Part shown: one piece after another, positions 1-64,000 of the stretch
Numbering within the stretch: the first letter of the stretch is position 1
How the letters are laid out: every line of letters begins with the position of its first letter
DNA from: an uncultured virus (IMG/VR IMGVR_UViG_3300047539_000012)
Lineage: Duplodnaviria; Heunggongvirae; Uroviricota; Caudoviricetes
IMG/VR virus record: IMGVR_UViG_3300047539_000012
Strand: one strand, 5' to 3'
DNA length: 64,000 bases
The notes under the pieces: model-generated
The model's database searches: none
What the model was told of the DNA's origin: nothing
What the model saw: the letters and a program-made list of their open reading frames with translations, nothing else
Made by a program: the position numbers and the translations under genes

Positions 1-336
1 TATGCCGAATACGTTGCATCCGATGTTGATGCCGCCCGTGCTGTTTCTAACGACGGTGTATCGGGCCGCGCACACATCATCACTCCCGCCCTGACCACGG
101 ACCACCCCGCCTCTGGAAATGCGGGAGCTGTACTTGGTATAGACGGAGCAAGTGACGTCCGAGGCTTCACTCGCAATACGCCTAAGGACGTACTGCAATT
201 CCTCGGCATAGACGTAGTAGGGAAATGCGGCCTGTTCGACCATCCTACCGTTGGCCAGTTTGTATGAGTAAAGTGTGACGTCACCGTCGGCATCCACACT
301 TGTCGCCTTCACGATGATGCTTGCTTTCGTTGTCAT
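1..336 (-). CDS. hypothetical protein (3' end runs off window)
   Basis: ATG at 336 preceded by GAGGAGG RBS; frame MTTKASIIVKATSVDADGDV... appears open to the window edge. Confidence 0.6.
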   Translation of the reverse strand, partial: MTTKASIIVKATSVDADGDVTLYSYKLANGRMVEQAAFPYYVYAEELQYVLRRIASEASDVTCSVYTKYSSRISRGGVVRGQGGSDDVCAARYTVVRNSTGGINIGCNVFGI

Positions 337-368
337 TGTTTCCTCCTCAGGATGTTACGGTGTAACTA

Positions 369-1133
369 CTAGTTGATGCTTGCCGAAGCAAAGAAGTTCT
401 TGAAATCTTCCTCGTTCGATGTCACATCGGTAAACGAACCAAACACAAAAGCGACTGCGCGATTACCTCGATACGTTACGGCTATAGCAAAGCGGATTGC
501 TCTGCCACCGCTTGTTCCTGAAACGATTGCCAGTTCCGCAGGTAACCCAGAGATAGTAAAACTTCTGTCTCTGCTAATGACAGTGCCAGAAGTGCCGTTA
601 GCGAAGCCGTCCACATACTTATCTAGGTCTTCGTTGGTCACAGCAAATGAGTAGTCATACACCCCAACCAAGTAGGAATCTGTGTTGGGCATGTCGCCTT
701 CATACTGAGTATACGTGAAGGACTTTCCGCCATGGGTAGACCCTTGGTGTGGTCCGTCCTTAATCAAAGGTACAGGAGCATTGACGCTGAATCCGTCGTA
801 CTGTGTAAACGAAGCCAATACCAAGTTCAAATTAGGGTTGGTATTGAGCATGGCATTGCCTTCGGTAATTGTCCACTGGAAGCGATGCCCGTCCTCTAGT
901 TCAATCGTACGGGAGACAGAGCCGTTGGGTTCGCTGGCAGACAAATTATGCGTACCGGGAAACACAGATTCTGAAGTGAATCCGTTTGGAATAACTGAGC
1001 CAACTGACGAGCCGTCGTCATAGAAACTCACCGTCTGCGAAGTTTGGTTGTAGTACTCAATGCGGGTGCGGCCATCCTGTGCGAATGCCAAGGTGGACAT
1101 AAGGAACATCAGCGCAAACACTAACTTCTTCAT
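369..1133 (-). CDS. secreted/periplasmic protein
   Basis: AGGAG RBS, start MKKLVFALMFLMSTLAFA| is a classic Sec signal peptide; 254 aa. Confidence 0.7.
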   Translation of the reverse strand: MKKLVFALMFLMSTLAFAQDGRTRIEYYNQTSQTVSFYDDGSSVGSVIPNGFTSESVFPGTHNLSASEPNGSVSRTIELEDGHRFQWTITEGNAMLNTNPNLNLVLASFTQYDGFSVNAPVPLIKDGPHQGSTHGGKSFTYTQYEGDMPNTDSYLVGVYDYSFAVTNEDLDKYVDGFANGTSGTVISRDRSFTISGLPAELAIVSGTSGGRAIRFAIAVTYRGNRAVAFVFGSFTDVTSNEEDFKNFFASASIN

Positions 1134-1210
1134 GTTATTGTTTCTCCTTTGTAATTTGAAAAGCATGATGGGCGGGGAGCATAACGCAACACCCGCTTCC
1201 TTGAGAGTCC

Positions 1211-1420
1211 TCAAGTATCCCTATCTACCGCTGTAGGCATAGTGGGGGCGGGCGGTGCCATCCGCTTGTCCAATTCTGTGACAGCCAGACGACCTAAACT
1301 GTTCTCCATGTTCGCCTCAGTGTGCTCGGGCTTGAGCCCGGGCCGATTCTTACGGCTATTGCCGCTGTTCGGTGTCATCTTGCCGTTCAACATCGCGGCG
1401 AGTCTCAGGTTGCCAGTCAT
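1211..1420 (-). CDS. hypothetical protein
   Basis: GGAGG RBS; lies downstream of the sigma70 promoter at 1439-1467. Confidence 0.5.
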   Translation of the reverse strand: MTGNLRLAAMLNGKMTPNSGNSRKNRPGLKPEHTEANMENSLGRLAVTELDKRMAPPAPTMPTAVDRDT

Positions 1421-1438
1421 GATTCCTCCACTGTTCTA

Positions 1439-1467
1439 AAGATACCACACTTACGTGCCATTGTCAA
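1439..1467 (-). promoter_or_regulatory. sigma70-type promoter
   Basis: TTGACA-17 nt-TATCTT. Confidence 0.7.
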
Positions 1468-2554
1468 CGGTTAAATGCTTCACTTCGTAAATTTGTTTGC
1501 ACGCCTCGCACTGGGTGCCGTCCGGCAGGCACTTAGTCAACCTGACCCCCTTGTAATCGTCGGCCTTTGGGCACCGAACCTTGTCACGTTCTAACTTTTC
1601 ACAAGCCTTCCGCTCGGCATCGATAGCCTTGCGGGCATCGAGAATCGCGTCAACCCGGGCCTGCGTCACGTCCATCGCCCGTACGAGATTCAGGCAGCAC
1701 AGATACCCGTGCAAGTCTTCTGCGTGCGCCTCACGCCCTTCCGCGTGCCACGGGTCGAACTCAGCCGTCTCTTTGTCCAGCCGTAGAATCCAGCGATCTA
1801 CGATCTCGCCCCGTTCTGGAAATTCCTCTTCATGAGCCTTTACGTAAATGCTCGCCTGAAAAAGGTAACTGATATACAGGCCGTTGCTGGTCTTAAAATC
1901 TAGGTAACTCAGTCGGTCGAAAAAGGGCGTTTGCTGAGAACAACACGCTGGGTCACCGCATGAATCCACGAGTGCCAGTGAGTCACCTGTCCCACAGCAC
2001 TTGTGCTCAAGCGATAGACACCGGAACTCCGACTTGATGACTCGGACGTTATGTGCGACAAAGAAACTGAGTGCGGCGATAGCACCGTTGCACGCTCGTT
2101 CATCGTCTGGCCAGTTAGCAAGAAGTTCAACCAACTTTTTTTCATCGTTAGCGAGTATCGACTTGCACACCCTGTCGATAAATTCATGTGCTTGATGACC
2201 GCATTGTCCAGCATCTTCTAATACCTCCGCGTCCGCAGACTTCGCGGCCTTTAGTATAGCGTCTAGTTCACTCTCGAACAACTGAATCGCACCGTCGGGG
2301 CCCAGTCCTTGCGCGAGCATCAAGGCCCGTGCTCGGGTGAGTGCCAGTTTCACGGCCCACCGCATCAGCGGCTGGCTCTTGTCGATAGCCTTCTTGAGCA
2401 CGCCCGTGACACCCGACAGCGGTATGAGGTTCTTGCCGTCCTTGTCGCAGAGGAAGTGCAACCATTTCGACGGGCTGAAACACTGATAGACCTTCCCGCC
2501 GTACGCGGGGGTCGGTGTTGTCAAGTCTCCATACTTCTTAATTATGATGCCCAT
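1451..2554 (-). CDS. PD-(D/E)XK exonuclease (RecB/Cas4-like phage exonuclease)
   Basis: SGVTGVL..K..LMRWA, G..AH, E, GTGD, LDFKTS, Q...Y motifs; C-terminal Cys cluster. Confidence 0.8.
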   Translation of the reverse strand: MGIIIKKYGDLTTPTPAYGGKVYQCFSPSKWLHFLCDKDGKNLIPLSGVTGVLKKAIDKSQPLMRWAVKLALTRARALMLAQGLGPDGAIQLFESELDAILKAAKSADAEVLEDAGQCGHQAHEFIDRVCKSILANDEKKLVELLANWPDDERACNGAIAALSFFVAHNVRVIKSEFRCLSLEHKCCGTGDSLALVDSCGDPACCSQQTPFFDRLSYLDFKTSNGLYISYLFQASIYVKAHEEEFPERGEIVDRWILRLDKETAEFDPWHAEGREAHAEDLHGYLCCLNLVRAMDVTQARVDAILDARKAIDAERKACEKLERDKVRCPKADDYKGVRLTKCLPDGTQCEACKQIYEVKHLTVDNGT

Positions 2555-2732
2555 TGTTCTCCTGTATTGGTTTCGGATAGGGCAGCACTTCCCACTTCAA
2601 CAGTGCGCGGTCAGCAGGGTTTGCAAACCAAACATACCGATGCTTCCGCGTGCGCGGCGTCAGGGCGAAACGGTCTTCAGCCGCATGTCCGTATTCGGCG
2701 CATTGCGGATAGTTCTCATATCCCGAGTCCAT
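2538..2732 (-). pseudogene. C-terminal fragment resembling Mom-like DNA-modification proteins
   Basis: RTRKHRYVWF...LLKWEVLPYPK resembles the conserved C-terminus of phage Mom-like proteins; only 64 aa. Confidence 0.45.
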
Positions 2733-2931
2733 CGTTAGTCTCCTCTGGCGAATCCACGAGTGTCACGGTGCATTTTATAACCCGATAACGCTTGCCCTTC
2801 TGTGAGTCAAGAAGATTCCGACATGCCGCCGCGAGCGCAGCCTTCGATGACCCCGCCTTAGCCCTCGCTGTGCGATATATTGCAGGGCCCTTTAATTCTG
2901 GGAACATCGCTTCAATCGTGACGAGTTTCAT
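2716..2931 (-). CDS. hypothetical protein
   Basis: MKLVTIEAMF..., ATGA overlap with the upstream ORF. Confidence 0.55.
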   Translation of the reverse strand: MKLVTIEAMFPELKGPAIYRTARAKAGSSKAALAAACRNLLDSQKGKRYRVIKCTVTLVDSPEETNDGLGI

Positions 2932-3161
2932 AGCCCCAGCCCCGAGAGCGAGGGTGCACCGTCGTTCTCCCACCATTGCTGCCAGAGATGCCCGACAGCC
3001 TGCTTGCCGCCGTTACTCAGGGCCATGTTCTCAAGGATGTATCGACGATGCCTGCGGTCGGCTGCGGCCTGATCGATGCCTATGACGTGTACTGCGTTAA
3101 GGCCCGAATTGCATTCCGTACGGAACGTGTCAGCGACGTGGAGCGAGTCGTATATAATCAT
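2928..3161 (-). CDS. hypothetical protein
   Basis: 77 aa ORF, translationally coupled at both ends. Confidence 0.55.
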   Translation of the reverse strand: MIIYDSLHVADTFRTECNSGLNAVHVIGIDQAAADRRHRRYILENMALSNGGKQAVGHLWQQWWENDGAPSLSGLGL

Positions 3162-3638
3162 GACATGCCCAACTTCGACCGGACTCCGTCACAGCCGTTA
3201 CGCCGTAACATGTCCTCGAATTTACGCTTGGCCGCATCCCAGCCTTTAGCCCAAACTTCATTCAGCAAAGGCAAACGGTGCGGGTTTGCGTTCCGCTCAA
3301 TACCCATGCGATAGGCAATGCCGCCCACCTGTTCCACTCGCAGCGTGTTCGGCAACTTCATGCCACGGGTTGCCGTCTTCAGGTCTGCTAACTTCATTGT
3401 CCCCTCCATCTTCTCGAATTTACGCTTGGCCGCATCCCCGCCTTTAGCCCAGACTTCATTCATCAAAGTTGAACGGTGCGGGTTTCTTCTCGAATCCGAC
3501 TAGGCCCGCAATCGTCCGCAGGGTGTCCGGGCTGTGTGGCCACAGTCTATCTACTCGTTGTGAAATTGCATAATGGTTGTCTGCCGCCCACTGCTGCAAG
3601 TCCGTAAGCCGAACGTAAATTATTTCACCGACTTTCAT
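3158..3638 (-). CDS. two tandem paralogous small ORFs (3456-3638 and 3158-3466)
   Basis: about 75 bp direct repeat encoding NPHR..L.NEVWAKG.DAAKRKFE twice. Confidence 0.5.
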
Positions 3639-3767
3639 AGGTCACCTTTTTTACTTTCCCCGTCGGGCATTTTCTGTACCACCCGTCCGGACGTTTCGTG
3701 TACGTGTGCTTGCAGCAAAGACAGTTTGCACAGTCTGGGCAGCGGTGCTCGTCATGGTGTCCGCACC

Positions 3768-4286
3768 TCACTTGCCCGCCGCCGCCGCGAATGCGTTCGC
3801 CGCTTCTTCCTCAGTGCTCCGCATATATACCAGCGAGTTCTCCATGACTTTGTGCCCGAGATACGAGGCAACGTCAGTCACGGTCATGCCGCCTTTGAAA
3901 CCCAGCCGCCCCGTCGTGTGCTTTAACGCATGCGGGTGACATTTGAAATCGGGGATGCCCGCCTCGGTGCCGTATTCGTGCATGCGGCGTCCAAACGTCC
4001 AGCGTGACATCGGGAACCACCGGCCCACCAGCAGCGACAGGAACTCCCGCTCGCTGGCCAGCAGTGGCTGGGTGGTCTTGAATGAGCCCTTCAGCCGCTG
4101 GACTACCAGAAAATTCCCCTGCAGGTTCTCAGGGGTCAGGGCCAGAGTTTCGCTCACCCTTAGCCCGTGATTGAATGTGACAAGGAACATCAGGAAGTCT
4201 TGGAACGAGTATTTCTTGGCGACCGCCAGAAGCCTGTCGAGTTCTTCCCGCGTTAGCGAGACGACCGATTTGGAGTTCGATTGCAT
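3768..4286 (-). CDS. tyrosine recombinase, catalytic domain only (FimB/XerD-like fold)
   Basis: HGLRVSE (R), RLKG (K), HPHALKH, YLGH, LVY motifs; 172 aa. Confidence 0.85.
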   Translation of the reverse strand: MQSNSKSVVSLTREELDRLLAVAKKYSFQDFLMFLVTFNHGLRVSETLALTPENLQGNFLVVQRLKGSFKTTQPLLASEREFLSLLVGRWFPMSRWTFGRRMHEYGTEAGIPDFKCHPHALKHTTGRLGFKGGMTVTDVASYLGHKVMENSLVYMRSTEEEAANAFAAAAGK

Positions 4287-4292
4287 GATTGA

Positions 4293-4321
4293 ATAGTACA
4301 CCCCATCTGGGCGATTGTCAA
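4293..4321 (-). promoter_or_regulatory. sigma70 promoter giving a leaderless recombinase mRNA
   Basis: TTGACA-17-TACTAT, then 6 nt to ATG 4286; no SD. Confidence 0.7.
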
Positions 4322-4424
4322 GTTTTTTCGCAATAAAACTTGACTAGCATTCGGACACGCCCCGGCTGCGGTGCCCACCAGCATAAGCGACACCGCTTTA
4401 GATACGATATAACGCCTCACTAGT

Positions 4425-5034
4425 TTACGCATTGCGGCCCTCCCACTGGTACGTGTCGGTTAGTTCGTCGCTGTCTTCTAGCATGTACGGGGGAGTGTCG
4501 GTCACGAGGATGAAGCCCGACTGCGACCAATTCTTGAGTGCCTGCCAGAATCGTTGGTCAGGGTGCAGAGTGCAGTAGTTCACGAACGACTGAAGGGTGC
4601 GGGCGTTTACTGGAATCTTCGCGGTCATTGCCCGCCTCGCAGTGATAGCCACTGCATCGGGCCCAACTCTGGCTTCTCATACACGAAGTGATAGAGCACC
4701 GCGTGAAGGTGAAACCCTGCCATCGATGCGAGCAGAATCTTGCGTGTCCGGCTCGTCGCGGTGAACAGTTCGCCCGCCGCCGTGAGTGCGAGCCCGAGAT
4801 GCACCAGCCCTTTCACCGTAATGAATTTCATAGTTCTTCTCCTGCGTCGATGCGCTTTTGTTGCTCGGCCCGCTTCTCCCCCTCGATGCACCCAATAGAG
4901 TACATCGCCGCGTCTATTACGATGTGAGCAGCCCGGAGAGTCGTGCCCCGCTCGACTAGCCGCATGACACGCTCCCAATAAACCTCGCGGTCACGCGCAC
5001 GATACAAGTCTGCGTCGTTCATAGTCGCCCCCAA
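4425..5034 (-). CDS. three coupled small hypothetical ORFs
   Basis: ATGA overlaps; ORF 4828-5034 shares GC.EG..RAEQQ.RID.G with 10544-10891. Confidence 0.5.
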
Positions 5035-5849
5035 TTAAAAACTACAATCATCAGGAACAGAAACAGTGCGCTGAGAAACATCGCAGGCCAGCCGCCGATA
5101 TCGGGCACGTGTACGGGGTTCGTCGGTGAACCGGGCTGCCCGATAGGGACGCTGCAGCAAACCAGAATCGGCGGCATCGGATTGTACGGCGTAACAGGTG
5201 GGTCCGCAATATGTTTGGGGGGCGTAACGCCGATTGGCGTAACTGGCACCGCTATAGGGGTCGTTTGAGTGCTAATCGGCCCTTGTATGGGTACAGCGGT
5301 CAATCCCGTGGGCGGGTAGGGCGTCTCGGGGGCGGGCACGACATCGGGCACGTCCAGCGTCGTAGGCTCAAGGTCCTGCGGGATTACAGGGGCCTGTGGC
5401 CCGATTGACAGCATGTTCCCGCACGCCGCTCGGAGGAGATATTTCCCATCGGTGAGGATAAGCGTACCCTTCGGCAGGACTTTGCATTCCTTCGTCCACG
5501 CGAACGTCCTCGGCCCGCTGCGGTATGCGATGTAAAAACACTGCGGTCGGGCCAGCGTCTCAAACACCGCAGATGAGAAATCGAATCCCGCGAACAGGTG
5601 AGCAAGGTCCCTGTCGGCATACAGGGCGTCCGAAAAATCCTGTAAACTTCGGACACCGCCCTTGATGAACCCGCGAAACGGTGTGCTCTTGAGAGCGCCG
5701 TAACTGGCTTTGGGTGCTCTTGAGAGCAGATTCCCGCTCGGTGTCGCCGCTATTGTCGCCTGCGGGGGCTTAGGCCAGACCCACCAGACCAGCCCCGAGA
5801 TAAACAACAGGACAAAAAAGATGATTCGTAACCAACTTGCGGTCTTCAT
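5019..5849 (-). CDS. membrane-anchored surface protein with Pro-rich linker and PEP-CTERM-like tail
   Basis: N-terminal TM helix; WTK..V.L.KG..I.TDG...RA.CGN domain; C-terminal VPDIGG + TM + basic residue. Confidence 0.65.
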   Translation of the reverse strand: MKTASWLRIIFFVLLFISGLVWWVWPKPPQATIAATPSGNLLSRAPKASYGALKSTPFRGFIKGGVRSLQDFSDALYADRDLAHLFAGFDFSSAVFETLARPQCFYIAYRSGPRTFAWTKECKVLPKGTLILTDGKYLLRAACGNMLSIGPQAPVIPQDLEPTTLDVPDVVPAPETPYPPTGLTAVPIQGPISTQTTPIAVPVTPIGVTPPKHIADPPVTPYNPMPPILVCCSVPIGQPGSPTNPVHVPDIGGWPAMFLSALFLFLMIVVFNWGRL

Positions 5850-6100
5850 GATAGATTCCCCCGGTCCATCTGAATCATGTACTCGTCCGTCGCTTCGCCC
5901 AATTCGTGGGTGTTGGCCTGTTCAAGCATGTCGCCCCGCCACACCTCGAACTTGGTTTTAAGTTTCGTAATCGTATGACACGCACGGCACAGGCGGCAGA
6001 GAATCGCTTTGTTACGGCCCGTGAGGGCCATGACGGCGTCGGCATCCTTGCAGACTTCGCACTTGTGACCGATAACCCAATTGTTATTCACAGGTCGCAT
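5846..6100 (-). CDS. small Zn-finger protein
   Basis: CEVC...CRLCRAC. Confidence 0.55.
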   Translation of the reverse strand: MRPVNNNWVIGHKCEVCKDADAVMALTGRNKAILCRLCRACHTITKLKTKFEVWRGDMLEQANTHELGEATDEYMIQMDRGNLS

Positions 6101-6244
6101 CCCCTCGGATGATGTCTACCAGACGCCAGTACTCTTCTGCCAACGCTGGGTTTTTGCGGCCATCTCCGCGAGCGATATCCGTGCAATAGTCTATCGCCGC
6201 TTGCTTGCTGCCGAATCTAGCCAAAATCGCTTTCACTGTGCAGT

Positions 6245-6913
6245 TCATACTCTAAACTTCCTTCCCTTGTCCTGCAATCCCGACTTCTTCAATCCAGACG
6301 ATATTACCACGCCCGCCTGCTTTTGTGCAAGGAAATTCTCAAAATCTTTTTTCAACACGGGATTCAGGTGCTGGCCCGCCATGACGTTGTCTAGCATGAT
6401 CTTCTCTTTCAGTTTGATTGCGATGATATGCTTGCAATCTGTGCGAGGCACGAACGTAGTCCACGACTTGCACGAACACTGCCAGTTCACACTCCAGCCC
6501 GTGTTCTGGCCGTCACCGGGCTTACGCTTGCCCGAGATGATGTACGGCGACTTTGCCGTGCCCTGATATGCCCACTGATCTGTCCACAGGGGCGAACTTC
6601 CCTTCGGTAGTTTGCGAATCTCGCCTTGTTTCATCGGAGCCTCCGGTACTTCCTGTGACATGTCCGGTACTTCCTGTGACGGGGGCCACACGTATGCTTT
6701 GCAGTACGACAAAATTGCTTGAGCGTTCTTGATTTTAAAGAACGTGCCCACCGTTACAATCCGTGAGAAGTGCCTGCCACACATCGTATCCGTGCCATGG
6801 AACCATCGGCGGTCGTACGCATCTGCCCCCTGAGATACAACGTAGTCCAGATACTCTTGATAACTGCCCGCGAGCACACAGATTGGATAATTTTTGTATG
6901 TCTCGTCACTCAC
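6245..6913 (-). CDS. SWIM Zn-finger protein, C-terminal GRKFRV
   Basis: WQCSCKSW...DCKHI = CxCx(n)CxH. Confidence 0.7.
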   Translation of the reverse strand: MSDETYKNYPICVLAGSYQEYLDYVVSQGADAYDRRWFHGTDTMCGRHFSRIVTVGTFFKIKNAQAILSYCKAYVWPPSQEVPDMSQEVPEAPMKQGEIRKLPKGSSPLWTDQWAYQGTAKSPYIISGKRKPGDGQNTGWSVNWQCSCKSWTTFVPRTDCKHIIAIKLKEKIMLDNVMAGQHLNPVLKKDFENFLAQKQAGVVISSGLKKSGLQDKGRKFRV

Positions 6914-7133
6914 TGCGAAACCTCCGACCGACCTTCGATCTCATTCCGTGGTCTGGTACAAGGGAACGCCTTGCCGTCAATCTATAACGGCTATAATTCG
7001 ACGACTGCGGAACCACTACCGAGAAAACTTCCCAGCCTTCAGCCGCCCACTCGTTGCACGTTTTCTCCACCCCGTCGCCAGCGGGCCCCGCATCCACCAA
7101 TCGTGAACGGAACTCGAACTCTTGTTTATTCAC
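6906..7133 (-). CDS. DUF4177-like small protein, C-terminal GRRFRSE
   Basis: CNEWAAEGWEVFSVV motif. Confidence 0.6.
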   Translation of the reverse strand: MNKQEFEFRSRLVDAGPAGDGVEKTCNEWAAEGWEVFSVVVPQSSNYSRYRLTARRSLVPDHGMRSKVGRRFRSE

Positions 7134-7698
7134 TGCGAAACCTCCTGCCGTCTGACACCTTTATCGGAGTCATCAATTGCACGGGTTTTTCCATCTTGCG
7201 CCCGCCCGCGAAAATATCTTTCTCTATATCGCCCGCGATATCGGGCCCGTGGTACTCCACAGGTCGTATCACGCCAAGGAACGACTGGTCGCCCGCTGCA
7301 GCGAACGTGTCAATCCGCAATACTCCCCAGTCTGGGCACCACCGCAGCCGCACCGTTTTCAGCGGGTCTTCGTTGACTTCGTTGGCAACCTTGAGAATCT
7401 TCGCCAGCGTAGCACCGTTGACTGTGACTGTGCAAGTCTGCTCGGACGGCGCGGGGATTAGGTTCTCCACGTTCGGCACGAGATGGTCGGGTGTAGTCTT
7501 TGCGTCGATCTCGTCACCGTTAGCCAGCCGCAGATACGGCGGCCACGTCTCGGACGGATTCGGCAGCGACACCCTGCACCAGTAGGACGGCTGTACGATA
7601 GTCGAGCCCCGCCCGCTGACGTGAAGGTGTCGCAGCCGGGGATTGTCTCTCGATAGCAACTTCTCCAGCCCGAGATTCTTTTTGTTCAGTTTGAACAT
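7126..7698 (-). CDS. hypothetical protein (possible sliding-clamp-like fold), C-terminal GRRFRSE
   Basis: VNGATLAKILK...LRID...GVIRPV pattern recalls beta-clamp C-terminal domains; GGGGAG RBS. Confidence 0.5.
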   Translation of the reverse strand: MFKLNKKNLGLEKLLSRDNPRLRHLHVSGRGSTIVQPSYWCRVSLPNPSETWPPYLRLANGDEIDAKTTPDHLVPNVENLIPAPSEQTCTVTVNGATLAKILKVANEVNEDPLKTVRLRWCPDWGVLRIDTFAAAGDQSFLGVIRPVEYHGPDIAGDIEKDIFAGGRKMEKPVQLMTPIKVSDGRRFRSE

Positions 7699-9226
7699 TT
7701 AGTCTCCCCGTTGCAGACGCTCTAGGTTTGCTACGTCCTCGGCTGTATATCCTCTACAGGTGCGGCAGCGAGAACACACAACATCATAGCAATGGAACTC
7801 GTTCCAGCGGTGCCCGAGGATACGGCAAAGCAGTTTTGCTATCTTGAATTCTGATATTCGCATTTATGCCCCCCGTTAACTCAGGTTGAATATCCATGCT
7901 GCCAGAACTGACAGTGTCGCAGTCGCCCCCGCCAAGCATATCGCCCAGACGATCATCGTCCAGAAAAGTTCGGAGATTAGTTCTCCTAGCCTCATGCGTT
8001 CCCCGCTCGGATGCCGAAAATCCGTTCGATGATTTCCATGAATTTATAGAGGTCAGTTTCCTGCCTCAGGATGTAGACGATGCCATCTGCGAAGTACCAT
8101 TCTGCTGTCATGAGAATACCTCCACGTAAACTACGAATTCAACCCCGTCCGTGAACCGATCCTTGTAAATTTCGGGTGACGGGCCCTCGGTTGTGACGTG
8201 GTCATTATCAACATACTCCACGCCCTGAATAAAAGCAAGTGCCTCTGCCTCAGTCTGAAATGCCTCTCGGTGTCTCATCGTTTCCTCCCGTGCTCCAGCG
8301 CCTCGATGCGTGCCCGCAGTTCGACAATCTCTGAAGAGTAGCGGGACTTTATCTGCATCTTGAGGCTCCAACGCAATTCTTTAATCTGCCTCTCTGCCGC
8401 CGCCAGTTGCGCCTGCCCCGTCTTTGGGCACATAGGCTTGTGCTGCCCGCCATCGGGCAGAAACGCATTGCACTCTGGGCAGTAATTCATGTCTTTCATA
8501 AAAATGCCTCCCATGTAATCCGTATCGCTCGTTCCAGCACCGTTATGCTGGACTTTGCGTTTGCAGCCCCGTACAGCGAGGCTATTTTAGGAGTGCCCTG
8601 AGGGACACCCCCGCCTAGATCGTCGATTGTGGCCAGCGGCTGATTGAAATCCGGCCCTTCTAGCCCGCAGACGGCACAGCGGAGCGTTCCGCCGTGCATT
8701 TCGACCCTGATGCGACCGCACCTTGGGCACGGCATACCACCCCCTTGTTATGACGTAACAGGTTCGTAGTTCTTGCACCGCTCGTCATACTTGTCGCGGC
8801 AGCCGTCACCTGTGAGCGCAGCGTGCCAGCACGGTTGACTTTCGGTATGGTTGATGTCGGATGCGTGCTCCGCTTCCGCGTGCCCGCATTTACATTTCGG
8901 TTTCATTCGGTTCCCGCTTTCTGGCAGTCTTCACAGAGCAACAGTTCTGCCTGTCGGTTCTTGTCGTTCGGTTTAGCGCCGGGAGTCTTCCAATAAAGAT
9001 TGACCCCGCACCGCAGTGGGACGCCCACGACTGTGTGCGCCCCGTTGTATGCCTTCCCGCAGCCCGTTACTTTTGCCATTTGTCCTCCAGTGATTGACTT
9101 GCACGGCCTTTGGCTTCCCTAGGCTATACGCGGACTGCACTAGGTTTGTCTCCGCATGTACAGCAATTGACCAAAGGCCGTGCAATGCGATGACTGCAAT
9201 GGTTTTCTTCATAGGTATCTCCTTAG

Positions 9227-9949
9227 TCAGTAATTCTCTGCTTCTGTCCGAGTAAGGAAGAAGTGAATACCGCCACCGCACTCGGTCCAACGGTCTTCGT
9301 TCCATTTATCGCAACGCACGATTTTACCTACGCGATATTCTGTAGCGCTATCGTGTTGGCTTATGCCTACTTCTGTACCAAACACTTCTAGCACCTTTAC
9401 ATATTCTGCTCGGCATTTGCGTCCTGTGGCGTTGCTACGCTTGGCATTTCTGCCAATGATCACCTTTACTATTACATTGTATTTGCACTTCTTCCACCCA
9501 ACAAATTGCCCTTGTTCTGGAACAATAGACAATTCACAGGATGTAAGCACAGGTATTTCCTTAGCGCCCCTCAGGTCCGCACGCCTCAGGTTCGCGTCAC
9601 TCAGGTTCGCGTCACTCAGGTTCGCGCTACTCAGGTTCGCGCCCCTCAGGTTCGCGCCCCTCAGGTTCGCGTCACTCAGGTTCGCGCCACTCAGGTTCGC
9701 GCCACTCAGGTTCGCGTCACTCAGGTTCGCGTCACTCAGGTTCGCGCCACTCAGGTTCGCGCCACTCAGGTTCGCGCTACTCAGGTTCGCGCTACTCAGG
9801 TTCGCGCCCCTCAGGTCCGCGCCCCTCAGGTTCGCGCCCCTCAGGTCCGCGCCACCCTTAATAGCAAGCAAAACAACATCCTTAAAAGATTCAGCATCTG
9901 CCTTGAAAATGCTTTGCCCATTCCAGCGGTTTTTAATGGTGTATTCCAT
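9227..9949 (-). CDS. pentapeptide-repeat protein with DUF5758-like C-terminal domain
   Basis: about 19 A(N/D)L(S/R)x repeats; [13 protein letters not shown]...[14 protein letters not shown]. Confidence 0.9.
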
Positions 9950-10543
9950 GTTATTTTCTCCTTGTACTTATCCTTCGGGTTATAGGTATCTCCATGTAAT
10001 CAGGCTGAGCACTGACAGCCCCGCATTGACCAGGGAATCCAAGCATTCCGCAATGGGTCGCTTGGCAAAACTACGCTTGAATCTACGATAATGGTTCTTT
10101 CCAATCCAAAGTAAAGTCATGGTTTCTCCTTTGATTTCAATAGTTTACGGTGAAGCAATACGCACAGCATTGCCGACGGGCACAGTCTCGACATCGACCA
10201 TGACGAAGTTATCCGCCACGGGTTCCCACACCGCTTTAATATTTGTCACCGTGTTCTCCTCTCTAATTCAGATTCAGGCTCGCCCTGATCTGCCGTTCGT
10301 AATCGGCCAATGGTCGGTCCATCGATGATCGGTTCTGGCTCGTCGATGGTATTGGTGCCAGAGGCAAAAAAATTAGCACAGCGGTTAGCATGGCCAGTGT
10401 CGCCCACGCCACTCCGTACCACTCCAGAAACTGAATCAGAAAATGCATTGAACCCCCCACCTAATGAATTTATCACAAGAGCCCCGCCGACTGTCAATCC
10501 TAAAATTACAAAGCACCAGTCGATGAGGCAGACGATAAAATTT

Positions 10544-10891
10544 TCAAGCATGGGCATCCCCCTTGTCGATTCGTGCCTGCTGTTCTGCCCGCACCTTGCC
10601 GTCGATGCACGCCTGCTGTTCTGCCCGCACCGTGCCTTCGGTGCAGCCAAACATCGCAGCCTCAACTACGGCAGCCGCAGCCCGCACGGTCATGTGCTCG
10701 GGGGCGTTGACCAGAGCCGTGATTCGCAAAGCGTACTCAATCAGTTGTTCATCGGTCATTGCACGCCCGTTCATCCCCTGTGCCCCATCCCATCGCTTCC
10801 GCAGTTGCGTCATGGCGCGACGCAAGATGACGGCGGGATCACGTTTTAACTTCTGTTCATCAGTCATTTGCATCCTTTCTGTGACATCCAC
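10544..10891 (-). CDS. hypothetical protein
   Basis: internal tandem duplication G.VRAEQQA.ID. Confidence 0.55.
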   Translation of the reverse strand: MDVTERMQMTDEQKLKRDPAVILRRAMTQLRKRWDGAQGMNGRAMTDEQLIEYALRITALVNAPEHMTVRAAAAVVEAAMFGCTEGTVRAEQQACIDGKVRAEQQARIDKGDAHA

Positions 10892-11340
10892 GTCAGGCCG
10901 CCACGAAGGATGGTCATCTTCTTGGTCTGCCAGTAGTAGACTGTGAGCCCTCGACTCGATGCGGCATAGATGTCGAAGTGGTCTTTGTCTGCCCAGCCCG
11001 TGTCACCCAGCCCGTTGCCCGCGATGTTATTGCTGGGTGTGCTCGGATAAGCACCGCTGTTGTTCGGGTGAATGTGAAACAGTGCGAACGTCGTATTGTA
11101 GACGTACACCGTCTGCTTGTCTTTCTCATTCGTGTGCGGCATAATGTCGATAGAATAGAAGCCGTCCGCACCGCTCACTATGAACGTCGCCTCTATGCCG
11201 GTTGTGCCGTTGCCCGATTCCTGCCAGATAGTTTTCAGGGACGTTATAACGTCCGGCTGGCAGTACAGCGGAGCGGTCTGGCCGTGGAGGATATTCGCCA
11301 TCGAGAATATCCAGAGCAGTACCACGATTACTTTTTTCAT
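10864..11340 (-). CDS. secreted protein with JAB/MPN-like motif
   Basis: signal peptide; E...FHIHP.....PS....GD. Confidence 0.55.
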   Translation of the reverse strand: MKKVIVVLLWIFSMANILHGQTAPLYCQPDVITSLKTIWQESGNGTTGIEATFIVSGADGFYSIDIMPHTNEKDKQTVYVYNTTFALFHIHPNNSGAYPSTPSNNIAGNGLGDTGWADKDHFDIYAASSRGLTVYYWQTKKMTILRGGLTWMSQKGCK

Positions 11341-11765
11341 TTCGCCCCCCGTTGCAGAGCAAAGTCATTCGCAGCCGCATACGAGTGTGCAACCGACTCG
11401 CCGCCCATGATTACGTGGCCAGCGATTCGCAGTACACGGTTGTGCGAGCGTTCAAACCTGTATGAGACGTAAGCCTCTCCCGCAGATATAGCGAACATCG
11501 GCAGCGTGGACACGACGGTTGGGTGCTTGCCGTATATCTGTGATGTCCCACGAGGGAACCCCATTTCGGTGAGCCCGCAATTGCAGCGGGTATCCATGAC
11601 GGTTGCGATATAGTCGGCAGACGTGGACGCCCCGAGAGCCACAGCCTCGACTTTGAACGCGGGTGTGATCTCCTGACCATGGGCGTACGTCACCGCAAGC
11701 GCCAGCATCAGAGACGCAAAAAATACGGTGAGAATCCTGTACATCAACTTGGTTCGCATTGTCAC
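11337..11765 (-). CDS. membrane protein
   Basis: signal peptide plus hydrophobic helices; GAGGAG RBS. Confidence 0.6.
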   Translation of the reverse strand: MTMRTKLMYRILTVFFASLMLALAVTYAHGQEITPAFKVEAVALGASTSADYIATVMDTRCNCGLTEMGFPRGTSQIYGKHPTVVSTLPMFAISAGEAYVSYRFERSHNRVLRIAGHVIMGGESVAHSYAAANDFALQRGAK

Positions 11766-11880
11766 AGTGTGTTCTCCTCAGGCTTGATTAGCCCGTACAG
11801 CACTCAGACATTTTCGGAATGAATGCTGTACGGGGCAATCAAGAACTTGCCCCCGCCTGCCACATAGGTGCATGACCGAA

Positions 11881-12081
11881 TCAGCGAGTAATGCACTTCG
11901 TCTTGCTCGGAACTTTGTTGTACTCCGCTTTGTTCGTGGAGTGGGTTGACTTGCCCAGCGTAGCGGCGAACGCCTCTTGCACCGCAGCGCAGCCTTTGCC
12001 TTCGTAGCCGTCAGTATCGACGGTCAGGTTGCCAGTCTCTGGGTCGATCTCGATGGTGATAATTTTATTGCAGTTACCCAC
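11881..12081 (-). CDS. DUF2997-like protein
   Basis: IEID..G.......GYEGKGC......LG.......K.EY pattern; in operon with DUF1257 and the AAA ATPase. Confidence 0.7.
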   Translation of the reverse strand: MGNCNKIITIEIDPETGNLTVDTDGYEGKGCAAVQEAFAATLGKSTHSTNKAEYNKVPSKTKCITR

Positions 12082-12363
12082 TCCAAATTATCTACCGTAC
12101 AATTCTTTTTGTCAAGGTCTTTATGGTTTACTTGAGGAAGATTTAAAGGGTTGGGAATGAACGCTCTTGCAACCAAAACATGAATCGGGGGAGCATATCC
12201 ACGCCCATTAACTGAGACATGCAGGTATCCTCTAACAACATTGGGCTTAAGAACTTTACCCACTTTTGTGGAACGATAGAATGTAAGTCGCTTAACTCGG
12301 CCCATGTTTGACACAGCGTAGTCAGGGAACTGCGGTATGGTTTTCCAGAGTTCCGTCTTGTTC
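12070..12363 (-). pseudogene. NUMOD4-HNH homing endonuclease fragment
   Basis: ELWKTIPQFPDYAVSNMGRVK (NUMOD4) and HVLVARAFIPNP.NLPQVNHKDLDK.N..V.NLEWVT (HNH); no in-frame start before NUMOD4; AT-richer than flanks. Confidence 0.75.
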
Positions 12364-12368
12364 GCTCA

Positions 12369-12779
12369 TTACGCCCCCTTCCGGTCTTGGAACTTGTACT
12401 GGATTTTCCCATTATGGAGAGTCTTGCCAAGATAGCGAAACCCTTTTTTCTTGGCAACTTTCAGTGCGCCACGTTCACCGTACGCGCACTTGAGGCCGAC
12501 TTGCCACTTCGCATTGTGCTTGCCTTGGTCGTAATCGGAAACGATCATGCTGTAAGAGCCGTTCTCGTTTCGTAGGAACCCAAGGTCATTGGCAGAGGGG
12601 CCAATGTTCTTGCGGCGTACGATGATGTGCGCTTTCTGCTGTCGCAAATCACCGTGGTAGCCGTAAAGGTTCTGTGCAATTTCGTTGACTTCGACATCGA
12701 TATACCCGACATCGTTGAGAGCCTGCACTAAGCACTCCGCATCGCGGTACTCAGTCTCGATTGTGTTGTACTTGCTCAT
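12369..12779 (-). CDS. DUF1257-like protein
   Basis: MS.Y..IET.....L..AL...G; L.GY.GD.R...AHIIVRR....SANDLGF......Y..IVSDYD. Confidence 0.75.
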   Translation of the reverse strand: MSKYNTIETEYRDAECLVQALNDVGYIDVEVNEIAQNLYGYHGDLRQQKAHIIVRRKNIGPSANDLGFLRNENGSYSMIVSDYDQGKHNAKWQVGLKCAYGERGALKVAKKKGFRYLGKTLHNGKIQYKFQDRKGA

Positions 12780-13117
12780 TTCGCCTCCAGAAAAAACTCG
12801 TTCAGAAACTGAATCTCATACTCGATTGCAACCCGCCGGTCACAAAAGGCAAGCGGCAGAATCGGGCCGCCCACTGGTTTCGTATTCACTCGCCACAGGC
12901 ACGACCATGTCCGCGTCCAGCCCGCCAGACGGCTGTCGTCTGAGACCAGCATACGGATGACCGTGAATGCCTGCCGCAGAAAGAAGTTCGCGGGCTCGAC
13001 ATGGCTCGCACGTTTCGTGGTCACCGTGCCCAGCCCCTTGAACGCTGCAGCCATCGGACTATCGAGGCAGAGTATGTCGCCTGTCTCGGTGTCCATCGTG
13101 ATCGTGATCTCGTCCAT
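12776..13117 (-). CDS. conserved hypothetical protein of the AAA/DUF1257 operon
   Basis: LG....RASHVEP...W....P.GGP.L..F..R..A...E. Confidence 0.6.
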   Translation of the reverse strand: MDEITITMDTETGDILCLDSPMAAAFKGLGTVTTKRASHVEPANFFLRQAFTVIRMLVSDDSRLAGWTRTWSCLWRVNTKPVGGPILPLAFCDRRVAIEYEIQFLNEFFLEAK

Positions 13118-13277
13118 TGGTATCCCCCGATTAGTATTTGGTGAACGGGCGTATGGTGTTTCCCCGTCCAGCGAAGTCAGCAGCGTCCCTGTTATTCTGC
13201 GTACGCACCCAGCCGGTAGCCCTGTTCACCCACCCCTCGCTTTGCAAACTTGGTTCGCCTGTGCAGCAACGTAAAGT

Positions 13278-13307
13278 ACTATACAGCACCGGAGGAGGGG
13301 CTGTCAA
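13278..13307 (-). promoter_or_regulatory. sigma70-type promoter
   Basis: TTGACA-18-TATAGT. Confidence 0.6.
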
Positions 13308-13308
13308 C

Positions 13309-14247
13309 CTAGTTCTCAGTCCTGAACTTCCGGCCTGAAGTGAGTACCAGAGCCTTCAGCATAGGCTTGACCGCTTCGAGTTCAGAAGCGACTTTCACCT
13401 TGAGGCTGTCGGACTCCCGTAGCTTGTCGATAGAAACTCCGCTCATGATCTTCTTGAGCGTTTCGACATGCTGCTGGTATTCAACGTCATCGGTCACGTT
13501 CTTGAGGCTGTACGTGTCGATGTACTCCTGCAGCCTGTCAAGTTGTCCATCGAGACGTTTACGCTTGCCCGCTTCCGGGCGCAGAACGTCGAACAACGCC
13601 TCGACCATCTTTGCACCGGCCTCGCGCATTGCAGCACGCATATCCTCGGCAGCCTGTGCGATATAACCAGCCTGCTTGCGTTCCTCACGTTCTCGGATAT
13701 TCGGGTCCGCGATGCTGATCGTGCCTGTGGTCTGGATATCCATGTATCCGTAACGGAACGTGAACCCAGAACGCACAGCCGTCGGGTGATCGTAATCTTT
13801 CCGATTGAACTGGTCACCGAGGGCCACGCGAGTCAGAGCAAAATCGCTCTCGTACTCTGCGATATACTTCGCCATGAACGCCTCGACTAGCGCGGGCCGT
13901 CGAATCGTTTCATATGCGACTAGCACACGGTCAACGATTGGGATCATGCCGTCTGCGATAATCAAGACGCCCTCTTGACCAGTGAAACGGTTTGACTTGA
14001 GTTCGACGTACCGCTTCATCTTCGCATCTTGCGAACGTATCTCTTCGAGTTCGGGCGAGTCGATCAACTTCTTGTTATGGCGTAACTGACTCGGGTCTGC
14101 GTTCGTATTGGCCGTGACGCTGATCTGTCGCAGGTTGCCAATGCCCATGTGAAAGTGGGTATAGACGAGACGTGCGCCACGCATCATCTTACTAATGTCA
14201 ATGCCGACCATTGCGGTTTTATCGAATGCTTGCGAGGGTGCTGCCAT
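13309..14247 (-). CDS. DUF3150-like helical protein, C-terminal GRKFRTEN
   Basis: KKLID...LGDQFN..DY...F; coiled-coil character; GGAG RBS. Confidence 0.6.
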   Translation of the reverse strand: MAAPSQAFDKTAMVGIDISKMMRGARLVYTHFHMGIGNLRQISVTANTNADPSQLRHNKKLIDSPELEEIRSQDAKMKRYVELKSNRFTGQEGVLIIADGMIPIVDRVLVAYETIRRPALVEAFMAKYIAEYESDFALTRVALGDQFNRKDYDHPTAVRSGFTFRYGYMDIQTTGTISIADPNIREREERKQAGYIAQAAEDMRAAMREAGAKMVEALFDVLRPEAGKRKRLDGQLDRLQEYIDTYSLKNVTDDVEYQQHVETLKKIMSGVSIDKLRESDSLKVKVASELEAVKPMLKALVLTSGRKFRTEN

Positions 14248-14323
14248 GTTAGTTCTCCATGAGAATTTATGTGGGGCCGTTTAGCAGGCCCCGTTGCTCC
14301 CTTTCGGGTGCGGTTGCATCCAA

Positions 14324-15880
14324 TTACTCCGTACGAAACTTGCGGCCCTCGACAATTTTCGTCGTGGGTTCGTGTTTGATTGGTGACGGCTCGTAGCGGT
14401 AGATGCCGCCTTTCGATGCCGACAGGAAGCGACCGGAGGCGGCACTGCGAATGCCTTCGATGACTTCGTGATGTGACTCATGGAGAGGCACGATATACTG
14501 TGACGCCTCCATGTAGGAGCACGCGAACGCCTGAGCCTTCGCAGCGCAGTTGTCGATGTCGCGGCCCGTCCAGCCTACCATTGCGGGTAGTTCAGAGTTG
14601 GCATCGAGACCATAGGCCGCCAGTTTGATTTTTACAATGCCCGCCTTTTCTTCGTCAGTGGGCATGTCGAAAAACCAAACGCCTCCGAGATTGAATCTTG
14701 AAATTAACTCGGGCGGCAGGCCGTCCAACTTGTTCGCTGTTGCTATCAGCCAGATATGACCATCGCCGATAGCGTTCAGGCAGCGGTTAGCGTTCCGCAT
14801 ATGTCTCGCGGACTTGCCAACGTGCTCATGCTCCATCGCGGAGATGTCATAGTTAAGGACCGGCTTGCCGTACTCGCCAGCGAGACAGTACGGGGACCAC
14901 GACTTGCTTGTGCCAGAGACGCCAAGGTTCAGCGTGCATGTCACATGGTTGTCGTTAATCCAGTTTAGAAACTCGCCCATCAAATTGCCTTTCGTACCAG
15001 ATGAGTCGGTTTCGTTGCCAGCGAATTGCCGCTGTATTTCATCCATGCGGACAATCACCGTCGGTTGTTTCGGGCCAGCCATTAGTCGATGACCAGCCTG
15101 TAGCCATGCATCGCAGCCGCTCATGTTCTTGAGTGTCTCGACTGTCGCGTGATACGTGAGCCCCGGGTTCTGGGTCACGATCTCCCGCTTACGCCCCCAC
15201 AGTGCATAAACGTCAAGGACGCCGGTGACACCGTCAAGGCAGAATGCAACGGCCTGATCGATAGGAAACGGCGGCAGGCCGATAGATGCGTCGGTCGCAC
15301 GTCTCAGGGTTTCGGCGTCGGGCCCCTTCTTGCAGGCAGAGAATTTTTTCTCTTGCCCAGCGTAGGCGAATGCGTTCTTTACGATGTCCTCGATCTCACT
15401 GCGGGTTGGCAGTGGAACTTCGAGTACGAGCACATCCTGTCCGATCTCGGACGGCAGGTCATCGCCCACGCCTTCGAGTAGTACCAGCATATTGCCGCTG
15501 GCCTTATAGTCATCCCGAAGGTTCGCAATGCCCTGAATGATTCGCTTGTCCTCGTCCCAAGCAAGGTGAGCGTTATGGATGAATGCCACAACGTCTGCGG
15601 AGGCCGCCGCGAGCACACCGAGAGCCACGGGCAACGAGACGGTCTCAGCCGCCTCAGTACCCGAAGGCTGCAGCATCTCAGCGATTGCAGCACAGCCCTT
15701 ATCGTTATAGCCCTTCAGGCCGTTGATGCTATCCCACGATATGAGCGGAGTCGATTCTTCTTTCGGCCCGAATGCACTGGCAATAGCCTTCACCGCCGCG
15801 AGTGCATCGTGGGTGCGGATAACAACCTGCGGCGTCGATATCATTCTCGCCGCCATGAACTGCTCAATGTATGTCTTCAC
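14324..15880 (-). CDS. Ycf46-like AAA+ ATPase with permuted Walker A/B order, C-terminal GRKFRTE
   Basis: W....GL N-terminal domain; VRMDEI (Walker B), GVSGTSKS (Walker A), IATAN..LPPEL..RF...FF.D.P, GWTGRDI. Confidence 0.85.
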   Translation of the reverse strand: MKTYIEQFMAARMISTPQVVIRTHDALAAVKAIASAFGPKEESTPLISWDSINGLKGYNDKGCAAIAEMLQPSGTEAAETVSLPVALGVLAAASADVVAFIHNAHLAWDEDKRIIQGIANLRDDYKASGNMLVLLEGVGDDLPSEIGQDVLVLEVPLPTRSEIEDIVKNAFAYAGQEKKFSACKKGPDAETLRRATDASIGLPPFPIDQAVAFCLDGVTGVLDVYALWGRKREIVTQNPGLTYHATVETLKNMSGCDAWLQAGHRLMAGPKQPTVIVRMDEIQRQFAGNETDSSGTKGNLMGEFLNWINDNHVTCTLNLGVSGTSKSWSPYCLAGEYGKPVLNYDISAMEHEHVGKSARHMRNANRCLNAIGDGHIWLIATANKLDGLPPELISRFNLGGVWFFDMPTDEEKAGIVKIKLAAYGLDANSELPAMVGWTGRDIDNCAAKAQAFACSYMEASQYIVPLHESHHEVIEGIRSAASGRFLSASKGGIYRYEPSPIKHEPTTKIVEGRKFRTE

Positions 15881-16239
15881 GATTCCCTCCGGTTGTACTT
15901 GCGAAGTAAACGGTTAGCGGTTTCGACTGCGGTACGAGCATACAGGGGGTGCCGTACTTCAGTCAAGCGTTCAGGTTCCTGTACTCGCCGCCACACGCTC
16001 ACGCGATAGCGGTCAAGAGCCCAAGTGATCTCGACACGATACTTGCCGCTGTCGGTTCTCAGGGCAACGACTTGCTGCCATTCGATGCCGTCCAGCATCC
16101 ACGTATCGAACTTTCTCAGCCGCAGATACTCGATAGAGCCCTGAGGGTCGCGGTAGCGGTCAGCGTCGTGCTTGGTTGGTGGGTTCAGGTTAGCGAACGT
16201 ACCCGGCTTGCATTCACAGTTTGGATTCGTGCAATTCAT
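15877..16239 (-). CDS. hypothetical protein
   Basis: GAGGAG RBS; coupled to the ATPase gene. Confidence 0.6.
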   Translation of the reverse strand: MNCTNPNCECKPGTFANLNPPTKHDADRYRDPQGSIEYLRLRKFDTWMLDGIEWQQVVALRTDSGKYRVEITWALDRYRVSVWRRVQEPERLTEVRHPLYARTAVETANRLLRKYNRRES

Positions 16240-16375
16240 TGTGTTCTCCTCGATTGATTCGTTATGCTAGATTGTCTAGCCTATACAGCACAGAGTGAGC
16301 GAATCAGTTGCCCTTGCGGGTGCCCTTCACTTGCGGCTCTCTGTGCTGTACAGGGCAGACAGCCCCTGTACCTAC

Positions 16376-17832
16376 TCAGCCATTTTCCCGGCAATGTTCT
16401 ATCCGAGATAAATCCGTTTCTTCGATTCGCTTTGGACGATACGCTGCAAAATCGAATATGTAATTGACGGCATCGTTGACTTCAGTTGGGCGGTGCTCAC
16501 GAACCGCAAACCAACGTGACATCAACTCATGACCAGCGGCGTCTGCCTCTTCTTTAGTTGCGAAGACACAGGCGTTCGTGGTCCACGTGTTAGATGAATC
16601 TGCGATGACTTCAGACTTCCATGCCATGATAAATTACCTCAGCATGGCCGCACAGTTCGCGGCCCGCTTGTTGCGGACAGGTGGGACAGCCAATACAGTG
16701 ACCAGCCTGCAATCGAGTTCAGGGTTGGACTTGGACGGCAGGAACCTCTCTGCCGTGCGAGTCTTGAACCCGTGAGCCCTGAGGGTCACCGTCAAGGTAA
16801 AGGCAGCCAACAGGCCCGCCTCAGTGTGAGGAAACGTGAACTTCTCAGGCATACAGCCCCCTATTCGTAGTAGACACCCCCAAGGGCACCGACCACGCGA
16901 GTAAGACCAAGGTCTTTCATGGCCCGATTGCGTGCCCGACGACGGTTGTTATTACGGCGTAACAACTCGTCTTTAGCAATTTTCGCAACGACGGTATTGC
17001 AGTGCTGGTTGTGGAGATACGCTGCAGCGTGGGCTAGTGTGTCCCACGCAGAGCCTACACCGACGCCAGCGTCAAAGGTTTGTACCGCACATTCCCGCAG
17101 TATCTTGATTGCTGCAGGGATGTCAGCATCGATTTGATTGTGAACGGTCTTCGTCGTGACACCGTCAGCAAAAAGATACGTGGTAGTTTTCATGACTAGT
17201 TCTCCTCATCGATAAATTGTAATTCGGCAACTGTCATATCGGTGACTTTCCAGTCACTGAATGCCTTAGTGCAATGGTGTTTGGTTTGGAAGATATGCGA
17301 GACACGCCGCATAAGCGCAACGAGCACCTCTTCATGAAGTGCTATCGATACGCCCGACGGGTAAGTCAACGGGTGAGTCAGCGGATTCTCCAGACGTGAT
17401 TGACGTTGGCGGTTGATGCGGTTCATGCGAACACGCGACAGTGAGTTGTTCCAACGATGGGCAGCCTTGCCCGTGAACGAGATTGAATTGCGTGACATTT
17501 GATTTTTCTCCTATTGATTCAGACCTTGGGGAAGGGCCGATTGATTAGCGTACGGCTTCTATCTGAGCAATTCTCAGCCGCAGATACTCGATGTACTCAG
17601 ACTGCGACAACAGGCTATTGGTGCAGCAGAGCCCACCAAACTTGCCGTCTATCGCTGCGAAGTGAGCATGTCCCATCGTGTTTGCTTTGGGGCAGCCCGG
17701 AAGATTGACAACCTTGACGCGGTCGCCCACGGTCAAGCGGCCCATCTCGACTGCGATAGGCGGATTGCAGCGGTCAATCATGACCGGCACGTAATGGTAA
17801 GTTGCGTTCACGCGAACTTTTTTGTTAGCCAT
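16376..17832 (-). other. cluster of small early hypothetical genes (16376-16627, 16634-16852, 16861-17193, 17196-17498, 17545-17832)
   Basis: tightly packed ORFs with SD sites; identical AGGAGAAAAATCAAATG start regions at two of the genes. Confidence 0.6.
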
Positions 17833-18273
17833 TTGATTTTTCTCCTGATGAATTCGCACTGCAGTCAGCCCCGGTCGTTTGCCTTAGGCTCGTTCCCGTC
17901 GTCGCATAAAGGTTGGCTGCAGTACACGTTATCAGAATTTGTTTGCTGTCGTTTATCTCACCGATTTGTCAGTGAGCTACTTGGAGGTCAGGATGTTCTC
18001 CAGCCGTTACGGGTTCAGCCCTTGCACTCTCACACCGTACGCTTGTGGCGTTTCTCGAAGTTCGCAGCCCCTGACTTCTGCCTGCCGTTCTAAGGACTAA
18101 CAGGCTGTCGCGTTGGATTGCTTATTCTGGTATGAGGCGGATTAGGTCACCGTCTCTCGGTCTTTTATTGTGCCCCGTGGCCTTCACTCCCGGCCACCCC
18201 GACTTGCTTTTTTCTGAGGCTGATTTTCAACTTTGCTTATCGGCTGAGTGTCTTGCACTTCCGACCTGAATCA

Positions 18274-18302
18274 ATAATACCTTATGAGGATATAACTGTC
18301 AA
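18274..18302 (-). promoter_or_regulatory. sigma70-type early promoter
   Basis: TTGACA-17-TATTAT. Confidence 0.75.
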
Positions 18303-18330
18303 TAAGAATCGACAGAGTGTTTTCAACGAG

Positions 18331-20213
18331 TTACAGACTTTCTTCAGGCGTATCGAGTCCGACTCGTTTGTTTCTCTTGCGTTCAAATACGGGCATAGCG
18401 TCGCAGACTTCTGCCACGGGCAGGCTGAGGCTTGCAGCCACGTCGCGGACATCTCGCGGTTGGCTGTTAGCCCACAGGCATAGGCGGCCATCGTACGCCG
18501 TCACCGTGCCTACCAGTGCCTGAATGCGTTCAAGGATAGTCATAGTTTGGCCGCCTTATCGATGATAGCCTGTGTGCGGGCGATCTCGATGGATGTCCAC
18601 TGCACATGGTCGGTGGGGATGTCCGAGTCAAGCATGTCACGATACCGCCGCAACGCGGCCCGTACGATCATCGCTTCGGTGTCAGTCAATTCGATTGTCA
18701 CGGTTAGCCTCCAGTGATTTCAGATACAGTGCCTGATTCAGACTCAGCCACTGTTGCAACTTCGGGTACCAGTACATGAGCGTATCAGTCTCGGGCCTGC
18801 GTTCCTGTCGCGTCGCTGTCTTGCGTGTCACGGTTTCACCCCTTTCAACATGCATACTTCGCACATGCCCCACATGTCACGGGTATGCTTGCAGGTACAG
18901 ATGTCTTCTATCGCGGCGATCTCGCCGAGATACTGCCGATAAGGTTTCGGTGCCTTGCGTCTCGCGGCACACTTGTCGGTTGCTTCCACGGTTGCGATTA
19001 ACCGGCCCTCAGGAGCCCATACCAGAAGATATGTCATCGCGTCACCCTCCGTTTTAATTGTTCTCGCCTTGCAGCGACTTTACGTTTAACATCAAGCGGC
19101 GAAACGTCTTTGCACCCGTGCGACATAAAAGACACGCACACCCAGAGTAAAAATATGATGGAGAAGATCATCGCGTCACCCCCAGAGCATTCATCGCCTC
19201 TTCGTCCGAGAGGATGATATCCGTATCGCAGTTGATGTAAGCATGGCGGCCACTGCTGGCCTGCCACATATACTGTAGGCGAAAGCCAGAGCGAGTCATG
19301 AACGGGACTTCAGTGCCGCCACATGCGGGCGTCCAGTTGCCTTGGTTCTGACGGTGTGTACGTTCCTGAATCATTTCATCGATAGTCATTATTTCACCTC
19401 ACTGCAGGGTTCTACGAACTTGCCAGCGTTTACGACATAGTCCTGAATGCCGCACATGGTGCCCGTGGTCAGGTCAACTCGTACAAGCTGGTGTACTACG
19501 TATGTTTCACTTCCATCCCCAACTTCTCGGGGAAGGTCACGAACCTCGTATTGATGCGAGCAACCCGTAAACAACGTGGTGAGAAGGATTGCGAGTGCGA
19601 CTGCGGCGTTCTGTAGTTTGTTCTTCATGGTGATACCATTGTCGTGCCAGAGCCCGACGTTGTCAAGAGCACCGAAGTGCTAAAATCCGCCATTGTTAAC
19701 AGCCTTGCAGGCAGCATAGCGAGCATATCCAGCCGCCAATTCTGCCGCCGCTTTGGCCTCGCGGGCCTCGACTATGCTACTGGCTTCAAACTTGTATGCT
19801 GCAATCACCCGTGCCCGAGTGCCTGCGGTGCTGGGGTGATCGTGGATTACACCATCGACAACGCCGATAGCATGACGGCTCTTGATGACGATGAAACGGC
19901 CCGAGTTCAGTTTGCTCATTGTCGCGGCCAGCGTGGGTTTAATCCAGCCCCCAGTGCGATAGTCGGCACGCCCGTAGGCATCAACTTGAGTGACGCGATA
20001 TCCGAATATGACTTTTTTCTCACGTGCCCACGTGAGCAACTGGACCGACATATACGTGCCCTTGCGAGCCTGACGGCCTTGTGCTGCCATGAATGTATGT
20101 GCATCGCGGTATGGCACGCCCGTGGCGACCATCAAAGCCTTGACTGTGCAGTCCTTGGTTTCATTCTCGAAGCCTGCATCCCGTTGCGGTAGAGTGTTGC
20201 TGTAGTTCGTCAT
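18331..20213 (-). other. cluster of small immediate-early genes, including a lipoprotein (19389-19628) and a 177 aa ORF (19680-20213)
   Basis: coupled ORFs; FTGC lipobox in 19389-19628; DCTVKAL..ATG..Y..AH motif in 19680-20213. Confidence 0.6.
19629..19666 (-). promoter_or_regulatory. sigma70 promoter with very short leader
   Basis: TTGACA-17-GACAAT-ggtatcacc-ATG. Confidence 0.7.
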
Positions 20214-20251
20214 GGTGATACCATGATATGGCAGTCCATGACTGGTGTCAA
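20214..20251 (-). promoter_or_regulatory. sigma70 promoter with very short leader
   Basis: TTGACA-17-TATCAT-ggtatcacc-ATG. Confidence 0.75.
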
Positions 20252-21043
20252 CGGCACGAAGGTGTTACGCCGTACCACACTAAAGTGCAAATCGGGCCAG
20301 ACCAGCCTATCAATAATCGTAAGCACGATAGCCTGCAGCCTGTCAAGGTGCCCAATGGGCTAGGCGAATGGATAGCGAAAGCCTGTGTCGGATCATAACA
20401 CACGTGCTTCGCCGTTTGTTCGCCCTACATGTTGTCACATCGTAATATGTGTGAAATCGTGCCACCAACCCCGGTGCATAACTAGACAACAGAGTAACCA
20501 AGGAGAGAGCAGGTGACCAACGTGTGGGGTGTGAGGCAGGTCAGGTTACTACGTAAGGCATTCGCCTATCGCACGCATCGTGCCACCGTCGGCCACGGGT
20601 TCAGGCCGTCTGCACCAAAACACTATATTGGTGCAAGCCACCACAGCACCTGCTAACCCCTTTGCAATCCTACATTTAGAACTACATTTGGCCACACTGC
20701 ATCCAGATCAGCCCAAGTGATTGATTCGTAACACGTTAGTCTCGATGATGAGGGGGCGAAGACAGAGCGAAGTGAGTGAGGGTAAGTCGTTGATAACATA
20801 GGGGGTCAGTACTTAGCCTCGACTGGCGGGTGCGGTCACCCCAGCCGTGTCGCTGCCCGACAGCCCAGCTCGGCCTAGCCTCGCACAACGGACACAACGG
20901 ACATATTTTGGGTCCCATCGCCGCAGGGGGCCCACCCCCATGTCCGGATATATGGCCGTTATATTTTTTTTTTTTGTAAATTTTTGGAAATAGGGTGGTT
21001 AGCGCAACGCGCAGGTGGGTTGGTTACTTCGCCGTTCGTTCGC

Positions 21044-21847
21044 CTAGTTGTGGTAGGACCCGCTCAGGAGGAGGTTACTACCTGTAGCGGTACGCATCGC
21101 TGTCCGTTTGGTCCGTGGGTGCCGCCAGACGGGTTTGTTACGTTCCCACTTGAAGTCGGGCACATGGCCAAGGTACACAGGTTCCACCCGCCACTCCCGT
21201 TCGTGTGCCCGCACCGCAGAGTCTCCGTCCTTCAGGCGTCTTTGGATTCGGTTGGCGGCCCGCCTTGCCGTGGAGTATCGAGCAGGGTGGCGCACGTCGA
21301 GCATCCAGTCGGTCCAGCCGTCGTTGAACGGGGAACTGGTCCGTCTGCGGGTTTGTACCTCATAACAGAAGTTCTCCTGTGGGAAGGAGTCGGGCCCGCA
21401 GTTGGGGAATTCCGTCTGGAGGGGCGGGAGGGCGGCAAGGGCTGCCAGCCGCTGCTGGCTGGCATACTGAGTCATCCAGTCGTCTGCCATCTTCTCTATA
21501 CCCTTGGCCATCTCGGGCTCAAACAGGTTGGGCTTGACCTGTTTGAACGTAACAAAGTCTTCGGGCTTGGCATACTCGGCTTCGCCGGTTCCGGCTACCA
21601 GTTTGTCTATCGCGGCTATGTCCGCTGGCGATACGGCCCCGGGGGTGGCCGCCGATTGCGGCAGCGGTCCAGTGACGTCTTTCAGGGCCAGCCATTCACG
21701 GGCGGTTTTTCGCTTGCTGACTTCCGTGCCGCCGTAGTGACAGGGGAGTTGGTTCGAGAGCGAAGGACGGTAAGCCATCCCGAAGTTGAACATTGTCCAT
21801 ACCCCCGACGGATACGATTTGGAGCGGTTTGTGATATATCCCTTCAT
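21044..21847 (-). CDS. hypothetical protein
   Basis: long ORF; ATGA overlap with 21844-22143. Confidence 0.5.
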   Translation of the reverse strand: MKGYITNRSKSYPSGVWTMFNFGMAYRPSLSNQLPCHYGGTEVSKRKTAREWLALKDVTGPLPQSAATPGAVSPADIAAIDKLVAGTGEAEYAKPEDFVTFKQVKPNLFEPEMAKGIEKMADDWMTQYASQQRLAALAALPPLQTEFPNCGPDSFPQENFCYEVQTRRRTSSPFNDGWTDWMLDVRHPARYSTARRAANRIQRRLKDGDSAVRAHEREWRVEPVYLGHVPDFKWERNKPVWRHPRTKRTAMRTATGSNLLLSGSYHN

Positions 21848-23280
21848 GGGAGATTGTGCCGAATCATGTTCGGCAGAGAGTCCGAGTAGACTTCCCAGTA
21901 GTCGAACCCGCACGTCCGCTTGTCGGGCAGGCACGGCCAAGGGACGGCCCAGCCGTTGGTAAGTATTTCGTAGACTTTGTCCACCGCAGTCTCGGGAACC
22001 CCATTTCCATCTTCGTTCCCTGTCGGCGGAATGATGGCGACGAACACCCGAGGCGAGTAGGCCTCCGGATGTGCCTCGAACTTGCCTTCGGCTGCGATGA
22101 CGATCTCCATATCAACCTTTACGTTTGGAGGGGTTGGTGCCATAGTTTTCTCCTTCGTACCAATCAGTACCAGACGATACTAAAATTGCGGAGGTTATCG
22201 TGTGTATTCTCCGCATGCTACTCCGACATCACCCAAGGCACCCGGCACTGAGGACACACCGACATTTCCTTGAGCCACGCCGGGTCCTTGAAAGACTCGG
22301 GCACACCAAGCCCGCGATAGCCACAGGTGCCCACGTTTGGGCACATGTACGTGATCCAGTCGGTTCGGTCGGAACCCGACATCGGCAGGACGAAGAATGC
22401 AGCGCCCGCCAATGGCCAGCCTAGTCTCAGGTATGCGTCAGCTTCTCTCATCATGCCCCCTTGTGTGCAATCGTCGAAGACTGGCAGAAGTCCGCAATCT
22501 CGGTCAAGCACCCGTGGTCAAGCACAGTCGGATGAGTGGCGGGGAAGTAGCAATACTTCCGCCACGGCCCGTACCAACTAACCATCCCGAGAGTGAAGGT
22601 CGCAGCGGCGACGAACCAAGTCCGCGTCTTGCCGCTGTCTGAGTCGGGCCCTTGAATGAAAGATATGTAGCTCATCGGTTACCCCGAACCCACGTGAGTT
22701 CGCTGTTGAGGCATTCGACAGTGCGCTTCGTCGTACGGAGTTCGCTGTTGAGTTGGGCGACTTCGTTCTTGAACCCGTCGGCTTGAAGGTAGAGGGATTT
22801 AATCGTCAACCGTTCTTCGGAGACGACGGCTTCGAGTTCGTCAATCCAGCGGTCGCGTACCTCAAGTTCCCCCTTGAGTGTGATCGTCAGGGTATAATAC
22901 TCTTCAGCCGACTTGTAGTTGTTCTCCGCTGCCTCTTCGGCCCGCTTCAACTGTTCCTGCAGGTCGTCAATGAAAGCGTTCGTCGTTTCGACGTCATCAA
23001 GCTCAGTGGATTCGGCGGGGACGTTCCCATCGCAGCACGGGATGTCAAGCGGGATGTCGAGAGGCTTAATGATATCGTCCGGGTATATCCACCCGTTCGC
23101 AATCAGCATGTCCTTTATCGTCGAGTAGTCCACGGAGTACGTGGGCAAGTCTTTATCGACCTCAGTCGAGTCGCACTCCTTTTCGTTGTCTTCTAGGCAC
23201 CACTTGCAAACGAACGGGGCCACCACGGTGCTAGTCTCCACGTCAACGACATCGGTACAGCGTTCACATTCGATCTTCAT
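21844..23280 (-). other. hypothetical genes (21844-22143, 22218-about 22454, 22451-22675, 22672-23280 Zn-ribbon plus coiled coil)
   Basis: coupled ORFs with SD sites; CxxC motifs. Confidence 0.55.
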
Positions 23281-23720
23281 GGTATGTTTCTCCTCATTCT
23301 CAGGCCGTCAACATGTGGCCCGTACAGACCCCGCATCACCGAGACTACCTTGTACCCGTTCTTGAGATAGAGCATCTGAGCGACGGTGTTGTCGATCATG
23401 ACGTTCAACTCAATCACCTGATGGTGGTGTCGGGCGTAGTACCCGTACATATCATCCAGCAACTGCGACCCTATCCCCCGATCCCGATAGTTCGGGCTGA
23501 CAGCAATCTGCCACAGGTAGAGCCCAACGTGTTGCCGCTCCATGATGGCGTAGGCGACCACCCTTCCGGAGCCGCCGTCCTTTGTGAAGACGTCTCCCTT
23601 ACGGAACATTCGGGCGAAGTCACCCGGCGGCGGTTGCTCAATTCCTTTGAAGCACTCTGCGCTCATCAACGCTAAAGTCTCCAGCATTGTATCCGTCTTC
23701 TCAACATCAGTTAGTTTCAC
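23277..23720 (-). CDS. GNAT acetyltransferase (RimI-like)
   Basis: IAVSPNYRDRGIGSQLL; LNV..DN..A..LY.KNGY. Confidence 0.9.
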   Translation of the reverse strand: MKLTDVEKTDTMLETLALMSAECFKGIEQPPPGDFARMFRKGDVFTKDGGSGRVVAYAIMERQHVGLYLWQIAVSPNYRDRGIGSQLLDDMYGYYARHHHQVIELNVMIDNTVAQMLYLKNGYKVVSVMRGLYGPHVDGLRMRRNIP

Positions 23721-24177
23721 GGAACCGCCTCCCGTCCTTGGGCCGCCAAGGTTTCATCTTCGGTGTCTCAAGCGGAACTTCAATCCACTTCGTCTTCGGT
23801 ATCGCGCCCTCGGGGGTTTTGTAATAAGTCTCGTATGCATTCTTGAAAGTCTCCTTGAAAATCTTGTGTGCGGGCACTGACTTCGCCTTACCAACCACCC
23901 CCTCCAGATCGGTGTTCGGGTGACTGTGCAGCCCCACGAACTTCTGCATCGCCCAGTCTACCATCTCCGCAGACTCGGGTATATGGCACGTCAACGCATG
24001 ATCGCACTTGTCACAGTATATCCGACACCGCCCGAACGGGTCAACCGCCGTTCCGTAAGTAAATTCCACCTGCAACCACGGGGCTGCTGTCTTCAGCCAC
24101 TGGCGAACGTACATCTCAATGCTAGGCGGGCTCGCTGGCACTTGGAACCTCCTCCACGAAGTACCAGACGGGGTCAT
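23707..24177 (-). CDS. hypothetical Zn-binding protein, C-terminal GRRFRETN
   Basis: CDKC..H.H. Confidence 0.55.
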   Translation of the reverse strand: MTPSGTSWRRFQVPASPPSIEMYVRQWLKTAAPWLQVEFTYGTAVDPFGRCRIYCDKCDHALTCHIPESAEMVDWAMQKFVGLHSHPNTDLEGVVGKAKSVPAHKIFKETFKNAYETYYKTPEGAIPKTKWIEVPLETPKMKPWRPKDGRRFRETN

Positions 24178-24276
24178 ATCCCAGCCACTTCATTCTCGCA
24201 GCGTCCTGCTCGGCACGGTACGTCGCCATGTGCTGTGTCTTATAGGGCCCGAGTATAGTCACGCCCTCCTCGTTGA

Positions 24277-24885
24277 TTATTCGTTTGACTTGCCAAGTGT
24301 CTTCCCCGGCCATAGGTTCTCCTTCGTTATCTCCTGAGGATTCGGGCGATTCTTCATGACAGCTACGATCTCCTCCAGCGACCACGGGCTGAACTCATGC
24401 CCATCCACTCCGATGTCGAACGACTTGCCGACGACGGGCAACTCGCCATGTGAATGCCCGTACACCATGCACGAGCCTTTGTGTGATCTGTTCCACACTC
24501 GCATCGCATAGTGGCAGATGAAAATCTCCGTGTTGTCGAACTTCACGATATGCGTGCCACTCGCTTTGTTCTCGCCACGCACCCAGTCGAATTGTTGTCG
24601 AAGGTACAACTGCTGCTCCATCAGTTCATCGTGGTTCCCGTAGATGAATGCGTGCCGACCATTCAGGGCGTACAGGATATCCAGAGCATCTTTGAGCGGC
24701 ACGGTGTGCCAGAACATGTCTCCGACGTGAATGGTCAGGACGTTATTGGAGTCGGGCACCTTCGCATTGTGCTGCGAGATGATGCGGTCACGCATCTCGG
24801 ACACGTTGGCGAACGGACGTTTGCAGTACTTGATGATGTTCGCGTGTCCGTAATGTTCGTCGGCTGTGATGAACAAATCACTCAT
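24277..24885 (-). CDS. calcineurin-like metallophosphoesterase
   Basis: ADEH, VGD, GNHD, HY, GHSH motifs; AGGAG RBS before ATG 24885. Confidence 0.9.
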   Translation of the reverse strand: MSDLFITADEHYGHANIIKYCKRPFANVSEMRDRIISQHNAKVPDSNNVLTIHVGDMFWHTVPLKDALDILYALNGRHAFIYGNHDELMEQQLYLRQQFDWVRGENKASGTHIVKFDNTEIFICHYAMRVWNRSHKGSCMVYGHSHGELPVVGKSFDIGVDGHEFSPWSLEEIVAVMKNRPNPQEITKENLWPGKTLGKSNE

Positions 24886-24906
24886 TGGAGTCTCCTGCAA
24901 AAATGT

Positions 24907-25190
24907 GCCCCGTTTCTGTTCCCAAGTACGGGGCGAACTCGGTCGTGCGGTCGGGTTAGCGACCAGCAGCGGCAGCCATAGCCAATGGTTTCGTGGCATT
25001 TGGTTTTTATGTGTCCGTTTAACGTGAGCCACACCAGCACGAGATGTCCACCGCCCCTTAATCGCCCCTGTCGAATCTACGCATCCCCGCTCAGGACACA
25101 TAGTGCCCTCAGCGGGAATGGTGGAGATGTCGGGGGGTTGCACCCCGAGTCCAGAAACGTAAGACACAGCTTCATACATCCATAACTTGC
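24907..25190 (-). ncRNA. ssrA: circularly permuted (two-piece) tmRNA
   Basis: acceptor piece ...GGAC-T arm-CATCTCC-A-CCA ends at 25119; 30 nt spacer; coding piece starts GGGGATG..GATTCGAC at 25088; 7 bp acceptor stem with G3:U70; helix 2 pairs the two pieces; tag ORF 24997-24956. Confidence 0.88.
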
Positions 25191-25576
25191 TGCCTTCTGT
25201 TATGCTCGTAAGCGGCATTGGCAGAACGGCAATTTGTGCAACGGCATCGATACTCTTTGTACGAGTTCAAGGTGCCGTGTGGTGAAGTATAAAATCCTCT
25301 TTCCTTCACCGTCTCTGCGAAATGACATGCTCGACACAATAAGTCGCACTTCGCTAACTCTGCTTCGATTCGTTCCTTCCGCCACCCCCAGATTCGATTA
25401 GAAATCTTTTCCTCTCGGACTCGATGGTGGAATTCCAGATTCGTAGTAGACTTACATTTCTGACAGCAATCCCCACGCTCGCTCTCGTAATGAGCACGAC
25501 GATCCGCTATCCAATTGCGTTGCCATTCTAATTGCTTTTCCTTGTCTTTGTATGGCAATGGAAACCCCGCCTTCAT
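25172..25576 (-). CDS. HNH endonuclease
   Basis: CQKC....LEFHH...E..KC.LLCRACH; HGT..Y....CRC..C; real start probably TTG (MPYKDKE). Confidence 0.85.
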   Translation of the reverse strand: MKAGFPLPYKDKEKQLEWQRNWIADRRAHYESERGDCCQKCKSTTNLEFHHRVREEKISNRIWGWRKERIEAELAKCDLLCRACHFAETVKERGFYTSPHGTLNSYKEYRCRCTNCRSANAAYEHNRRQQVMDV

Positions 25577-25617
25577 ACCGTAATAACGCGATGTGCGTGT
25601 CCTTGGTGTTTGAACGA

Positions 25618-25847
25618 TTGCAGTCCTTCTGTGCCCGTCGGCCCGGACTGCAAGGAGGATTTACCTCCGTCCGCACAATGTCTTCATACATAACTTGGTT
25701 GGGCCCTGTCGGGTTTATGCGTATGTTTCCGGATTTCACGGAGTCAACGCCCTCGCCGTGTTGGCCCAACTTCTTTCGGGGCGGGATGCTGTCGGTCTAG
25801 CCGTAAGCAACCGCTTTTCGGACGTCGTCCGATATCCCTATCCCTTC
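25618..25847 (-). ncRNA. putative structured ncRNA
   Basis: multiple stems (GGGAT/ATCCC, TCGGAC/GTCCGA, GTTGGGCC/GGCCCAAC, GGAGG/CCTCC, TTGCAGTCC/GGACTGCAA); no credible ORF. Confidence 0.5.
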
Positions 25848-25870
25848 GTAGCATGAGTCTAGAATACTAC

Positions 25871-26000
25871 GGGAGAACCAAGACCCAGAACTGAAAATTT
25901 AAGGGGTTGTCCACCGCTTGTCCAGTTTCACCCAGTCTTGCCCAGCCTTTCGGCGTGTAGTTTACTGGTCTCTTACTGGCTTGTCGGGATTGGTTCCCCC
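25871..26000 (-). ncRNA. putative 130 nt rod-shaped ncRNA
   Basis: starts at the predicted TSS; 5'/3' ends pair; nested CCAGT/ACTGG stems with a GCC-GAAA-GGC apex. Confidence 0.6.
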
Positions 26001-26007
26001 TATTCAA

Positions 26008-26036
26008 ATACTACTACACGTACACCAACGTGTCAA
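26008..26036 (-). promoter_or_regulatory. sigma70 promoter for the RNA cluster
   Basis: TTGACA-17-TAGTAT. Confidence 0.7.
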
Positions 26037-26241
26037 CTGTTTTCTTTGTGCGTTTGCTGCCCGAACGGTTGAGCGACTTGCGAACCCGGGTTGCAAACTC
26101 GGTCGCTTCCGCTTCAGTGGGAAAGAATCTCGGGAACGGTCGGCCTGAGAATGCCACACGAACTGCGAAGCCGTCCCCGAACACCGTCTTGCCAACGTGC
26201 AGTGTTAGTTTCTCTCTTTGACCATCTTTTACGAACCCCAT
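26014..26241 (-). CDS. hypothetical protein
   Basis: GAGGAGG RBS. Confidence 0.55.
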   Translation of the reverse strand: MGFVKDGQREKLTLHVGKTVFGDGFAVRVAFSGRPFPRFFPTEAEATEFATRVRKSLNRSGSKRTKKTVDTLVYV

Positions 26242-26326
26242 TTGACCCTCCTCTGGGTTACCTTGCGGCTATCTTCCGAATGTGGCTAAGAAAATCTTCC
26301 ACAGACATCGTCCGCTTCATAAAGCC

Positions 26327-28351
26327 TCACTTTTTATAATACGGCGATGAATACCCTTCCGCCTTTAAGACAAAGCCCATACCCTCTGCCCAATCAGGGA
26401 TTTTAGTCATGCAGTCCAACAAATCATTAAGTCCGAGGGGTGAATCGATTGGCGACTCAACTACGAGTTCATCGTGAATCGTCGCAAGAATCCCAAACCC
26501 CAACTTCTCTGCTTCCATCATCCCCCAAGCGAGCAAATCCCGGGCGATAGCTTGAATGACGTTCTCAACGATGAGCCCGCCGTACAGGTCACTCACCTTC
26601 GACCCTTTGGAATCGAACTGCATGTACGAAACTTGCTCAAGCGGTCGGCTGAACTTGTTGCTGACGTTCACGAACGGCTTGTGGTAATGTAGGCACCGTC
26701 CGGACGGCAGTTTGATCTTGAGCACGTTCTTGTTGCGCCCGTCTACGACGCATCCCTTGACGAAGACGCAGATGTTAGACTTGACTGCGTTGATGACCGC
26801 CGTGTTGAACTCCCGCCACAGGGCCGGAATCTCTGGGTACGTTTCACGGAACCCGTAGACTGACTCCTTCGCTTCTTTCTCGGTCAACGTGAGCCCATAC
26901 GTCGCGGCATAGTCAACGTACTTTTCCCATCCCATGCCGTAGCCGCATCCGAGCACCTGAACCTTACCACGGTCACGGTGAGCCCCCGTGATCTGATCCA
27001 TCGGAATGCCCAACTGCTTCGACATACACTCTTTGTAGAGGTCTCTTCCGTTGGCGTATGCGTCCATCATCGAGTGGCACTGAGCCACGACGGAGAGGAC
27101 TCTGGATTCGATCTGTGCCAAGTCACCGACCTTCAGCGAGTGGCCCGGGCTTGCGATGAATGAACTTCTGATCGTCGATGCGACCAGATTCATCGGAGTG
27201 AACGGCGAGTAAATCTTTTTGCCCAGACGAATCGCCCGGGAGTAGATGTCCAGTCTCCGCTTCTCTTCGTCCTTGACTTTCTTGCCCCAGTCGTATGCGA
27301 TGACGTTGCGGTCTGGCTTGAATAAATTCTGGAGTTGGACGCCACGCCCCGCCCATCTCGCTGTATGTGCGCCAGCGTAGATGAACTGGTCACGCAGCCG
27401 ACCGTCAACCCCCATGCGGTCTAGGATAGCCTCTAACTTTTTATAAGCCGAGCCACCCAACTTCTGCTTGAGTTCGAGTATCTGTCTGACCAGTGGCTTG
27501 AGAGTATGCCCATATTTAAGAGCCTCTTCGACATGCTCTTTGTCAAGAGAATCGTAATGGTATCCACGCTCTTTGAGCCAACCAAGTAGTTGAGCCCGAG
27601 AGTTAGGGTTGTCGAGCCCCGTGTTGGCTTTGATCTCGAAGTTGATTTCATCCGCTTCTGCTTCTGCGAGTTTCTTTGCGTTGGTGACGTATGCTTGATC
27701 AATGTTGACTCCTCTCTCGTTCATGCGTTGGTCTAACTGCCAGACTCGGAACTCCTCGTCAGTCATCGGGCAGTTCAGTGCGACGGCAGCGTGATAGGTT
27801 TCACGTTCGGCCCGGACGTCCTGCAGACAGTACTGGCAGAACTGTTCCCATTCTTCGGGATGGCTGATCCAGTCTTTGTAGTACATCGTGGGTGCGCCGG
27901 GATTCTTCTTGAGCACCGTCTTTTTCTGCTTCGTCGGCTCGCTGAACATCTTGACGTACTTCTTGCCGTCTTTGTTTTTCGCTTCAACGATGTTCAACGC
28001 CTTCGCCGCCCGATCCAAACCGATTGGTAGCGACATGTAAGCGCAGAGAACGCTGGGATCGAACCATCGTGCTCTGTCTATCGTGAGCCCCACGCAGCGT
28101 GCGGATATCAGGCGTTCAAAATTGTAGTTCCACGCACCGAGCAGAATCTGGGGGTCATCGAGCCACGTCCTGAGGTCGGCGGGCATCTCTTCGCCTAACC
28201 AGATGCGCCAGAGTTTGGGGTCTTCATCGTTCAGGGCGTACGCCAGCATCAACGGCTGAGTTGTCGGGTCAAGGCTGTACCTGTCGAGCCCGTGATTCTT
28301 GAGCTTGTTGGAACTGCGAGTCTCATAATCGAGCCAAAGTCTGGTTACCAT
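26327..28351 (-). CDS. polA: family A DNA polymerase (3'-5' exonuclease + polymerase)
   Basis: LDYET exo I; HTARWAG..VQLQNL; DLAQIESR (motif A); R...K...L...YG (motif B); TIHDE (motif C). Confidence 0.95.
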   Translation of the reverse strand: MVTRLWLDYETRSSNKLKNHGLDRYSLDPTTQPLMLAYALNDEDPKLWRIWLGEEMPADLRTWLDDPQILLGAWNYNFERLISARCVGLTIDRARWFDPSVLCAYMSLPIGLDRAAKALNIVEAKNKDGKKYVKMFSEPTKQKKTVLKKNPGAPTMYYKDWISHPEEWEQFCQYCLQDVRAERETYHAAVALNCPMTDEEFRVWQLDQRMNERGVNIDQAYVTNAKKLAEAEADEINFEIKANTGLDNPNSRAQLLGWLKERGYHYDSLDKEHVEEALKYGHTLKPLVRQILELKQKLGGSAYKKLEAILDRMGVDGRLRDQFIYAGAHTARWAGRGVQLQNLFKPDRNVIAYDWGKKVKDEEKRRLDIYSRAIRLGKKIYSPFTPMNLVASTIRSSFIASPGHSLKVGDLAQIESRVLSVVAQCHSMMDAYANGRDLYKECMSKQLGIPMDQITGAHRDRGKVQVLGCGYGMGWEKYVDYAATYGLTLTEKEAKESVYGFRETYPEIPALWREFNTAVINAVKSNICVFVKGCVVDGRNKNVLKIKLPSGRCLHYHKPFVNVSNKFSRPLEQVSYMQFDSKGSKVSDLYGGLIVENVIQAIARDLLAWGMMEAEKLGFGILATIHDELVVESPIDSPLGLNDLLDCMTKIPDWAEGMGFVLKAEGYSSPYYKK

Positions 28352-28359
28352 CGTAACCT

Positions 28360-28577
28360 CCAATCGCTGTAATCACTGTAAATCGGGAAAAGTGAACTAT
28401 CTTGTTGATTCTAAATGGTCCGAAGGTCAATCGCTTTCACTGTAATCCCTATATATACGACTCATTTTTTTTTCTTCATGTATATATAGGGCTGACAGCG
28501 ACAGCGATTGGGTCTAAGTCACTCATTCTAAAAGAAAATAACTGCTGTCACCTCCTTACAGCGATTCGACAGCGATT
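28360..28577. repeat. putative replication origin (inverted iterons around an AT-rich palindrome)
   Basis: AATCGCTGT / ACAGCGATT copies flanking CCCTATATATAC...T-tract...GTATATATAGGG. Confidence 0.65.
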
Positions 28578-30618
28578 ACCCGTCCAACCCGAACTTCTCG
28601 GTCCCTTTGTGAGTTTTCCCCAAAACTATCAACGCCCCACTGCCTAGCATCGACTTCCACGCCCTCAGGAATGTCTCCATGCCGCCGCTTCCCGCCCTAT
28701 AGGCGTTGCAGGCGTCCATCAACTGCCGCTTGGTTAGGGCCTCATGCTTCTTTAGGGCCTTCCGCATCCCTTGCTCCATTCTCTCCACAAGATTCCCCTT
28801 ATCTACGGGCCAGAGTTCTTCTCGCAGGTAAAGTTCGTGCTCTGCCCACGCGATGCTCCGCGTGACCATATCGGCGGTGATGCCGGGTGGGCCGTCCTGA
28901 AATAGTGCCCGCAGCATCAAGTCCCGTTTGAAATGCGACTCTAATCGGGACGTCATACCCATACCGGGCATCGCCTCATTCAGTCGGGTCCGCTGGACGC
29001 CCAGAGACTTCTGGAACTTCTGTCGCAACTCGTAAGCATCTGGCGTCTCGGTTATCAACATCGGCTTGCCTTCGTGCTCACCCATCCAACTGACTATCAT
29101 TTGCCAGCGGTCGAACATCTTGTTGGAAATAGCATTGATGGCCGCCGTGTCCAAGTCGGGCCAGTCGCCCGTGTGTGTGACGTCGCCCGTATAGGTAATT
29201 TCACATCGTGAAAGGAATCCGTCACCACCAGCACCCTTGCCCGTGACCGCAGACTCGAACGATGACCGAGTGAATCCACCTGTGAACGAGAGCGAGATAT
29301 GCTTGAACGAGCCGCCGTCGTGTGACAGCGAGCCCGCACTTGAATCGCTTCGGTCATACAGTTCGATCAGCTTCGAGAAGAGGGTCGAGTTCAGGCCGTT
29401 GCCTTTCTCGAATAGAATCTTCAACTCGTCGAAGTACACGAGACAGTTCTTGTTCTCGAAGTCTTCACTGAGCCGCTTCACCATGTGCTCGCCCGACGAG
29501 AACCATCCCGCCAGAGGCATACCGAGATTCGTCTTTGCAATGTAGGACGCCAGAGCCTGTTCACCAGTTCGCTTCCACGATTCGCCTTTGCCCGATTCGG
29601 GGTGAGCAGAGACCAGCATCGACCAGTGCTTCATGTGCAAGTCGGGCTGCCCGGGGAATCCTACTTTCCCGTCAAGAGATGCCGCAAGGATCGTTTTGAT
29701 TTGTGCTCTAGCAAAGGACACCGGGATAAACGTGCCATCTGCGACGAGATGGGCGAGTTCTCCGATCCAATCTCCGTCAACAGCCGTGTCAGGCAACTCA
29801 GTGATGTTGACGTCAATCTTTTTTGAGTCTCCGAAAAAGACCACTGGACTTGCTTCGGCTGCGTCGAATTTGTTGAACGCTGCGTTCGCAATCTCTCTGA
29901 TTTTTTCATCGGGATAGTTTTCTCCATCTTCGCAATTGTTGATAGCGAAGTTCTTGAGTGCCTGATAGATTCCCTCTTCGTCCAGCCCCGCATTCCGGAA
30001 TGTCCCCGACTTCGACTGAAGATGAATCCATCGGTTGCCCGCAGCGATCATCTTGCCGCCGTCGCCCACTGGGACGTAGTTCACTTGCTTCTTCTCTTTG
30101 GCCAGAGTGCGAATCCCCTCTGGAAGTGGGGCGATAGTGATGTCTTTGAGGATGTAGTACTTCTTGCCCGAGGGGTGCATGGAACCCGGGCCAACGACAT
30201 ACCCGCCGTGACTCTTCAGTTCGCCCGTGACTCCGTCGATGTCAAACCCCGTCGTAGCGACGGCCCCGCTGTAGTACATGTGGGCACCGAAGCCATCACG
30301 GCCTGAGATCACTGTGAGCGTTTCAGGGAAACCGTGCCCGACACGCCAAGCCTCGAACGCCTCCAGCGAGTCGCACCCGTGATCCACGTCCACCACAGTT
30401 AAATTACTTTGCCCACAGGCGATTCCATAGTTCGCGTCCTTGCCGTCGGCCCAAGCCTTCAGAGCGACGTCGGGATTGCGTGTTGCCGAATTAACGGCGT
30501 GCGGGCTATACAGACTCCACGGTGCTTTGTCATGAGGCTCGCAAACCAAAATTGCAAACCCACGAGCCAGAGCATTTTGCGCTGAAGCGAGAATCTCCCC
30601 AACTAATTCATTAGGCAT
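28576..30618 (-). CDS. bifunctional Prim-Pol primase fused to a DUF3987-like helicase domain
   Basis: K.P, NYGIACG....VVDVD, G.HMYY, GGYVVGPGS.H.SG..Y; SGKGES, SSGE, DE, GFLSR. Confidence 0.85.
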   Translation of the reverse strand: MPNELVGEILASAQNALARGFAILVCEPHDKAPWSLYSPHAVNSATRNPDVALKAWADGKDANYGIACGQSNLTVVDVDHGCDSLEAFEAWRVGHGFPETLTVISGRDGFGAHMYYSGAVATTGFDIDGVTGELKSHGGYVVGPGSMHPSGKKYYILKDITIAPLPEGIRTLAKEKKQVNYVPVGDGGKMIAAGNRWIHLQSKSGTFRNAGLDEEGIYQALKNFAINNCEDGENYPDEKIREIANAAFNKFDAAEASPVVFFGDSKKIDVNITELPDTAVDGDWIGELAHLVADGTFIPVSFARAQIKTILAASLDGKVGFPGQPDLHMKHWSMLVSAHPESGKGESWKRTGEQALASYIAKTNLGMPLAGWFSSGEHMVKRLSEDFENKNCLVYFDELKILFEKGNGLNSTLFSKLIELYDRSDSSAGSLSHDGGSFKHISLSFTGGFTRSSFESAVTGKGAGGDGFLSRCEITYTGDVTHTGDWPDLDTAAINAISNKMFDRWQMIVSWMGEHEGKPMLITETPDAYELRQKFQKSLGVQRTRLNEAMPGMGMTSRLESHFKRDLMLRALFQDGPPGITADMVTRSIAWAEHELYLREELWPVDKGNLVERMEQGMRKALKKHEALTKRQLMDACNAYRAGSGGMETFLRAWKSMLGSGALIVLGKTHKGTEKFGLDG

Positions 30619-30675
30619 CTTACCTCCAAAATGTGCGGGGCCCGCTGGCACGAGCCCCACAATGTTACGGCGTAA

Positions 30676-31068
30676 CTACACCGTTTCGACAGCCCGCTTG
30701 ACCGGGATGAAGCTGGAGATGTTGGCATAGGTATTGCCGTTATCCGCCTCATTGTGAATGACCACGATCTGACATTTCAGACCGATGAGATCATCCATGT
30801 CGAAGTCCTCGCCCGACTTGATCTTCAGAGCGTTGAGCATCTTGCCCAACGTTGACTTGTCGGTGATGACTTGGTTGACCAAGTGCCGGATGTCCACGTC
30901 GCTTCCATCCTTGGCCTTCTGGTCAAGGCAAGTGAAGTAGATGGCAGCCTTCTGCTTTGTGCCGTTCTTTGTTTCTACAGCACCGAGGTCTTCGATGCGG
31001 CTCAGAACGACGTTGTGCAGTCCTTCATCCGCCAACTCGTAAACCTTCTTCTTAATGATTATCCCCAT
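30676..31068 (-). CDS. putative ssDNA-binding protein (OB-fold-like)
   Basis: EG.H.......DLG...KS.L.K.L.....FD.DDLIG..C.I...H......YANI; position next to the primase. Confidence 0.6.
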   Translation of the reverse strand: MGIIIKKKVYELADEGLHNVVLSRIEDLGAVETKNGTKQKAAIYFTCLDQKAKDGSDVDIRHLVNQVITDKSTLGKMLNALKIKSGEDFDMDDLIGLKCQIVVIHNEADNGNTYANISSFIPVKRAVETV

Positions 31069-31225
31069 GTGTTTCTCCTTTTGCCCGTAGGCCTTTCGGT
31101 TACATCTGGGTAGTACGGTGCAAGCGCGAGTCTGCTTCCACTGTTCTAGTATGTCACAGTTGAGGCCTCTTTGTCCATCACTAAATGTGGTAGTCGCTGG
31201 TTGCCGACCCCCTAGCGATAGAACT

Positions 31226-31254
31226 CTTGACATTTCGTGCCGCCCGTGCTACGA
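31226..31254 (+). promoter_or_regulatory. rightward sigma70 promoter at the strand switch
   Basis: TTGACA-17-TACGAT. Confidence 0.7.
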
Positions 31255-31272
31255 TTTGAATGTGAGGTGAAC

Positions 31273-31708
31273 ATGTACCGAATCGGGCAACGAGTAAAGA
31301 GCAACTTTACAGGAGTGGGCACAGTGACGTCAACCATTATCATTGACCCGATGGAAACTGACGGGCCGAAGTGCCAGAGGGTGCTGTTCGACAACGATTG
31401 GCTTGGCGAACGCATCTGGCCGATTTACAAACTCGACTATGACGGGCCAGAGATCGAGGACGGCGATGAATCCAGGTTGTCAGAAAAACGCGACATCCTT
31501 CTGACAAAAGAGGACGGCGATGACTCCTAAGCGAAAGGATACCAAAGACTACTGGGCTAAGTTGTTGACTCGCCACGGGTTATCGATGGAACGCGGGCGA
31601 AGCCGACGGCTCGTGTACGTGGGCGACTCAGCGGCCATTGAGTCGATTGATGGTGATGGGCACGCTGCGGATAAAGGAAAAGTTCACCCGAAATTAACCG
31701 ATGGTTAG
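31273..31708 (+). CDS. two small hypothetical ORFs (31273-31530, 31520-31708)
   Basis: GAGGT and GAGGA RBS; overlapping. Confidence 0.55.
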
Positions 31709-32014
31709 TTTTATTATTTGCCGTAGAATCAATAGGTTACGGGGGTTCAAAGCCCGAAAACACCCCTCAACTGCGCTTTAAGTGAGGGAGTGTGAAAAGC
31801 GAAAGTCAAGTTTAGGCCCGACCGAGCCGAGCGGATGAGGTATAATGCCCCACGAAAAGGGCGACTCAATTTAGCAAATCGGTCACACATCGATCCACAC
31901 GAAAAACGGGCGTGATTCCTCCTCCCTTGTCGGCCCCGCCGATAAGCACGCCCGATACCCGAAGTCCCAACAGGTTGCCAGACTTGTTGGGGCTTTACTT
32001 TTTGGAGGAGCCTT

Positions 32015-33013
32015 ATGTTCAACGGACAAACCATCCTAATTACGGGCGGCACCGGCAGTTTCGGTAACGCCGCCGTCGAACAATTCCTCAAGACCGACAT
32101 TAAAGAGATTCGCATCTTCAGTCGGGATGAAAAGAAACAAGAGGATATGCGAGAGTCTATCCGCGACAGCCGAGTGAGGTTCTATATCGGCGACGTTCGA
32201 GATTCTGCTAGTCTAATCGCCCCGATGTTGGGCGTCGATTTTGTATTCCATGCGTCCGCACTCAAACAAGTGCCTACGTGCGAGTTCTTCCCCCTCGAAG
32301 CCATCATGACAAACTCCGTCGGTGCGGAGAACGTCTTCAACGCTGCTATTGACGCGGGCGTCAAGGTTGTCGTTGCATTGAGTTCTGACAAGGCGGTATA
32401 TCCCGCGTGCGCGATGGGCATGTCAAAAGGACTGATGGAAAAACTCATGGCCGCGAAGGCCAGAGCCAACGGCCACACCAAGTTTTGTGCTACACGATTC
32501 GGCAATGTCCTCGGTTCGCGGGGCTCAGTAGTTCCGCTGTTCATCAAACAGATTCAGTCGGGCCAACAGGTGACGATCACTGACCCGAACATGACTCGGT
32601 TCATGATGACGATGGACGACGCCGTCACCCTTGTTATGGTGGCTTTCACCCTCGGCACGAACGGAGACACGTTCGTCCACAAGGATAAGGCTACGACGGT
32701 CGGCATCTTGGCAAGAGCGGTGCAGCAGATATTCAACGACCCCCAAGGCGCTCGGATAGTCGGTGCGCGTCACGGCGAGAAAATCTACGAGACGCTCCTG
32801 ACCCGAGAGGAGAGAGTTCGGGCAATAGACCAAGGTCAATACTTTCGGATTCCGCTCGACTCACGAGACCTTAACTACTCTTTGTATACCACGGGAAATG
32901 GCGGGGTAGACGACGCGGAATATAATTCTCACAACGTTTATCGCATGACCCTCGAAGAGACGGTCGATCTGTTATCGACTCTAGATTGTGTTCACGATGC
33001 GTTGAGGGGGTAG
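32015..33013 (+). CDS. UDP-GlcNAc 4,6-dehydratase/epimerase (FnlA/CapD-like, Polysacc_synt_2)
   Basis: ITGGTGSFG, SRDEKKQ, FHASALKQVP.CE, S.DKAVYP, RFGNV.GSRGSV.PLF, MTRF, R.GEK. Confidence 0.92.
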   Translation: MFNGQTILITGGTGSFGNAAVEQFLKTDIKEIRIFSRDEKKQEDMRESIRDSRVRFYIGDVRDSASLIAPMLGVDFVFHASALKQVPTCEFFPLEAIMTNSVGAENVFNAAIDAGVKVVVALSSDKAVYPACAMGMSKGLMEKLMAAKARANGHTKFCATRFGNVLGSRGSVVPLFIKQIQSGQQVTITDPNMTRFMMTMDDAVTLVMVAFTLGTNGDTFVHKDKATTVGILARAVQQIFNDPQGARIVGARHGEKIYETLLTREERVRAIDQGQYFRIPLDSRDLNYSLYTTGNGGVDDAEYNSHNVYRMTLEETVDLLSTLDCVHDALRG

Positions 33014-33014
33014 T

Positions 33015-33758
33015 ATGCTTTTCGATTATACGCTGGTGGTTACATCCTGCAACCGTCATCCACTTCTACGAATCACGCTCGATTCCTTTATCAGGTATGC
33101 GGATGTAAAGCCAGTGGCTACGGTCATTGTAGAAGACGGCGGGGCTGACATCCCCGACTGGATGGGCTGCGACCATCAGAATCAGAACCTCCCGAATAAG
33201 ATTTGGATCAAGAATGGTCCGAAACTCGGGCAAGTCGCCAGCATTGACTTCGGCTACTCGAAGGTTCAGACCGAATACATCTTCCACTGCGAAGACGATT
33301 GGGAATTCCTCGATACGGGATTCATAGTAAAGTCGTACGACATTCTCAAGGAATACCCGGGCATCAGTCAGGTAAACCTTCGAGGTTCGAGATGGGGGCA
33401 CACGCTAGTTGACGACCCCCGATACCCGTTCAAGATTGCCGAACCGGGGTGGGGCGGCGGATACGGCGGCCTCGCTTGGAACCCGGGACTACGACGGCTC
33501 TCCGATTACAAGGAAGTGTTCGGAACGTTTATGGAACACGCGGCACCCGCCGAGAAACACTCGGATGATGAGACACAGCGGATTGTGGCGCTGCAAGGGA
33601 AGATGTCAAGTGACCACGAGCGCAATGCGTGGCGCGAGACTTACTTCTCCCAGATGATGCTTGACAGGCATTTCAATATCGCGTCGCTAGACAAGGAGTA
33701 TGTGCGTCATACAGGACGACATTGTCCGACAGACGGCTCAACCGCTTGGAGGGGATGA
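33015..33758 (+). CDS. GT2-like glycosyltransferase
   Basis: VTSCNR..LL..TL.SF, VEDG, YIFHCEDDWEF, NPGLRR, YV.H.G. Confidence 0.85.
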   Translation: MLFDYTLVVTSCNRHPLLRITLDSFIRYADVKPVATVIVEDGGADIPDWMGCDHQNQNLPNKIWIKNGPKLGQVASIDFGYSKVQTEYIFHCEDDWEFLDTGFIVKSYDILKEYPGISQVNLRGSRWGHTLVDDPRYPFKIAEPGWGGGYGGLAWNPGLRRLSDYKEVFGTFMEHAAPAEKHSDDETQRIVALQGKMSSDHERNAWRETYFSQMMLDRHFNIASLDKEYVRHTGRHCPTDGSTAWRG

Positions 33759-35353
33759 TGAAGGTTCTCATAGCAATTACTTCCTGCGTGAGGGATGCCC
33801 AGAACGGGGTTGAGCAGGCACAGAGAGACACCTTCCTTAAAGACATCTCGAAGTACAGTGATGTTACATATAAATTTTTCATCGGCGATGGTACGCCGAC
33901 GGGCGAGGATGAGACGCCGCTTCGGGCGATGGTTCAAGGGGCACACGACACCAATAGAGGGATTGATTACGCGGAGAAGTGCAAGACGGGAGACGCCGCT
34001 CCTCCTATATACAGCCCCAAGGATGACGAAGTTGTCCTAACTGCCCCCGATGATTACTTTCACCTTGTCTTCAAGGTTAGGAAGATGCACCAGTGGGCGC
34101 TCGACCACGGATTCGATTTTGTCTACAAGTGCGATACCGATACTTACGTCGATCTTGAACGGTTGATGCGAAGCGGTTTCGAGAAGCATGACTTTACCGG
34201 GTGGCGTTCAAGCCCCCAGCACCCAGTTGTCGCGGGCGGCGGCGGCTACTGGTTGAGCCGCAGGGCTCTCCAAGTTTCGGCGACAGCCCCGATCAAGGTA
34301 TGGGCGGAAGATCACTGGATCAGTAATTCCCTCTGCCACGTCTCGATCCCGCTGCACAATGATACGAGATACAGCGACGATGCCGTTACTCGCCGCAATG
34401 ATTTGATTTCTACGCACGTCGGATTCAAGGCGGGCTACAAGCCTTCGATGATGCACGATGTTCACCGCCGACAGGATGAGAAACTCCCCCGAGTGCTGAT
34501 TACGATCAGCGGGTGGGTCACAGGCGCGATGAACGGCGACCACCAAGTGATTCGTGATACTTGGGCGAAAGAAGTTTCAAAGTATCCGAACCTCGATTAC
34601 AAGTTCTTTATCGGAGACGGCACGCCCGTGAGCGCGGAAGATGAGAAGAGAATAGAAGCCTCTGTCAATCACGCGACGAAGGGGCACAAGATGAAGGCCC
34701 TGACAACTAAGTCTCAGGCTCCCTTTACCTACGTGCCGAAGGATGACGAAGTTGTCGTGCATTGCCCCGACGGGTATCTTTACCTCGGGTTCAAGTCATG
34801 GCACAGTCATAAGTGGGCGATTGACCACGGATACGATTTCGTGTTCCAGTGTTTCCCCGATACATTCATCGACATCGATAAGTTGACGGCGAGCGGTTTC
34901 GAGAACTACGATTACAGCGGCATCGGACTCGGCGGGCACGAGAAGAATTTCGCCTCGGGCGGTTCAGGATACTGGACAAGTCACAAGGCCATCACTGCCC
35001 TGCTGACGGAACCCGTAGATGATTGGGCCGAAGACAGATGGGTAGGACGGGCGTTAGGCCGACACGGCATTCATCTAAACTTCGACCAACGATACGGGAA
35101 TACCGATCAAAAGCGTCAACCCCGACGGAACAACAGTTTCATCACGGAGCATCTGGCGGATACCCCGAAGGTATACAACCAAGAGATGATGCGGGAAGCC
35201 TACAGGCTGAGTAAGACAGACGAACCCGTGACACCCGCAGGTCAACTGAATGTGAGAGATCGACACCGAGGGCGTCCTAGTCGAATTACGACAAGGCGTC
35301 CGTTAAGGAACGATTTGGTGAAGGATTGGTTCGACACCCATCCTCGGAAATAA
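33755..35353 (+). CDS. tandem two-domain GT31/Fringe-like glycosyltransferase
   Basis: two copies of R.TW...YKFFIG...D.Y..L..K...WA.DHG.DFV.(KCDTDT / QCFPDT)...GG.GYW.S...WAED. Confidence 0.8.
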   Translation: MMKVLIAITSCVRDAQNGVEQAQRDTFLKDISKYSDVTYKFFIGDGTPTGEDETPLRAMVQGAHDTNRGIDYAEKCKTGDAAPPIYSPKDDEVVLTAPDDYFHLVFKVRKMHQWALDHGFDFVYKCDTDTYVDLERLMRSGFEKHDFTGWRSSPQHPVVAGGGGYWLSRRALQVSATAPIKVWAEDHWISNSLCHVSIPLHNDTRYSDDAVTRRNDLISTHVGFKAGYKPSMMHDVHRRQDEKLPRVLITISGWVTGAMNGDHQVIRDTWAKEVSKYPNLDYKFFIGDGTPVSAEDEKRIEASVNHATKGHKMKALTTKSQAPFTYVPKDDEVVVHCPDGYLYLGFKSWHSHKWAIDHGYDFVFQCFPDTFIDIDKLTASGFENYDYSGIGLGGHEKNFASGGSGYWTSHKAITALLTEPVDDWAEDRWVGRALGRHGIHLNFDQRYGNTDQKRQPRRNNSFITEHLADTPKVYNQEMMREAYRLSKTDEPVTPAGQLNVRDRHRGRPSRITTRRPLRNDLVKDWFDTHPRK

Positions 35354-35362
35354 GGAGACATC

Positions 35363-35707
35363 ATGGCAGGCGCAACGCTTGAACCCGCAGGTAGCGGAGT
35401 AGCAGGAACAGAAGTCAAGGGCGTATCCGCCCAGTATCAGGCCGACGGCATTTCAGGCGTGGCCGAAGCACCGAACTCCACCGGCATCCATCCGTACGAC
35501 AGCGGAACCATTCTGGGCAACGTCCCTCCGGGGAAGGCTGGCCAGAAGTTGGTTAACGGAGTCGTGCAACGCTCGAATGTTCTGTTGGTGAACGGTCCAG
35601 CGAACAACAGCCTCGTGCCTACATACGCTGTAGGCGGCGGTGTTCCGACAGCCCCAGATGGCTCGCACGCGAGCGACGGTCTGTCTGGCTCGCCCGAACG
35701 CGAGTAA
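35363..35707 (+). CDS. hypothetical (possible virion) protein
   Basis: AAGGAG RBS; Gly/Pro-rich. Confidence 0.6.
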   Translation: MAGATLEPAGSGVAGTEVKGVSAQYQADGISGVAEAPNSTGIHPYDSGTILGNVPPGKAGQKLVNGVVQRSNVLLVNGPANNSLVPTYAVGGGVPTAPDGSHASDGLSGSPERE

Positions 35708-35728
35708 GGGTAGTCTCAAGGAGGTAAC

Positions 35729-35887
35729 ATGGTCATTGAAATCGCGGCCCTAGCCGCAGCAGGCGCAGTAGGTTATTTTTCGGGCGCGAAGATTGCAGCG
35801 AAGGCTGCAGCCGACGCGAAGGCAGCGGAAGCATCCGCCAAGGTCGCAGTGGCCAAGGTGGAGGCAGCCGTCATCGCCAAAGTTTAA
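35729..35887 (+). CDS. small Ala/Lys-rich membrane peptide
   Basis: AAGGAGGT RBS; MVIEIAALAAAGAVGYFSG...; followed by a GGGCCC-TTCG-GGGCCC hairpin. Confidence 0.65.
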   Translation: MVIEIAALAAAGAVGYFSGAKIAAKAAADAKAAEASAKVAVAKVEAAVIAKV

Positions 35888-35945
35888 CAGAGCGGGCCCT
35901 TCGGGGCCCAATCTCTTGTGGACTAATTACCCACAGGCGGGGCGA

Positions 35946-36167
35946 ATGTTGGGGAATACTTTTTGGAAGCGTCGCACTGATGAGTCTGTGGAAAAGATAC
36001 GACAGGCGGCAGTTAATCAGTGGGCAAAGAAAATAGATAGAACGCAATCCACCGAAACACGAAAGCGGAGGAGCGAGTCTATGACTAAGTGGTGGGCGGC
36101 GAGAAAACGAGACCGCTGTGAACCTACTACTGTTCGATCCATTATGTCACCCGTATCATCTGAGTGA
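35946..36167 (+). CDS. NUMOD3-like DNA-binding fragment
   Basis: RRTDESVEKIRQA and QSTETRKRRSES repeats. Confidence 0.45.
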   Translation: MLGNTFWKRRTDESVEKIRQAAVNQWAKKIDRTQSTETRKRRSESMTKWWAARKRDRCEPTTVRSIMSPVSSE

Positions 36168-36217
36168 TTTTTTGGAGATGGCAGTATCACCCGAAGAGAT
36201 GATGGGCCGGAGGGGGC

Positions 36218-37231
36218 ATGAATACGCCAAGGTCAAAGAAGCGACTCCGCACGGCTCTAATAAAACTCATGCAGGAGCACAAAATCGGTAAGCACCCGCT
36301 GGCACCTTCGTTGGTCGTACAGATCGTGCGACTAGTCGGAGTGCTCGACGGGTTGTTCCCGCCAGAAACTGCGGTGTTCCAGAGACCGAAGGGGATACGC
36401 CCCCCAGTCGTTGAAACAGTTCCTGATTACAGTCCAGAGGCCTTGAAGGCATTGGACGATGCGAAGAAAATTCTAGGGGGAGACGATGGTCATAGCAACG
36501 GTGACGGAAGTTCAGGCACGGGACTATGAGAAGAATGCGTGGCATCTCGGATGCGGCGTCAAGCCGATCCTTGATAACACCACAATGCGATTCGCAACCG
36601 ACTTCGCAAATGTTGTCTTGCGGGGGTTCGTCGCAGAGTATTCCGTCGCTATCAGAAAACAGATAGTTGACGAGATTCGGGCTATCGCCCAGAAGAAGCA
36701 AGCGGAACAGACAGCGACACAAGTGCCCCAGTCCGAGCAGATTCCCGCAACACGGACGAAGTCAAGCATCATCATTACTGACTAAGGAACAACATGGCAG
36801 ACATTAGCAACGGCAACGGCAACGGCAACACCCCTGTGGATGTACTTACGGAGCGCATCACCAACGTTTCTAAGCGACTGGATGAGCAGGTTATCGCATC
36901 CCAGACGGCTATCACCGTGGCTTTGGCTACGCAAGAAAAGGCCGTCTCTGCCGCCTTCTTGGCGTCTGAAAAGGCTCTGACCGCCGCTTTGTCCGCATCT
37001 GAAAAGGCTATCCAAAAGTCCGAAGCCGCACAGAGCGAAGTGAACAAAGTTATTGCCGAATTGACTAGGGACGTTATCTCTCTTCGTGAGAGCCGCTCGC
37101 AAGGTTCGGGCGTAGATTCCGCGAAGACCACGGGCAACAAGCAGACTAATTGGATGGTCGGGTTGGCTATTTCGACCCTGTTCAGTTTGCTGACGTTGGC
37201 TTCCGTGGTGTTCTACCACTTCGTAAAGTAG
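36218..37231 (+). other. hypothetical genes 36218-36529 and 36486-36785, and coiled-coil membrane protein 36794-37231 (possible holin)
   Basis: SD sites; C-terminal TM helix in 36794-37231. Confidence 0.55.
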
Positions 37232-37239
37232 GAGGGCTC

Positions 37240-37761
37240 GTGGCATACAAGACAATCTTGACAGAGATCATCCCGAGATTGTTTGTAGGTGACGAGGAAG
37301 CAGTACCCGAAGCGGAGAAGCGGGGATACTCGATTCTCGCCGCATGTAAGGATGGTTCGCCTGACTGCCACAGAGCAGTCTTGAAATACACCACACTCGG
37401 GGCACCGAAGGATAAAGATTATTACTTCGTGCAACGAGGCACCCACATGGCGTTGAACCTGATAGACGTGGACGACTCGAACATGATTCCACGAGAAGCA
37501 GTTGACGCGGGGTTGAGATTTCTGAAACAGCAGTACGACGCGGGCCACAAGGTCTTATCGCACTGCATCGCAGGGCACACTCGCGGCCCATTAATGATGC
37601 TGGCCTTTCTCCGAACGATTGGGGAGATGCCCGAGACATTCAGAGGGGCAGAGAAAAAGTTTAGAGTACTATATCATCCGTACGACCCCGGCAAGGGAAT
37701 GCGGGAACACGTACGGGAACGCTGGGATGAACTCCTGACGTTCTTCAAGGAGAAACCATGA
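37240..37761 (+). CDS. dual-specificity / tyrosine protein phosphatase
   Basis: EIIPRLFVG; VLSHCIAGHTRG = HCxxGxxR; GGAGG RBS before GTG. Confidence 0.85.
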   Translation: MAYKTILTEIIPRLFVGDEEAVPEAEKRGYSILAACKDGSPDCHRAVLKYTTLGAPKDKDYYFVQRGTHMALNLIDVDDSNMIPREAVDAGLRFLKQQYDAGHKVLSHCIAGHTRGPLMMLAFLRTIGEMPETFRGAEKKFRVLYHPYDPGKGMREHVRERWDELLTFFKEKP

Positions 37762-39011
37762 GTATCTATGATGTACTGAAGGATAAAGGCGAGAAGGGCC
37801 CAAAGAAATCGATTAAGTCGATGACGCACACCAAGACGCACAACGGCAAACACGTCATCGTTCACAAGCATCATGCTCCGTTCGACCACCCAGACCACGA
37901 TGAGACCCACATGCACGGCAGCATGTCCGACGTTCACGATCACATGGAGAAACACGCCGGAACACCGAACGCTGGAGAAGCCGCACCCGCCGCTGGAGCA
38001 CCAGACGTCCCACAGTTGAGTGCGAGTCCCGCACCCGCTGGACCGCCCGCAGGCGCAGGCGCACCGCCCGCTGGTGGAGCACCGCCGATGCCGGGTATGT
38101 AAGGAGCCGCAATGCCTCAGGATTCGGTATTTCATCCGGGTGATACTGGAGTTGGACAAGGGGCTAAGGCCCACCGCGAAGCGATGGAAGAATTGAACCC
38201 CTACAAGCCGCCCGTCACGGGCACGCCCGCAAAGGGCAACGAACCGGACCCCGGTTCAGCCAAGAACTCTTCAACGCTGCCCAAGAACTGGAAGCGCATC
38301 CCCGACGCAGAACTGTCGAGCATGAGCAAGAAACTCGGTGAGGGGTCTGCAAAGACATACGACCAAGGCGGGCGAGTAAACGTCGATGACTCGAATGATT
38401 ACGATCCTTCGGCAGAGACATCTCGGGTGAGAAAACGACAAGCCCGGGAAGATAAGGACGCCCAAGACGAGGCCGATGATAAGGCTAAGGAAGCAAATAC
38501 GTCCAAGGACCTCGTGCCAGCCTCTTCTCCTGAGATGAAGGGCAAGTCAGGAGCCACAGGCGGAACGAACGTCCCTGTCAAAGACAAAGGCGGGAAGATC
38601 AACGTCAACGACGGCAAGCACACCCTCGCAATCCTCAAGGACGGCGAGCGGGTACTAACGCCCGAGCAAAACAAGAAGTTCGAGAAGACTGCCGCAGGAG
38701 CCGCCGCGAAAGAGGGGCCCACGAAGATCACGGCGAAAACCGCAGCAGGGAAGTCACCAGTACAGGAGAGCGATATGGATTGCTACGATGAGGGCGGAAC
38801 AGTTCACAGTCCCGAAGAGAGGGCTCATTTTCATCGGGCGATGAGTCATCTGAATACAGGCGGCCTACATCGGCACTTGGGGATAGACGAGAGCAAACCG
38901 ATTCCGCTGTCCAAGAAGAAGGAAGCGGCCAATTCGGATAACCCGCACGTCGCCGCGATGGGTCGCATGGCGGTAAGCATGCATGGGTGGAAGCATCCGG
39001 GCAAGAAATAA
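37758..39011 (+). other. two probable virion-associated proteins (His-rich 37758-38102; 38112-39011)
   Basis: AILKDGERVLT and GGLH..LG.....IP motifs; position before terminase. Confidence 0.5.
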
Positions 39012-39047
39012 CACGGCCAAGATAATTAACATGGCCAAGGGGGAGTT

Positions 39048-41054
39048 GTGATAGCGGAGAATCTAGGGGGATGGTTCGATCTACACCGTCACGACAAGAA
39101 CTACCAGCACCGTGACATGGGTGAGGCTGAGTTCACCGAGCGGGCGAAAACGAGTTTCGACAGACTCACTCAAGATCAACGAACCAAAGTGGTCTCCGTG
39201 GGTTCTATCTACGGGATCAAGAAACTGGAAGACATCCAGCGATTCCGCTTCCTAGCACAGACAAATTTGTTTGCGCTGTGCAAACTCCTTGAGAAATACA
39301 AGGACATGACTGACCACGAGTACATGTGGACTGACGGTCTAACGCACAACACGCACGAGGAGATATGCAACGATTTCTTCGTACGGAAAGACCCGACCAA
39401 GAAGATGTTCAAAGATTTCGCGGCGAAAGAGAACTACATCGAGCAGAAGGATAGATTGCTGCTCGTACCTCGCGGCGGGTTCAAGTCTTCAATGAACATG
39501 GCCGACTGCGTGCAGTGGGTCATCGTACACCCCGAGGTCACGATCCTCGTGCTCACGGGTGTGCTCGACTTGGCGAAAGACTTTGTAGGCGAGATCAAGG
39601 GTCACTTCACTCTTGACGAGGGCGGGACTCCCGGGCTGTTCATCAAGAAGATTAGCCTCAAGCCACGGTATATGCCCGACGGCACGGAGAGCATGTTCCA
39701 AGTTCTCTTCCCCGAGCATTGCATACCGAAGGATGATGGAAAAGGGTATGAGTACCAGACCCCGGCGGTGTTCGCCAGCGAGAAGGAATGCACGGTCAAG
39801 GCGGCATCGATTGAGCAGAACTTGGCTGGATGGCACTATTGCATTCTGAAGTTGGACGACGTCGTGACGAACGAGAACTCACAGACGGCTGACCGTATTC
39901 ACAACATCAACAAACAGGTCAGTATCAACCAAGCCATGATGCACCCGTTCGGATTCTATGACAAGATCGGAACGTGGTACGACACACAGGACACATACGG
40001 GCAGGACATCATCAACCTCAAGAAACACTTAGAGGCGGGCGGGTCGTCCGAGCAGTTCCCGATTAAAATTTACATTCGTGCGGCGTGGTGGCAGAATCCC
40101 ACAGCGAAGGCCCTCGGCTTGATAGAAGCGGAGATGTCCGAGAGTGACTACGACTACTGGTTCAATGTACCGGACAATGAGCACTCGCTAACGTACAAGT
40201 TTCTCTATCACAAGAAGAAGACCGATGAGTACTTTGCAATTAAGTATCTCAACGATCCGACTCAGTTACACGTCATCAAGTTCCCACGGGAGTTGTTGGT
40301 ACGACGTACAATTCCAGCGGCACAGATGCCGACGGTAGCCACGGGAATGATTGTCACCTGTGTGGACACGGCCTATTCGACTAAGTCGTGGGCCGATTAC
40401 ACAGTCATAGCGACGGCCATGATTCTAGGCGGGAGGTTCTTCCTCATCGACCTGAAGCGTGACCGCTACAACGAGTTTGAACTGCCAGCGATGATTGCGG
40501 CGACGGCCCTCCAATGGAAACCTCGGCGCATCTGTATCGAAGAGTCAGTTGGTGTGAAGTGGATGGGCCGCGAGGCCTATAGGGAGATGGACAAGTTGAA
40601 AGTCCGTGTTCCTATCGAATGGGTTTCACTTGGTCAGGGCAAGAAGACCAAGTCGAAGACTGAGAAGGCGGGGCCAGTGCTCAATGCACTAGGTCTGGGG
40701 AACTTGCTATTCCTCAACACCTGTCCTAATCTCGATCAACTTTATGACGAACTGTCTAAGTTCGGTACCGCTGCGGCAACGCACGATGACATCGTGGATG
40801 TACTGGCGATCCTCATCAACCAGTTCTCGGCATACGCCGCGAACGACGCGAAGGTATCTGCGGCTCAGGATGTGTACTTCAATCCGAAGCAGCAAGCAGA
40901 GTACCGACAAGTATTTGAACGGCTGGTTCAGAATCCCGCCAACATGGCGGCATTGGCTTCGAGTTTTCCGGACTCCGCTGATAGCGAACCTTTACCTACA
41001 GGATTCGGGCTAGGGTCAGATGCAGGCGACCCCCTCGCAGACCTGATGGGATAA
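39048..41054 (+). CDS. terL: terminase large subunit
   Basis: LLVPRGGFKSS Walker A; G.H....LDD Walker B; IGT.Y...D.YG; VDTA.......DYT; HDDIVD nuclease motifs. Confidence 0.92.
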   Translation: MIAENLGGWFDLHRHDKNYQHRDMGEAEFTERAKTSFDRLTQDQRTKVVSVGSIYGIKKLEDIQRFRFLAQTNLFALCKLLEKYKDMTDHEYMWTDGLTHNTHEEICNDFFVRKDPTKKMFKDFAAKENYIEQKDRLLLVPRGGFKSSMNMADCVQWVIVHPEVTILVLTGVLDLAKDFVGEIKGHFTLDEGGTPGLFIKKISLKPRYMPDGTESMFQVLFPEHCIPKDDGKGYEYQTPAVFASEKECTVKAASIEQNLAGWHYCILKLDDVVTNENSQTADRIHNINKQVSINQAMMHPFGFYDKIGTWYDTQDTYGQDIINLKKHLEAGGSSEQFPIKIYIRAAWWQNPTAKALGLIEAEMSESDYDYWFNVPDNEHSLTYKFLYHKKKTDEYFAIKYLNDPTQLHVIKFPRELLVRRTIPAAQMPTVATGMIVTCVDTAYSTKSWADYTVIATAMILGGRFFLIDLKRDRYNEFELPAMIAATALQWKPRRICIEESVGVKWMGREAYREMDKLKVRVPIEWVSLGQGKKTKSKTEKAGPVLNALGLGNLLFLNTCPNLDQLYDELSKFGTAAATHDDIVDVLAILINQFSAYAANDAKVSAAQDVYFNPKQQAEYRQVFERLVQNPANMAALASSFPDSADSEPLPTGFGLGSDAGDPLADLMG

Positions 41055-41067
41055 GGAAGGAAATCTC

Positions 41068-43200
41068 ATGGCTGATGAATCTGTACTGACGGCTACCGTC
41101 GTACCTGACGGTGACCCAAACGGCGGGCTGCAGGCGAAAGACTTCGATGCGAAGGGCCAACTACCCATCGACAAAGAACTGACCTTGGTCTGTAAGTCGG
41201 CCCAAATGGCGAATGCGTTCATTGCAAACCGCCAGTGGACTTTGTTGTGGCGCGATGCAGACTTGTTGTTCCAATCGCCACGACCGATGACGGTCTACGA
41301 GAACACTTATGTTCTTGAGCCGAACGTCCAGCGATTCACGGTTGCGAAGGTTTGCAACGCGGTTGTACCGCAACTCTACAAGGGTTTGTTTTACGACGAC
41401 CCACCGATGTTACTTCGGCCACGTCCGGGCACGAGTCAGAAGGCTGTGGATGCGAAGACGGCTTTGTATTCGTTCATCCTCGATCAGTGTCAGTTCAAGA
41501 ACCACGTCAAGTGGGGCCTTGAGCAGATGGCGCACCTTGGAACAGGTATCTTCAAGTGGGGATATGACTGGAACGAGGTAGAAACATACAAGCGGTCGGC
41601 TACGTTCACGAACGTCGAGTCTACGAATCCCGACGGGAGTACGTCTACAACGTCTATCGCTACCGATGAATCACCCAAGATCGAACGCACGGTGAGAGTC
41701 GTGCCGCTACCGTTCTTTGAGCATCGTCCATTGAACAGGGTGCTCGTTGATCCACACTGCGAAGTCTCGGACATCCGAGAAGCAGGCTGGGTTATCGACG
41801 TGCGGTACATGGACTGGTATCAGTTCATCGAACTCAAGAAGTCTATCGTCGGCGCGAAAGACGACGGCGAGAACGGCCTTGCAATCGACGGGTATAAGTT
41901 CCCGTCTGACAAACAGATCAGAGCCATTTGGGAGAGCCAGCCCCGTGCGGGCACCCGACAACTCGATCAGGAGACACAGGTTCGTGGAGTTGTGTTCCAC
42001 TCCGAAGAGATTAACAACGACGCAAGCCCCGACCCATTTAGAACCAAGCTCGAAGTATTAGAGTACTGGGACAAAGGTCGTAAGATCATAGTTCTCAACC
42101 AAGAAAAAGTGATCTTCACGGGCGAGAACGAATTCAAAAAAATTCCGTTCCTGTCATCCAACTGGTGGAATCGCCCCCGGGCATTCTACGGTATGGGTCT
42201 CGGCCTGATCGTTGGCCAGAATCAGCGGGTTGACCAAGGAAGCATCAACGCCATTCTCAAGATACTGAGTTATGGTGTGAACCCGATCTATCTGCGTAAT
42301 AGGGACGACAACGCCCCGACGCAAACCATCCGCACAGGCATCGGCAAGATTCTAAGCGTGACGGATGTGGAGAAATCTTACAAGCTGATGGAGAGTCCGA
42401 AGGTGCCGTCCGATATCTGGGCGGCTCTGAAGGAATCCGAGACAGCGACGGAGAGTTCGTCTGGTGCAGACCAGACGTTAGTCCAAGGTTCCTCTGCTGG
42501 CCCACGGGCTGGCATGGGTCGGTCGGCCACTGGGGCGAACCTAATGGCGGGGGCCAGTGCAACAAGACTGGATGGTCCCTTAGACAACTTCATCGAGCAG
42601 GTCTTCAAGCCGTTCCTTGGCATCATCGAAATGCTGACGTTCACAGTAATGTCAGATAAAGCGATCCTGCACATCCTCGGCAAAGATCAGGGTGCGGATT
42701 TCCTAGAAGGCTTCGACATTCAGGAGTTCCACAACGCCCAGATCGAGTACGAAGTCCTTGCGGGCTCATCGTTGGCTGCGAAGCGGACGATGGCACAGTC
42801 GATGGTTATGCTCACGCAGATTCTCGACAACCCACAGATTCAGCAATCGCTGGCAGAGATCAATCAGGAGTACATCGACTTCAAGCCGATCATCTCCATG
42901 TGGCTCGAAGCCAGTGAGTGGAAGAACAAGAACGACATCATCAAGCCGATGACGGCTGAGATGAAACAGCGCCGGGATGCGAACTCGAAGGCCGCTATGC
43001 AGCAAGGTGCAATGCAGGCCAAGCAGCAAGGCGACCAACAGAAGTTCGTCCAGAAGCAGCAACTCGAAGATCAAGCATCTGACAACCGAATCAAGCGGGA
43101 CATAACCCGTGAGGCCGCTAAGGCCAGCGGAATGTCGGAGACGGTCAATGGAACCCCGTCGCAACAGGGAATCCAAGGGCAGATGCCGAATGTCGAATAA
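41068..43200 (+). CDS. portal protein
   Basis: 710 aa directly after terL; GTG..K.G, VDP, EYW, FYG.G, SATG motifs; Q-rich tail. Confidence 0.85.
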   Translation: MADESVLTATVVPDGDPNGGLQAKDFDAKGQLPIDKELTLVCKSAQMANAFIANRQWTLLWRDADLLFQSPRPMTVYENTYVLEPNVQRFTVAKVCNAVVPQLYKGLFYDDPPMLLRPRPGTSQKAVDAKTALYSFILDQCQFKNHVKWGLEQMAHLGTGIFKWGYDWNEVETYKRSATFTNVESTNPDGSTSTTSIATDESPKIERTVRVVPLPFFEHRPLNRVLVDPHCEVSDIREAGWVIDVRYMDWYQFIELKKSIVGAKDDGENGLAIDGYKFPSDKQIRAIWESQPRAGTRQLDQETQVRGVVFHSEEINNDASPDPFRTKLEVLEYWDKGRKIIVLNQEKVIFTGENEFKKIPFLSSNWWNRPRAFYGMGLGLIVGQNQRVDQGSINAILKILSYGVNPIYLRNRDDNAPTQTIRTGIGKILSVTDVEKSYKLMESPKVPSDIWAALKESETATESSSGADQTLVQGSSAGPRAGMGRSATGANLMAGASATRLDGPLDNFIEQVFKPFLGIIEMLTFTVMSDKAILHILGKDQGADFLEGFDIQEFHNAQIEYEVLAGSSLAAKRTMAQSMVMLTQILDNPQIQQSLAEINQEYIDFKPIISMWLEASEWKNKNDIIKPMTAEMKQRRDANSKAAMQQGAMQAKQQGDQQKFVQKQQLEDQASDNRIKRDITREAAKASGMSETVNGTPSQQGIQGQMPNVE

Positions 43201-43281
43201 GATGTGCTGTCGGCTGCCAATGAAGCCGACCCGGGACGCCAGCGGGCCGCGAGGCACTGGCGAAACTTCTAGGAGGGGTGT

Positions 43282-43641
43282 ATGGAGAGTCCTGATCTAG
43301 CCAAGATTGGCATGGAACCTCTGACTAAGTTCGACCAACGTCAGAGGTCGATCATCGCAGGCACCGTGAACGGAGAATTCTTCGGTCTGATCCAGCGGAT
43401 GTTGGAAGACCAACTGAAACTGTTCAACCAGCGGCTGATTAACACGGAGAATTCTAACGCCGCAGAGGTTGTCTCCAATCACGCAATGGCTAAGGCTTCA
43501 GGTATGGTTTACACCGGCCTATTGCAGAGAATCTCCGAAGAGATTGCACTGGCAGCGAATGAGGCTTCGACGATTGGGTCTATCTCTGATCCAGAGCGTC
43601 CGTACTACCCGTCCGAGTTTTCTGGACAGGAATCGTTCTAA
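43282..43641 (+). CDS. hypothetical head-module protein
   Basis: GGAGG RBS; between portal and scaffold. Confidence 0.65.
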   Translation: MESPDLAKIGMEPLTKFDQRQRSIIAGTVNGEFFGLIQRMLEDQLKLFNQRLINTENSNAAEVVSNHAMAKASGMVYTGLLQRISEEIALAANEASTIGSISDPERPYYPSEFSGQESF

Positions 43642-43660
43642 ATAACCGGAGGAGGTTATC

Positions 43661-44818
43661 ATGGCAAAACTTACGTTACAGGAAGTGAACAAGATGTCGG
43701 CGTCGGAGTACTCGAAGCGTATGAGCGACCCGACCTTCATCGAAGAAGTCAACGCACTTATGGTCGTGACGGCCCCGATCATTGACCCAGAGACGGGGAA
43801 GCCGATTGGTGAAGTCGCCATCGACCCCGAAACGAATTTACCCGCCGTCCCGAAGACGGCAGTGGAGACGGTTCCGTCCACTGCGGTGCTCGCCCCCGTC
43901 GAAAACGACGTCACACCCGTCGAAAAACGGTACGAATGGCAGCCGACCGACGAAAACGGCAAGTCGTACGGCGGCAAGCAAGTCATCGTCTACACGACGC
44001 CCGACGAACTGACTACGAAGCTCACGGAGCAGAACAACCTTATCTTACGCCGGATGCGTAAGTTGTCACGAGAATCCAAACTCGGGCTAACCCCCGGAGA
44101 GGATGTCCCTGTGAATGCTCCTCGCACCCACTTCACGGAGTTTAAGCCGAAGCAACTGAGTGCAGACGAACGCTTCCAGTTGATTCAGGAGTTGAATGAT
44201 CCTGCGAAGTTCGAGGACGCCAAGATCAGATTAGCCGAAGCGACGTTCGGGGCAAGACCCGAAGTCATCACGAACATGCTGCAAGATAGTCAGCGATTGC
44301 TGCTTGAGCAGAAAGTCATTCGTAGCTTCGACGCCTTTATCGATAACGTGGGCGATAACTTCTACAACGTGGAAGCCAATCGTCTAGTACTAACCGATTG
44401 GATGTGCGCGAGAGACCTTGCCCCCACTCCAGAGAATTTTGAAATCGCCTTGGCGAGAACTGCCGCATTGCAGCTTCCCGCCCCGGTTGTCCAACCGTCA
44501 CAGGCTGTTGTGGATGCCGTCATCCCAACCGTGGAATCGGAACCGAAAGCGAAGGTTCCCGCTGTCGCAGACGCTCGGATTAGCGTTGAAGCACAGTCGG
44601 TACAAACCGCTAGACATCAGACACCATCCGGCTTGAATGATCGAGTATCTTCAGCCAGCGGGAACACTCCCGTGAGTGATCGTTCTCTGACTCTAGCAGA
44701 TGTTGACAGAATGTCAGCCGATAATTATAAGAAGCAGATGTTAGACCCTGCTTTTGCCAGACAGGTAGACCAACTCTACAAAGAGCAGGAATCCCGTCGG
44801 GCGGCCCGCACTCGTTAA
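43661..44818 (+). CDS. scaffold protein
   Basis: acidic and helical; immediately before the MCP; LTL..V..MSA..Y.K.M.DP.F...V repeated at both termini. Confidence 0.7.
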   Translation: MAKLTLQEVNKMSASEYSKRMSDPTFIEEVNALMVVTAPIIDPETGKPIGEVAIDPETNLPAVPKTAVETVPSTAVLAPVENDVTPVEKRYEWQPTDENGKSYGGKQVIVYTTPDELTTKLTEQNNLILRRMRKLSRESKLGLTPGEDVPVNAPRTHFTEFKPKQLSADERFQLIQELNDPAKFEDAKIRLAEATFGARPEVITNMLQDSQRLLLEQKVIRSFDAFIDNVGDNFYNVEANRLVLTDWMCARDLAPTPENFEIALARTAALQLPAPVVQPSQAVVDAVIPTVESEPKAKVPAVADARISVEAQSVQTARHQTPSGLNDRVSSASGNTPVSDRSLTLADVDRMSADNYKKQMLDPAFARQVDQLYKEQESRRAARTR

Positions 44819-44839
44819 CATCTCATGAGGTAACTTATC

Positions 44840-46432
44840 ATGAGTTTCTCCCCAGCAGGCAATCAGTTATCTAACCTGCCCCAGAGCACGGTTAAGTATT
44901 ACGATAGATAGTCGTTTGTCGTAACAAAATCTCCTTTAATTGACTTGAAACCTGAAATGGCAACAAGGCGGAAGCAGACTTGACAAGAGTCGGGCACCGT
45001 GAGAGACTAAACAAGGAGACACACATGCAAACTTCTGAACAGCGAAAAGCTTGGCTCAAACTTAACCGTGCCAAGATGACGGAATATAGCAAGAAGTGGC
45101 GTCAAAGCGAAAGCGGAAAACGTCATGAACTCGCTCGTCACCTGTCCAGAAAGTATGACATGACGATTGAGGATAAGCAGAAAATGTGGGATGAACAGAA
45201 GGGGCTTTGTGCCGTCTGTCTCAGACCACTCCCTGATATCTTTAATCGGGATTGCCAAGTTGAGCATGACCACGCAACGAATAAAGTGCGTAGTTTGGCT
45301 CACTGGTATTGCAACATGGTCGTCGGTGTCATGGAGAAACATTCCGTGCCACTTGAGGGCGTGATTGCGTATCTCAAAGTGATGCGATAGTCCGAACATA
45401 CGGAAAACCAAACCGTATGAGGTTAGCAGAAATGTCTAGCCCGCTGAAGCCTTCAGCAGCGTAACAATCCTGAAACGGTTCCGCGAGAACTTGAAGGCGC
45501 AGACCCCGTTCGTCCGTTGTTCACAGCGTCTGGACTTGCCGAAGAATTCCGGTAACCAGTACGAGATGTTCATGTACGTTCCGCTGGCGGCTCTGACCAC
45601 TCAGACCACCGAAGGAACCGTTGGCTCGTCTTTGAGCGTCAACGTCCTGAACACCACCGCGACAATCGGGGAGTACGCAGATTACGCGAACTTCTCCAGT
45701 CTGTCTTTGGCGACCGCCATCGACAACACTGTCGAGAACGTGGCGAAGGAACTGTCGTATCAGTTGGGCGAGTCCCTGTCGGCTCTGGTCCGTGCGACTG
45801 CAGACGGTGCGAACAGCATCGACTCCAGCGTGCTGATCGAGTTGGCGGCTGCTTCGACCTCCAGTTTCACCGCTCTTTCACTGAGCCAAATCCGAAACGC
45901 CGTCCAGTCACTGGCTGGCCGTTCCGTGAAGCCGTTCATGAAGGACATGTTCGCTGGCGTTATCCACCCGTTCGCCCTTGGCGACGTGCTGGCTGACAAC
46001 AGCAACGATTCCCCCATCGACATCCTGAAGCACACCGCTCAGGGTCAGATGAGCATGGACGAGTTGGTGAGCACCGACCTCGAAGACACAGTTGAACTGC
46101 CGTCTTCCGGCGTGAAGTTCTTCCAGACGAACCTCGTCACCCAGACCGCCAACTACCAAGGCGTGACTGGCCTGACCGCTCTGCGAACGTACATCTTCGG
46201 GCAGGATGGAATCTTCTCCATCAACCTCGGAGCGCAGAACGACACTACGTTCGGTGAAGGACAGTGGCAGAACATCAAGTGCAACGTGGTACAGAACGCT
46301 GCACCGACCGTGGCCGACCCTGAAGGGTTGATCCCGGGATGGACTTCCTACCGCGTTCACTTTACGACCTCGTTGGGTCCGGACACCACGATCCGCATCC
46401 GTGAGATCGACGCGGCTTCGGCCATCAGCTAA
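44840..46432 (+). CDS. major capsid protein (N4-gp56/P22-like), join(44840..44905,45473..46432), 341 aa
   Basis: spliced MSFSPAGNQLSNLPQSTVKYYD|KRFRENLKAQTPF...; LP.NSG, EG, Y.D....S, IHP, DP motifs. Confidence 0.88.
44906..45472 (+). mobile_element. group I intron
   Basis: exon ends in U paired with G in P1 (TTACGAT/GTCGTAA); P10 TCGTTT/AAACGG; P7 GAGACTA...TAGTCC; terminal G; removal restores the reading frame. Confidence 0.9.
45025..45390 (+). CDS. intron-encoded endonuclease VII-family homing endonuclease
   Basis: Q.GLCAVC...VEHDH....VR.L.H..CN; AAGGAG RBS. Confidence 0.85.
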   Translation: MQTSEQRKAWLKLNRAKMTEYSKKWRQSESGKRHELARHLSRKYDMTIEDKQKMWDEQKGLCAVCLRPLPDIFNRDCQVEHDHATNKVRSLAHWYCNMVVGVMEKHSVPLEGVIAYLKVMR

Positions 46433-46531
46433 TAGGAATCGGGACCCCGAAGCGGGACTGGGCTAATAACCCCTCTCGCTTCGCTCCCGGTATCTGATTT
46501 AGCTCCGCTACGGCGGAAGAAAGGTGTTAAC

Positions 46532-47146
46532 ATGCCAAGTTCAAATCCTACGACCGGACTCGGTGTAGCGGCGTATGTCCACATTGCAGGGACGAAGATT
46601 ACGTCTCCCAGTGGCGGAACCACTGTTCACCCGGGCGCGGTGCTGAACCCCGTCAACGGGCAAGGTATCGGAGCCACGGCGGGAAGCGGTTTTCCCGTCG
46701 CACAGTATGCTCTGACGCTGAGTTTGTCGGGCGGAACGGGGGCCTACGGGTCCTACGATTACGGCGATCCGAAGTCCGAAGCGGTTGTGGCATCCCTCGT
46801 GGATGTCCAGAACAACGCTGTGCCAGTATCGGAGTACTACAACGACAACTTCGTGTGGGAGGCGTATTGCGCCCCTGCAGGGGCGGGCGCTCCTGCGTGG
46901 TATCAGCCGAACAACGGTAGCATCGCGGGCAAGAAGTACAATGCCGCTGTCGTTACCCTCGGCGCTTCGTACGGCACGTACGATGCAGATGTGGTCATCA
47001 CTGCGAATGCGGTGGGACAGTGCATCGTCGAGTGTCAGTACCCCGTGTACGACAATTCCCTCGGAGTCAATGACGGGTCTAATCCCGCAACCCAGACTCC
47101 GATCATGATGATCTACGCACAGATCATCGTGACTGTCCTCCCCTAA
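46532..47146 (+). CDS. capsid decoration / Ig-like structural protein
   Basis: directly after the MCP; beta-rich; A.AVGQC.V...IIVTV Ig-like end. Confidence 0.6.
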   Translation: MPSSNPTTGLGVAAYVHIAGTKITSPSGGTTVHPGAVLNPVNGQGIGATAGSGFPVAQYALTLSLSGGTGAYGSYDYGDPKSEAVVASLVDVQNNAVPVSEYYNDNFVWEAYCAPAGAGAPAWYQPNNGSIAGKKYNAAVVTLGASYGTYDADVVITANAVGQCIVECQYPVYDNSLGVNDGSNPATQTPIMMIYAQIIVTVLP

Positions 47147-47163
47147 GGGATGACGAGAAATTG

Positions 47164-47197
47164 AAGGGCGTGCCTAAAAACACGCCCTATCTTTTTA
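47164..47197 (+). terminator. Rho-independent terminator
   Basis: GGGCGTG/CACGCCC stem followed by TATCTTTTT. Confidence 0.7.
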
Positions 47198-47228
47198 CGT
47201 GGCGGCGATGCCACAGAAATGAGAATCT

Positions 47229-48539
47229 ATGTCTTCCTTCGATCCGTACGATCCTACAGCGAATGACCCGAAGCAGACTACCGGACTTGGAATCGCTACG
47301 AACGTGGTGCTTACGGGTCTTGGAGTTCTGCCTATCGTCCCCTTTGTCCCGGGCACGAGAGGCGTATCACAGTTTAAGGTGAGTGTCCCCATCGGCGGTT
47401 TTGTGCAGGTCACCGCACTTCCTGTCGATGATTCGGGCGCTCCAGTTTCGCTGTATCCGCCGGGGACAGGCGGCGGCATTGTCCTTACCCCTCAGGCGAC
47501 CCATCTCGGCACGGCAGCGAATTTCGCTATCCTCGCCCACTCATCCATCGTTGGTAGTGCGGGTGCGGGCTCCGTAATCACAGGTGGAGACGTGGGTCTC
47601 TACCCCGGGACTGCCATATCGAGTTTCCCGCCCGATTACGTGGTTCCCCCGAACGTGCAGCACATCACAGACGCGGCGGCGTTGCAGGCTCAGACTGATT
47701 TGACTGCCGCTATCGCATACTACAGCGGATTGTCGTTCACCGCTCTGGGTAGCGACAACATGAGCGTCAACGGCAACTTGACCGCGAACACGTACAAGGC
47801 AGGCAACTACAGTGGTGGGGCCTTAGACATCCCGACCACGATCTACCTTGACGCTCAGGGAAACCCCCAAGCGGTGTTCGTATTCAAGGCGTCTTCGACA
47901 CTTACGCTGGAAAGCGGGGCACAAGTCGTCCTGCTGAATGGCGCACAGGCGGGTAACGTCTACTGGGTTGTTGGGTCTTCGGCAACCACAGTTTGGAACG
48001 GGATTCAGTCGAACATGGTTGGAACAATCATGGCGTTGGCTTCCGTCACCCTTGGTGGTGGAAACCTCCAAGGACGGGCCTTGGCTTCAACCGCCACGGT
48101 TACTATGTCCACAACGGAACTCATTACGTCTCCGATCCTAGCCTTGGTTCCAAGCGGCGTACCTTACGGTGTCAGCCCCTACGGTTGCAATGCAATCGTG
48201 AAGGCTGCCGCTCCGCTGGGAACATCGCAGGGATACGGATACGAGTTGCTCCCTTCTTGGTACAGACCGAATCCGTTCGGTGGAGCGAACGTGCTCGGCG
48301 CGAAGGCTTATGCGGGATTCGCACTCGATATGGCTTCGGCCACTGTCGATGACGATGACGCTAATCCGTGGACTGTTCGAGGAAGATTCCCCGGACAGGT
48401 CATCATCGACTTCCAGATTCCTACCTTCGGAAATACCGAAGGCCAGAGTCTGGTAGACGTGAATACCGTGATGGACGAAAGTTACATCGATTTAATCGAT
48501 GCCCAACTTATTGTCACCGTGACGGGTGGAACCTCCTAA
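47229..48539 (+). CDS. decoration-protein paralogue with DUF3494 ice-binding domain
   Basis: LGTAANFAILA...GDVG..PGT...A.QAQ.DL..A...LDAQGNP.AVFVF...VVL.NGAQA.NVYW.VGSSAT...GTI.A...GRALA. Confidence 0.85.
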   Translation: MSSFDPYDPTANDPKQTTGLGIATNVVLTGLGVLPIVPFVPGTRGVSQFKVSVPIGGFVQVTALPVDDSGAPVSLYPPGTGGGIVLTPQATHLGTAANFAILAHSSIVGSAGAGSVITGGDVGLYPGTAISSFPPDYVVPPNVQHITDAAALQAQTDLTAAIAYYSGLSFTALGSDNMSVNGNLTANTYKAGNYSGGALDIPTTIYLDAQGNPQAVFVFKASSTLTLESGAQVVLLNGAQAGNVYWVVGSSATTVWNGIQSNMVGTIMALASVTLGGGNLQGRALASTATVTMSTTELITSPILALVPSGVPYGVSPYGCNAIVKAAAPLGTSQGYGYELLPSWYRPNPFGGANVLGAKAYAGFALDMASATVDDDDANPWTVRGRFPGQVIIDFQIPTFGNTEGQSLVDVNTVMDESYIDLIDAQLIVTVTGGTS

Positions 48540-48639
48540 TTCTAAAGGATTTAACACCCACAATAATCTCTGGATTAATTACCCACGAGAAGGGGTGGTG
48601 CCAGTAACGCCACCCCAAATTCTTTACTGGAGAATAAAA

Positions 48640-49101
48640 ATGCAAACAAACGCACAACGACAGGCGAAGTACCGAGCAGAACATCTAGATGAATGTCGGG
48701 AACGGGAACGCTCCTGTACCCAACGACAACGAGATAATGCTTCACCAGAATGGACTAGAAGACAATCTTGGTTGGCCGTGGGGCGGGTTTATAAGTACCG
48801 CTACGGGCTAACACGAGAACGGTACGAGGCTAAACTAGCTTCCCAGAATAATTTGTGTGGCATGTGTCATAAGCCATTCGACTTCTCTCAGCGGGCAACC
48901 AGTCCCGCACTCGACCATAATCACAAGACTAAACAACTCCGTGATTTTGTTCATCACCGTTGCAACCTTGCCTTAGGACATCTACTCGAAAGTGTGGATA
49001 ACGCCCGGTTCGCAGCGGAATACTTGGAGAAGCATCAGGAGGGATTATGTCGAACTCAGCGGAACGCAAGCACGGGCAGAACTTCAACATTGCTCAGGTG
49101 A
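48640..49101 (+). CDS. free-standing endonuclease VII-family endonuclease
   Basis: YGLT..Y.....Q...C..C...LDHNH....R..VH..CN..LG. Confidence 0.85.
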   Translation: MQTNAQRQAKYRAEHLDECRERERSCTQRQRDNASPEWTRRQSWLAVGRVYKYRYGLTRERYEAKLASQNNLCGMCHKPFDFSQRATSPALDHNHKTKQLRDFVHHRCNLALGHLLESVDNARFAAEYLEKHQEGLCRTQRNASTGRTSTLLR

Positions 49102-51132
49102 CCGAAGAGTGGAAACCGAAAGAGGAACGGTATGCCAAAGGGTTACGAGGAGATCAGGGACAAGTTCCTAACACACAAAGACAAGAAGACAGGAAAGACG
49201 ATGTCCCTGAAGAACGCAAAGAAGCACGCGGCAATGATCTGGAACTCAACCCACGCGGGCACGGGGCAGACGGTGGGGCGTGGTCGTAAGTAATACCCAG
49301 AGGAGGGTGTATGGAGGATACGCTAGTGGTTTCTGCTCTCAAAGAGGGCAATGACATTCTGCAAGAAGAAGTAACACGGTTGCGCGAGACGAACTCTACG
49401 CTCCGTGTGGTCAACCGTACGCTTCGGCGTACGAACGAGAGTTTAAGAAGTCAGATTGCAGCAGCCGCAGAGAACGATGATACGTTCAAGGCCTACTGCA
49501 ACGGAGAGTTTGACGCGGAAGTCGAGCCCGAATCGGGTGGATTACCCGAGACAGGTGACGGCGGAACTACTGGTGGCCAACTGTAGGAAAGCGTCGGCAA
49601 CGACTGCGGCTTGCTACTGCGGCACGTGCCGATACAGAAGCGTTAGATGAGTGCAGGTTCCTCCGCGAAGCGGCCCGGAACCGTAATCGGAGGAGCCTAC
49701 ACAACATCGGGAGGGGGTGTATGGGATTAACAAACGAAGACTATATGCAAAGGTGGGAGGACGCGGCCCCCGAGTTAGTAGATTCGTGGACGCCTGAACA
49801 GAAGGCAGCCGCCCAGAATAAAGAGATTCAGGAAAAACCGTGGAACACGTATGACAAAGAGATGGCGGGCGAGTACAACGATGCCGCTCTCAATGCCGCA
49901 ATCGAAGAGTACGCACAGAGAGTCTCTGATGCAGCCCCGACCGCCCAGACTGAAGACGAGTTACTCCGACTGCAGGAGAACAACAACCGCTCGGCCCAAG
50001 AATATCAGTGGCTCACCCCTGATGAATACGCAGATGCGGGCGACCGCATAGGCAAGGTAAAGGGCGTGACAACTTTCATCACCCAACTCCAGCGAGGCGG
50101 GCTCAACTGCTGGTATCGTAATCATCCCCACAAAGACAAGTTGACTCTCATAGCGGTTCATCCCGAGACGAAAGAAGCCTCTGTTGCTTGCTGGGTGTCG
50201 TTCGGGTTCATGCCCGAATTGAGTGTAATGAGATTCGACGATCACGGGATTCCGACTACCGAGAAGTATCGGGGTTGGAGAACCGGGGTTCTGCAGATGA
50301 TCCTCAAAGGGTTCATCACGGAGCAGAAGGCTGTCGATCTGTTCGGTAAAGTTCCAACCACCCCAGCGTTCGACAGGTATAACCGTACGCTGCAATCGTT
50401 CCGTAATCAGGGACGCACGTTAGTCAAATAGGAGGAGTCATGGCTGAATTCACAGGTAGTGGTAGCACGGGTTCGAGCAGCACTGGGCCCAGTATCGACG
50501 AGCAAATCAAACTGGCAGAACTGCAGGCGAGACAACTCGACCTCCAGTTGAAACAGGAAGAACTCGTCGCCAAGAAACTTGAGATTCAAGAACGTCTCGC
50601 CAACATCGACGAAGGTAAGGCTCGTCAAGAAAAGCGTCTGCTTCTCAAGAGGCAGTTCGAGGCCGATCTAAAGTCAAAGGCAAAGGTCTTCGGTCAGGCA
50701 AAAGCGACTGACGAACTTCGCCAGAACGTTTGCACGCACCGTAAGGGAGGCATGGCTTCTCCCCGAGACATGCGTGTACTTCACGAAGGCGGCGATTCCG
50801 AGAAACGGTCTATCATCCGTCACCGTATGATTAACGGAGACATGTGGGTTCGTTGCACCCGTTGCGGCAAGACGTGGGCACCGCCCGTCAAGAAGAACTT
50901 CTTCTTCGATGCAGAAGGGCGTCAAGTCGCCCAAGCAGACGGAGTGTTTGATCTGGGCAAGTTCAACGACGCCCACAAAGAATGGAATGAAGCCGCTGTC
51001 AAGTTCTCTACGAACACAACCCCGTCTTCCTCTGTCGTAGTCACGTTCCACAAGTGGGACAGCAAGACTCGCACATGGGTAGACGGCAACGATGCCTATC
51101 GTGAGAGCGTCGCCTCAACCAACCTCCGCTAA
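49047..51132 (+). other. hypothetical late genes (49047-49289, 49311-49586, 49721-50431, 50440-51132 with C.H / CxxC)
   Basis: strong SD sites; co-oriented. Confidence 0.6.
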
Positions 51133-51178
51133 GATTCAAAGGGGCTGGTGAACCGGCCCCCAAATTTTAAGGAGCGTC

Positions 51179-52285
51179 ATGCCCAACTCTAGTTATTCGA
51201 TTCAAAATTTGGTAGATATGGCTCGGACGCAAGGCGATCTCGCACCTACCCTCCCGACAGGCGGCTTTTATGAGACGCTTGCCATCTCAATCACCAACGA
51301 TGTCATGACCGACATGCTGCTTGGCTCTGCGAGGGGTTCCCGTTTCAACTTCAAATTCAATCGCATGATCGTTCCACAGTTTTTCATAAATAGTTGGCAG
51401 CAAGATTATGCTTCGAGCAATGTTGGTCTGGGCTGGCTCGAATCCTGTCTAGCGTATAACACCAGTTCGACCGTCGTTCCGAAGCCTACGGCTGTCATTG
51501 AAGTGGTACGTGACCTTCTATTGACAGGTGTTAATGGACAGGGTTCTCGATATGCACAAATCTGTTGGATGCAGAACGACACGTTGACCTACGGCACGTG
51601 GGGCCAGTCTACTATTAACAGTTTCTCGGGACTCTCCAATCCTGGCCCCGGCGTGAAGTACACCAATCCTCTCGGGCTCACCGCACTCGCCATCAACTCC
51701 ATCACTCAGGTTCAGGACGCATTCGGCAACCTGTGGATCGTCCAGCCGTCTACGACGTTCAACCCAGCGGGCGGCTACGGTACATGCGGCAATACCAACC
51801 CATTCCTCACGAACCTCAATCCCGTCTACCCGACCCTAGCTTCACCCGCTACCGTGGCGACTCTTGTCACCGACGGTACTGTGACATGGCAAGCCGTGTG
51901 GCCGAAGGGTCAAGGTTTCCGCATCGCACCTATGCCGTCGCAGACTGGCCCGGTGTGGCAAATCGCACCTATCGCCCAAGCACGCATCACCCAGTTCACC
52001 AACATCAATCAGATTCTCGATCCAATTCCGGACGATTACTTCAGGTACTTCAAGCAAGGATTCTTCACGTATTGTATGAACGCATCCCCCGACCCTAAGG
52101 TCAGGGCGAAGTTCGACAAGGCGAAGATGCTGTGGATAGAGTCGCTGAACCTCGCAGTCAGCCAAGGTTCGCGTGAAGATGATGCCTTCGGGTTCGTCCC
52201 GAGTCAGGCGTCGGTCATGGACACCGGCTGGAGTACTTGGTCGGGCATCAGTCCGATGTGGCCATACGGGCCACTTCAGTACTAA
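51179..52285 (+). CDS. head-tail adaptor-like structural protein
   Basis: FNFKFN, QQDY, GWLE, FR..P.P; paralogous to 52804-53808. Confidence 0.6.
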   Translation: MPNSSYSIQNLVDMARTQGDLAPTLPTGGFYETLAISITNDVMTDMLLGSARGSRFNFKFNRMIVPQFFINSWQQDYASSNVGLGWLESCLAYNTSSTVVPKPTAVIEVVRDLLLTGVNGQGSRYAQICWMQNDTLTYGTWGQSTINSFSGLSNPGPGVKYTNPLGLTALAINSITQVQDAFGNLWIVQPSTTFNPAGGYGTCGNTNPFLTNLNPVYPTLASPATVATLVTDGTVTWQAVWPKGQGFRIAPMPSQTGPVWQIAPIAQARITQFTNINQILDPIPDDYFRYFKQGFFTYCMNASPDPKVRAKFDKAKMLWIESLNLAVSQGSREDDAFGFVPSQASVMDTGWSTWSGISPMWPYGPLQY

Positions 52286-52359
52286 GGTTTCACTGGAACA
52301 GAGGATTTCAGCGTTTGTTGAAAACCAGTATAATGATGCTCTGGACGGAAGGGTTCCAT

Positions 52360-52800
52360 ATGTTCAAGTTTTTACGCAGGACTTCGCTGTACATTCTCGC
52401 CGTCCCCGTTCTCCTGTGGGGTCTCGGGGCGCTCTCGAATCAAGTAGTACTCTTTGCCAACAACGACAAGTTCCCAGTGATGTGGAGCACCTACAAGGTC
52501 GCCCAGTATGAAAATGCACTCGTCCAGAAGGCTAAGAGCGATAGCATTCTCGACCCTGACAAAGTCCAAACAGACCAGTTAGCAATCGTGGCTCTGGAAC
52601 AAGACGGCTTCCTTGATGACGTTCACTGCGTCATGACTCCGGAGACCCATCTCAACCTTCTGGCAGACATCTTCGACCTCAGGGATGCAACATATTCCAT
52701 CGGAGATTTCATGCTCATGCTCTCAGAGTGGTCATTCGCGTTCCTGCCGTTCGTATTCTTGTTCGACGTCACCCGCAAACTGAAAGCCGTAAAGGACTAA
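52360..52800 (+). CDS. DUF5317-like membrane protein (moron)
   Basis: G..SN..V..AN..KFPV...H......T.L..LADI......SIGD; upstream TATAAT at 52329. Confidence 0.65.
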   Translation: MFKFLRRTSLYILAVPVLLWGLGALSNQVVLFANNDKFPVMWSTYKVAQYENALVQKAKSDSILDPDKVQTDQLAIVALEQDGFLDDVHCVMTPETHLNLLADIFDLRDATYSIGDFMLMLSEWSFAFLPFVFLFDVTRKLKAVKD

Positions 52801-52803
52801 CTC

Positions 52804-53808
52804 ATGGCATTGTCAAACCGTACCATCGCAGACTCAATCAACTGGGCAAAGCGGTTGAACTTCAATCACAACCCCGTGATTGGAAACTCGCTGGAACCCG
52901 CTTTGACTTCTGCTAACATCGTGCTGCAGACTATTCTCGGCCCGCCGTTCTTCTGGTGGTGGAACGTCGAAGAACTTAGTTTCAATTGTTCTTTGACCCC
53001 ACCCTCAGCCACGTCTTCGACAGCCAACGTCTCTGCAACAGGTCTACTGACGGTGACTGGGGCCAACAACTTAGGCGTCGGTGCATTGCTTTTAGTCGGG
53101 GCATTCACGGGAACCCTCGCACCGCTCAACGGATCACTCATCTCGGTACAGTCGGTGATCGGCACCTTCCCGAACTACACGGGGTTCACAGCCCAGATCA
53201 ATTCAGGGGCACTCACTGCGGATATAACTGCGGGCACCTTCACAGGTACTACGACTCAAGATTACGTCATCGCACCGCCCACAGGATACAACACGACGGG
53301 TGGATCAACGGTCGGATGGTTCTCGCATATCGAGCACTCCTCTGTGTACGACATAACTAACGTGGCGTCCCCGAACTGGATGGAACTCACGGTCAAGAAC
53401 AACCTGTCGTTGAACTCCTCACTCGGTCGGGCTACCTTCATTAGCCCCGAGTCAGAGGATGCCAACGGCAACGTGACATTCAGAGTTATGCCGTCGCCCA
53501 ACAAAGCGTATCCAATCACCATTCACGTTGCACTCACACCCCCGACCATCACGAGCATCAACCAGACGTGGGGTCCGCTCCCAGACTATCTTCAGTGCGT
53601 CTACGACCTCGGATTCCTCGGATGGATGCTCGCATTCAACGATGACCCCAGAGCCCAGATGTACAACTCACAGTTCAAGGCAGCACTGCTCGCCCGACAG
53701 GACGGCATCTCTCAAGAAGAAAGAGACATCTTCCTGAACAACTGGGATATGCTCACAGGCCGTCAGACTATGACTGCACAGCAAGGGATGAAAGCCCGCG
53801 AGGTATAA
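52804..53808 (+). CDS. head-tail adaptor-like structural protein
   Basis: PPF.WWWN, QDY, FR.MP.P..AY motifs. Confidence 0.6.
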   Translation: MALSNRTIADSINWAKRLNFNHNPVIGNSLEPALTSANIVLQTILGPPFFWWWNVEELSFNCSLTPPSATSSTANVSATGLLTVTGANNLGVGALLLVGAFTGTLAPLNGSLISVQSVIGTFPNYTGFTAQINSGALTADITAGTFTGTTTQDYVIAPPTGYNTTGGSTVGWFSHIEHSSVYDITNVASPNWMELTVKNNLSLNSSLGRATFISPESEDANGNVTFRVMPSPNKAYPITIHVALTPPTITSINQTWGPLPDYLQCVYDLGFLGWMLAFNDDPRAQMYNSQFKAALLARQDGISQEERDIFLNNWDMLTGRQTMTAQQGMKAREV

Positions 53809-55181
53809 ATGCCCCAAAAGGCCACCATTTCAGGCGGGGCATTTCAGGATAGCCTCGGCAATCCGCTCGCACTCGGCTCCGTCCAAGTATACCTGCAGCA
53901 GGACGTGCTCGTCGGCATTGTTCAACTGTGCGCTGGAATCAAGAACACCATCAACCTCGACTCTTCGGGCGACGTCACGGGTAGCCCCACATTATGGGGT
54001 CCGGTGACTTATCTCATGACAGCCTACACGGCTAAAGGTGAGCGGGCGTGGAGCGGCCCAGTCTCCGTCCCAGACGCACCGACATTCAGTTTGACCCCTT
54101 AGGAGCATTCATGCCCGCTATAAAGACCCAGCTCATCGGAGGAACATTTCAAGACTCCGAAGGCAATGCCCTTGCAAACGGGACACTCACGTTCCACCTT
54201 AGTCAAGATTGCTTGGTTTCGGGCGTGGGCTCTGTCTGCTCAGGTATCGACGTCATCATTCAGTTAGACTCGATGGGCAACGTCGCATCTTCGACATCAA
54301 CTCCAGCCGCCCCAGATCAGTACATCTGGTCGAACCTCGCCATGACCCCGCAGAATAACTACTACAGGGTGACGGGTAAGACTTTTCAAGGACAAATTGC
54401 GTGGGGACCCAATAACCAACAAATTCCCGTTAGTGCGACATTCAATCTCGACTCATGGGTTCCGAATACGGTTATCAGTTGGTTCCCGACACTACAGACG
54501 GGTCTCGCGGTGGAAGTCGCGGGCGTGCCATTCAGTTCTTCGAGCCTTCTTAACTTCGAGTCTTCAGACAGCACCGTAACGATTACCGACCTTGGTGGTG
54601 GGCTCCTGAACTTCCAAGTAGCGGCCAGCGGGAACAACTTTGACACTCCGGGCTACGGTGGATTCTGGGGATGTGGGTTCCCAGAAGAAGTTATCTTCAT
54701 AGCGAACAACAACGTATCTGGCCCATCGACCTCCGGAAAACCGACCTTGTGGCAGTTTGTCCTTGAGTCTACTTGGACAGTGGGCACCATTGGATTCTAC
54801 GTGGTCTCGGCGTTCGGGGGGACATATGGAGACGTGGGGATTTACAATGATGTGGGAGACCTACTACTTCATAGCGGCCCGCAGGACATGAGCGTCACAG
54901 GCACGGTTCAAGCATCTATCACCCCCGTAACATTACAGGGTGGGTCCGTGTACTACCTCGCAAGCGGATATAGTTACTCAGGTTGTTTGATTGCAGGATT
55001 CGGCGGCGGTACTTATCAGACCCGGCTTGCGGTAGTCATGAACGCTTCATCCAACCCAATTAAGTGTGCCTACGGTTCAACGGCACTCGGTGCCAACGGA
55101 GCGTTGCCTCCGAACTTCGGAACGCTGGTAGACTCCACGGGCAACTTACCTGCGATTCCGGCAGCGTTCTTCGGTGTGTAA
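53809..55181 (+). other. two structural proteins (53809-54102, 54111-55181) sharing an N-terminal anchor domain
   Basis: both start I.GG.FQDS.GN.LA.G.....L.QD.....C.GI...I.LDS.G.V. Confidence 0.65.
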
Positions 55182-55193
55182 GAAAGGTTCTCA

Positions 55194-58100
55194 ATGGCGA
55201 ACGCCCTTCAAGCAAACGGAGCCAACCCGGGCAAGCAGACTAAAGCCGCTCCGATCTACACAGGTCGGTTCTTCTCGGGTATCAATACAAATCGATCTCC
55301 CTTGCGGGATGCTACGACCCGATACAACGAGCGATTCATCGGGCCAGCGGGCGACACGCTGATTGACGGTTCAAACCTAGAAGTCACGAATAAACTGACT
55401 CTGGGTCGCCGCCCGGGCAACCCGATTTACGACACCAAGAACGAGTGGCAGAACATCCTGTCGTTCGACGATTTCCGCATCAGCAAGGCCCTGCCCGACG
55501 TCTTTGGATTCGTAGACGAGCAGATCGACCTCATGATTAGCGAGGGTTCGGCAGCGAGCGGGTATGGGTATGAACCCGGAGAAGCCGCTCTGTTCGCAAT
55601 CACAGGCCCGGGCAGCCCTATTCCATTCCAGACGCAGGTAGGCGATCTTAATTCAGGTCCGGCCATATGGAGAAGTAGTTCCGCAGGCGCGGGCCAGTCT
55701 TACGGCACACAGGTTGGCAACGAGTGGTACTTTGGCAACGGAGTAGACAACAAGAAATGGCTACAGTCGCTCTTTGTCCGCAACGCATCCAACAACGGTG
55801 CGACCCTCCCGCTCAACACGTACCCGTTCATGTCCACGTACTACATTGACCCGAACAGCAACATCGAACAAATCATCGGGGCCATCGTACAGACGACGGA
55901 TCAGCGCACGACTCTTACCCAGTCGAACATCGTAATAACGAACGTCGAAGTCAAGGATAATATCCTGACTCTCACGACTAATCTGCCCCCGTTCAACCCC
56001 ACGACGATTCCGGCCACCGCCCCGATTCCAATCGGGACACAGTACATGATTTGGAGTAGCGATAATGATCCTGTGACGGGACAGTTCGGTTCAAACCAAT
56101 CGGTACCTAACTGGCTCGGGTTCTTGCAGGGCATGACTATCACGACCTTAACTACTTGGCCGTTGTCAGGCCCGTACACGATTACGGCTACGATAGACTG
56201 GCCAAACCTCCTTTCGACTCCGGTTAATGATACGACTTATCCCAACTTTGCCACTTTGCAGATTGAGAACGGTGGAGTAGATACCGTCAACAACACCCTT
56301 CTGTTCGGTGCGTCAACACCATCGTGGGGTCTGCAAGTTCCGAGCGCATCGGACAATTTCAGTGGCAGCATCACCTTCGACGGGCAGGCCATCTGGGTCA
56401 ACCGTGGGGAGACTGTAGAGAATTGGGGGATTGCAGCCCCGAGCATAAGTTTGTCAACCCCCGGGCTCATTACGACTTTCGGTGCGGCGGCGGGAAACTG
56501 GGAACCGGGAACTTACTACGCTCCCGCGAGTATCGCACAATCCACTGACGGAGAACTGTGGATGGTCACTACTGCCGGATTCAATCCCCCGGGCGGTGCT
56601 CTCCCCACAGGGGCGACCGTACCCGCAGTAAAGTACGACATATACACCGTTGATTTCCTTCCGGTAACACCGGGTTTAGTGAAGTTTGGTTGCGAGTCAC
56701 GAGCGTTCGCTGGAATATCCGTGGGAGACGTGTTTCAGGTTAGCCGTCTGCGGGTCGCATCGAATCCTGTTAATGCTACGGTCTGTAACCAGCAACAGTT
56801 GACGCTCGCCACGAGTCTAGCATTTACGGTGACGGCTCGCAGCAATACTCCCGGCCCGGGGGCTGCGTGCTACATCACAGGCCAGTGCGCCACGTCTGTA
56901 GGGTTCCCTATAAATTCAGGGGCGTTTGCCGATGCAGGATACCTTTGGCTGTTGCCGCAGGGCGGCCCGCACCAACCTGACGTATATCCGGCGAGTCCTG
57001 TTCCTCGTGGACAGTCGCAGTGGACTCACATTCAGACATCTGCGTCACTTACATGGCAGCCGAACACCCACTACTACGAAGATGACTTCGTCATCAATGG
57101 TGGAGACTATCAGATGCTGTACAAAGGCGTGCAGCCCTTCATTCACAGCATGCCCAACAGCGGAACGACAGGCAGACCTCTCAACGCCGTGTTCCCGGCA
57201 CCTACAACCCCTATCACAGCGTACTACTTCGATAACTCGAACGTCGGCGGCGGAAACCCGAACTTCGACGGGAACGGTGGTGCGTGGCCAGACTTCGGTT
57301 ACACGCAAGGCAACGCTCCAACATCACAGCAGCAGTCTTTCGGCCTGTGGTATGCGACGTGGGACGGAAGTGGTTCGTATCAACCGCAGCCAGACAGCCT
57401 GCAGACCACTTATGTCGGTGATGGACAAACGGGCAACCTTTACTTCTACTACGAGGGCGGCAACGCCTATCTGAACATCCTTAGTGATGGCATAGGAGCG
57501 GGAAGCACTCACGCCCCCCACAATTCAGGAATCGGCGGCGGTGGTTACGGGATAACTACGATCTGCAGCATATATGCCCCGTTGGCAGGTTGGACGTATA
57601 CTATCAACCTAGACACCAATGCTGGCGGATTTTTCGGATTCGCAGGTCAGTCTATATCAGGTACAGCCCCAGTCACGAGCGGAAACCTCAGCACCGCAGG
57701 CACACCAGCTTATGGTATCACGAGTCTTGTCGGGAAGAACACGAGAGTAACTTCCTCCACAGAAGGTCACGTATGGCAGTGTCCCGCGCAGGTATCTTTC
57801 GGGAACACCGGGTGCTACAACCTTGAGATCGAGATGACAAGTCTCGATAGTTCTGATCGATTTTCGATCCTGCTATTCGGCGGCTCGTGGATAAACACCG
57901 CTACACCGAATTTGATTTTTGGCGTGGCTGTTGGTCAGGACTTGAGTTGGTCGGGATCGAATTTCTCCTCTTATTCGACCAATGCTAAATCGACACCCCC
58001 GCCACAGTTCAACATCAACCCCTTCCCTAACGAGATCAGTTGGGCGGGTACTGTCCCAGAAGGATCGGGAATCTATTGGTGGCAGAACATCGGGTCTAAG

Positions 58101-59855
58101 GGAAACTACACGTTCGTCCCGGGCATTCCGGTAACGACATCAGGCAGCGGAGTCATATTCAACGGGAACGAGTTCTTACCGTACACAGGCGGCGTATCGG
58201 GCACGTCTATCCCGAACAACAACTTCCTAAGTGCGACTACACCCGGTCAGGTTGTTAACGACAGCAACCCTCCGCTGGCGTGGATGCTCGGCGGAAACGG
58301 TCTATCGAGTTCGTCTTCGTCCATCGGAACCTTGACTGCATCGGGCCCGCAAGGGTTCATCTACGGCATTGCTCTGGTGAACACGTTGGACAACACTGTG
58401 TCGAATCTCGGTCCCACGAACGAAGTCAACGGGGTTGGTATCGAGATTATCGGCGGCAAGATTTACTTCGCCCCCGGTGCAGGTTTGAACACGGCTGTCA
58501 TCGACCCGCAAGCCGATTACGTCGCCATATTCCGCACGGCGGCGAATGGCTCGATTGAACTCCTAGTTCCGAGTAACGGGAACACGATTTACACTGTGCC
58601 TCTCGTCCAATATCTGCAGTACGGATATCTCGACAACACGCAAGATGCGGACCTTGACATCTTGATTCAGGGTGCGACTCAGCAGGAGAACACGCCCCCA
58701 CTCCCGGGTGCAGTGAACCTCACTTACTACTTGAATCGAATCTGGTACTCCATCGGGAACACCGTTTGGTATACGACAGGACCCCTCGATCCGTCTGGCA
58801 ACGGAATCAACGGAGCGGCACCGGGGAACAACCAAGTCATGATATCCCGAGTGACCAGACTCGTGCCCAGTGCCGTCGGCATGCTGGTATTCACTCTGTC
58901 GGACGTCTACGTCATTCCCATCAACAATGGGGTCATCGGAACAGCCTCGATCTATGTTCCGGGTATGGGTCTGAGCAGTTACAACGCTCTGGATGTGAAC
59001 GGGGCTCTCATCGGGTTGTTCACTACCGATCATCAGTTCGTACAGTTCAATCCGTCCGTCGGAGTAGATGTAGTCGGCAACCCGATTGCGAACATTCTGC
59101 GGCTCGACTATATCGACGAACCCGGCATGGCGTGGAATCCTGCGGATGCTTACGTCGCATGGTACGTGAACGGCGAAGACATGGGTTGGTTCTTGGCCGA
59201 CGGTAGATTCGGATGGTATCGACTTATCACCACGCCCGCACCAGAGAAGGGTGAGGCATGGTCACCGTTCGCCACGGTCAATCCGGTTACGACTTACGGA
59301 TACGCAAGTCAAGGCTGCGGTGCGATCAAGGCTGTTGAAGTCGCCCCGGGCGATCATCGTCTACTTACAGGGCCCGCCCTTCTGGGTGGGACTGACGGTT
59401 TCGGGTCAATCCTCTATAGGGACTTAGACGCATCGACAGATGGCGGTGTAGGCATGGCCAACGGGGGATACCTCGTCAACGGCTCGACGTACTCGGCATA
59501 CGGAGTCTTCGGATCATACGTCTGCGCCCACCCGGGTCAGATTGCGATGATTAACTTCATCACGACCGATCAGGTAAACGTCGGTTCGCCTCTTATCCTT
59601 GGGGTCATCTTCGACGAGGCGCTGCCGTACTACGAAGGCAGCTTCGACATCATCAAGAATTGGGTTACTGATCCTCCGAACCTACCAGAATCGTCTTCGA
59701 TACTCGGACAGAGATTCTACATGTCTGAAGCGGGTGACGGTGACACGGCGGCAATGTGTCGGCACTGCCAAATTTTAATCCAATGGCCACCCGAGGCGGC
59801 CCTTAACGAGTTGCAGTCGTTCACCATCTTCGGGTCGTTCGGGCAGGAGGCTTAA
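55194..59855 (+). CDS. large tail hub / DNA-stabilisation-like structural protein (1553 aa)
   Basis: position; G.N...SPL / N.E......L.RRPG N-terminus; beta-propeller-like C-terminus; Gly/Ser/Thr-rich middle. Confidence 0.65.
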   Translation: MANALQANGANPGKQTKAAPIYTGRFFSGINTNRSPLRDATTRYNERFIGPAGDTLIDGSNLEVTNKLTLGRRPGNPIYDTKNEWQNILSFDDFRISKALPDVFGFVDEQIDLMISEGSAASGYGYEPGEAALFAITGPGSPIPFQTQVGDLNSGPAIWRSSSAGAGQSYGTQVGNEWYFGNGVDNKKWLQSLFVRNASNNGATLPLNTYPFMSTYYIDPNSNIEQIIGAIVQTTDQRTTLTQSNIVITNVEVKDNILTLTTNLPPFNPTTIPATAPIPIGTQYMIWSSDNDPVTGQFGSNQSVPNWLGFLQGMTITTLTTWPLSGPYTITATIDWPNLLSTPVNDTTYPNFATLQIENGGVDTVNNTLLFGASTPSWGLQVPSASDNFSGSITFDGQAIWVNRGETVENWGIAAPSISLSTPGLITTFGAAAGNWEPGTYYAPASIAQSTDGELWMVTTAGFNPPGGALPTGATVPAVKYDIYTVDFLPVTPGLVKFGCESRAFAGISVGDVFQVSRLRVASNPVNATVCNQQQLTLATSLAFTVTARSNTPGPGAACYITGQCATSVGFPINSGAFADAGYLWLLPQGGPHQPDVYPASPVPRGQSQWTHIQTSASLTWQPNTHYYEDDFVINGGDYQMLYKGVQPFIHSMPNSGTTGRPLNAVFPAPTTPITAYYFDNSNVGGGNPNFDGNGGAWPDFGYTQGNAPTSQQQSFGLWYATWDGSGSYQPQPDSLQTTYVGDGQTGNLYFYYEGGNAYLNILSDGIGAGSTHAPHNSGIGGGGYGITTICSIYAPLAGWTYTINLDTNAGGFFGFAGQSISGTAPVTSGNLSTAGTPAYGITSLVGKNTRVTSSTEGHVWQCPAQVSFGNTGCYNLEIEMTSLDSSDRFSILLFGGSWINTATPNLIFGVAVGQDLSWSGSNFSSYSTNAKSTPPPQFNINPFPNEISWAGTVPEGSGIYWWQNIGSKGNYTFVPGIPVTTSGSGVIFNGNEFLPYTGGVSGTSIPNNNFLSATTPGQVVNDSNPPLAWMLGGNGLSSSSSSIGTLTASGPQGFIYGIALVNTLDNTVSNLGPTNEVNGVGIEIIGGKIYFAPGAGLNTAVIDPQADYVAIFRTAANGSIELLVPSNGNTIYTVPLVQYLQYGYLDNTQDADLDILIQGATQQENTPPLPGAVNLTYYLNRIWYSIGNTVWYTTGPLDPSGNGINGAAPGNNQVMISRVTRLVPSAVGMLVFTLSDVYVIPINNGVIGTASIYVPGMGLSSYNALDVNGALIGLFTTDHQFVQFNPSVGVDVVGNPIANILRLDYIDEPGMAWNPADAYVAWYVNGEDMGWFLADGRFGWYRLITTPAPEKGEAWSPFATVNPVTTYGYASQGCGAIKAVEVAPGDHRLLTGPALLGGTDGFGSILYRDLDASTDGGVGMANGGYLVNGSTYSAYGVFGSYVCAHPGQIAMINFITTDQVNVGSPLILGVIFDEALPYYEGSFDIIKNWVTDPPNLPESSSILGQRFYMSEAGDGDTAAMCRHCQILIQWPPEAALNELQSFTIFGSFGQEA

Positions 59856-61996
59856 TGCCCCCTCTTAAAGACGTTCTCACGAAGGGTCTTCCTAAAGGAT
59901 ACGTTCCTATGGAAGAACCGAATCCGCCAGCAGTGCAGTCTAACGACCAAGCGCAGCAGGCCAGTTCGGTGATGCGATGTCCGATACCTGCGACCAATGC
60001 AGACGCCGATTCGATCCGCATGGCTCAGAAGGGTCACTCATCTCCACAGTTCAGGATTCTTCCGTTGCCCCCACAGTCCGGTGGGTCAACCGTTATTAAG
60101 ACGGGCGGCGGGATATCGGCAGCGAGTGGTAGCAGTAGTAGCGGGGTCTCAGCAGCGGTAACGGCGGCAATTTCAGCGGCAATAGCCCCGGCAATAGCAG
60201 CGGCAGCGGCAGCCGCAGTCGTGACTCCACAGACGATCCTAGTAACCGTGAATGTCCCTGCAAACTCAGCCATAACTACGACGGCAACGGCGTCTCATTC
60301 GTTCCAGTTAATCTCGATATCGACCAATCAGCCGTGTGATGTTCGATTGTACGGAAGTCAAGCGGCACAGTCCGGGGATACCATACGACAAGTCGATGCT
60401 CCCGTGCCCGCCGAACTAACTCAGGGAATCATTATCGACGTCGATTTTGACACAACCCCGTACTTCTGGAACACACAGAATATAGTCGGGGTTAACTCAG
60501 ACTCGCCCAACACCAAGAACCTTTATGTCTCGGTGTTTAACTCGTCGTCAACCCCGCTGTCAAATGTGACAGTCTATATCACATATTTTCCTCTGGAACC
60601 GTAAGGAGAACTGATGGCAAACCGACAGGTGTACCCCAGTTCACTGTTCCCCTTGCGAGGGGACATATCGGCAGAAGCTGGGGCAACGACAGTAACAGTC
60701 ACAGGACTTCAGGGTATCCCCATCATAAGCCCCCCGGTTGAACCCGTGGGCGGCGATACCCTCTTTTACGATGACTACAACAACGACTGGTACTACGCCT
60801 CACCGTGGAGTCTTCCAGTCGGCACAGTTCTTGAGTGGGAGGGTTACGGATACTCCCCCGCAGGTATTTCGTGGCTCGCCCCTGACACTCTTGCGGTAGG
60901 CAACGGAACGCCGGGAGATGTTTCGGGCGCGGTTGCGATGACTGGGCTCGTCCTATTCGGCCCGTCAACCTATGGGGCTCCCTATGGCTACGATTACGAC
61001 ACGGAGTACGGCCCCGCGTACGATCAGTACTATACCACGTTCTATTCTGGGGCAACCCAAGACTGGTCACTCACATTCCCCGCTGGCCCGGGTACTTCAG
61101 GTCAGGTTCTAACGACCAACGGCAGCGGAGTCACATACTGGTCAAGCGTATTGAGCGGCAGCGGTCTCACCGTATACGCCAGTAACGCGCTCGCAATCGC
61201 GGGCGGTCTGACGGCAGGAGACTTCTACCGCACGGGAGCAGACCCCGATGTAGTCTGCGTGGTGCACTAATATGGCGATCAAGAAACTATTCATGTATCT
61301 CTTCGGTTCGATTCTCAACAAAATCCTTGAGGAGTTTCGGGCCGATGTCCGTAAGGAACTCGCCAAGGAAGTCGATACTCTTAGAATAGAGGCCGCTGAA
61401 AAGTCCTTGGTGCTCCGCAGGGACATGGCTCTGGAGATGAACCGCGTCGGGCTCGCTATGATGGCGACGAACCATCAGGTCATGCTACTCAAGGGTGACA
61501 TGACTGTGGTGAAGACCACGCACAACCAGATTCTTGAAGTGGCAAGGAAGTTGACGGAGATGGCCCCCATTCCCGAGAAGCGAGCGCCCGGGCAAGTAGA
61601 CTGGCAGCCCGACCCTCGGCACTTCGGAAACAAGATTGAGTTTACGACATAAGAAAGGACACCCCCATGCCGACTGGGCTGAACCGCACGGATTTGAACG
61701 TCACGGGGATCGACTATCTTCACGGATTCAAGATCACCTATCTGCCGATAGCAGGCATCGCCCAGCCGGGAAATGAAATTGATTATCTCCCTGTTGACGG
61801 ATACGCATTCCCGGGGAACCTCGTCACGTGGCTGCCCACCCCGACACACTTCGGCAACCCGGTAACTTGGGCAACACCCAACCCCGCCCACTTCGGCAAC
61901 ATCTTCGGCGGGCTCGTCGGCGGTAATCTTCTGCAAGAAGACGGAGTCAGTCTGTTCCTGTTGGAAAACGACCTCGGCTGGATCATTCTGGAGTAA
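59855..61996 (+). other. tail-associated and hypothetical genes (59855-60604, 60614-61270, 61272-61652, 61667-61996)
   Basis: co-oriented; GD.....A.TV.GLQG and FP...G..GQVL.T.GSG...W fibre motifs. Confidence 0.6.
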
Positions 61997-61999
61997 ATC

Positions 62000-64000
62000 A
62001 TGGCAAACGAAAAAATTAGTCAACTTACGAACGGGAACCCCGCACAGTCGGGCGACCTCATTCCGATAGATCGTACGGGCGCGAACTTCAGCATTTCAGC
62101 GGGCAGCATCGCCGCCCTCGCCTCGTCGTCGGGTGTCACCAGCGTGTCGTTGGGAGCGCCTACTGGCTTTACCATAACAGGCAGTCCAGTCACCAGTAGC
62201 GGTACCTTGGCCTTTGTTATGCCCACTGGCTGGGCGACAGGTGCATTGTTGCTGGGGACCGGAGCAGCCTCAGTTGCATCTCTTGGTATTGGCGCAACTG
62301 GGAACGTTCTGACTGTAAGCGGCGGCACCGCTATATGGGCGGCACCAGCTACGTCGGGAACCGTAACAACTGTCGGATTCACAGGTGGACTAATCTCCGT
62401 AGCAAATCAAACGACTACCCCAGCATTGACTGTGGCCGGTACGAGCGGCGGCATCGTATATTTCTCCAGCGCAAGTACGTGGGCGTCGTCAGCAGTATTA
62501 CCTGCTGGGGATTTTGTTCTAGGTGGAGGCGCAGGAGCCGCCCCTACAGCTACGTTCTCTATTGTGCCTATAGCCAATGGGGGCACAGGTACAGGCAGCA
62601 CACTTGTAGGATTAGTGCGAGGAAGCGCATTGGCATTCACCGCCGCTGAAATCAGTGGTGATGCTACGACTTCTGGGTCCAATGCATTGACCTTGGCTAC
62701 AGTTAATAGCAACGTGGGTTCGTTTACTTATGCCAGCATCACCGTCAACGCTAAGGGGCTAATCACAGCCGCAGCAAGCGGTGCTGCCCCTACCGGAACC
62801 GTAACAACTGTCGGATTCACAGGTGGACTAATCTCTGTCGCAAATCAAACGACTACACCCGCACTTACAGTCGCGGGTACGAGCGGTGGGATAGTTTACT
62901 TCTCTTCAGCATCCACATGGGCTTCCTCGGCATTGCTTGCAGCAGGCGGGGTAGTACTTGGTGGAGGTGCAGGAACCGCACCAGCTACAAACACACAACT
63001 CGTATTTGGAACCAGCACGTTGACCATAGGGTTAGCTGGCGCAGGCACGGGTATCTTAGCACTAGCTGGGACAACCAGCGGAATCGTTAGTATCACTAGT
63101 CAGGCTGCTGCTGGAACCTACAACTTCAACCTGCCAATTACCGTAGGCTCTGCTGGACAAGTCTTAACGTCCCAAGCTGGCGGCTCTACAGCCATGACTT
63201 GGACTACGCCCACCACGGGAACCGTAACAACTGTCGGGTTCACAGGTGGACTAATCTCCGTAGCAAATCAAACGACTACCCCAGCATTGACTGTGGCCGG
63301 TACGAGCGGTGGGATAGTTTACTTCTCTTCAGCATCCACATGGGCATCCTCGGCATTGCTTGCAGCAGGCGGGGTAGTACTTGGTGGAGGTGCAGGAACC
63401 GCCCCAGCTACAAACACACAACTGACTTTCTCGGGCGCTACGTTAACCGTAGGATTGGCCGGGACTAGCAGCGGCATTCTGGCACTGACGGGCTCCACTA
63501 GCGGCACAGCAACATTCACAGCACCATCCGTGGCTGGCACAATTACCAACCCAATGACCATAAGCAACTCATTGCAGTTGCCAAGCGGTACTGTGTATAG
63601 CATTGGGGGTGACACTGGGTTATCACGTTCATCCGCTGGCGTGTTCTTGGTGGGAAATGGTACGGCTGGAGATTCCTCTGGAGCCATCATAGCCACCACT
63701 CTTAAGTTGCCAAGCGGTCAACTTTCTGTTGGGGTAATCTCGGCAGCAATGGCGGGGGGTAGTGGTGCTGTTGGTGACTTGTCTGTTGCCCGAAGTGCTG
63801 ATACAGGGGCAATTTTCTTCGGTTCTGCGGCAACCATTGCCGCTGGTGCTGGAAGTTTCTGGTACTGGGACGGCACCTACATGAACCTTGGTCCGGGAGC
63901 CCAGCTTAGCTGTGCCGGAGGACCCGGAGTCACGGCTGGACCGTTCACTACCATTACAGGCATACGGACGTATGGCGGAATCGTAATCGCGCTTTCTGGC
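62000..64000 (+). CDS. tail fibre protein (runs off window)
   Basis: GGAG RBS, ATG 62000, MANEKISQL...; GVTSV..GSPVTSSGTL and 3x GTVTTVGFTGGLISVANQTTTPALTVAGTSGG repeats. Confidence 0.8.
   Translation, partial: MANEKISQLTNGNPAQSGDLIPIDRTGANFSISAGSIAALASSSGVTSVSLGAPTGFTITGSPVTSSGTLAFVMPTGWATGALLLGTGAASVASLGIGATGNVLTVSGGTAIWAAPATSGTVTTVGFTGGLISVANQTTTPALTVAGTSGGIVYFSSASTWASSAVLPAGDFVLGGGAGAAPTATFSIVPIANGGTGTGSTLVGLVRGSALAFTAAEISGDATTSGSNALTLATVNSNVGSFTYASITVNAKGLITAAASGAAPTGTVTTVGFTGGLISVANQTTTPALTVAGTSGGIVYFSSASTWASSALLAAGGVVLGGGAGTAPATNTQLVFGTSTLTIGLAGAGTGILALAGTTSGIVSITSQAAAGTYNFNLPITVGSAGQVLTSQAGGSTAMTWTTPTTGTVTTVGFTGGLISVANQTTTPALTVAGTSGGIVYFSSASTWASSALLAAGGVVLGGGAGTAPATNTQLTFSGATLTVGLAGTSSGILALTGSTSGTATFTAPSVAGTITNPMTISNSLQLPSGTVYSIGGDTGLSRSSAGVFLVGNGTAGDSSGAIIATTLKLPSGQLSVGVISAAMAGGSGAVGDLSVARSADTGAIFFGSAATIAAGAGSFWYWDGTYMNLGPGAQLSCAGGPGVTAGPFTTITGIRTYGGIVIALSG

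Follow-up and report, generated by a model that had tools for sequence, protein, structure and literature searches.

A short C-terminal tail shared by unrelated early phage proteins tracks one clade of a p97/Cdc48-like AAA ATPase cassette

Six otherwise unrelated early proteins of an uncultured soil phage end in the same short peptide, G-R-[KR]-F-R, and this tag is selected at the protein level. The window, that is, the whole 64,000-nt stretch of DNA that was analyzed, contains six minus-strand ORFs (75 to 518 aa) with the motif at the C-terminus, followed by 1-3 residues. Six-frame translation placed their stops at 6245, 6906, 7126, 13309, 14324, and 23707, exactly where an earlier sequence-only reading had put them. 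The translation held seven copies of the motif, six of them C-terminal; the seventh (37108, plus strand) lies in a 19-codon stop-to-stop frame and was rejected as noise. For the 323 ORFs of at least 60 aa, 2000 tail shuffles gave on average 0.059 C-terminal matches and never more than 2, and 0.11 are expected from the internal motif rate; the six observed are far above chance. The reading had also claimed that the codons differ between copies and that late genes lack the motif. Both claims were borne out: the codons vary synonymously, including CGN-AGR arginine switches, and no plus-strand (late) gene of the window carries the motif. All tag carriers are encoded in the early arm, where sigma-70-like promoters precede them. 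Judged from its portal and adaptor, the phage is a large SU10-like podovirus. The six carriers, designated families A to F, and their tag codons are as follows (SD, Shine-Dalgarno sequence):

14324..15880, minus strand: family A, p97/Cdc48-like tandem AAA ATPase, 518 aa, ending EGRKFRTE
14333..14347, minus strand: family A tag codons GGC CGC AAG TTT CGT (G-R-K-F-R)
13309..14247, minus strand: family B, DUF3150-family protein, 312 aa, ending SGRKFRTEN
13321..13335, minus strand: family B tag codons GGC CGG AAG TTC AGG
7126..7698, minus strand: family C, 190-aa protein, possibly sliding-clamp-like, ending DGRRFRSE
7135..7149, minus strand: family C tag codons GGC AGG AGG TTT CGC, doubling as SD for the GTG at 7133
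6245..6913, minus strand: family D, SWIM-type zinc-finger protein, 222 aa, ending KGRKFRV
6251..6265, minus strand: family D tag codons GGA AGG AAG TTT AGA, SD-like for the ATG at 6248
23707..24177, minus strand: family E, 156-aa protein (conserved N-domain, linker of variable length), ending DGRRFRETN
23719..23733, minus strand: family E tag codons GGG AGG CGG TTC CGT, SD of the GNAT gene (GTG at 23720)
6906..7133, minus strand: family F, 75-aa protein, ending VGRRFRSE
6915..6929, minus strand: family F tag codons GGT CGG AGG TTT CGC, acting as SD for the downstream gene (GTG at 6913)

Conservation in homologues had been named beforehand as a point on which the claim would stand or fall. In a large clade of soil phages of ~95 kb, orthologues of all six families retain the tag even as their protein bodies fall to 25-40% identity. 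The consensus of 104 unique tails is G-R-[KR]-[F/M/I/V]-R, with G in 91%, R in 100%, K/R in 99%, a hydrophobic residue in 100%, and the last R in 100%. Of these tails, 74 end exactly at the last R and 30 carry 1-4 extra residues. The motif is preceded by a short beta-strand-like stretch, in which positions -6 and -4 are hydrophobic, -3 and -2 are T/S, and -1 is Gly. The hydrophobic position varies within one genome (M or I in the AAA ATPase, F in its partners), and a receptor site would therefore have to tolerate F, M, I, and V.

Retention was also assessed family by family. R-[KRH]-h-R lies within the last 8 aa in 116 of 120 family A homologues. Among 42 unique members of family B, 31 tags are strict and 1 is loose, and all 10 untagged members belong to clade 2 (see below); PF11348 (DUF3150) was matched by 7 of 34 members (best E 3.9e-11), the window's own copy lying below threshold, and the family B model matched no fold in the PDB. 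In family C, the tag is present in 9/9 locus homologues and 63/72 database homologues, usually with four further residues after the motif, so that a free carboxylate directly after it is not needed; the GEGE extension is a purine-rich SD sequence. The clamp likeness of family C is a lead only: DNA pol III beta-domain clusters in the ESM Atlas reached TM 0.57-0.65 but were all flagged 'under the bar', and PHROG 947 ('DNA polymerase processivity factor') matched 1 of 9 members (E 0.003). Family D has 10 strict and 2 loose tags among 12 members, of which 2 match Pfam SWIM (PF04434, best E 3.8e-4); W-x-C-x-C ... C-K-H-I is invariant in its alignment, and C146, C148, C160, and H162 form the C-x-C-x(n)-C-x-H motif. 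All 9 true homologues of family E (116-310 aa) keep the tag despite varying linker length, and family and Atlas searches gave no lead for this protein. Family F shows 3 strict tags and 1 GRHFR variant among 4 unique members. The tag had been described as following a disordered linker, which holds for the two proteins modelled with AF2: residues 504-518 of the AAA ATPase (model pLDDT 89) and residues 304-312 of the DUF3150 protein (model pLDDT 84) are disordered (pLDDT <50), and the AAA tail is not folded back on the body.

To separate the peptide from overlapping translation signals, an SD-like core was looked for in 100 unique tag instances, drawn from the window and from its relatives. In families C-F, where the stop codon overlaps the next gene's start, 24 of 31 instances have such a core within the G-R-[KR] codons, 7-9 nt before that start. 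In the AAA and DUF3150 families, which lack an overlapping downstream gene, it was found in only 9 of 69 instances; the tag codons of these two families are mostly CGN-AAG, and those of the window's AAA gene have neither an SD-like core nor an overlapping downstream gene. The difference between 9/69 and 24/31 indicates that the motif is selected at the protein level, with a secondary use of the purine-rich arginine codons as ribosome-binding sites. The earlier caveat that tags overlap SD sequences thus applies to families C-F and not to most AAA and DUF3150 tags.

The tag co-occurs strictly with one AAA clade. In the window, four untagged genes lie near the AAA gene, three of them (DUF2997, DUF1257, and P113) in its cassette:

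11881..12081, minus strand: DUF2997 protein, 66 aa, untagged (PF11211, E 4.1e-6)
12369..12779, minus strand: DUF1257 (Ycf35-family) protein, untagged (PF06868, E 5.3e-9)
12776..13117, minus strand: P113, 113 aa, untagged; DUF2997-like hairpin at the N-terminus, invariant R-A-S-H-V-x-P motif
15877..16239, minus strand: Cys-rich protein, 120 aa, untagged, upstream of the AAA gene with a 4-nt overlap; few homologues

By Pfam, DUF1257, DUF2997, and the DUF3150 partner (the last via family members) are all present beside the AAA gene. The ORF adjoining DUF1257 had been taken for DUF2997, which was wrong; the true gene is the one at 11881-12081. P113 had no match in Pfam, and its homologues are present in both clades. 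Co-occurrence of the tag with the AAA operon had been proposed as a check, and we found a clean split by AAA identity. Loci whose AAA is at least 45% identical to that of the window carry the tag on AAA and DUF3150, and also on families C-F where the flanks reach, whereas 23 loci with AAA identity of at most 37%, plus loci G007, G008, and G011, have 0 strict tags. In clade 1, GRK[FIMV]R is found on both AAA and DUF3150. Clade 2 is a second phage clade, otherwise unrelated to the first, that has the same cassette; in it, the same two proteins share another tail, R-x-I-x-h-[DE][DE], as in the AAA/DUF3150 pairs GGSRSIRIED with KPHRSIRLED and ARTISVED with NRCITFDEE. Family-wide, R-x-hydrophobic occurs in the last 12 aa of 121 of 149 AAA-family representatives (50% identity), compared with 16-67 in seven control windows. 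The separate tail shared by the clade 2 pair and this family-wide tail suggest that the tag is the clade 1 spelling of a module-intrinsic address peptide. The claim that diverse effectors share the tag stands in that the tag is real and tied to the AAA cassette, but two of the carriers, AAA and DUF3150, are core cassette proteins.

The AAA ATPase has a degenerate D1 and an active D2 in tandem. Its top Foldseek matches were p97, Cdc48, Rix7, and NVL D1D2 (E~1e-11, ~580 aligned columns, TM 0.3-0.54), the best including N-terminally deleted Rix7 and p97 D1D2. Pfam AAA matched weakly (E 2e-4), a PDB profile search reached Vps4-like, katanin, and Rpt chains weakly (E~0.02), and the NCBIfam search gave no match. 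In a profile search of 50%-identity representatives, 14,525 proteins matched at E<=0.001, and 2,965 of these reached E<=1e-30.

Partners of p97/Cdc48/Rix7/NVL-class AAA proteins are recruited via short shared peptides. We give an even chance to the reading that the tag is an address peptide of the AAA module (AAA, DUF3150, P113, DUF1257, and DUF2997) for a single receptor site, most probably on the AAA hexamer body. The tail, on its flexible C-terminal linker, would be read by this common site and would bring its carriers to the ATPase: the DUF3150 partner, the SWIM zinc-finger protein, the possibly clamp-like protein, and two unknowns. These recruits may be cofactors, or substrates for which the tail serves as a remodelling handle. 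The six tails of the ATPase hexamer could themselves sit in that site or vie for it, which would allow self-regulation.

One complex was predicted, with AAA residues 1-500, DUF1257, and DUF2997, each as a monomer, and a 40-aa tail alignment as partner. The score was 0.47 (runs 0.50, 0.46, and 0.47) against 0.00 for the best of 3 controls, graded 'weak support', a grade that errs more often than not except for guesses that were already likely. Of 157 solved complexes, 116 attain the score mark, as do 2 of 215 mismatched pairs, and scores of at most 0.60 take in 18 of the 157 solved complexes and both passing mismatched pairs. The score was likewise 0.00 in a control that exchanged the AAA chain alone and left DUF1257 and DUF2997 in place. 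Partner pLDDT was at least 46 and contact agreement at least 0% (the runs disagreed); the prediction gave no interface. When the AAA body was scanned against tail class for charge switches and covariation, the positions that came up were scattered, and none held after correction for multiple testing. The disordered AAA tail of the monomer model and the lack of a p97-type N-domain also speak against the AAA body as receptor. Of the hub proposed earlier, the weakly supported prediction points to the AAA body rather than to DUF1257 or DUF2997. We tentatively infer that one receptor exists, that it may be the AAA ATPase, and that the events described above could follow binding.

It is conceivable, though not likely, that the tail is a genetically encoded, ubiquitin-independent 'extract me' handle by which the Cdc48-like AAA would strip its bearers from DNA or draw them out of complexes. 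The AAA of the widespread phage, plasmid, and cyanobacterial module would then recognise the R-x-hydrophobic tail, with the clamp-like ring and the SWIM finger as candidate clients, and each mobile element would spell its own tag, so that its segregase services its own proteins alone. If true, prokaryotes would have a tag-based counterpart of the ubiquitin-p97 segregase pathway, and the orphan ycf46/ycf35 gene set would have a first function.

The tail may instead be a docking peptide with the AAA ATPase as a client, its receptor being DUF3150, P113, a DUF1257/DUF2997 assembly (for which the oligomeric state would be needed), or another phage protein such as one of the replisome. We consider this unlikely. 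Tagging of the AAA itself is simplest with a third-party hub, DUF1257, DUF2997, and P113 lack the tag and stay with the cassette in each clade, and the complex modelling covered monomers of AAA, DUF1257, and DUF2997. However, tail placement was lost when another chain took the place of the AAA beside DUF1257 and DUF2997, which is weak evidence, and the two clades share the cassette only and no other genes, making a replisome or capsid receptor less plausible for a family-wide tail. We see a rather poor case for a host factor that reads the tag as a C-terminal degron, or as an adaptor-like tail for a host AAA+ protease, and so times early-protein turnover. The early-arm position of all carriers behind sigma-70-like promoters would suit it, and a short, basic-hydrophobic, C-terminal tail on a disordered linker resembles bacterial C-terminal signals; MuA and SspB carry basic ClpX signals. 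Yet the tail spelling tracks the AAA clade with no obvious host split, soil phages with the clade 2 cassette use an acidic-ended tail, tails of this kind run through the whole AAA family, and the usual extension of the motif in family C shows that a free carboxylate directly after it is not needed.

That the tail is a packaging signal loading proteins into the capsid for co-injection is very improbable. C-terminal cargo-loading peptides exist in HK97-fold compartments, and a large SU10-like podovirus would fit, but late and structural genes all lack the tag, the tail follows the AAA cassette even where phages have no structural genes in common, and the predicted placement depends, on weak evidence, on the AAA. 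A generic basic patch for DNA, RNA, or anionic membrane deserves equally little credence: the net charge of +3, the single aromatic residue, and carriers that include a SWIM finger and possibly a clamp-like protein speak for it, but conservation is position-specific, with R invariant in the 104 unique tails, and the homologous acidic-ended tail of clade 2 could not fill the same electrostatic role. We practically dismiss the motif as a by-product of overlapping ribosome-binding sites, GGAGG being read as G-R-R, since the SD-core counts across families, though favourable in families C-F together with the purine-rich GEGE of family C, refute it as the sole cause, and SD sequences leave F/M/I/V and the last R, as well as the synonymous codon variation, unexplained.

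The address-peptide reading was compared with known systems. Cofactors of p97/Cdc48 carry SHP box, VIM, and VBM motifs that bind the p97 N-domain, and the C-terminal tail of p97 is bound by PUB/PUL domains. The phage system is similar in its tandem D1-D2 AAA (by Foldseek), in unrelated partners with a short peptide on a flexible region, and in the tail of the ATPase, that of p97 being functional. It differs in its unrelated motif sequence and the absence of a ubiquitin system, and no separate p97-type N-domain is present in the phage AAA model, whose D1-like alpha/beta domain begins at residue 1; in the phage, moreover, ATPase and partners carry the same tail, and the receptor is only a candidate. 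The proteasome activators PAN/Rpt, mycobacterial Mpa, Bpa/PafE, and Cpa dock by C-terminal HbYX/GQYL peptides, which an AAA ring and unrelated proteins share because all dock to the same pockets. The phage likewise has an AAA and unrelated proteins with one C-terminal peptide, but the phage tail lacks the penultimate Tyr and, as noted, extends past the motif in 30 of 104 cases; Pfam scans of 55 + 32 window proteins found no proteasome-, HslV-, or ClpP-like genes.

The MIT domain of Vps4 binds MIM motifs at ESCRT-III C-termini, so C-terminal peptides on several substrates lead to one classical-clade AAA and then to remodelling; in contrast, the phage AAA model has no MIT-like helical domain, the tail is no helix-forming MIM, and the carriers are not paralogues. 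Clamp-binding peptides (T4 gp45 clients, PIP box, bacterial QL[SD]LF; consensus Q-x-x-h-x-x-aromatic-aromatic) are similar in that a common C-terminal peptide takes many DNA-related proteins, as well as an AAA+ loader subunit, to one ring hub, and the phage encodes a possibly clamp-like protein. However, that protein is itself tagged, the phage AAA is p97-like rather than of the clamp-loader type, and the logo of the 104 tails shows neither Q nor paired hydrophobic/aromatic residues.

A Ycf46/Ycf35 (DUF1257)/DUF2997 gene set occurs in cyanobacteria and plastids, and DUF3150 occurs on mobile elements. We take DUF1257 to be the orphan plastid/cyanobacterial gene ycf35, and to our knowledge no member of the set, DUF3150 included, has a known function. 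The phage cassette resembles it in having DUF1257, DUF2997, and DUF3150 (by Pfam) beside an AAA ATPase. Our literature search found no description of a shared C-terminal tail. Among the clusters listed in one source, a duf2997-ycf35-fed7 cluster is given for cyanobacteria (PMC4284462).

The AAA/DUF1257/DUF2997(/DUF3150) set is widespread and without known function, and a conserved, transferable address peptide of 5-10 residues would be a direct experimental handle on what the machine binds and does. It would name the machine's clients in each phage from sequence alone, and the tagged set (SWIM, possibly clamp-like) points towards DNA transactions. The AAA of the cultured Tunturiibacter phage Tunturi_3 ends GRIIR, and its gp96, a DUF3150 homologue (hhalign E 1.7e-48), ends DRKFHLEGEEF; as this phage is cultured, has a known host, and carries the module with its tails, genetics are possible.

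A six-frame scan of the window returned G-R-[KR]-F-R seven times. Six copies lay one to three residues from the stop of minus-strand ORFs (ends at 6245, 6906, 7126, 13309, 14324 and 23707), in agreement with the sequence-only reading, which had described six unrelated proteins with this common C-terminal motif (the tag); the seventh, at 37108 on the plus strand, fell inside a 19-codon frame. No plus-strand gene carried the motif, so its reported absence from late genes held. Codons differed between copies, as had also been claimed (e.g. GGA AGG AAG TTT AGA against GGC CGC AAG TTT CGT); there is therefore no DNA motif common to the copies, and a DNA-level repeat was ruled out. When the broader pattern GR[KR][FMILVYW]R was scored within the last 10 residues of the 323 window ORFs of at least 60 aa, 6 C-terminal matches were found, compared with a shuffled-tail mean of 0.059 (maximum 2 in 2000 shuffles) and with 0.11 expected from the internal motif rate.

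BLAST clustering defined six families that keep the tag.

Tag-keeping families, with window coordinates and tagged members; counts are unique sequences
14324-15880 (-), family A, AAA ATPase: 43 strict and 6 loose tagged of 71, the remaining 22 being clade 2 or broken
13309-14247 (-), family B, DUF3150 protein: 31 strict and 1 loose tagged of 42, the remaining 10 being clade 2
7126-7698 (-), family C, possibly clamp-like: 9 of 9 tagged
6245-6913 (-), family D, SWIM protein: 10 strict and 2 loose tagged of 12
23707-24177 (-), family E, no identity assigned: 9 of 9 true members tagged
6906-7133 (-), family F, no identity assigned: 3 strict and 1 loose tagged of 4

We compared ten viral records and, from metagenomes, 80 loci that surround homologues of the AAA. 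Six records with an AAA 52-76% identical (G002-G006 and G010) showed the same C-terminal pattern on 2 to 6 ORFs each, while three with an AAA about 35% identical (G007, G008 and G011) showed it on 0 ORFs; the nearest record, G001, which holds late genes only, had no tag. Among the metagenome loci, the tag was present wherever AAA identity was at least 45%, except in loci ending before the end of the AAA, and none of the 23 loci with an AAA at or below 37% was tagged. In a large protein database, R-[KRH]-h-R occurred within the last 8 residues of 116 of 120 AAA homologues (50-99% identity), in 77 of them at the very C-terminal end, and 63 of 72 family C homologues had the strict tag. The other nine ended in GR[KR]FK (five) or GRSF (one) or were fused or truncated (three).

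A logo of 104 unique tails showed G in 91% at -1, followed by R (100%), K/R (99%), a hydrophobic position (F 68, M 17, I 16, V 3) and R (100%), preceded by hydrophobic residues at -6 (62%) and -4 (57%) and by T/S at -3 and -2. The final motif R was the last residue in 74 of the 104; extensions ran to 1-3 residues in the window's subclade and were usually G-x-G-E in family C. Uniformity of the hydrophobic residue within a genome was true in G003 (all I, with V in the AAA) and was not general. In the same genome, a 126-aa ORF directly after the AAA (L025:12454-12834, +) ends in VGGRKIPS; it resembles the GRKIR tag of G003 in a variant or decayed form. Eight further sequences were dropped from the family E cluster as relatives of a late protein, joined through a common zinc-ribbon segment. 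A zinc-ribbon-like segment of about 25 aa (C-x-H ... C-x-x-C-G), at residues ~124-146 of the late-region protein 50440-51132 (+), is 68-87% identical to N-terminal parts of some tagged family D and E proteins of relatives (e.g. L025:17473-18669) and looks like a small shuffled module.

G007, G008, G011 and the low-identity loci form a second clade of otherwise unrelated phages, which have only the AAA cassette in common with the window's clade (clade 1). Their AAA and DUF3150 proteins lack GRKFR and share another C-terminal motif, R-x-[IFL]-x-h-[DE]-[DE], with paired endings such as GGSRSIRIED and KPHRSIRLED, or ARTISVED and NRCITFDEE. One further cassette protein of G007 has this tail; beyond the cassette, no clade-2-style tails were found in G007, G008 and G011. 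Megablast of window 5000-25000 against GenBank phages gave no nucleotide match, and tblastn with the AAA against the same phages gave Tunturiibacter phage Tunturi_3 as the sole protein-level relative (36% identity). Its AAA ends in GRIIR, and its DUF3150 homologue in DRKFHLEGEEF. In the Tunturi_3 locus (L140, 6644-6999 and 12690-13649), gp96 bears the annotation 'HNH endonuclease' but belongs with the DUF3150 family as a homologue (hhalign E 1.7e-48), and gp110 and gp109 have near-identical tails, KAAK[LI]ELTRRA.

An AAA profile search of 1.84 billion representatives yielded 14,525 family members. Of the 149 best-scoring ones, 121 had R-x-hydrophobic within the last 12 residues, compared with 16-67 in seven upstream control windows, the value of 67 coinciding with a conserved GRF[LI]SAS motif. 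Together with the tail common to AAA and DUF3150 in clade 2, these results make the tail an old property of the AAA family that co-varies with the DUF3150 partner; in the window's clade, four more proteins have received a copy of it.

The AAA model had a pLDDT of 89, residues 504-518 excepted, and its nearest structures were the tandem D1-D2 ATPases p97/Cdc48, Rix7 and NVL; the first domain is without a Walker A motif. In the active domain, a Walker B-like strand with invariant D280-E281 (..RMDEI..) is encoded ahead of Walker A (G320-x-x-G-x-S-K326-S327), and in the model strand 275-279 precedes strand 314-320, an arrangement uncommon among AAA cores. The family B model was mixed helical with a disordered tail, and Foldseek against the PDB gave no fold match for it, the hits being unspecific helical bundles at E>0.3. 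Family D has a SWIM-type finger (C-x-C...C-x-H). For families C, E and F, no family was assigned by Pfam, PHROGs or NCBIfam, and the ESM Atlas offered no lead for family E. Structural look-alikes of family C fell in DNA polymerase III beta-domain clusters of that atlas (TM 0.57-0.65, each marked 'under the bar'), and one of nine members weakly matched PHROG 947 (processivity factor); a clamp-like identity is a lead and not a finding. No usable hit came from PDB profile searches with family B, family C, DUF1257 and P113.

Untagged proteins of the cassette
12776-13117 (-), P113
12369-12779 (-), DUF1257 protein
11881-12081 (-), DUF2997 protein

P113 (113 aa), unannotated in Pfam, has homologues in both clades. 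It carries a DUF2997-like hairpin (I-T-I-T-x-D-x-x-G-D) at its N-terminus and an A-E-x-x-F-L-N helix at its C-terminus, and its R-A-S-H-V-x-P motif is invariant. The DUF1257 and DUF2997 genes are separated by an HNH endonuclease ORF (12024-12314, -; PF13392, E 3.5e-6), which overlaps the DUF2997 ORF start and is probably a homing-endonuclease insertion; G003 has the two genes side by side with no such ORF.

To predict the receptor, we modelled AAA residues 1-500 with DUF1257 and DUF2997, the scored partner being a 40-aa tail supplied as a 70-tail alignment. This scored 0.47 (runs 0.50, 0.46 and 0.47), compared with 0.00 for the best of three controls, among them one in which the AAA alone was replaced and tail, DUF1257 and DUF2997 were kept; this is graded weak support, from four chains and custom alignments, unlike the tool's calibration. 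Of 157 solved complexes, 116 reached the mark, as did 2 of 215 mismatched pairs; at 0.60 or under, it was reached by only 18 of the 157 and by both passing mismatched pairs. Partner pLDDT was at least 46, between-run contact agreement at least 0%, and no interface was reported. As a lead, the prediction would place the tail against the body of the AAA and not against DUF1257 or DUF2997. Docking of the AAA tail onto its own body was rejected, since this tail is disordered in the monomer model. Charge-switch scans, which compared the two clades and, in 147 representatives, tail classes I and II, returned scattered AAA positions; residues 106, 130 and 350 were repeatedly basic alongside acidic-ended tails (best p 2.3e-4 in ~990 tests, phylogeny-uncorrected).

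Cofactors or substrates reach p97, Vps4 or the proteasome through short motifs. In our best reading, to which we give an even chance, the tail would act alike, as an address peptide read by the AAA machine itself. A hub in another module or phage protein seems fairly unlikely; a search for a clade-specific hub gene was uninformative because the two clades have only the cassette in common. Recognition by a host protease or adaptor, the degron side of the earlier proposal of a docking or degron tag, is unlikely. A role as a capsid-loading signal is highly improbable, and so is a generic electrostatic one, since a basic tail for nucleic-acid or membrane binding does not fit clade 2, whose version ends acidic.

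We also searched 100 unique tag instances for an SD-like core inside the G-R-[KR] codons, because the sequence-only reading had cautioned that some copies overlap the next gene's SD. The core was present in 5 of 40 instances in family A and 4 of 29 in family B, and in 5 of 9, 8 of 10, 9 of 9 and 2 of 3 in families C, D, E and F, respectively. The caution thus applies to families C-F, whose arginine codons serve as the next gene's ribosome-binding site because their ends overlap its start, and mostly fails for A and B, whose tag codons are mostly CGN-AAG and behind which come intergenic hairpins or a promoter-like site. This codon and overlap analysis rejects ribosome-binding sites as the sole cause of the tag, an origin to which we assign next to no probability; the selected unit is the peptide, and SD use is secondary. 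In most family C tails G-[EAV]-G-E is kept after the motif, and its purine-rich codons form the overlapping next gene's SD. Two bases past the DUF3150 stop, a near-consensus sigma-70-like promoter (13278-13307, -; TTGACA, 18 nt, TATAGT, 11/12) would drive the P113-DUF1257-DUF2997 genes apart from AAA and DUF3150; several relatives have similar sequence just behind the corresponding stop.

Peptide-addressed AAA machines, as proposed here for the tail, are a known kind of system. Full-text searches on DUF1257/DUF2997, DUF3150/Ycf46 and phage AAA+ docking tails turned up no account of a common tail or of what the module does, and no description of the AAA/DUF3150/DUF1257/DUF2997 module, its tag and its client set was found in the literature searched. 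A duf2997-ycf35-fed7 gene cluster is listed in PMC4284462, and Ycf35 and a DUF2997 protein are mentioned as unknowns in bioRxiv 10.1101/2025.10.13.678797.

The window is part of an uncultured phage. The minus-strand arm (1-31.2 kb) carries a PrimPol/DUF3987 protein, a family A DNA polymerase, a phosphoesterase, a GNAT protein and the AAA cassette, with several near-consensus sigma-70-like promoters, and on the plus-strand arm are late genes, among them those for terminase and for a portal and adaptor of SU10-like type. The early arm also encodes a pentapeptide-repeat protein with a DUF5758 C-domain (9227-9949, -) and a 177-aa tyrosine-integrase-family ORF (3768-4301, -). At the start of the plus-strand arm (32015-35353, +), a polysaccharide-biosynthesis epimerase/dehydratase (PF02719, E 5.5e-95) is followed by two weak glycosyltransferase-like ORFs. 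Two endonuclease VII-like genes lie in the structural region, and an ice-binding-like domain (PF11999, E 5.3e-35) is present in a 436-aa protein that is probably a fibre or spike (together 44980-45390, 47229-48539 and 48526-49101, +).

Follow-up and report, generated by a model that had tools for sequence, protein, structure and literature searches.

A phage Ycf46-like AAA ATPase family whose Walker B block lies ahead of Walker A

In Ycf46-like and classic AAA ATPases, the catalytic motifs follow one another along the chain as Walker A, Walker B, and sensor 1, and to our knowledge, this order is treated as fixed in the AAA core. The sheet of ASCE ATPases has the textbook strand order 5-1-4-3-2. 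Among P-loop NTPases, a precedent for motifs in a non-standard order is provided by the circularly permuted GTPases of the YlqF/YjeQ type, in which the fold is kept. The closest relatives of the protein analyzed here are phage and bacterial Ycf46-like ATPases of normal motif order, including Corndog gp96 (P0271), PA_L9 gp71 (P0272), the IMG/VR protein P0273, and cyanobacterial “AAA family ATPase” entries. These proteins are ∼500 to 570 aa long and have a homologous degenerate N-domain, the same lid, and the common signatures GxxGxGKS...vGeSE, DEIEK..DSGT..LTWMq, and ATAN..LPPEL..RF. Corndog is a Mycobacterium phage and PA_L9 a Pseudomonas phage, and the source label of the normal-order relatives is “SpoVK/Ycf46/Vps4 family AAA+-type ATPase.” Like the type II AAA unfoldases (p97/Cdc48, Rix7/NVL, and Drg1/AFG2), the protein has two stacked AAA-like domains; in contrast to these unfoldases, Vps4, and spastin, with which it shares 12 to 15% identity, its first domain lacks a P-loop.

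The window, that is, the whole stretch of DNA analyzed, comprises 64,000 nucleotides from an uncultured soil phage of the Caudoviricetes (IMG/VR record IMGVR_UViG_3300047539_000012). The ATPase is encoded on its minus strand, from a GTG start at 15880 to a stop codon at 14324 to 14326, and can be divided as follows.

14324..15880, minus strand: gene of the swapped-core ATPase, tandem AAA-like (Ycf46-like), 518 aa, with the swap in the D2 core
15161..15880, minus strand: residues 1 to 240, degenerate N-terminal domain, AAA-like (D1-like) and lacking a P-loop (p97/Cdc48 alignment, Foldseek, hhalign)
15065..15160, minus strand: residues 241 to 272, linker and helix alpha0 (helix 257 to 268)
14942..15064, minus strand: residues 273 to 313, transposed block (block HMM, AlphaFold secondary structure, invariant residues)
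14759..14941, minus strand: residues 314 to 374, Walker A block (Pfam AAA match, PDB profile search, invariant residues)
14327..14758, minus strand: residues 375 to 518, sensor-1 strand to C-terminal tail

The sequence-only reading placed a Walker B block ahead of Walker A, with sensor 1 last, and a residue-by-residue motif check bears out this order (limits of helices, strands, and loops are those of the AlphaFold model). Residues 241 to 272 end in GPKQ, after which strand beta1 begins in the normal-order proteins. Residues 273 to 313 follow (PTVIVRMDEIQRQFAGNETDSSGTKGNLMGEFLNWINDNHV), with the Walker B strand (275 to 279), the Walker B pair D280 E281, a short helix (282 to 287), the DSSGT loop at the pore-loop-2 position (288 to 296), and a long helix (297 to 311); the invariant residues of this block are D280, E281, G288, L305, and W307. 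Residues 314 to 374 (TCTLNLGVSGTSKS...HVGKS...LNAIGDG) comprise strand beta1 (314 to 320), the P-loop GVSGTSKS (320 to 327), helix alpha1 (329 to 336), strand beta2 (341 to 344), HVG at the pore-loop-1 position (353 to 355), and helix alpha2 (356 to 372), with the Walker A residues G320, G323, K326, and S327 as well as G355 invariant. From residue 375 on (HIWLIATANKLDGLPPELISRF), the sensor-1 strand (376 to 382) and sensor-1 N383 precede LPPEL..SRF with the Arg finger R395, a helix at 390 to 394, strand beta5 (400 to 404), the helical lid, and the C-terminal tail. The ATPase thus lacks the colinear Walker A, Walker B, and sensor 1 order of classic AAA proteins.

An internal segment swap relative to the canonical order, as had been proposed, is borne out by block homology: the blocks are homologous to their normal-order counterparts and tile them exactly, with the first two exchanged. 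Block HMMs were built from a family alignment (A1, 28 sequences) and matched three normal-order relatives as Walker A, Walker B, and sensor block, at abutting coordinates: 313 to 366, 368 to 406, and 412 onward in PA_L9 gp71; 317 to 372, 374 to 412, and 417 onward in Corndog gp96; and 265 to 311, 322 to 360, and 364 onward in a third protein (L010). The Walker B block HMM scored 21.0 to 27.0 bits on the normal-order relatives versus a maximum of 6.1 bits in 1,000 shuffles per target. Comparison of A1 with an alignment of 32 normal-order proteins (A2) in hhalign gave a probability of 100 and an E value of 5.9e-39 over 422 aligned columns that include the N-domain, where residues 18 to 254 align to that of the normal-order relatives. 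The homologous N-domain and the DSGT..LTWM and ATAN..LPPEL signatures of the block consensus are those of Ycf46-like proteins, whereas the block order of the named members is not matched. A colinear alignment to canonical AAA domains had been named as evidence that would speak against a swap; in hhalign, the best colinear profile-profile path needs two reciprocal gaps of ∼42 residues, one per profile and at different places, each holding the DEIEK..DSGT..LTWM (Walker B) block. Judged by these sequence comparisons, the swapped order is far beyond chance. Because two indels would formally suffice for a colinear alignment, a history without transposition can be written, in which the upstream DE strand arose independently, by convergence or as an unrelated insertion, and the original Walker B block was deleted. 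We give this history almost no credence: the upstream block matches the normal Walker B block over 37 profile positions (DEIEK, DSsGt, and LtWm), the distance of its scores from those of the shuffles argues against a composition artefact, and it has the same anatomy (strand, short helix, disordered loop, and long helix) and the length of the missing piece.

One prediction of the sequence-only reading, two Pfam AAA matches in swapped order, failed, and a single partial match was obtained instead. PF00004 aligned to residues 319 to 363 at profile positions 4 to 48 of 131 (E = 2e-4), and the whole protein scored 22.2 bits against a cut-off of 21.2 bits, with no single stretch passing alone. Conversely, P0271 and P0272 match the profile end to end (positions 2 to 130 of 131; E = 5e-24 and 7e-27, respectively). 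In a PDB-chain profile search, residues 318 to 373 and 368 to 452 aligned, with the Walker B segment of the chains skipped: the former segment aligned to Walker A through the vGESE region of p97-like chains, and the sensor-1/SRH region of the ATPase aligned to that of p97-like and proteasomal chains. When the PDB chains were searched with the single ATPase sequence, a chance match alone was returned (E = 0.6), and an NCBIfam search of the ATPase gave no match.

Misassembly had been named as another outcome that would count against the swap. The idea that the swapped order is an assembly or chimera artefact of the contig, for which no supporting point was found, is refuted. At each of the three block junctions (nt 14758, 14941, and 15064), contigs of three DNA runs (X2, X5, and X9) read across with no joints and no indels, and the order is family-wide. 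The nearest virus record, a 24.6-kb fragment, gave no match and carries no weight here. Contigs from an RNA library (X15), which may include DNA, cover parts of the ATPase gene; the gaps between them carry no meaning. In the survey of homologues that had been suggested, 269 of the 271 proteins from searches seeded with this gene, which come from many sources, have the swapped order; of the two exceptions, one is truncated, and in the other the Walker B block has diverged beyond what the HMM detects. At a stricter threshold, four proteins lose the Walker B block, and by eye all four have a DE-bearing strand before the P-loop. The order is also present in a cultured phage, Tunturiibacter phage Tunturi_3 (gp103, 36% identity), which was the one swapped relative in the phage collection, the remaining matches being normal-order or chance. 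Conversely, the normal order was found in all 120 relatives of P0273 and in P0271 and P0272 (122/122). A search for loci related to that of P0272 returned no locus besides its own record. At least 190 homologues are ∼518 aa long, and the profile search gave 1,218 cluster representatives at E values of ≤1e-30.

In a FastTree phylogeny of 273 rows, for which the sequences were aligned block by block, a branch with a support of 100 sets the swapped proteins apart from the rest, so that the order changes once on the tree. The swapped and normal-order groups were gathered by separate seeded searches, and lineages between them may be unsampled; therefore, the tree is compatible with a single origin of the swap but does not prove it. 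The swap might have arisen by internal duplication followed by deletions. This route is a conjecture, given that no duplicated form (with a repeated Walker A or Walker B block) was found among the 393 proteins examined, in which three second-block matches at 2.3 to 3.9 bits are noise; the profile search gave 6,789 matches, and intermediates may sit below the best 150.

The AlphaFold model of the ATPase (pLDDT 85.4) contains the usual AAA secondary-structure elements in a new order. Residues 271 to 280 and 301 to 310 have mean pLDDT values of 91 and 87, and the loop at 288 to 296 is of low confidence (pLDDT <50). In the model of normal-order P0273 (pLDDT 89.9), these elements recur, and the block of strand, short helix, loop, and long helix follows alpha2. 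The top Foldseek matches of the ATPase model are type II AAA proteins (E ∼1e-11). Compared with D1+D2 of p97/Cdc48, the model gave a Z score of 17.5 over 399 aligned residues (rmsd 4.1), and D2 alone gave Z scores of 15.8 with spastin and 15.7 with Vps4. With a sequence-order aligner, the swapped model reached a Z score of 15.8 (211 residues aligned) on spastin (6p07_B) versus 23.6 (271 aligned) for the normal-order model, and 15.3 (203 aligned) on p97 D2 (3cf0_A) versus 23.8 (264 aligned). This cost of the permuted connectivity, ∼8 Z units and 50 to 60 aligned residues, is expected if one block cannot align in sequence order.

Residue couplings were computed by the mean-field method from swapped-family sequences alone (n = 266, Neff 188), and pairs among the top 60 were considered. 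The Walker B strand is coupled with the sensor-1 strand (V277-L378), as is its end in the inter-block list of a second coupling run (I282-A380), and its start is coupled with the end of alpha2 (V275-G372), which is the ancestral junction. Five pairs join helix 297 to 311 with helix 356 to 372, further pairs link loop 288 to 299 with loop 345 to 355, and N318-F404 and R278-P330 are also within the top 60; most of these top pairs recur in that second run. The couplings of the swapped family fit the usual AAA sheet packing, and the element order, the Z scores of 15 to 16 to solved AAA domains, and the pairs V277-L378, N318-F404, and V275-G372 are all consistent with a 5-1-4-3-2 core. Couplings from the normal-order proteins, a small set (Neff 63), share 3 exact inter-block pairs in the top 40 versus ∼0.3 expected; with tolerance, the overlap is 4 versus a random mean of 2.3 and maximum of 7, and the Spearman correlation is 0.03. 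This comparison is underpowered, its overlap exceeds chance only slightly, and no weight is placed on it.

These data also bear on the possibility that the block works in trans, its Walker B strand and helix packing into the neighboring ring subunit by 3D domain swapping. Short loops link both sides of the block, the DSSGT loop is poorly modeled, and covariation is blind to whether a contact lies within or between chains, all of which would suit such an arrangement. It is nonetheless very unlikely, since the AlphaFold monomer puts strand 275 to 279 in a sheet, at the high local confidence given above, and the V275-G372 coupling is in keeping with a former covalent junction that was simply replaced in cis.

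The catalytic equipment of a classic AAA protein is present: a Walker A P-loop of the form GxxxxGK[ST] (GVSGTSKS), a Walker B hhhhDE motif on a strand (VIVRMDE), a sensor-1 polar residue (N383), and an SRH Arg finger (R395). G320, G323, K326, S327, D280, E281, N383, and R395 are invariant in A1, whose 28 sequences are 51 to 71% identical to the ATPase, and 258 of the 268 family proteins scanned have DE as their acidic pair. The P-loop GTSKS had been singled out as atypical; this oddity is real and is a trait of a subclade, not of the whole swapped family. In the redundant sample of 268 proteins, the residue before the P-loop Lys (the Gly position) is S in 128, G in 96, A in 35, and another residue in 8, with no match in 1, and, taken over the wider swapped family, the P-loop consensus has the canonical form GpPGsGKS. 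In the same subclade, the aromatic position of pore loop 1 is occupied by His (HVG), and of the SRH arginines, two in classic AAA proteins, a single one is kept (SRF versus RKGRFD). The normal-order relatives retain RKGRFD and an aromatic pore loop (Y/W-V-G), whereas the swapped clade has SRF and mostly H/L-V-G. The Ser in the P-loop, the His in the pore loop, and the single SRH Arg may be signs of altered mechanics in the subclade. They could also be read, together with the already degenerate AAA-like N-domain, as marks of a pseudo-ATPase, in which catalysis is broken and the protein is kept as a scaffold or nucleotide sensor. This seems very unlikely, because conservation of the whole catalytic set, including K326, S327, D280, E281, N383, and R395, the DE pair, and the canonical consensus of the wider family, is hard to explain without hydrolysis.

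The explanation that best accounts for these observations overall, to which we assign a probability of roughly 85%, is that the gene encodes a phage Ycf46-like AAA ATPase with a non-circularly permuted Walker B block that is still an active remodeller within a gene module. On this reading, a degenerate D1-like N-domain is followed by one catalytic AAA module, in which a contiguous block of ∼41 residues has moved. The block runs from beta3, the Walker B strand, through the pore-loop-2 loop to helix alpha3. Ancestrally, it followed helix alpha2 and preceded beta4, the sensor-1 strand; it now follows helix alpha0 and precedes beta1, the P-loop strand. The resulting chain order is alpha0-beta3-alpha3-beta1-alpha1-beta2-alpha2-beta4-alpha4-beta5. 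The YlqF/YjeQ GTPases differ in being circularly permuted, whereas here an internal block of the ASCE/AAA core is transposed and the termini are unmoved. Drawn on the textbook sheet, the three new loop connections would span one to two strand positions each, with all crossovers right-handed, and such short, right-handed crossovers would allow the sheet and active site to remain unchanged. Homology, the R278-P330 coupling, and the order of secondary-structure elements suggest that D280/E281 lie beside K326/S327, and the active site is probably preserved in three dimensions. ATP hydrolysis, ring formation, and threading are predicted from the conservation of the catalytic residues and the similarity of the fold; ATPase activity, ring formation, and protein remodelling would accordingly all be retained.

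The ATPase would work inside a conserved phage module of five genes, encoding the ATPase, a DUF3150-like protein, a 113-aa protein, DUF1257, and DUF2997. The neighboring features in the window are the following.

15877..16239, minus strand: upstream ORF, 120 aa, the TGA stop of which overlaps the ATPase GTG start as GTGA
13309..14247, minus strand: 312-aa protein, DUF3150-like lead, ending in SGRKFRTEN (tblastn, ESM-Atlas clusters)
12776..13117, minus strand: “RASHVEP” protein, 113 aa, conserved in the module and without a known family
12369..12779, minus strand: DUF1257 (Ycf35-like) protein, 136 aa (Pfam PF06868, E = 5.3e-9; kept in L005 to L009)
12024..12314, minus strand: HNH homing endonuclease, 96 aa, an insertion that separates the DUF1257 gene from the DUF2997 gene (PADLOC HEase, E = 2.2e-10; Pfam HNH_3, E = 3.5e-6)
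11881..12081, minus strand: DUF2997 protein, 66 aa (Pfam PF11211, E = 4.1e-6; kept in L005 to L009 and Tunturi_3)

The Pfam matches confirm the DUF1257 and DUF2997 assignments of the sequence-only reading. “DUF3150-like” fared less well: the 312-aa protein has no Pfam match at E values of ≤1, and the sole basis for the name is look-alike ESM-Atlas clusters with PF11348 in 11 to 18% of their members. That the ATPase heads an operon, as had also been proposed, is doubtful and probably wrong, given the same-strand upstream ORF that overlaps its start. A homologue of this ORF likewise lies upstream in one related locus (L004), and GGAGGG sits a few bases upstream of the GTG start. A promoter and terminator scan gave consensus matches alone and was not used in defining the operon.

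All five module genes are present in the five related loci with downstream DNA (L005 to L009), where the 312-aa protein is 38 to 45% identical by tblastn; in one of them (L006), its gene lies upstream of the ATPase. Tunturi_3 carries the module set as well, with 27% identity in the 312-aa protein. The HNH endonuclease had no tblastn match in L004 to L009 and is outside the module in related loci. The normal-order ATPase of PA_L9 is followed by a 319-aa protein, DUF1257, and DUF2997, so that a same-strand ATPase followed by DUF1257 and DUF2997 is found in the window, L005 to L009, Tunturi_3, and PA_L9; in Corndog gp95 to gp91, neither DUF was detected at E values of ≤0.01. A PADLOC search of the five module proteins gave no match and hence no support for a known defence system. 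DUF1257 and DUF2997 are predicted to bind each other: their modeled complex scored 0.81 versus 0.00 for the best control. Of 157 solved complexes, 116 attain this mark, as do 2 of 215 mismatched pairs; these counts apply only roughly here because the alignments have 6 rows. The prediction runs agree in at least 97% of contacts, with a partner pLDDT of at least 66, and the predicted interface pairs strands at residues 125 to 131 of DUF1257 and 7 to 12 of DUF2997. The predicted DUF1257-DUF2997 pair would be the likeliest adaptor or client of the ATPase.

A literature search, in which subscription journals were outside the scope, found no paper on a permuted AAA core, and nothing on such a core was found in the accessible part of the literature on DUF1257/DUF2997 and Ycf46. 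A large clade with a transposed block and all catalytic residues kept would indicate that the ASCE sheet tolerates non-circular rewiring, and would provide a natural worked example of permutation that can be compared directly with normal-order sisters in the same gene module. The swap would alter the covalent links from the nucleotide site to both pore loops; with the covalent path changed, the clade offers a test of whether force is transmitted through chain connectivity or through packing. If the reading is correct, a large phage clade (hundreds of 50%-identity clusters) runs on a rewired motor. Profile methods detect one-third of the domain, as in the Pfam match described above, so that members go unnamed or under-called, as is the case for most of the at least 190 listed ∼518-aa homologues. 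The finding also highlights a widespread phage and bacterial ATPase/DUF1257/DUF2997 module, with its predicted DUF1257-DUF2997 pair. The broadest form of the proposal, an ancient natural non-circular permutation of the AAA/ASCE core in which the sheet, active site, and ATP-driven remodelling survive, possibly with a shared tail hub, is one that we hold to be somewhat probable.

The hub is suggested by the C-terminal tail of the ATPase, GRKFRTE (residues 512 to 518; 14327..14347, minus strand), in which R513 and R516 do not vary across the family. Proteasomal ATPases dock through HbYX tails. By analogy, the shared G-R-[KR]-x-R tail may dock the ATPase and the DUF3150-like protein, along with at least four further proteins, onto one hub: this tail also ends the next gene, that of the 312-aa DUF3150-like protein, and four other minus-strand ORFs of the window.

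The ATPase gene lies in phage DNA; among the other products of the window are a DNA polymerase, primase, large terminase, head-tail adaptor, and major head protein, as well as an integrase-like fragment. The sequence-only reading had described a core in which Walker B precedes Walker A, followed by sensor 1 and the Arg finger, and that order proved exact, residue by residue:

14324-15880, minus strand: ATPase ORF, GTG start, 518 residues
Residues 273-313: Walker B block (PTVIVRMDEIQRQFAGNETDSSGTKGNLMGEFLNWINDNHV), a hydrophobic strand followed by D280 and E281
Residues 314-374: Walker A block, with the P-loop GVSGTSKS (G320, G323, K326, S327) and HVGKS
Residues 375 onward: sensor block, with IATAN (N383) and LPPELISRF (R395)

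Relatives with the normal order were found by tblastn of a phage collection (P0271, Mycobacterium phage Corndog gp96, and P0272, Pseudomonas phage PA_L9 gp71) and by a scan of viral contigs (the IMG/VR L010 protein, identical to P0273). The alignment of the swapped family (28 sequences) was cut into blocks, and one HMM was built for each. In all three relatives, these HMMs matched in the order Walker A, Walker B, sensor, with abutting coordinates:

Matches of the swapped-family block HMMs in normal-order relatives
P0272: Walker A 313-366, Walker B 368-406, sensor 412 onward
P0271: Walker A 317-372, Walker B 374-412, sensor 417 onward
L010 protein: Walker A 265-311, Walker B 322-360, sensor 364 onward

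The Walker B block HMM scored 21.0 to 27.0 bits and the Walker A block HMM 10.2 to 31.0 bits, against maxima of 6.1 and 7.1 bits, respectively, in 1,000 shuffles per target. Profile-profile alignment of the swapped family with 32 normal-order proteins gave a probability of 100 (E = 5.9e-39, 422 columns); along this colinear path, the DEIEK..DSGT..LTWM block was left unaligned once per profile, at different places, producing two reciprocal gaps of ∼42 residues. The Pfam AAA profile matched the ATPase over positions 4 to 48 of 131 only (E = 2e-4), compared with positions 2 to 130 in P0271 and P0272 (E = 5e-24 and 7e-27, respectively). In a profile search of PDB chains, residues 318 to 373 corresponded to Walker A through the vGESE region of p97-like chains and residues 368 to 452 to their sensor-1 and lid regions, with the Walker B segment of these chains skipped. 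Because the Pfam match is partial, the gaps are reciprocal, and the Walker B segment is skipped, the ATPase does not align colinearly with canonical AAA domains, and the previously proposed segment swap is borne out by the block HMMs as well. By homology, the ATPase belongs to the AAA superfamily, but it departs from the colinear motif order that characterizes the family. No paper describing a permuted AAA core was found in the literature searched on permutation of AAA and P-loop NTPases, non-circular permutation, and phage Ycf46, nor was such a core encountered in that searched on DUF1257/DUF2997 and Ycf46 function.

Misassembly as the source of the swapped order is excluded: contigs from three public DNA runs (X2, X5, and X9) bridge the three block junctions with no joint and no indel. 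Fifteen public runs, nearly all labeled as peat or permafrost metagenomes, contain half or more of the words sampled from the ATPase gene, and contigs from a peat metatranscriptome (RNA library X15) cover parts of the gene. The only cultured relative, Tunturiibacter phage Tunturi_3, infects an acidobacterium from tundra soil. Together, the run labels and the Tunturi_3 host hint at a soil acidobacterium as the host.

The swapped order is widespread. At least 190 homologs of ∼518 residues, none of them named, were returned when 5.8 billion clustered proteins were searched. A profile search run exhaustively over 1.84 billion cluster representatives yielded 6,789 matches at E ≤ 1e-3, of which 1,218 reach E ≤ 1e-30; the top 150 all form one colinear stretch with the ATPase. 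The suggested survey of homologs for the same permutation found it in 269 of 271 family proteins at E ≤ 1e-2, including the ATPase itself and gp103 of the soil phage Tunturi_3 (36% identical); of the two exceptions, one is a truncated entry, and in the other the Walker B block has diverged too far for the HMM to recognize it. At E ≤ 1e-3, the Walker B block was missed in four proteins, all of which, by eye, carry a DE-bearing strand before the P-loop. Conversely, the normal order was found in all 120 relatives of P0273, as in P0271 and P0272.

For a tree, the N-domain and the three blocks were aligned jointly and concatenated (153 swapped and 120 normal-order proteins, 475 columns), leaving out 115 of 120 close relatives for redundancy and proteins outside 470 to 600 residues from the swapped set, and two proteins for length from the normal-order set. 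In the resulting FastTree phylogeny of 273 rows, a branch with support of 100 separates the swapped from the normal-order proteins, so that the order changes once; P0339 and Corndog gp96 are the normal-order proteins closest to the swapped group. Because the two groups came from separately seeded searches and FastTree readily joins long branches, this sequence tree is taken as not contradicting a single origin of the swap. The direction, from normal to swapped, follows from the normal order of the wider AAA superfamily (PDB chains and Pfam profile).

In the AlphaFold models, the ATPase and P0273 share the same elements, with one unit placed differently. In the ATPase model (28-row alignment, pLDDT 85.4), helix 257-268 is followed by strand 275-279, a short helix (282-287), a low-confidence loop (288-296), and a long helix (297-311); then come the Walker A block (strand 314-320, helix 329-336, strand 341-344, and helix 356-372) and the sensor block (strand 376-382, helix 390-394, and strand 400-404). 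In the P0273 model (pLDDT 89.9), the unit of strand, short helix, low-confidence loop, and long helix (304-341) lies between long helix 284-301 and strand 346-352. The best PDB matches of the whole ATPase model in Foldseek are two-domain AAA proteins (Rix7, p97, NVL, and Drg1; E ∼1e-11). VIA-align gave the following:

VIA-align Z score and aligned residues of the swapped and normal-order models
p97 7lmz_C (D1+D2): swapped 17.5, 399; normal-order 27.6, 464
Spastin 6p07_B: swapped 15.8, 211; normal-order 23.6, 271
Vps4 6oo2_C: swapped 15.7, 210; normal-order 24.4, 273
p97 D2 3cf0_A: swapped 15.3, 203; normal-order 23.8, 264

On these four chains, the swapped model aligns over 60 to 65 fewer residues than the normal-order model, a loss that is expected of a sequence-order aligner unable to place a block of ∼41 residues and to which general divergence also contributes.

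Mean-field couplings were computed from swapped-family sequences alone (266 sequences, Neff 188), independently of any structure predictor; all pairs named below rank in the top 60 apart from I282-A380, taken from the inter-block list of a second alignment, with which most of the pairs recur. The Walker B strand and its end couple to the sensor-1 strand (V277-L378 and I282-A380), and the start of the Walker B strand couples to the end of helix 356-372 (V275-G372), which is the chain junction of the normal order. Five pairs link helix 297-311 to helix 356-372, and others connect two loops at pore-loop positions (K297/N299-E350 and S294-V354). N318-F404 pairs the P-loop strand with strand 400-404, and R278-P330 pairs the Walker B strand end with the position directly after the P-loop. 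Recurrence of these couplings in the normal-order set was weakly positive in an underpowered comparison. The AAA/ASCE sheet has the strand order 5-1-4-3-2, and the swapped-family couplings fit it; we infer that D280 and E281 are positioned at the P-loop.

In such a sheet, the swap would alter three connections: helix alpha3 would now lead to beta1 instead of the neighboring beta4, alpha2 to beta4 instead of the neighboring beta3, and alpha0 to beta3 instead of beta1, two strands off. The crossover direction would be unchanged in all three, and the helices would therefore remain on their own sheet faces. The breakpoints fall in loops, after GPKQ, NDNHV, and AIGDG. Orders of this kind usually arise through internal tandem duplication of the two blocks, after which the outer copies are lost; a duplication intermediate was looked for in 393 proteins and not seen.

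G320, G323, K326, S327, D280, E281, N383, and R395 are invariant in the 28-sequence alignment, and 258 of 268 family proteins have DE as the acidic pair. The P-loop, previously described as atypical, is so in the subclade of the ATPase, where Ser replaces the Gly before the Lys of classic AAA proteins, but the wider swapped family has the ordinary GpPGsGKS as its consensus. This subclade also differs from classic AAA proteins in having HVG at the pore-loop-1 position (Y/W-V-G in the classic proteins) and a single remaining SRH arginine. Judged from these residues, the ATPase would be active yet mechanically modified.

It is not clear that the gene heads an operon, as had been suggested: it lies inside a long minus-strand array, and its start codon overlaps the stop of the upstream ORF (GTGA), with GGAGGG directly upstream. 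The downstream genes, all on the minus strand, are as follows:

312-aa protein: Atlas look-alike clusters with DUF3150 in 11 to 18% of members
113-aa protein: no family
12369-12779: DUF1257 gene
12024-12314: HNH homing endonuclease gene (HNH_3/NUMOD4-type), inserted between the DUF1257 and DUF2997 genes
11881-12081: DUF2997 gene

The tentative DUF3150-like assignment of the 312-aa protein comes from the look-alike clusters; Pfam gave no match. The HNH gene overlaps the annotated DUF2997 start by 58 nt and is absent from that position in related loci L005 to L009. Five of five related loci with downstream DNA, one of them rearranged, carry the complete set of ATPase, 312-aa, 113-aa, DUF1257, and DUF2997 genes, as does Tunturi_3. 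The normal-order ATPase gene of PA_L9 is likewise followed by genes for a 319-aa protein, DUF1257, and DUF2997; the module is therefore older than the swap. In cyanobacteria, DUF2997 and DUF1257 (ycf35) are described as neighbors adjoining fed7 (PMC4284462).

Complex prediction for DUF1257 and DUF2997 gave a score of 0.81 (best control, 0.00); 116 of the 157 solved complexes reach the mark used, as do 2 of the 215 mismatched pairs, counts that hold only roughly for the 6-row alignments. At least 97% of contacts agree between runs, and partner pLDDT is at least 66. DUF1257 is predicted to bind DUF2997 as a heterodimer by strand pairing, between the C-terminal strand 125-131 of the former and the N-terminal strand 7-12 of the latter. 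The same pairing may occur in the cyanobacterial neighbors, and our best guess is that the ATPase is a ring-forming remodeler acting on or through this pair.

Several minor features were also observed. Six minus-strand ORFs (6245-6940, 6906-7160, 7126-7698, 13309-14247, 14324-15880, and 23707-24177) share the C-terminal tail G-R-[KR]-F-R plus 0 to 3 residues (for example, GRKFRTE, GRKFRTEN, GRRFRSE, and GRRFRETN). Across all six frames of the window, the motif occurs 18 times, and 6 of these occurrences are the shared tails. In L005 to L009, the tail is always found on the ATPase and the 312-aa protein, with further ORFs in L006 and L007; it is absent in the normal-order phages L002, L003/L011, and L010. 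The shared tail may be a common docking peptide. A tandem array at 9564-9855 (15-nt unit GCGCCACTCAGGTTC, 19.5 copies, 91% matches) could represent iterons or another binding array; it reads as peptide repeats in one frame of a doubtful ORF (9363-10091, plus strand). Finally, three sigma-70-like sites, identified as consensus matches only (11 of 12 positions; TTGACA, 17 to 18 nt, then TATAGT, GATAAT, or TATTAT), lie on the gene strand:

13278-13307, minus strand: 3' end of the 312-aa gene, with the -10 hexamer just past the stop
12087-12115, minus strand: directly upstream of the DUF2997 gene
18274-18302, minus strand: upstream of the gene array

Follow-up and report, generated by a model that had tools for sequence, protein, structure and literature searches.

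The RNA known as tmRNA frees stalled ribosomes. The minus strand of a 64,000-nucleotide stretch of DNA from an uncultured tailed virus (hereafter the window) raises two questions. Does this phage encode a tmRNA whose 3' end precedes its 5' end, and was such an order inherited from bacterial two-piece genes or reached anew in a phage? A sequence-only reading had proposed a phage-encoded permuted tmRNA and, as a possibility, an independent permutation. The present analysis supports the view that the window carries a phage-encoded, circularly permuted (two-piece) tmRNA gene hidden beneath an over-long ORF. It further makes it quite probable that this ssrA is a working phage copy that came from the alpha-type two-piece lineage and was not permuted afresh. 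Four things are directly observed: the anatomy of the gene, its conservation with covariation across four related phages, the selection acting on its tag peptide, and its kinship with tmRNAs of the alpha type.

Anatomy of the permuted gene

The Rfam covariance model RF04321 matches positions 24962-25181 on the minus strand with 67.3 bits (cut-off 47, E 8.6e-11); no other Rfam family exceeds its cut-off within the 64 kb window. The letters quoted in the sequence-only reading are likewise those of the minus strand, on which all features below lie. Of the two programs suggested there as checks, the Rfam tmRNA models thus gave a positive answer, and ARAGORN returned 0 genes in the window, the permuted tmRNA going unrecognised. 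ARAGORN calls the related loci L001, L013 and L075, and misses L011 and L012. The RF04321 score is modest and by itself no proof of permutation, because the G002 locus, which has an ordinary one-piece tmRNA, also exceeds the cut-off (49.5 bits). However, every tRNA-like and mRNA-like element can be read directly in the sequence, and all of those listed earlier were found in place. The whole ssrA gene occupies 24907..25181, beginning with the acceptor piece and closing with the 3' hairpin, as delimited by RF04321, direct reading and alignment to L011, L013 and L001. Its order is T arm, CAUCUCC-ACCA, a 30-nt hairpin spacer, GGGGAUG, D-loop analogue, P2, PK1, tag frame and 3' hairpin.

The acceptor piece (25119..25181, from RF04321 and the four-sequence alignment) comprises the 5' strands of P2d, P2c, P2b and P2a, then the T arm, the acceptor 3' strand and ACCA. 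Just 5' of it the alignment reveals a conserved leader motif, AAGUUAU (25182..25188), which appears as AAGTTAT in the window, L011 and L013 and as GAATTAC in L001. The T arm (25130..25148, helix 4 of the alignment) has a 6-bp stem, UCGGGG/CCCCGA, and a 7-nt loop, UGCAACC. Most tRNAs have UUC in the T-loop, where the window reads UGC. The T stem is 100% paired across the family, with two compensatory pairs. Its extra sixth pair reads G-C in the window and appears as C-G in L011, and in L013 and L001 the T stem is 5 bp long and carries a UUCGAYU loop. The acceptor 3' strand CAUCUCC, the discriminator A and an encoded CCA follow (25119..25129, direct reading), with a predicted mature 3' end at 25119.

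The CCA ends at 25119 and the GGGG of the 5' strand begins at 25088, which bears out the claim that the 3' end lies upstream of the 5' end across a 30-nt hairpin spacer. By folding, the spacer (25089..25118) forms a stable hairpin of -25 kcal/mol (z -4.99; 0/200 shuffles fold equally well), which is additionally paired to the leading Gs of the acceptor 5' strand. An equivalent spacer hairpin of -13.6 kcal/mol is present in L011. The coding piece (24907..25088, from RF04321 and direct reading) has its predicted RNase P 5' end at G25088. It opens with the acceptor 5' strand GGGGAUG (25088-25082) and the D-loop analogue CGUAGAUUCGAC (25081-25070), which together span 25070..25088 by direct reading and alignment. 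GGGGAUG pairs with CAUCUCC in a 7-bp acceptor stem, followed by ACCA. The G3:U70 alanine determinant noticed earlier is kept as G-U in 4/4 family members (alignment columns 72/181). L011 has the same 19-mer (25070-25088), and so does L012, the tmRNA of which is one-piece and unrelated.

The two pieces are joined by helix 2. All three of its previously named segments pair, TAAGG/TCTTA and ACATC/GATGT among them; ACAUC/GAUGU is the best supported, with 4/5 pairs changed on both sides, and a fourth segment, GCUGU/GCGGU, can be added. The element described as PK1-like (25009..25041, helix 6 of the alignment) is a true pseudoknot, in which the loop GUGUG of the hairpin CGUG/CACG pairs with a downstream CACAU. 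This second stem covaries: its five pairs form in 4/4 sequences and two are changed on both sides, one pair reading GU, AU, CG and GC and another going from GC to AU. Both PK1 stems are paired in all four members, with both-side changes, and PK1 lies upstream of the resume codon. Helix 5, GGUCG/CGACC (24949..24964, by folding, -9.7 kcal/mol, z -3.1), holds the stop codon UAA (24958-24956) within its loop, as had been read; it is clear in the window and L013, and in L011 and L001 it is no better than in shuffles. The 3'-terminal hairpin GCCCCGU-ACUUGGGAACAGAA-ACGGGGC (24907..24934, helix 8 of the alignment) has 5/7 pairs changed on both sides in the four sequences. Direct reading places a ACAUUUUU tail 3' of it (24899..24906), possibly a terminator tail. 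The terminator scan did not list this hairpin, whose loop exceeds the length limit of the scan.

The over-long ORF covers 24277-25218 (313 aa) and overruns the RNA. The match to phrog_547 (E 7.5e-37, residues 1-186 of 202), a phosphoesterase, begins at residue 1 of a 202-aa form that starts at ATG 24885 behind GGAG. The true downstream gene is therefore 24277..24885, and the suspicion that the ORF track hides the tmRNA as a false N-terminal extension was correct. Directly upstream lies an HNH endonuclease gene (25172..25576; phrog_4234, E 2.5e-29), the stop codon of which, UGA at 25174-25172, sits inside the conserved GUAUGAAG of the tmRNA gene.

Covariation, tag peptide and mosaic structure in the phage family

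The window was aligned with L011, L013 and L001 (alignment A1, four sequences). The terminases of the L013, L001 and L011 contigs are 77%, 63% and 64% identical to that of the window, and their DNA polymerases 74%, 60% and 41%; in all three, a permuted tmRNA is found near the same DNA polymerase. All four members of the family are thus permuted, L013 and L001 with an ordinary tRNA-like domain. In A1, pairing is seen in 92.9% of cells (76.7 +/- 2.1 in shuffles) and both-side changes in 20/50 pairs (8.9 +/- 2.0 in shuffles); either value was reached in 0/500 shuffles. When partners were slid by 1-3 columns, merely 2-4 pairs were changed on both sides. Helices 1-4 are 95-100% paired in the four sequences, and 14 of their pairs are changed on both sides. 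The family stands apart from GenBank phages: the best polymerase identity to any of them is ~36%, and blastn against them found no match for the 3-kb region. With the tmRNA alone, blastn gave a 22-nt match in a Salmonella phage protein gene, which was dismissed as chance. A viral pattern scan with the PK1-to-resume stretch recovered the L001 contig only, and a single-protein search with the polymerase one locus.

The tag frame (24956..24997, by direct reading and alignment) runs from the resume codon GCC (24997-24995) to the stop UAA (24958-24956) and encodes the 13-residue peptide ATKPLAMAAAAGR. Peptides of the same family occur in L001 (AETKPLAMAAAAGR) and L075 (ATTKPRAMAAAAGR). Between the window and L001, 8/13 aligned sense codons differ and 0 residues change; there is also one extra codon, and the stop differs (UAA/UAG). 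Because all these codon differences are synonymous, the tag appears to be translated as protein. It ends in Gly-Arg, and the hydrophobic Ala-Ala degron end is absent. Purifying selection has kept the Gly-Arg end in three phage contigs. Elsewhere in the family the tag ends in AA (L011) or HA (L013). Among bacterial two-piece tags, 29/30 start with ANDN and 1/30 with ANNN, and 30/30 end in AA. The titles listed for the literature on phage-encoded or permuted tmRNA include none that points to Gly-Arg tags or 6-bp T stems, and the supplement of PMC11915505 has no 'phage' row.

The window gene looks like a mosaic when its parts are compared separately. In the tRNA-like domain and P2 it has 86-87% identity with L011, the most distant member, and 56-67% with its closest kin; its tag is shared with L001; and peat libraries contain a co-occurring variant whose divergence sets in precisely at 24934, the 5' edge of the 3' hairpin. 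This make-up, the Gly-Arg tag end in place of Ala-Ala and the 6-bp T stem are the unusual features of the gene. The permuted order makes the whole tRNA-like domain (T arm, CCA, spacer, GGGG and D loop; ~80 nt) one contiguous cassette and the tag another.

Descent of the two-piece form

Permuted tmRNAs in phages have been published before, and the sequence-only reading overstated the novelty of this one. In the first part of Table S1 of the Melnitz paper (PMC9004378), 53/133 unique phage tmRNAs are permuted, including that of phiCbK. The phages named in that paper include phiCbK-like Caulobacter phages, the OM43 phage Melnitz, pelagimyophages, cyanophages and others, and it credits the alpha-type two-piece case in Caulobacter to Keiler et al. 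2000. One-piece phage tmRNAs are described in PMC4131195 from the mycobacteriophage Bxz1 group and Bacillus phage G. The window gene is a further example of the two-piece form known in bacteria and other phages, not a new invention.

The order of acceptor piece, spacer and coding piece, the P2 helices formed by pairing of the two pieces, the position of PK1 before the tag, the ..GGNAACAGAA.. loop of the 3'-terminal hairpin, the G at T-loop position 2 and the G3:U70 pair are all shared with the alpha type (RF01849). A 3' hairpin loop of the form GG(C/U)AACAGAA (..GGGAACAGAA..) was found in 30/30 bacterial two-piece loci, and the window has the same at 24934-24907. An NGC T-loop (GGCGGUA, GGCAGUA and similar) is present in 30/30 of these loci, and the UGCAACC of the window fits the pattern. 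All 20 of the 30 loci that were checked belong to RF01849, with 203-317 bits. The window differs from these 20 genes in scoring below 37.7 bits, in bearing the tag ATKPLAMAAAAGR where bacterial tags read ANDN...AA, in a T stem of six pairs instead of five and in being phage-encoded. It also lacks a leader hairpin, because the HNH gene abuts its 5' end.

Among phages, phiCbK has the same 3' hairpin (GCCGGGA-GCUUGGCAACAGAA-UCCCGGC), the UGC T-loop and a phage-borne two-piece ssrA. Compared with the published permuted phage tmRNAs, that of the window belongs to a different, uncultured family from peat and permafrost, not from marine or freshwater habitats. Its tag ends in Gly-Arg, and ARAGORN, with which the survey in PMC9004378 was made, misses the gene. 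A group of one-piece viral tmRNAs (L012, L077 and others) has in common with the window an odd tRNA-like domain and the fact of being a phage-encoded rescue RNA. Unlike the window, the one-piece phage tmRNA genes that were read have the standard gene order, keep PK2-PK4 and have no AACAGAA hairpin.

The clade models give a graded picture. On RF01849 (alpha_tmRNA, cut-off 50), L013, the nearest relative of the window, passes with 72.8 bits, and L011, L001 and phiCbK reach 39.1, 37.0 and 21.1. On RF01850 (beta, cut-off 84), the window scores 37.7, L013 66.8, L011 47.3, L001 44.6 and phiCbK 32.7, none of them reaching the cut-off; L013 has 30.4 bits on the cyano model. The window itself is below the alpha, beta and cyano cut-offs. 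Its best score is the 37.7 on beta, and its RF01849 score is accordingly given as below 37.7, against 50, since only the best clan model, beta, was retained. The L013 loop CCUGGCAACAGAA is identical in every letter to the common bacterial loop, and an exact AACAGAA is found in the window, L011, L013 and phiCbK. The preference for alpha over beta descent stays tentative, because L011, L001 and phiCbK score slightly higher on beta, the consensus of which carries a comparable hairpin in the corresponding position, with the loop CCUUGuuACcaAA.

Descent from the betaproteobacterial two-piece lineage, which draws on that hairpin after the tag and on RF01850 being the best clan model for the window, L011, L001 and phiCbK, is unlikely. 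No member reaches 84 bits, L013 passes the alpha model and is lower on beta, the phage loops with their exact AACAGAA are closer to the alpha loop, and the NGC T-loop is found in 30/30 alpha loci. The bacterial promoter and terminator parts of the beta model are absent from the window. Among 151 sampled genomes of the class of G002, 0 passed RF01850; this sample includes the unpublished G143 and G041, on which no other result rests. An independent permutation would mean that a one-piece phage tmRNA was rearranged in the lineage of this phage and that the likeness to bacterial two-piece genes is convergent. The tRNA-like domain of the window (GGGGAUGCGUAGAUUCGAC, 6-bp T stem, YGCRACY loop, CAUCUCCACCA) is indeed of a type that one-piece viral tmRNAs chiefly have: this 3' end is shared by 24 viral loci, 22 of them one-piece and 2 permuted, the L012 one-piece tmRNA has the exact 19-mer, and the window is below all three clade cut-offs. 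Yet the L012 contig has no match to the terminase or polymerase of the window, and the one-piece genes that were read have AT-rich bodies and no AACAGAA hairpin. In its helix layout and in the 13-nt loop of its 3' hairpin, the window gene agrees with alpha-type genes, one family member passes RF01849, and all four are permuted, two of them with an ordinary tRNA-like domain. Together with the AACAGAA hairpin and NGC T-loop of all 30 bacterial loci and the same hairpin in phiCbK, this makes the fresh permutation suggested by the sequence-only reading a decidedly improbable origin.

That the locus is a captured, decaying host gene or an attachment-site remnant without a function of its own is hardly credible. 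tmRNA genes are common integration sites, the window has an integrase-family ORF at 3771-4301, and ARAGORN rejects the gene. Against this, the gene is complete and 21 kb from the integrase, its location is conserved among four diverged phages, where compensatory changes accompany it, and its tag differs only synonymously between two of them. Nor did a search of 185,579 species genomes for the exact 19-mer place it in any bacterial tmRNA. It gave 1 match, where ~4 chance matches are expected by our own arithmetic. This match was taken as chance, since it falls within protein-coding sequence of a Ca. Oxydemutator MAG, where Rfam and ARAGORN are both blank; the ordinary one-piece tmRNA of that genome is 1.15 kb away. 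Inheritance of the two-piece form from the alpha-type lineage is thus the preferred reading.

Predicted expression and ribosome rescue

The promoter scan showed no sigma-70-like promoter, and the gene is therefore likely to be transcribed with or behind the upstream HNH gene, probably as one precursor. Host RNase P would cleave 5' of G25088, trimming of the 3' end would stop at the encoded CCA (25119), and the 30-nt spacer with its hairpin would be discarded. The 7-bp acceptor stem and the four P2 helices would then hold the acceptor piece (25181-25119) to the coding piece (25088 to ~24907). The G3:U70 pair would let host AlaRS charge the RNA. A check of the 97 ORFs in the window turned up no SmpB, and host SmpB and EF-Tu would deliver the tmRNA to stalled ribosomes. 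There, translation would restart at GCC 24997, append ATKPLAMAAAAGR to the nascent protein and end at UAA 24958-24956. This whole course, from transcription through processing and charging to tagging, is inferred, and so is the fate of the tagged proteins.

Contigs from two RNA libraries cover parts of the gene (X16, 24950-25327; X17, 24931-25150) and give a weak hint of its expression; they may be DNA carry-over, they show neither RNA ends nor strand, and the parts that they leave uncovered carry no meaning. One of them spans both predicted cut sites, which fits a precursor or DNA alike. They show a variant that differs between 24934 and 25593. As for the host, the protein atlas gives Pseudomonadota as the commonest taxon for the polysaccharide-synthesis gene, too weak a hint to be of use.

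Since the Gly-Arg end would not be an Ala-Ala degron of the ClpXP type, the phage may free ribosomes without sending the products to the usual protease of the host, or may send them to another fate. A wider proposal, in which the two-piece gene serves this phage family as a collection of interchangeable modules and the Gly-Arg tag is no ClpXP-type degron, rescue proceeding without the usual protease or towards some other fate, is speculative and, on balance, doubtful.

These results have consequences for annotation. ARAGORN, the standard tool, misses the genes of the window and L011, and ORF callers give a false protein of 313 aa instead. Only the recent merged Rfam model finds the window gene, yet it passes some one-piece loci, so that the anatomy must be read. 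The range of phage-borne two-piece tmRNAs is extended to an uncultured, SU10-like family of tailed phages from peat and permafrost. In this family, the conserved Gly-Arg end, the 6-bp T stem and the mosaic make-up could show whether ribosome rescue by phage tmRNA operates without the host proteolysis signal.

Anatomy and phage setting of the permuted tmRNA gene

The letters quoted in the sequence-only reading are the minus-strand reading of 25190-24907, and the gene elements that follow are all on that strand. One strand of each of four helices and then GAC lie 5' of a T arm, UCGGGG-UGCAACC-CCCCGA (25148-25130), which runs into the acceptor 3' strand CAUCUCC with ACCA (25129-25119). A 30-nt spacer (25118-25089; hairpin of -25 kcal/mol) leads to the acceptor 5' strand GGGGAUG (25088-25082) and the D-loop analogue CGUAGAUUCGAC (25081-25070). 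The strands that complete the four helices come next, and after them the pseudoknot PK1 (25041-25009), a short tag frame running from GCC to UAA (24997-24956), a small hairpin whose loop contains the stop codon (helix 5, 24964-24949), and a terminal hairpin, GCCCCGU-ACUUGGGAACAGAA-ACGGGGC (24934-24907), then ACAUUUUU.

An Rfam tmRNA model, one of the checks proposed in the sequence-only reading, recognizes the gene: RF04321, the merged permuted tmRNA model, scores 67.3 bits over 24962-25181 of the minus strand (E 8.6e-11; cut-off 47) and is the sole Rfam family above cut-off across the 64 kb. ARAGORN, the other program proposed there, reported no gene anywhere in the window. The RF04321 score is not proof by itself, because a locus with an ordinary one-piece tmRNA, found in a sample of 151 bacterial genomes (G002:C1:1358138-1358398), also passes the gathering cut-off of 47, at 49.5 bits; matches of 50-65 bits, the score range of 12 other sampled genomes, therefore need their gene order read by eye. 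The permuted order in the window is demonstrated by the anatomy read straight from the sequence. Together with the RF04321 match and the surrounding phage genes, it bears out the proposal of a phage-encoded, circularly permuted (two-piece) tmRNA.

PHROGs and Pfam searches identified a large terminase (39048-41054), an SU10-type portal (41068-43200; an adaptor is also named) and, on the minus strand, a family A DNA polymerase (26327-28363), a primase-polymerase (28576-30660), an HNH endonuclease (25172-25576) and a phosphoesterase of 202 aa (24277-24885), whose start ATG at 24885 lies behind GGAG. Because the phosphoesterase profile begins at residue 1 of this 202-aa form, the 313-aa ORF hiding the RNA (24277-25218) is a false extension, as suspected. 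The same searches gave no SmpB match among the 97 window ORFs scanned (69 + 28). The polymerase reaches about 36% identity at best with GenBank phages, all 1964 matching records being below 60%. Public runs containing the stretch are labeled as peat and permafrost metagenomes.

The window also carries four homing-endonuclease-like genes, two of HNH type and two with an Endonuclease VII domain (25172-25576 and 12027-12314, minus; 44980-45387 and 48526-49098, plus); one adjoins the tmRNA gene and two are within the structural module. An ice-binding-like domain protein (PF11999, E 5e-35; 47229-48536, plus) is encoded among the structural genes of this phage, whose DNA occurs in permafrost and peat runs, and may just have a beta-helix tail fibre fold. 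A short integrase-family ORF (177 aa, PF00589, E 3e-15; 3771-4301, minus) could reflect a temperate lifestyle or be a remnant.

PMC9004378 reports tmRNA in 402 of 18,146 phage genomes and 133 unique phage tmRNA forms. By ARAGORN, 53 of these forms are two-piece, among them those of phiCbK, Karma, Magneto, Swift, pelagimyophages, cyanophages, and phages of Stenotrophomonas, Citrobacter, Pseudomonas and Bordetella. PMC11915505 presents 79 bacteriophage tmRNA sequences and describes the building of RF04321; early cases of one-piece phage tmRNA appear in PMC4131195.

Relatives, covariation and the tag peptide

A phosphoesterase query gathered 10 viral loci, and a scan with the 19-mer formed by the acceptor 5' strand and D-loop analogue (25088-25070) added 2; among these 12, L001 and L011 contain a permuted tmRNA and L012 a one-piece tmRNA. 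A polymerase query led to L013, whose permuted tmRNA occupies the corresponding position (RF04321, 94.6 bits). Three contigs are members of the window's phage family: those of L013, L001 and L011 have terminase identities to the window of 77, 63 and 64% and polymerase identities of 74, 60 and 41%, respectively; the L012 contig gave no match to the window terminase or polymerase. In another phage (L002 619-2566, plus), six tRNA genes (His, Pro, Met, Tyr, Leu, Ser) upstream of a related phosphoesterase occupy the place where this family has the tmRNA.

The structure read from the window was placed on a four-sequence MAFFT alignment and compared with 500 shuffles. With only four, mutually related sequences, one of which supplied the structure (a bias in its favour), 92.9% of 184 cells are paired versus 76.7 ± 2.1 in shuffles, and both sides change in 20 of 50 pairs versus 8.9 ± 2.0; none of the 500 shuffles attains either value. 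When the partners are slid by 1-3 columns, 43.5-52.2% of cells remain paired and both sides change in 2-4 pairs. Three acceptor pairs are scored as broken in L013 and L001 only because MAFFT shifted their longer D loop by one column; by eye, GGGGGCG is fully paired with CGCCUCC. The pk1-like element noticed earlier is corroborated by its second stem, which covaries across the window (GUGUG/CACAU), L011 (AUGUG/CACAU), L013 (CUGUG/CACGG) and L001 (GUAUG/CAUGC). Helix 5, which the sequence-only reading placed around the stop codon, is clearly seen in the window and in L013; in L011 and L001 it does not exceed shuffles.

The tags read ATKPLAMAAAAGR in the window, AETKPLAMAAAAGR in L001, AMTEKPRAFAAAAA in L011 and AKTNVKAFAAHA in L013. 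Of the 13 sense codons that align between L001 and the window, 8 differ, all synonymously; L001 has one codon more and ends with UAG, the window with UAA. A pattern scan for the coding string of ...AMAAAAGR-stop found a sole further contig, L075, where the ARAGORN prediction is a permuted tmRNA whose tag reads ATTKPRAMAAAAGR. It follows that the tag peptide, including its Gly-Arg end, is under selection as a protein sequence. Tags of 30 bacterial two-piece genes end in Ala-Ala in every case.

Descent and apparent mosaic make-up

These 30 genes come from 151 sampled genomes of the phylum of G002, of which 37 genomes score 113-162 bits on RF04321. All 20 of those checked are alpha_tmRNA (203-317 bits); all 30 have AACAGAA in the terminal hairpin loop, mostly as CCUGGCAACAGAA, and a T-loop beginning N-G-C. 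The sequence-only reading had raised an independent permutation in a phage, and the tRNA-like domain of the window is indeed odd, with GGGGAUG..., a 6-bp T stem and a YGCRACY loop; the extra T-stem pair shows a compensatory change from G-C (window) to C-G (L011). A viral scan for the 3' end of this domain found 24 loci, and it speaks for that idea that 22 of them are one-piece genes (296-387 nt); the other two, L089 and L078 (the gene of L011), have the permuted order. However, the one-piece genes L077, L079 and L085 are AT-rich and without the AACAGAA hairpin, the L012 contig is unrelated to the window's phage, and two family members carry an ordinary tRNA-like domain (GGGGGCG, UUCGAYU loop) in an otherwise homologous gene. 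Moreover, the window shares its terminal hairpin and UGC T-loop with the bacterial two-piece genes; L011 and Caulobacter phage phiCbK carry this hairpin too, and the L013 loop is CCUGGCAACAGAA in every letter. L013 also passes the alpha cut-off (72.8 bits versus 50; beta 66.8, cut-off 84; cyano 30.4). We therefore think that the permutation did not arise independently in a phage.

We conclude that the gene descends from the known two-piece stock, more likely on the alpha than on the beta side. The scores give a mixed picture: beta slightly exceeds alpha in L011 (47.3 versus 39.1 bits), L001 (44.6 versus 37.0) and phiCbK (32.7 versus 21.1), beta is the best clan model for the window (37.7 bits), and the beta consensus (RF01850) has a similar hairpin; a search for authentic beta genes gave none, as 0 of 151 genomes sampled from the class of G002 passed RF01850.

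The one-piece viral group of 22 genes (L012 601-959, plus, and L077, L079-L088, L090-L100) has a tRNA-like domain like the window's: GGGGAUG(C/U)GUAG(A/U)UUCGAC, a 6-bp T stem, a YGCGACU loop and CAUCUCCACCA. L012, the member run, is missed by ARAGORN, yet scores 75.2 bits on RF00023. The alpha-type hairpin loop CCUGGCAACAGAA and the beta-model loop CCUUGuuACcaAA are alike in lineages described as separate permutations, which may reflect common function or common ancestry. In the phiCbK RefSeq record, the permuted tmRNA is unannotated (L044 259-698, plus; NC_019405.1 about 103253-103692); its tag by ARAGORN is VAANDNDVVAFASAREAIAA, and it scores 71.4 bits on RF04321 and is under cut-off on alpha, beta and cyano.

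Identity to the window in L011, L013 and L001, respectively, is 87, 64 and 67% for the leader and acceptor piece, 86, 56 and 62% for the acceptor 5' strand, D loop and the four P2 helices, and 45, 41 and 66% for the tag. These values are at odds with the protein comparison, which places L013 closest to the window, and the gene therefore looks mosaic. In two peat RNA libraries, contigs matching the flanks cease to follow the window at precisely two places, 24934 and 25593. They indicate a co-occurring variant whose tmRNA body is different and which lacks such an HNH gene. Module exchange or convergence on host machinery fits better than a fresh permutation.

Proposed expression and implications

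The RNA is probably made within a longer transcript, because a promoter scan found no sigma-70-like promoter and the HNH stop codon (25174-25172) falls within the conserved GUAUGAAG. In L011, which is without such an HNH gene there, TTGACA-17-TAATAT was read by eye about 50 nt upstream. Cleavage by RNase P would fall just before G25088, trimming would bring the 3' end to the encoded CCA at 25119, and the spacer hairpin would be lost, with the acceptor stem and P2 keeping both pieces together. Host AlaRS, SmpB and EF-Tu would then act on the molecule, and GCC would be the codon at which the ribosome resumes. The gene is covered by the RNA-library contigs X16 (24950-25327) and X17 (24931-25150); RNA ends are not visible in them and they could derive from DNA. 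The L011 leader (740-700, minus) includes UGGUGGAG, which is exactly complementary to CUCCACCA at the mature 3' end, and the two could pair in the precursor; the window, unlike L011, has no such leader.

The window gene is thus a real, conserved two-piece tmRNA borne by a phage. Its type is already known, and three traits make it unusual: a tag ending in Gly-Arg, a T stem of 6 bp, and what looks like a mosaic make-up.
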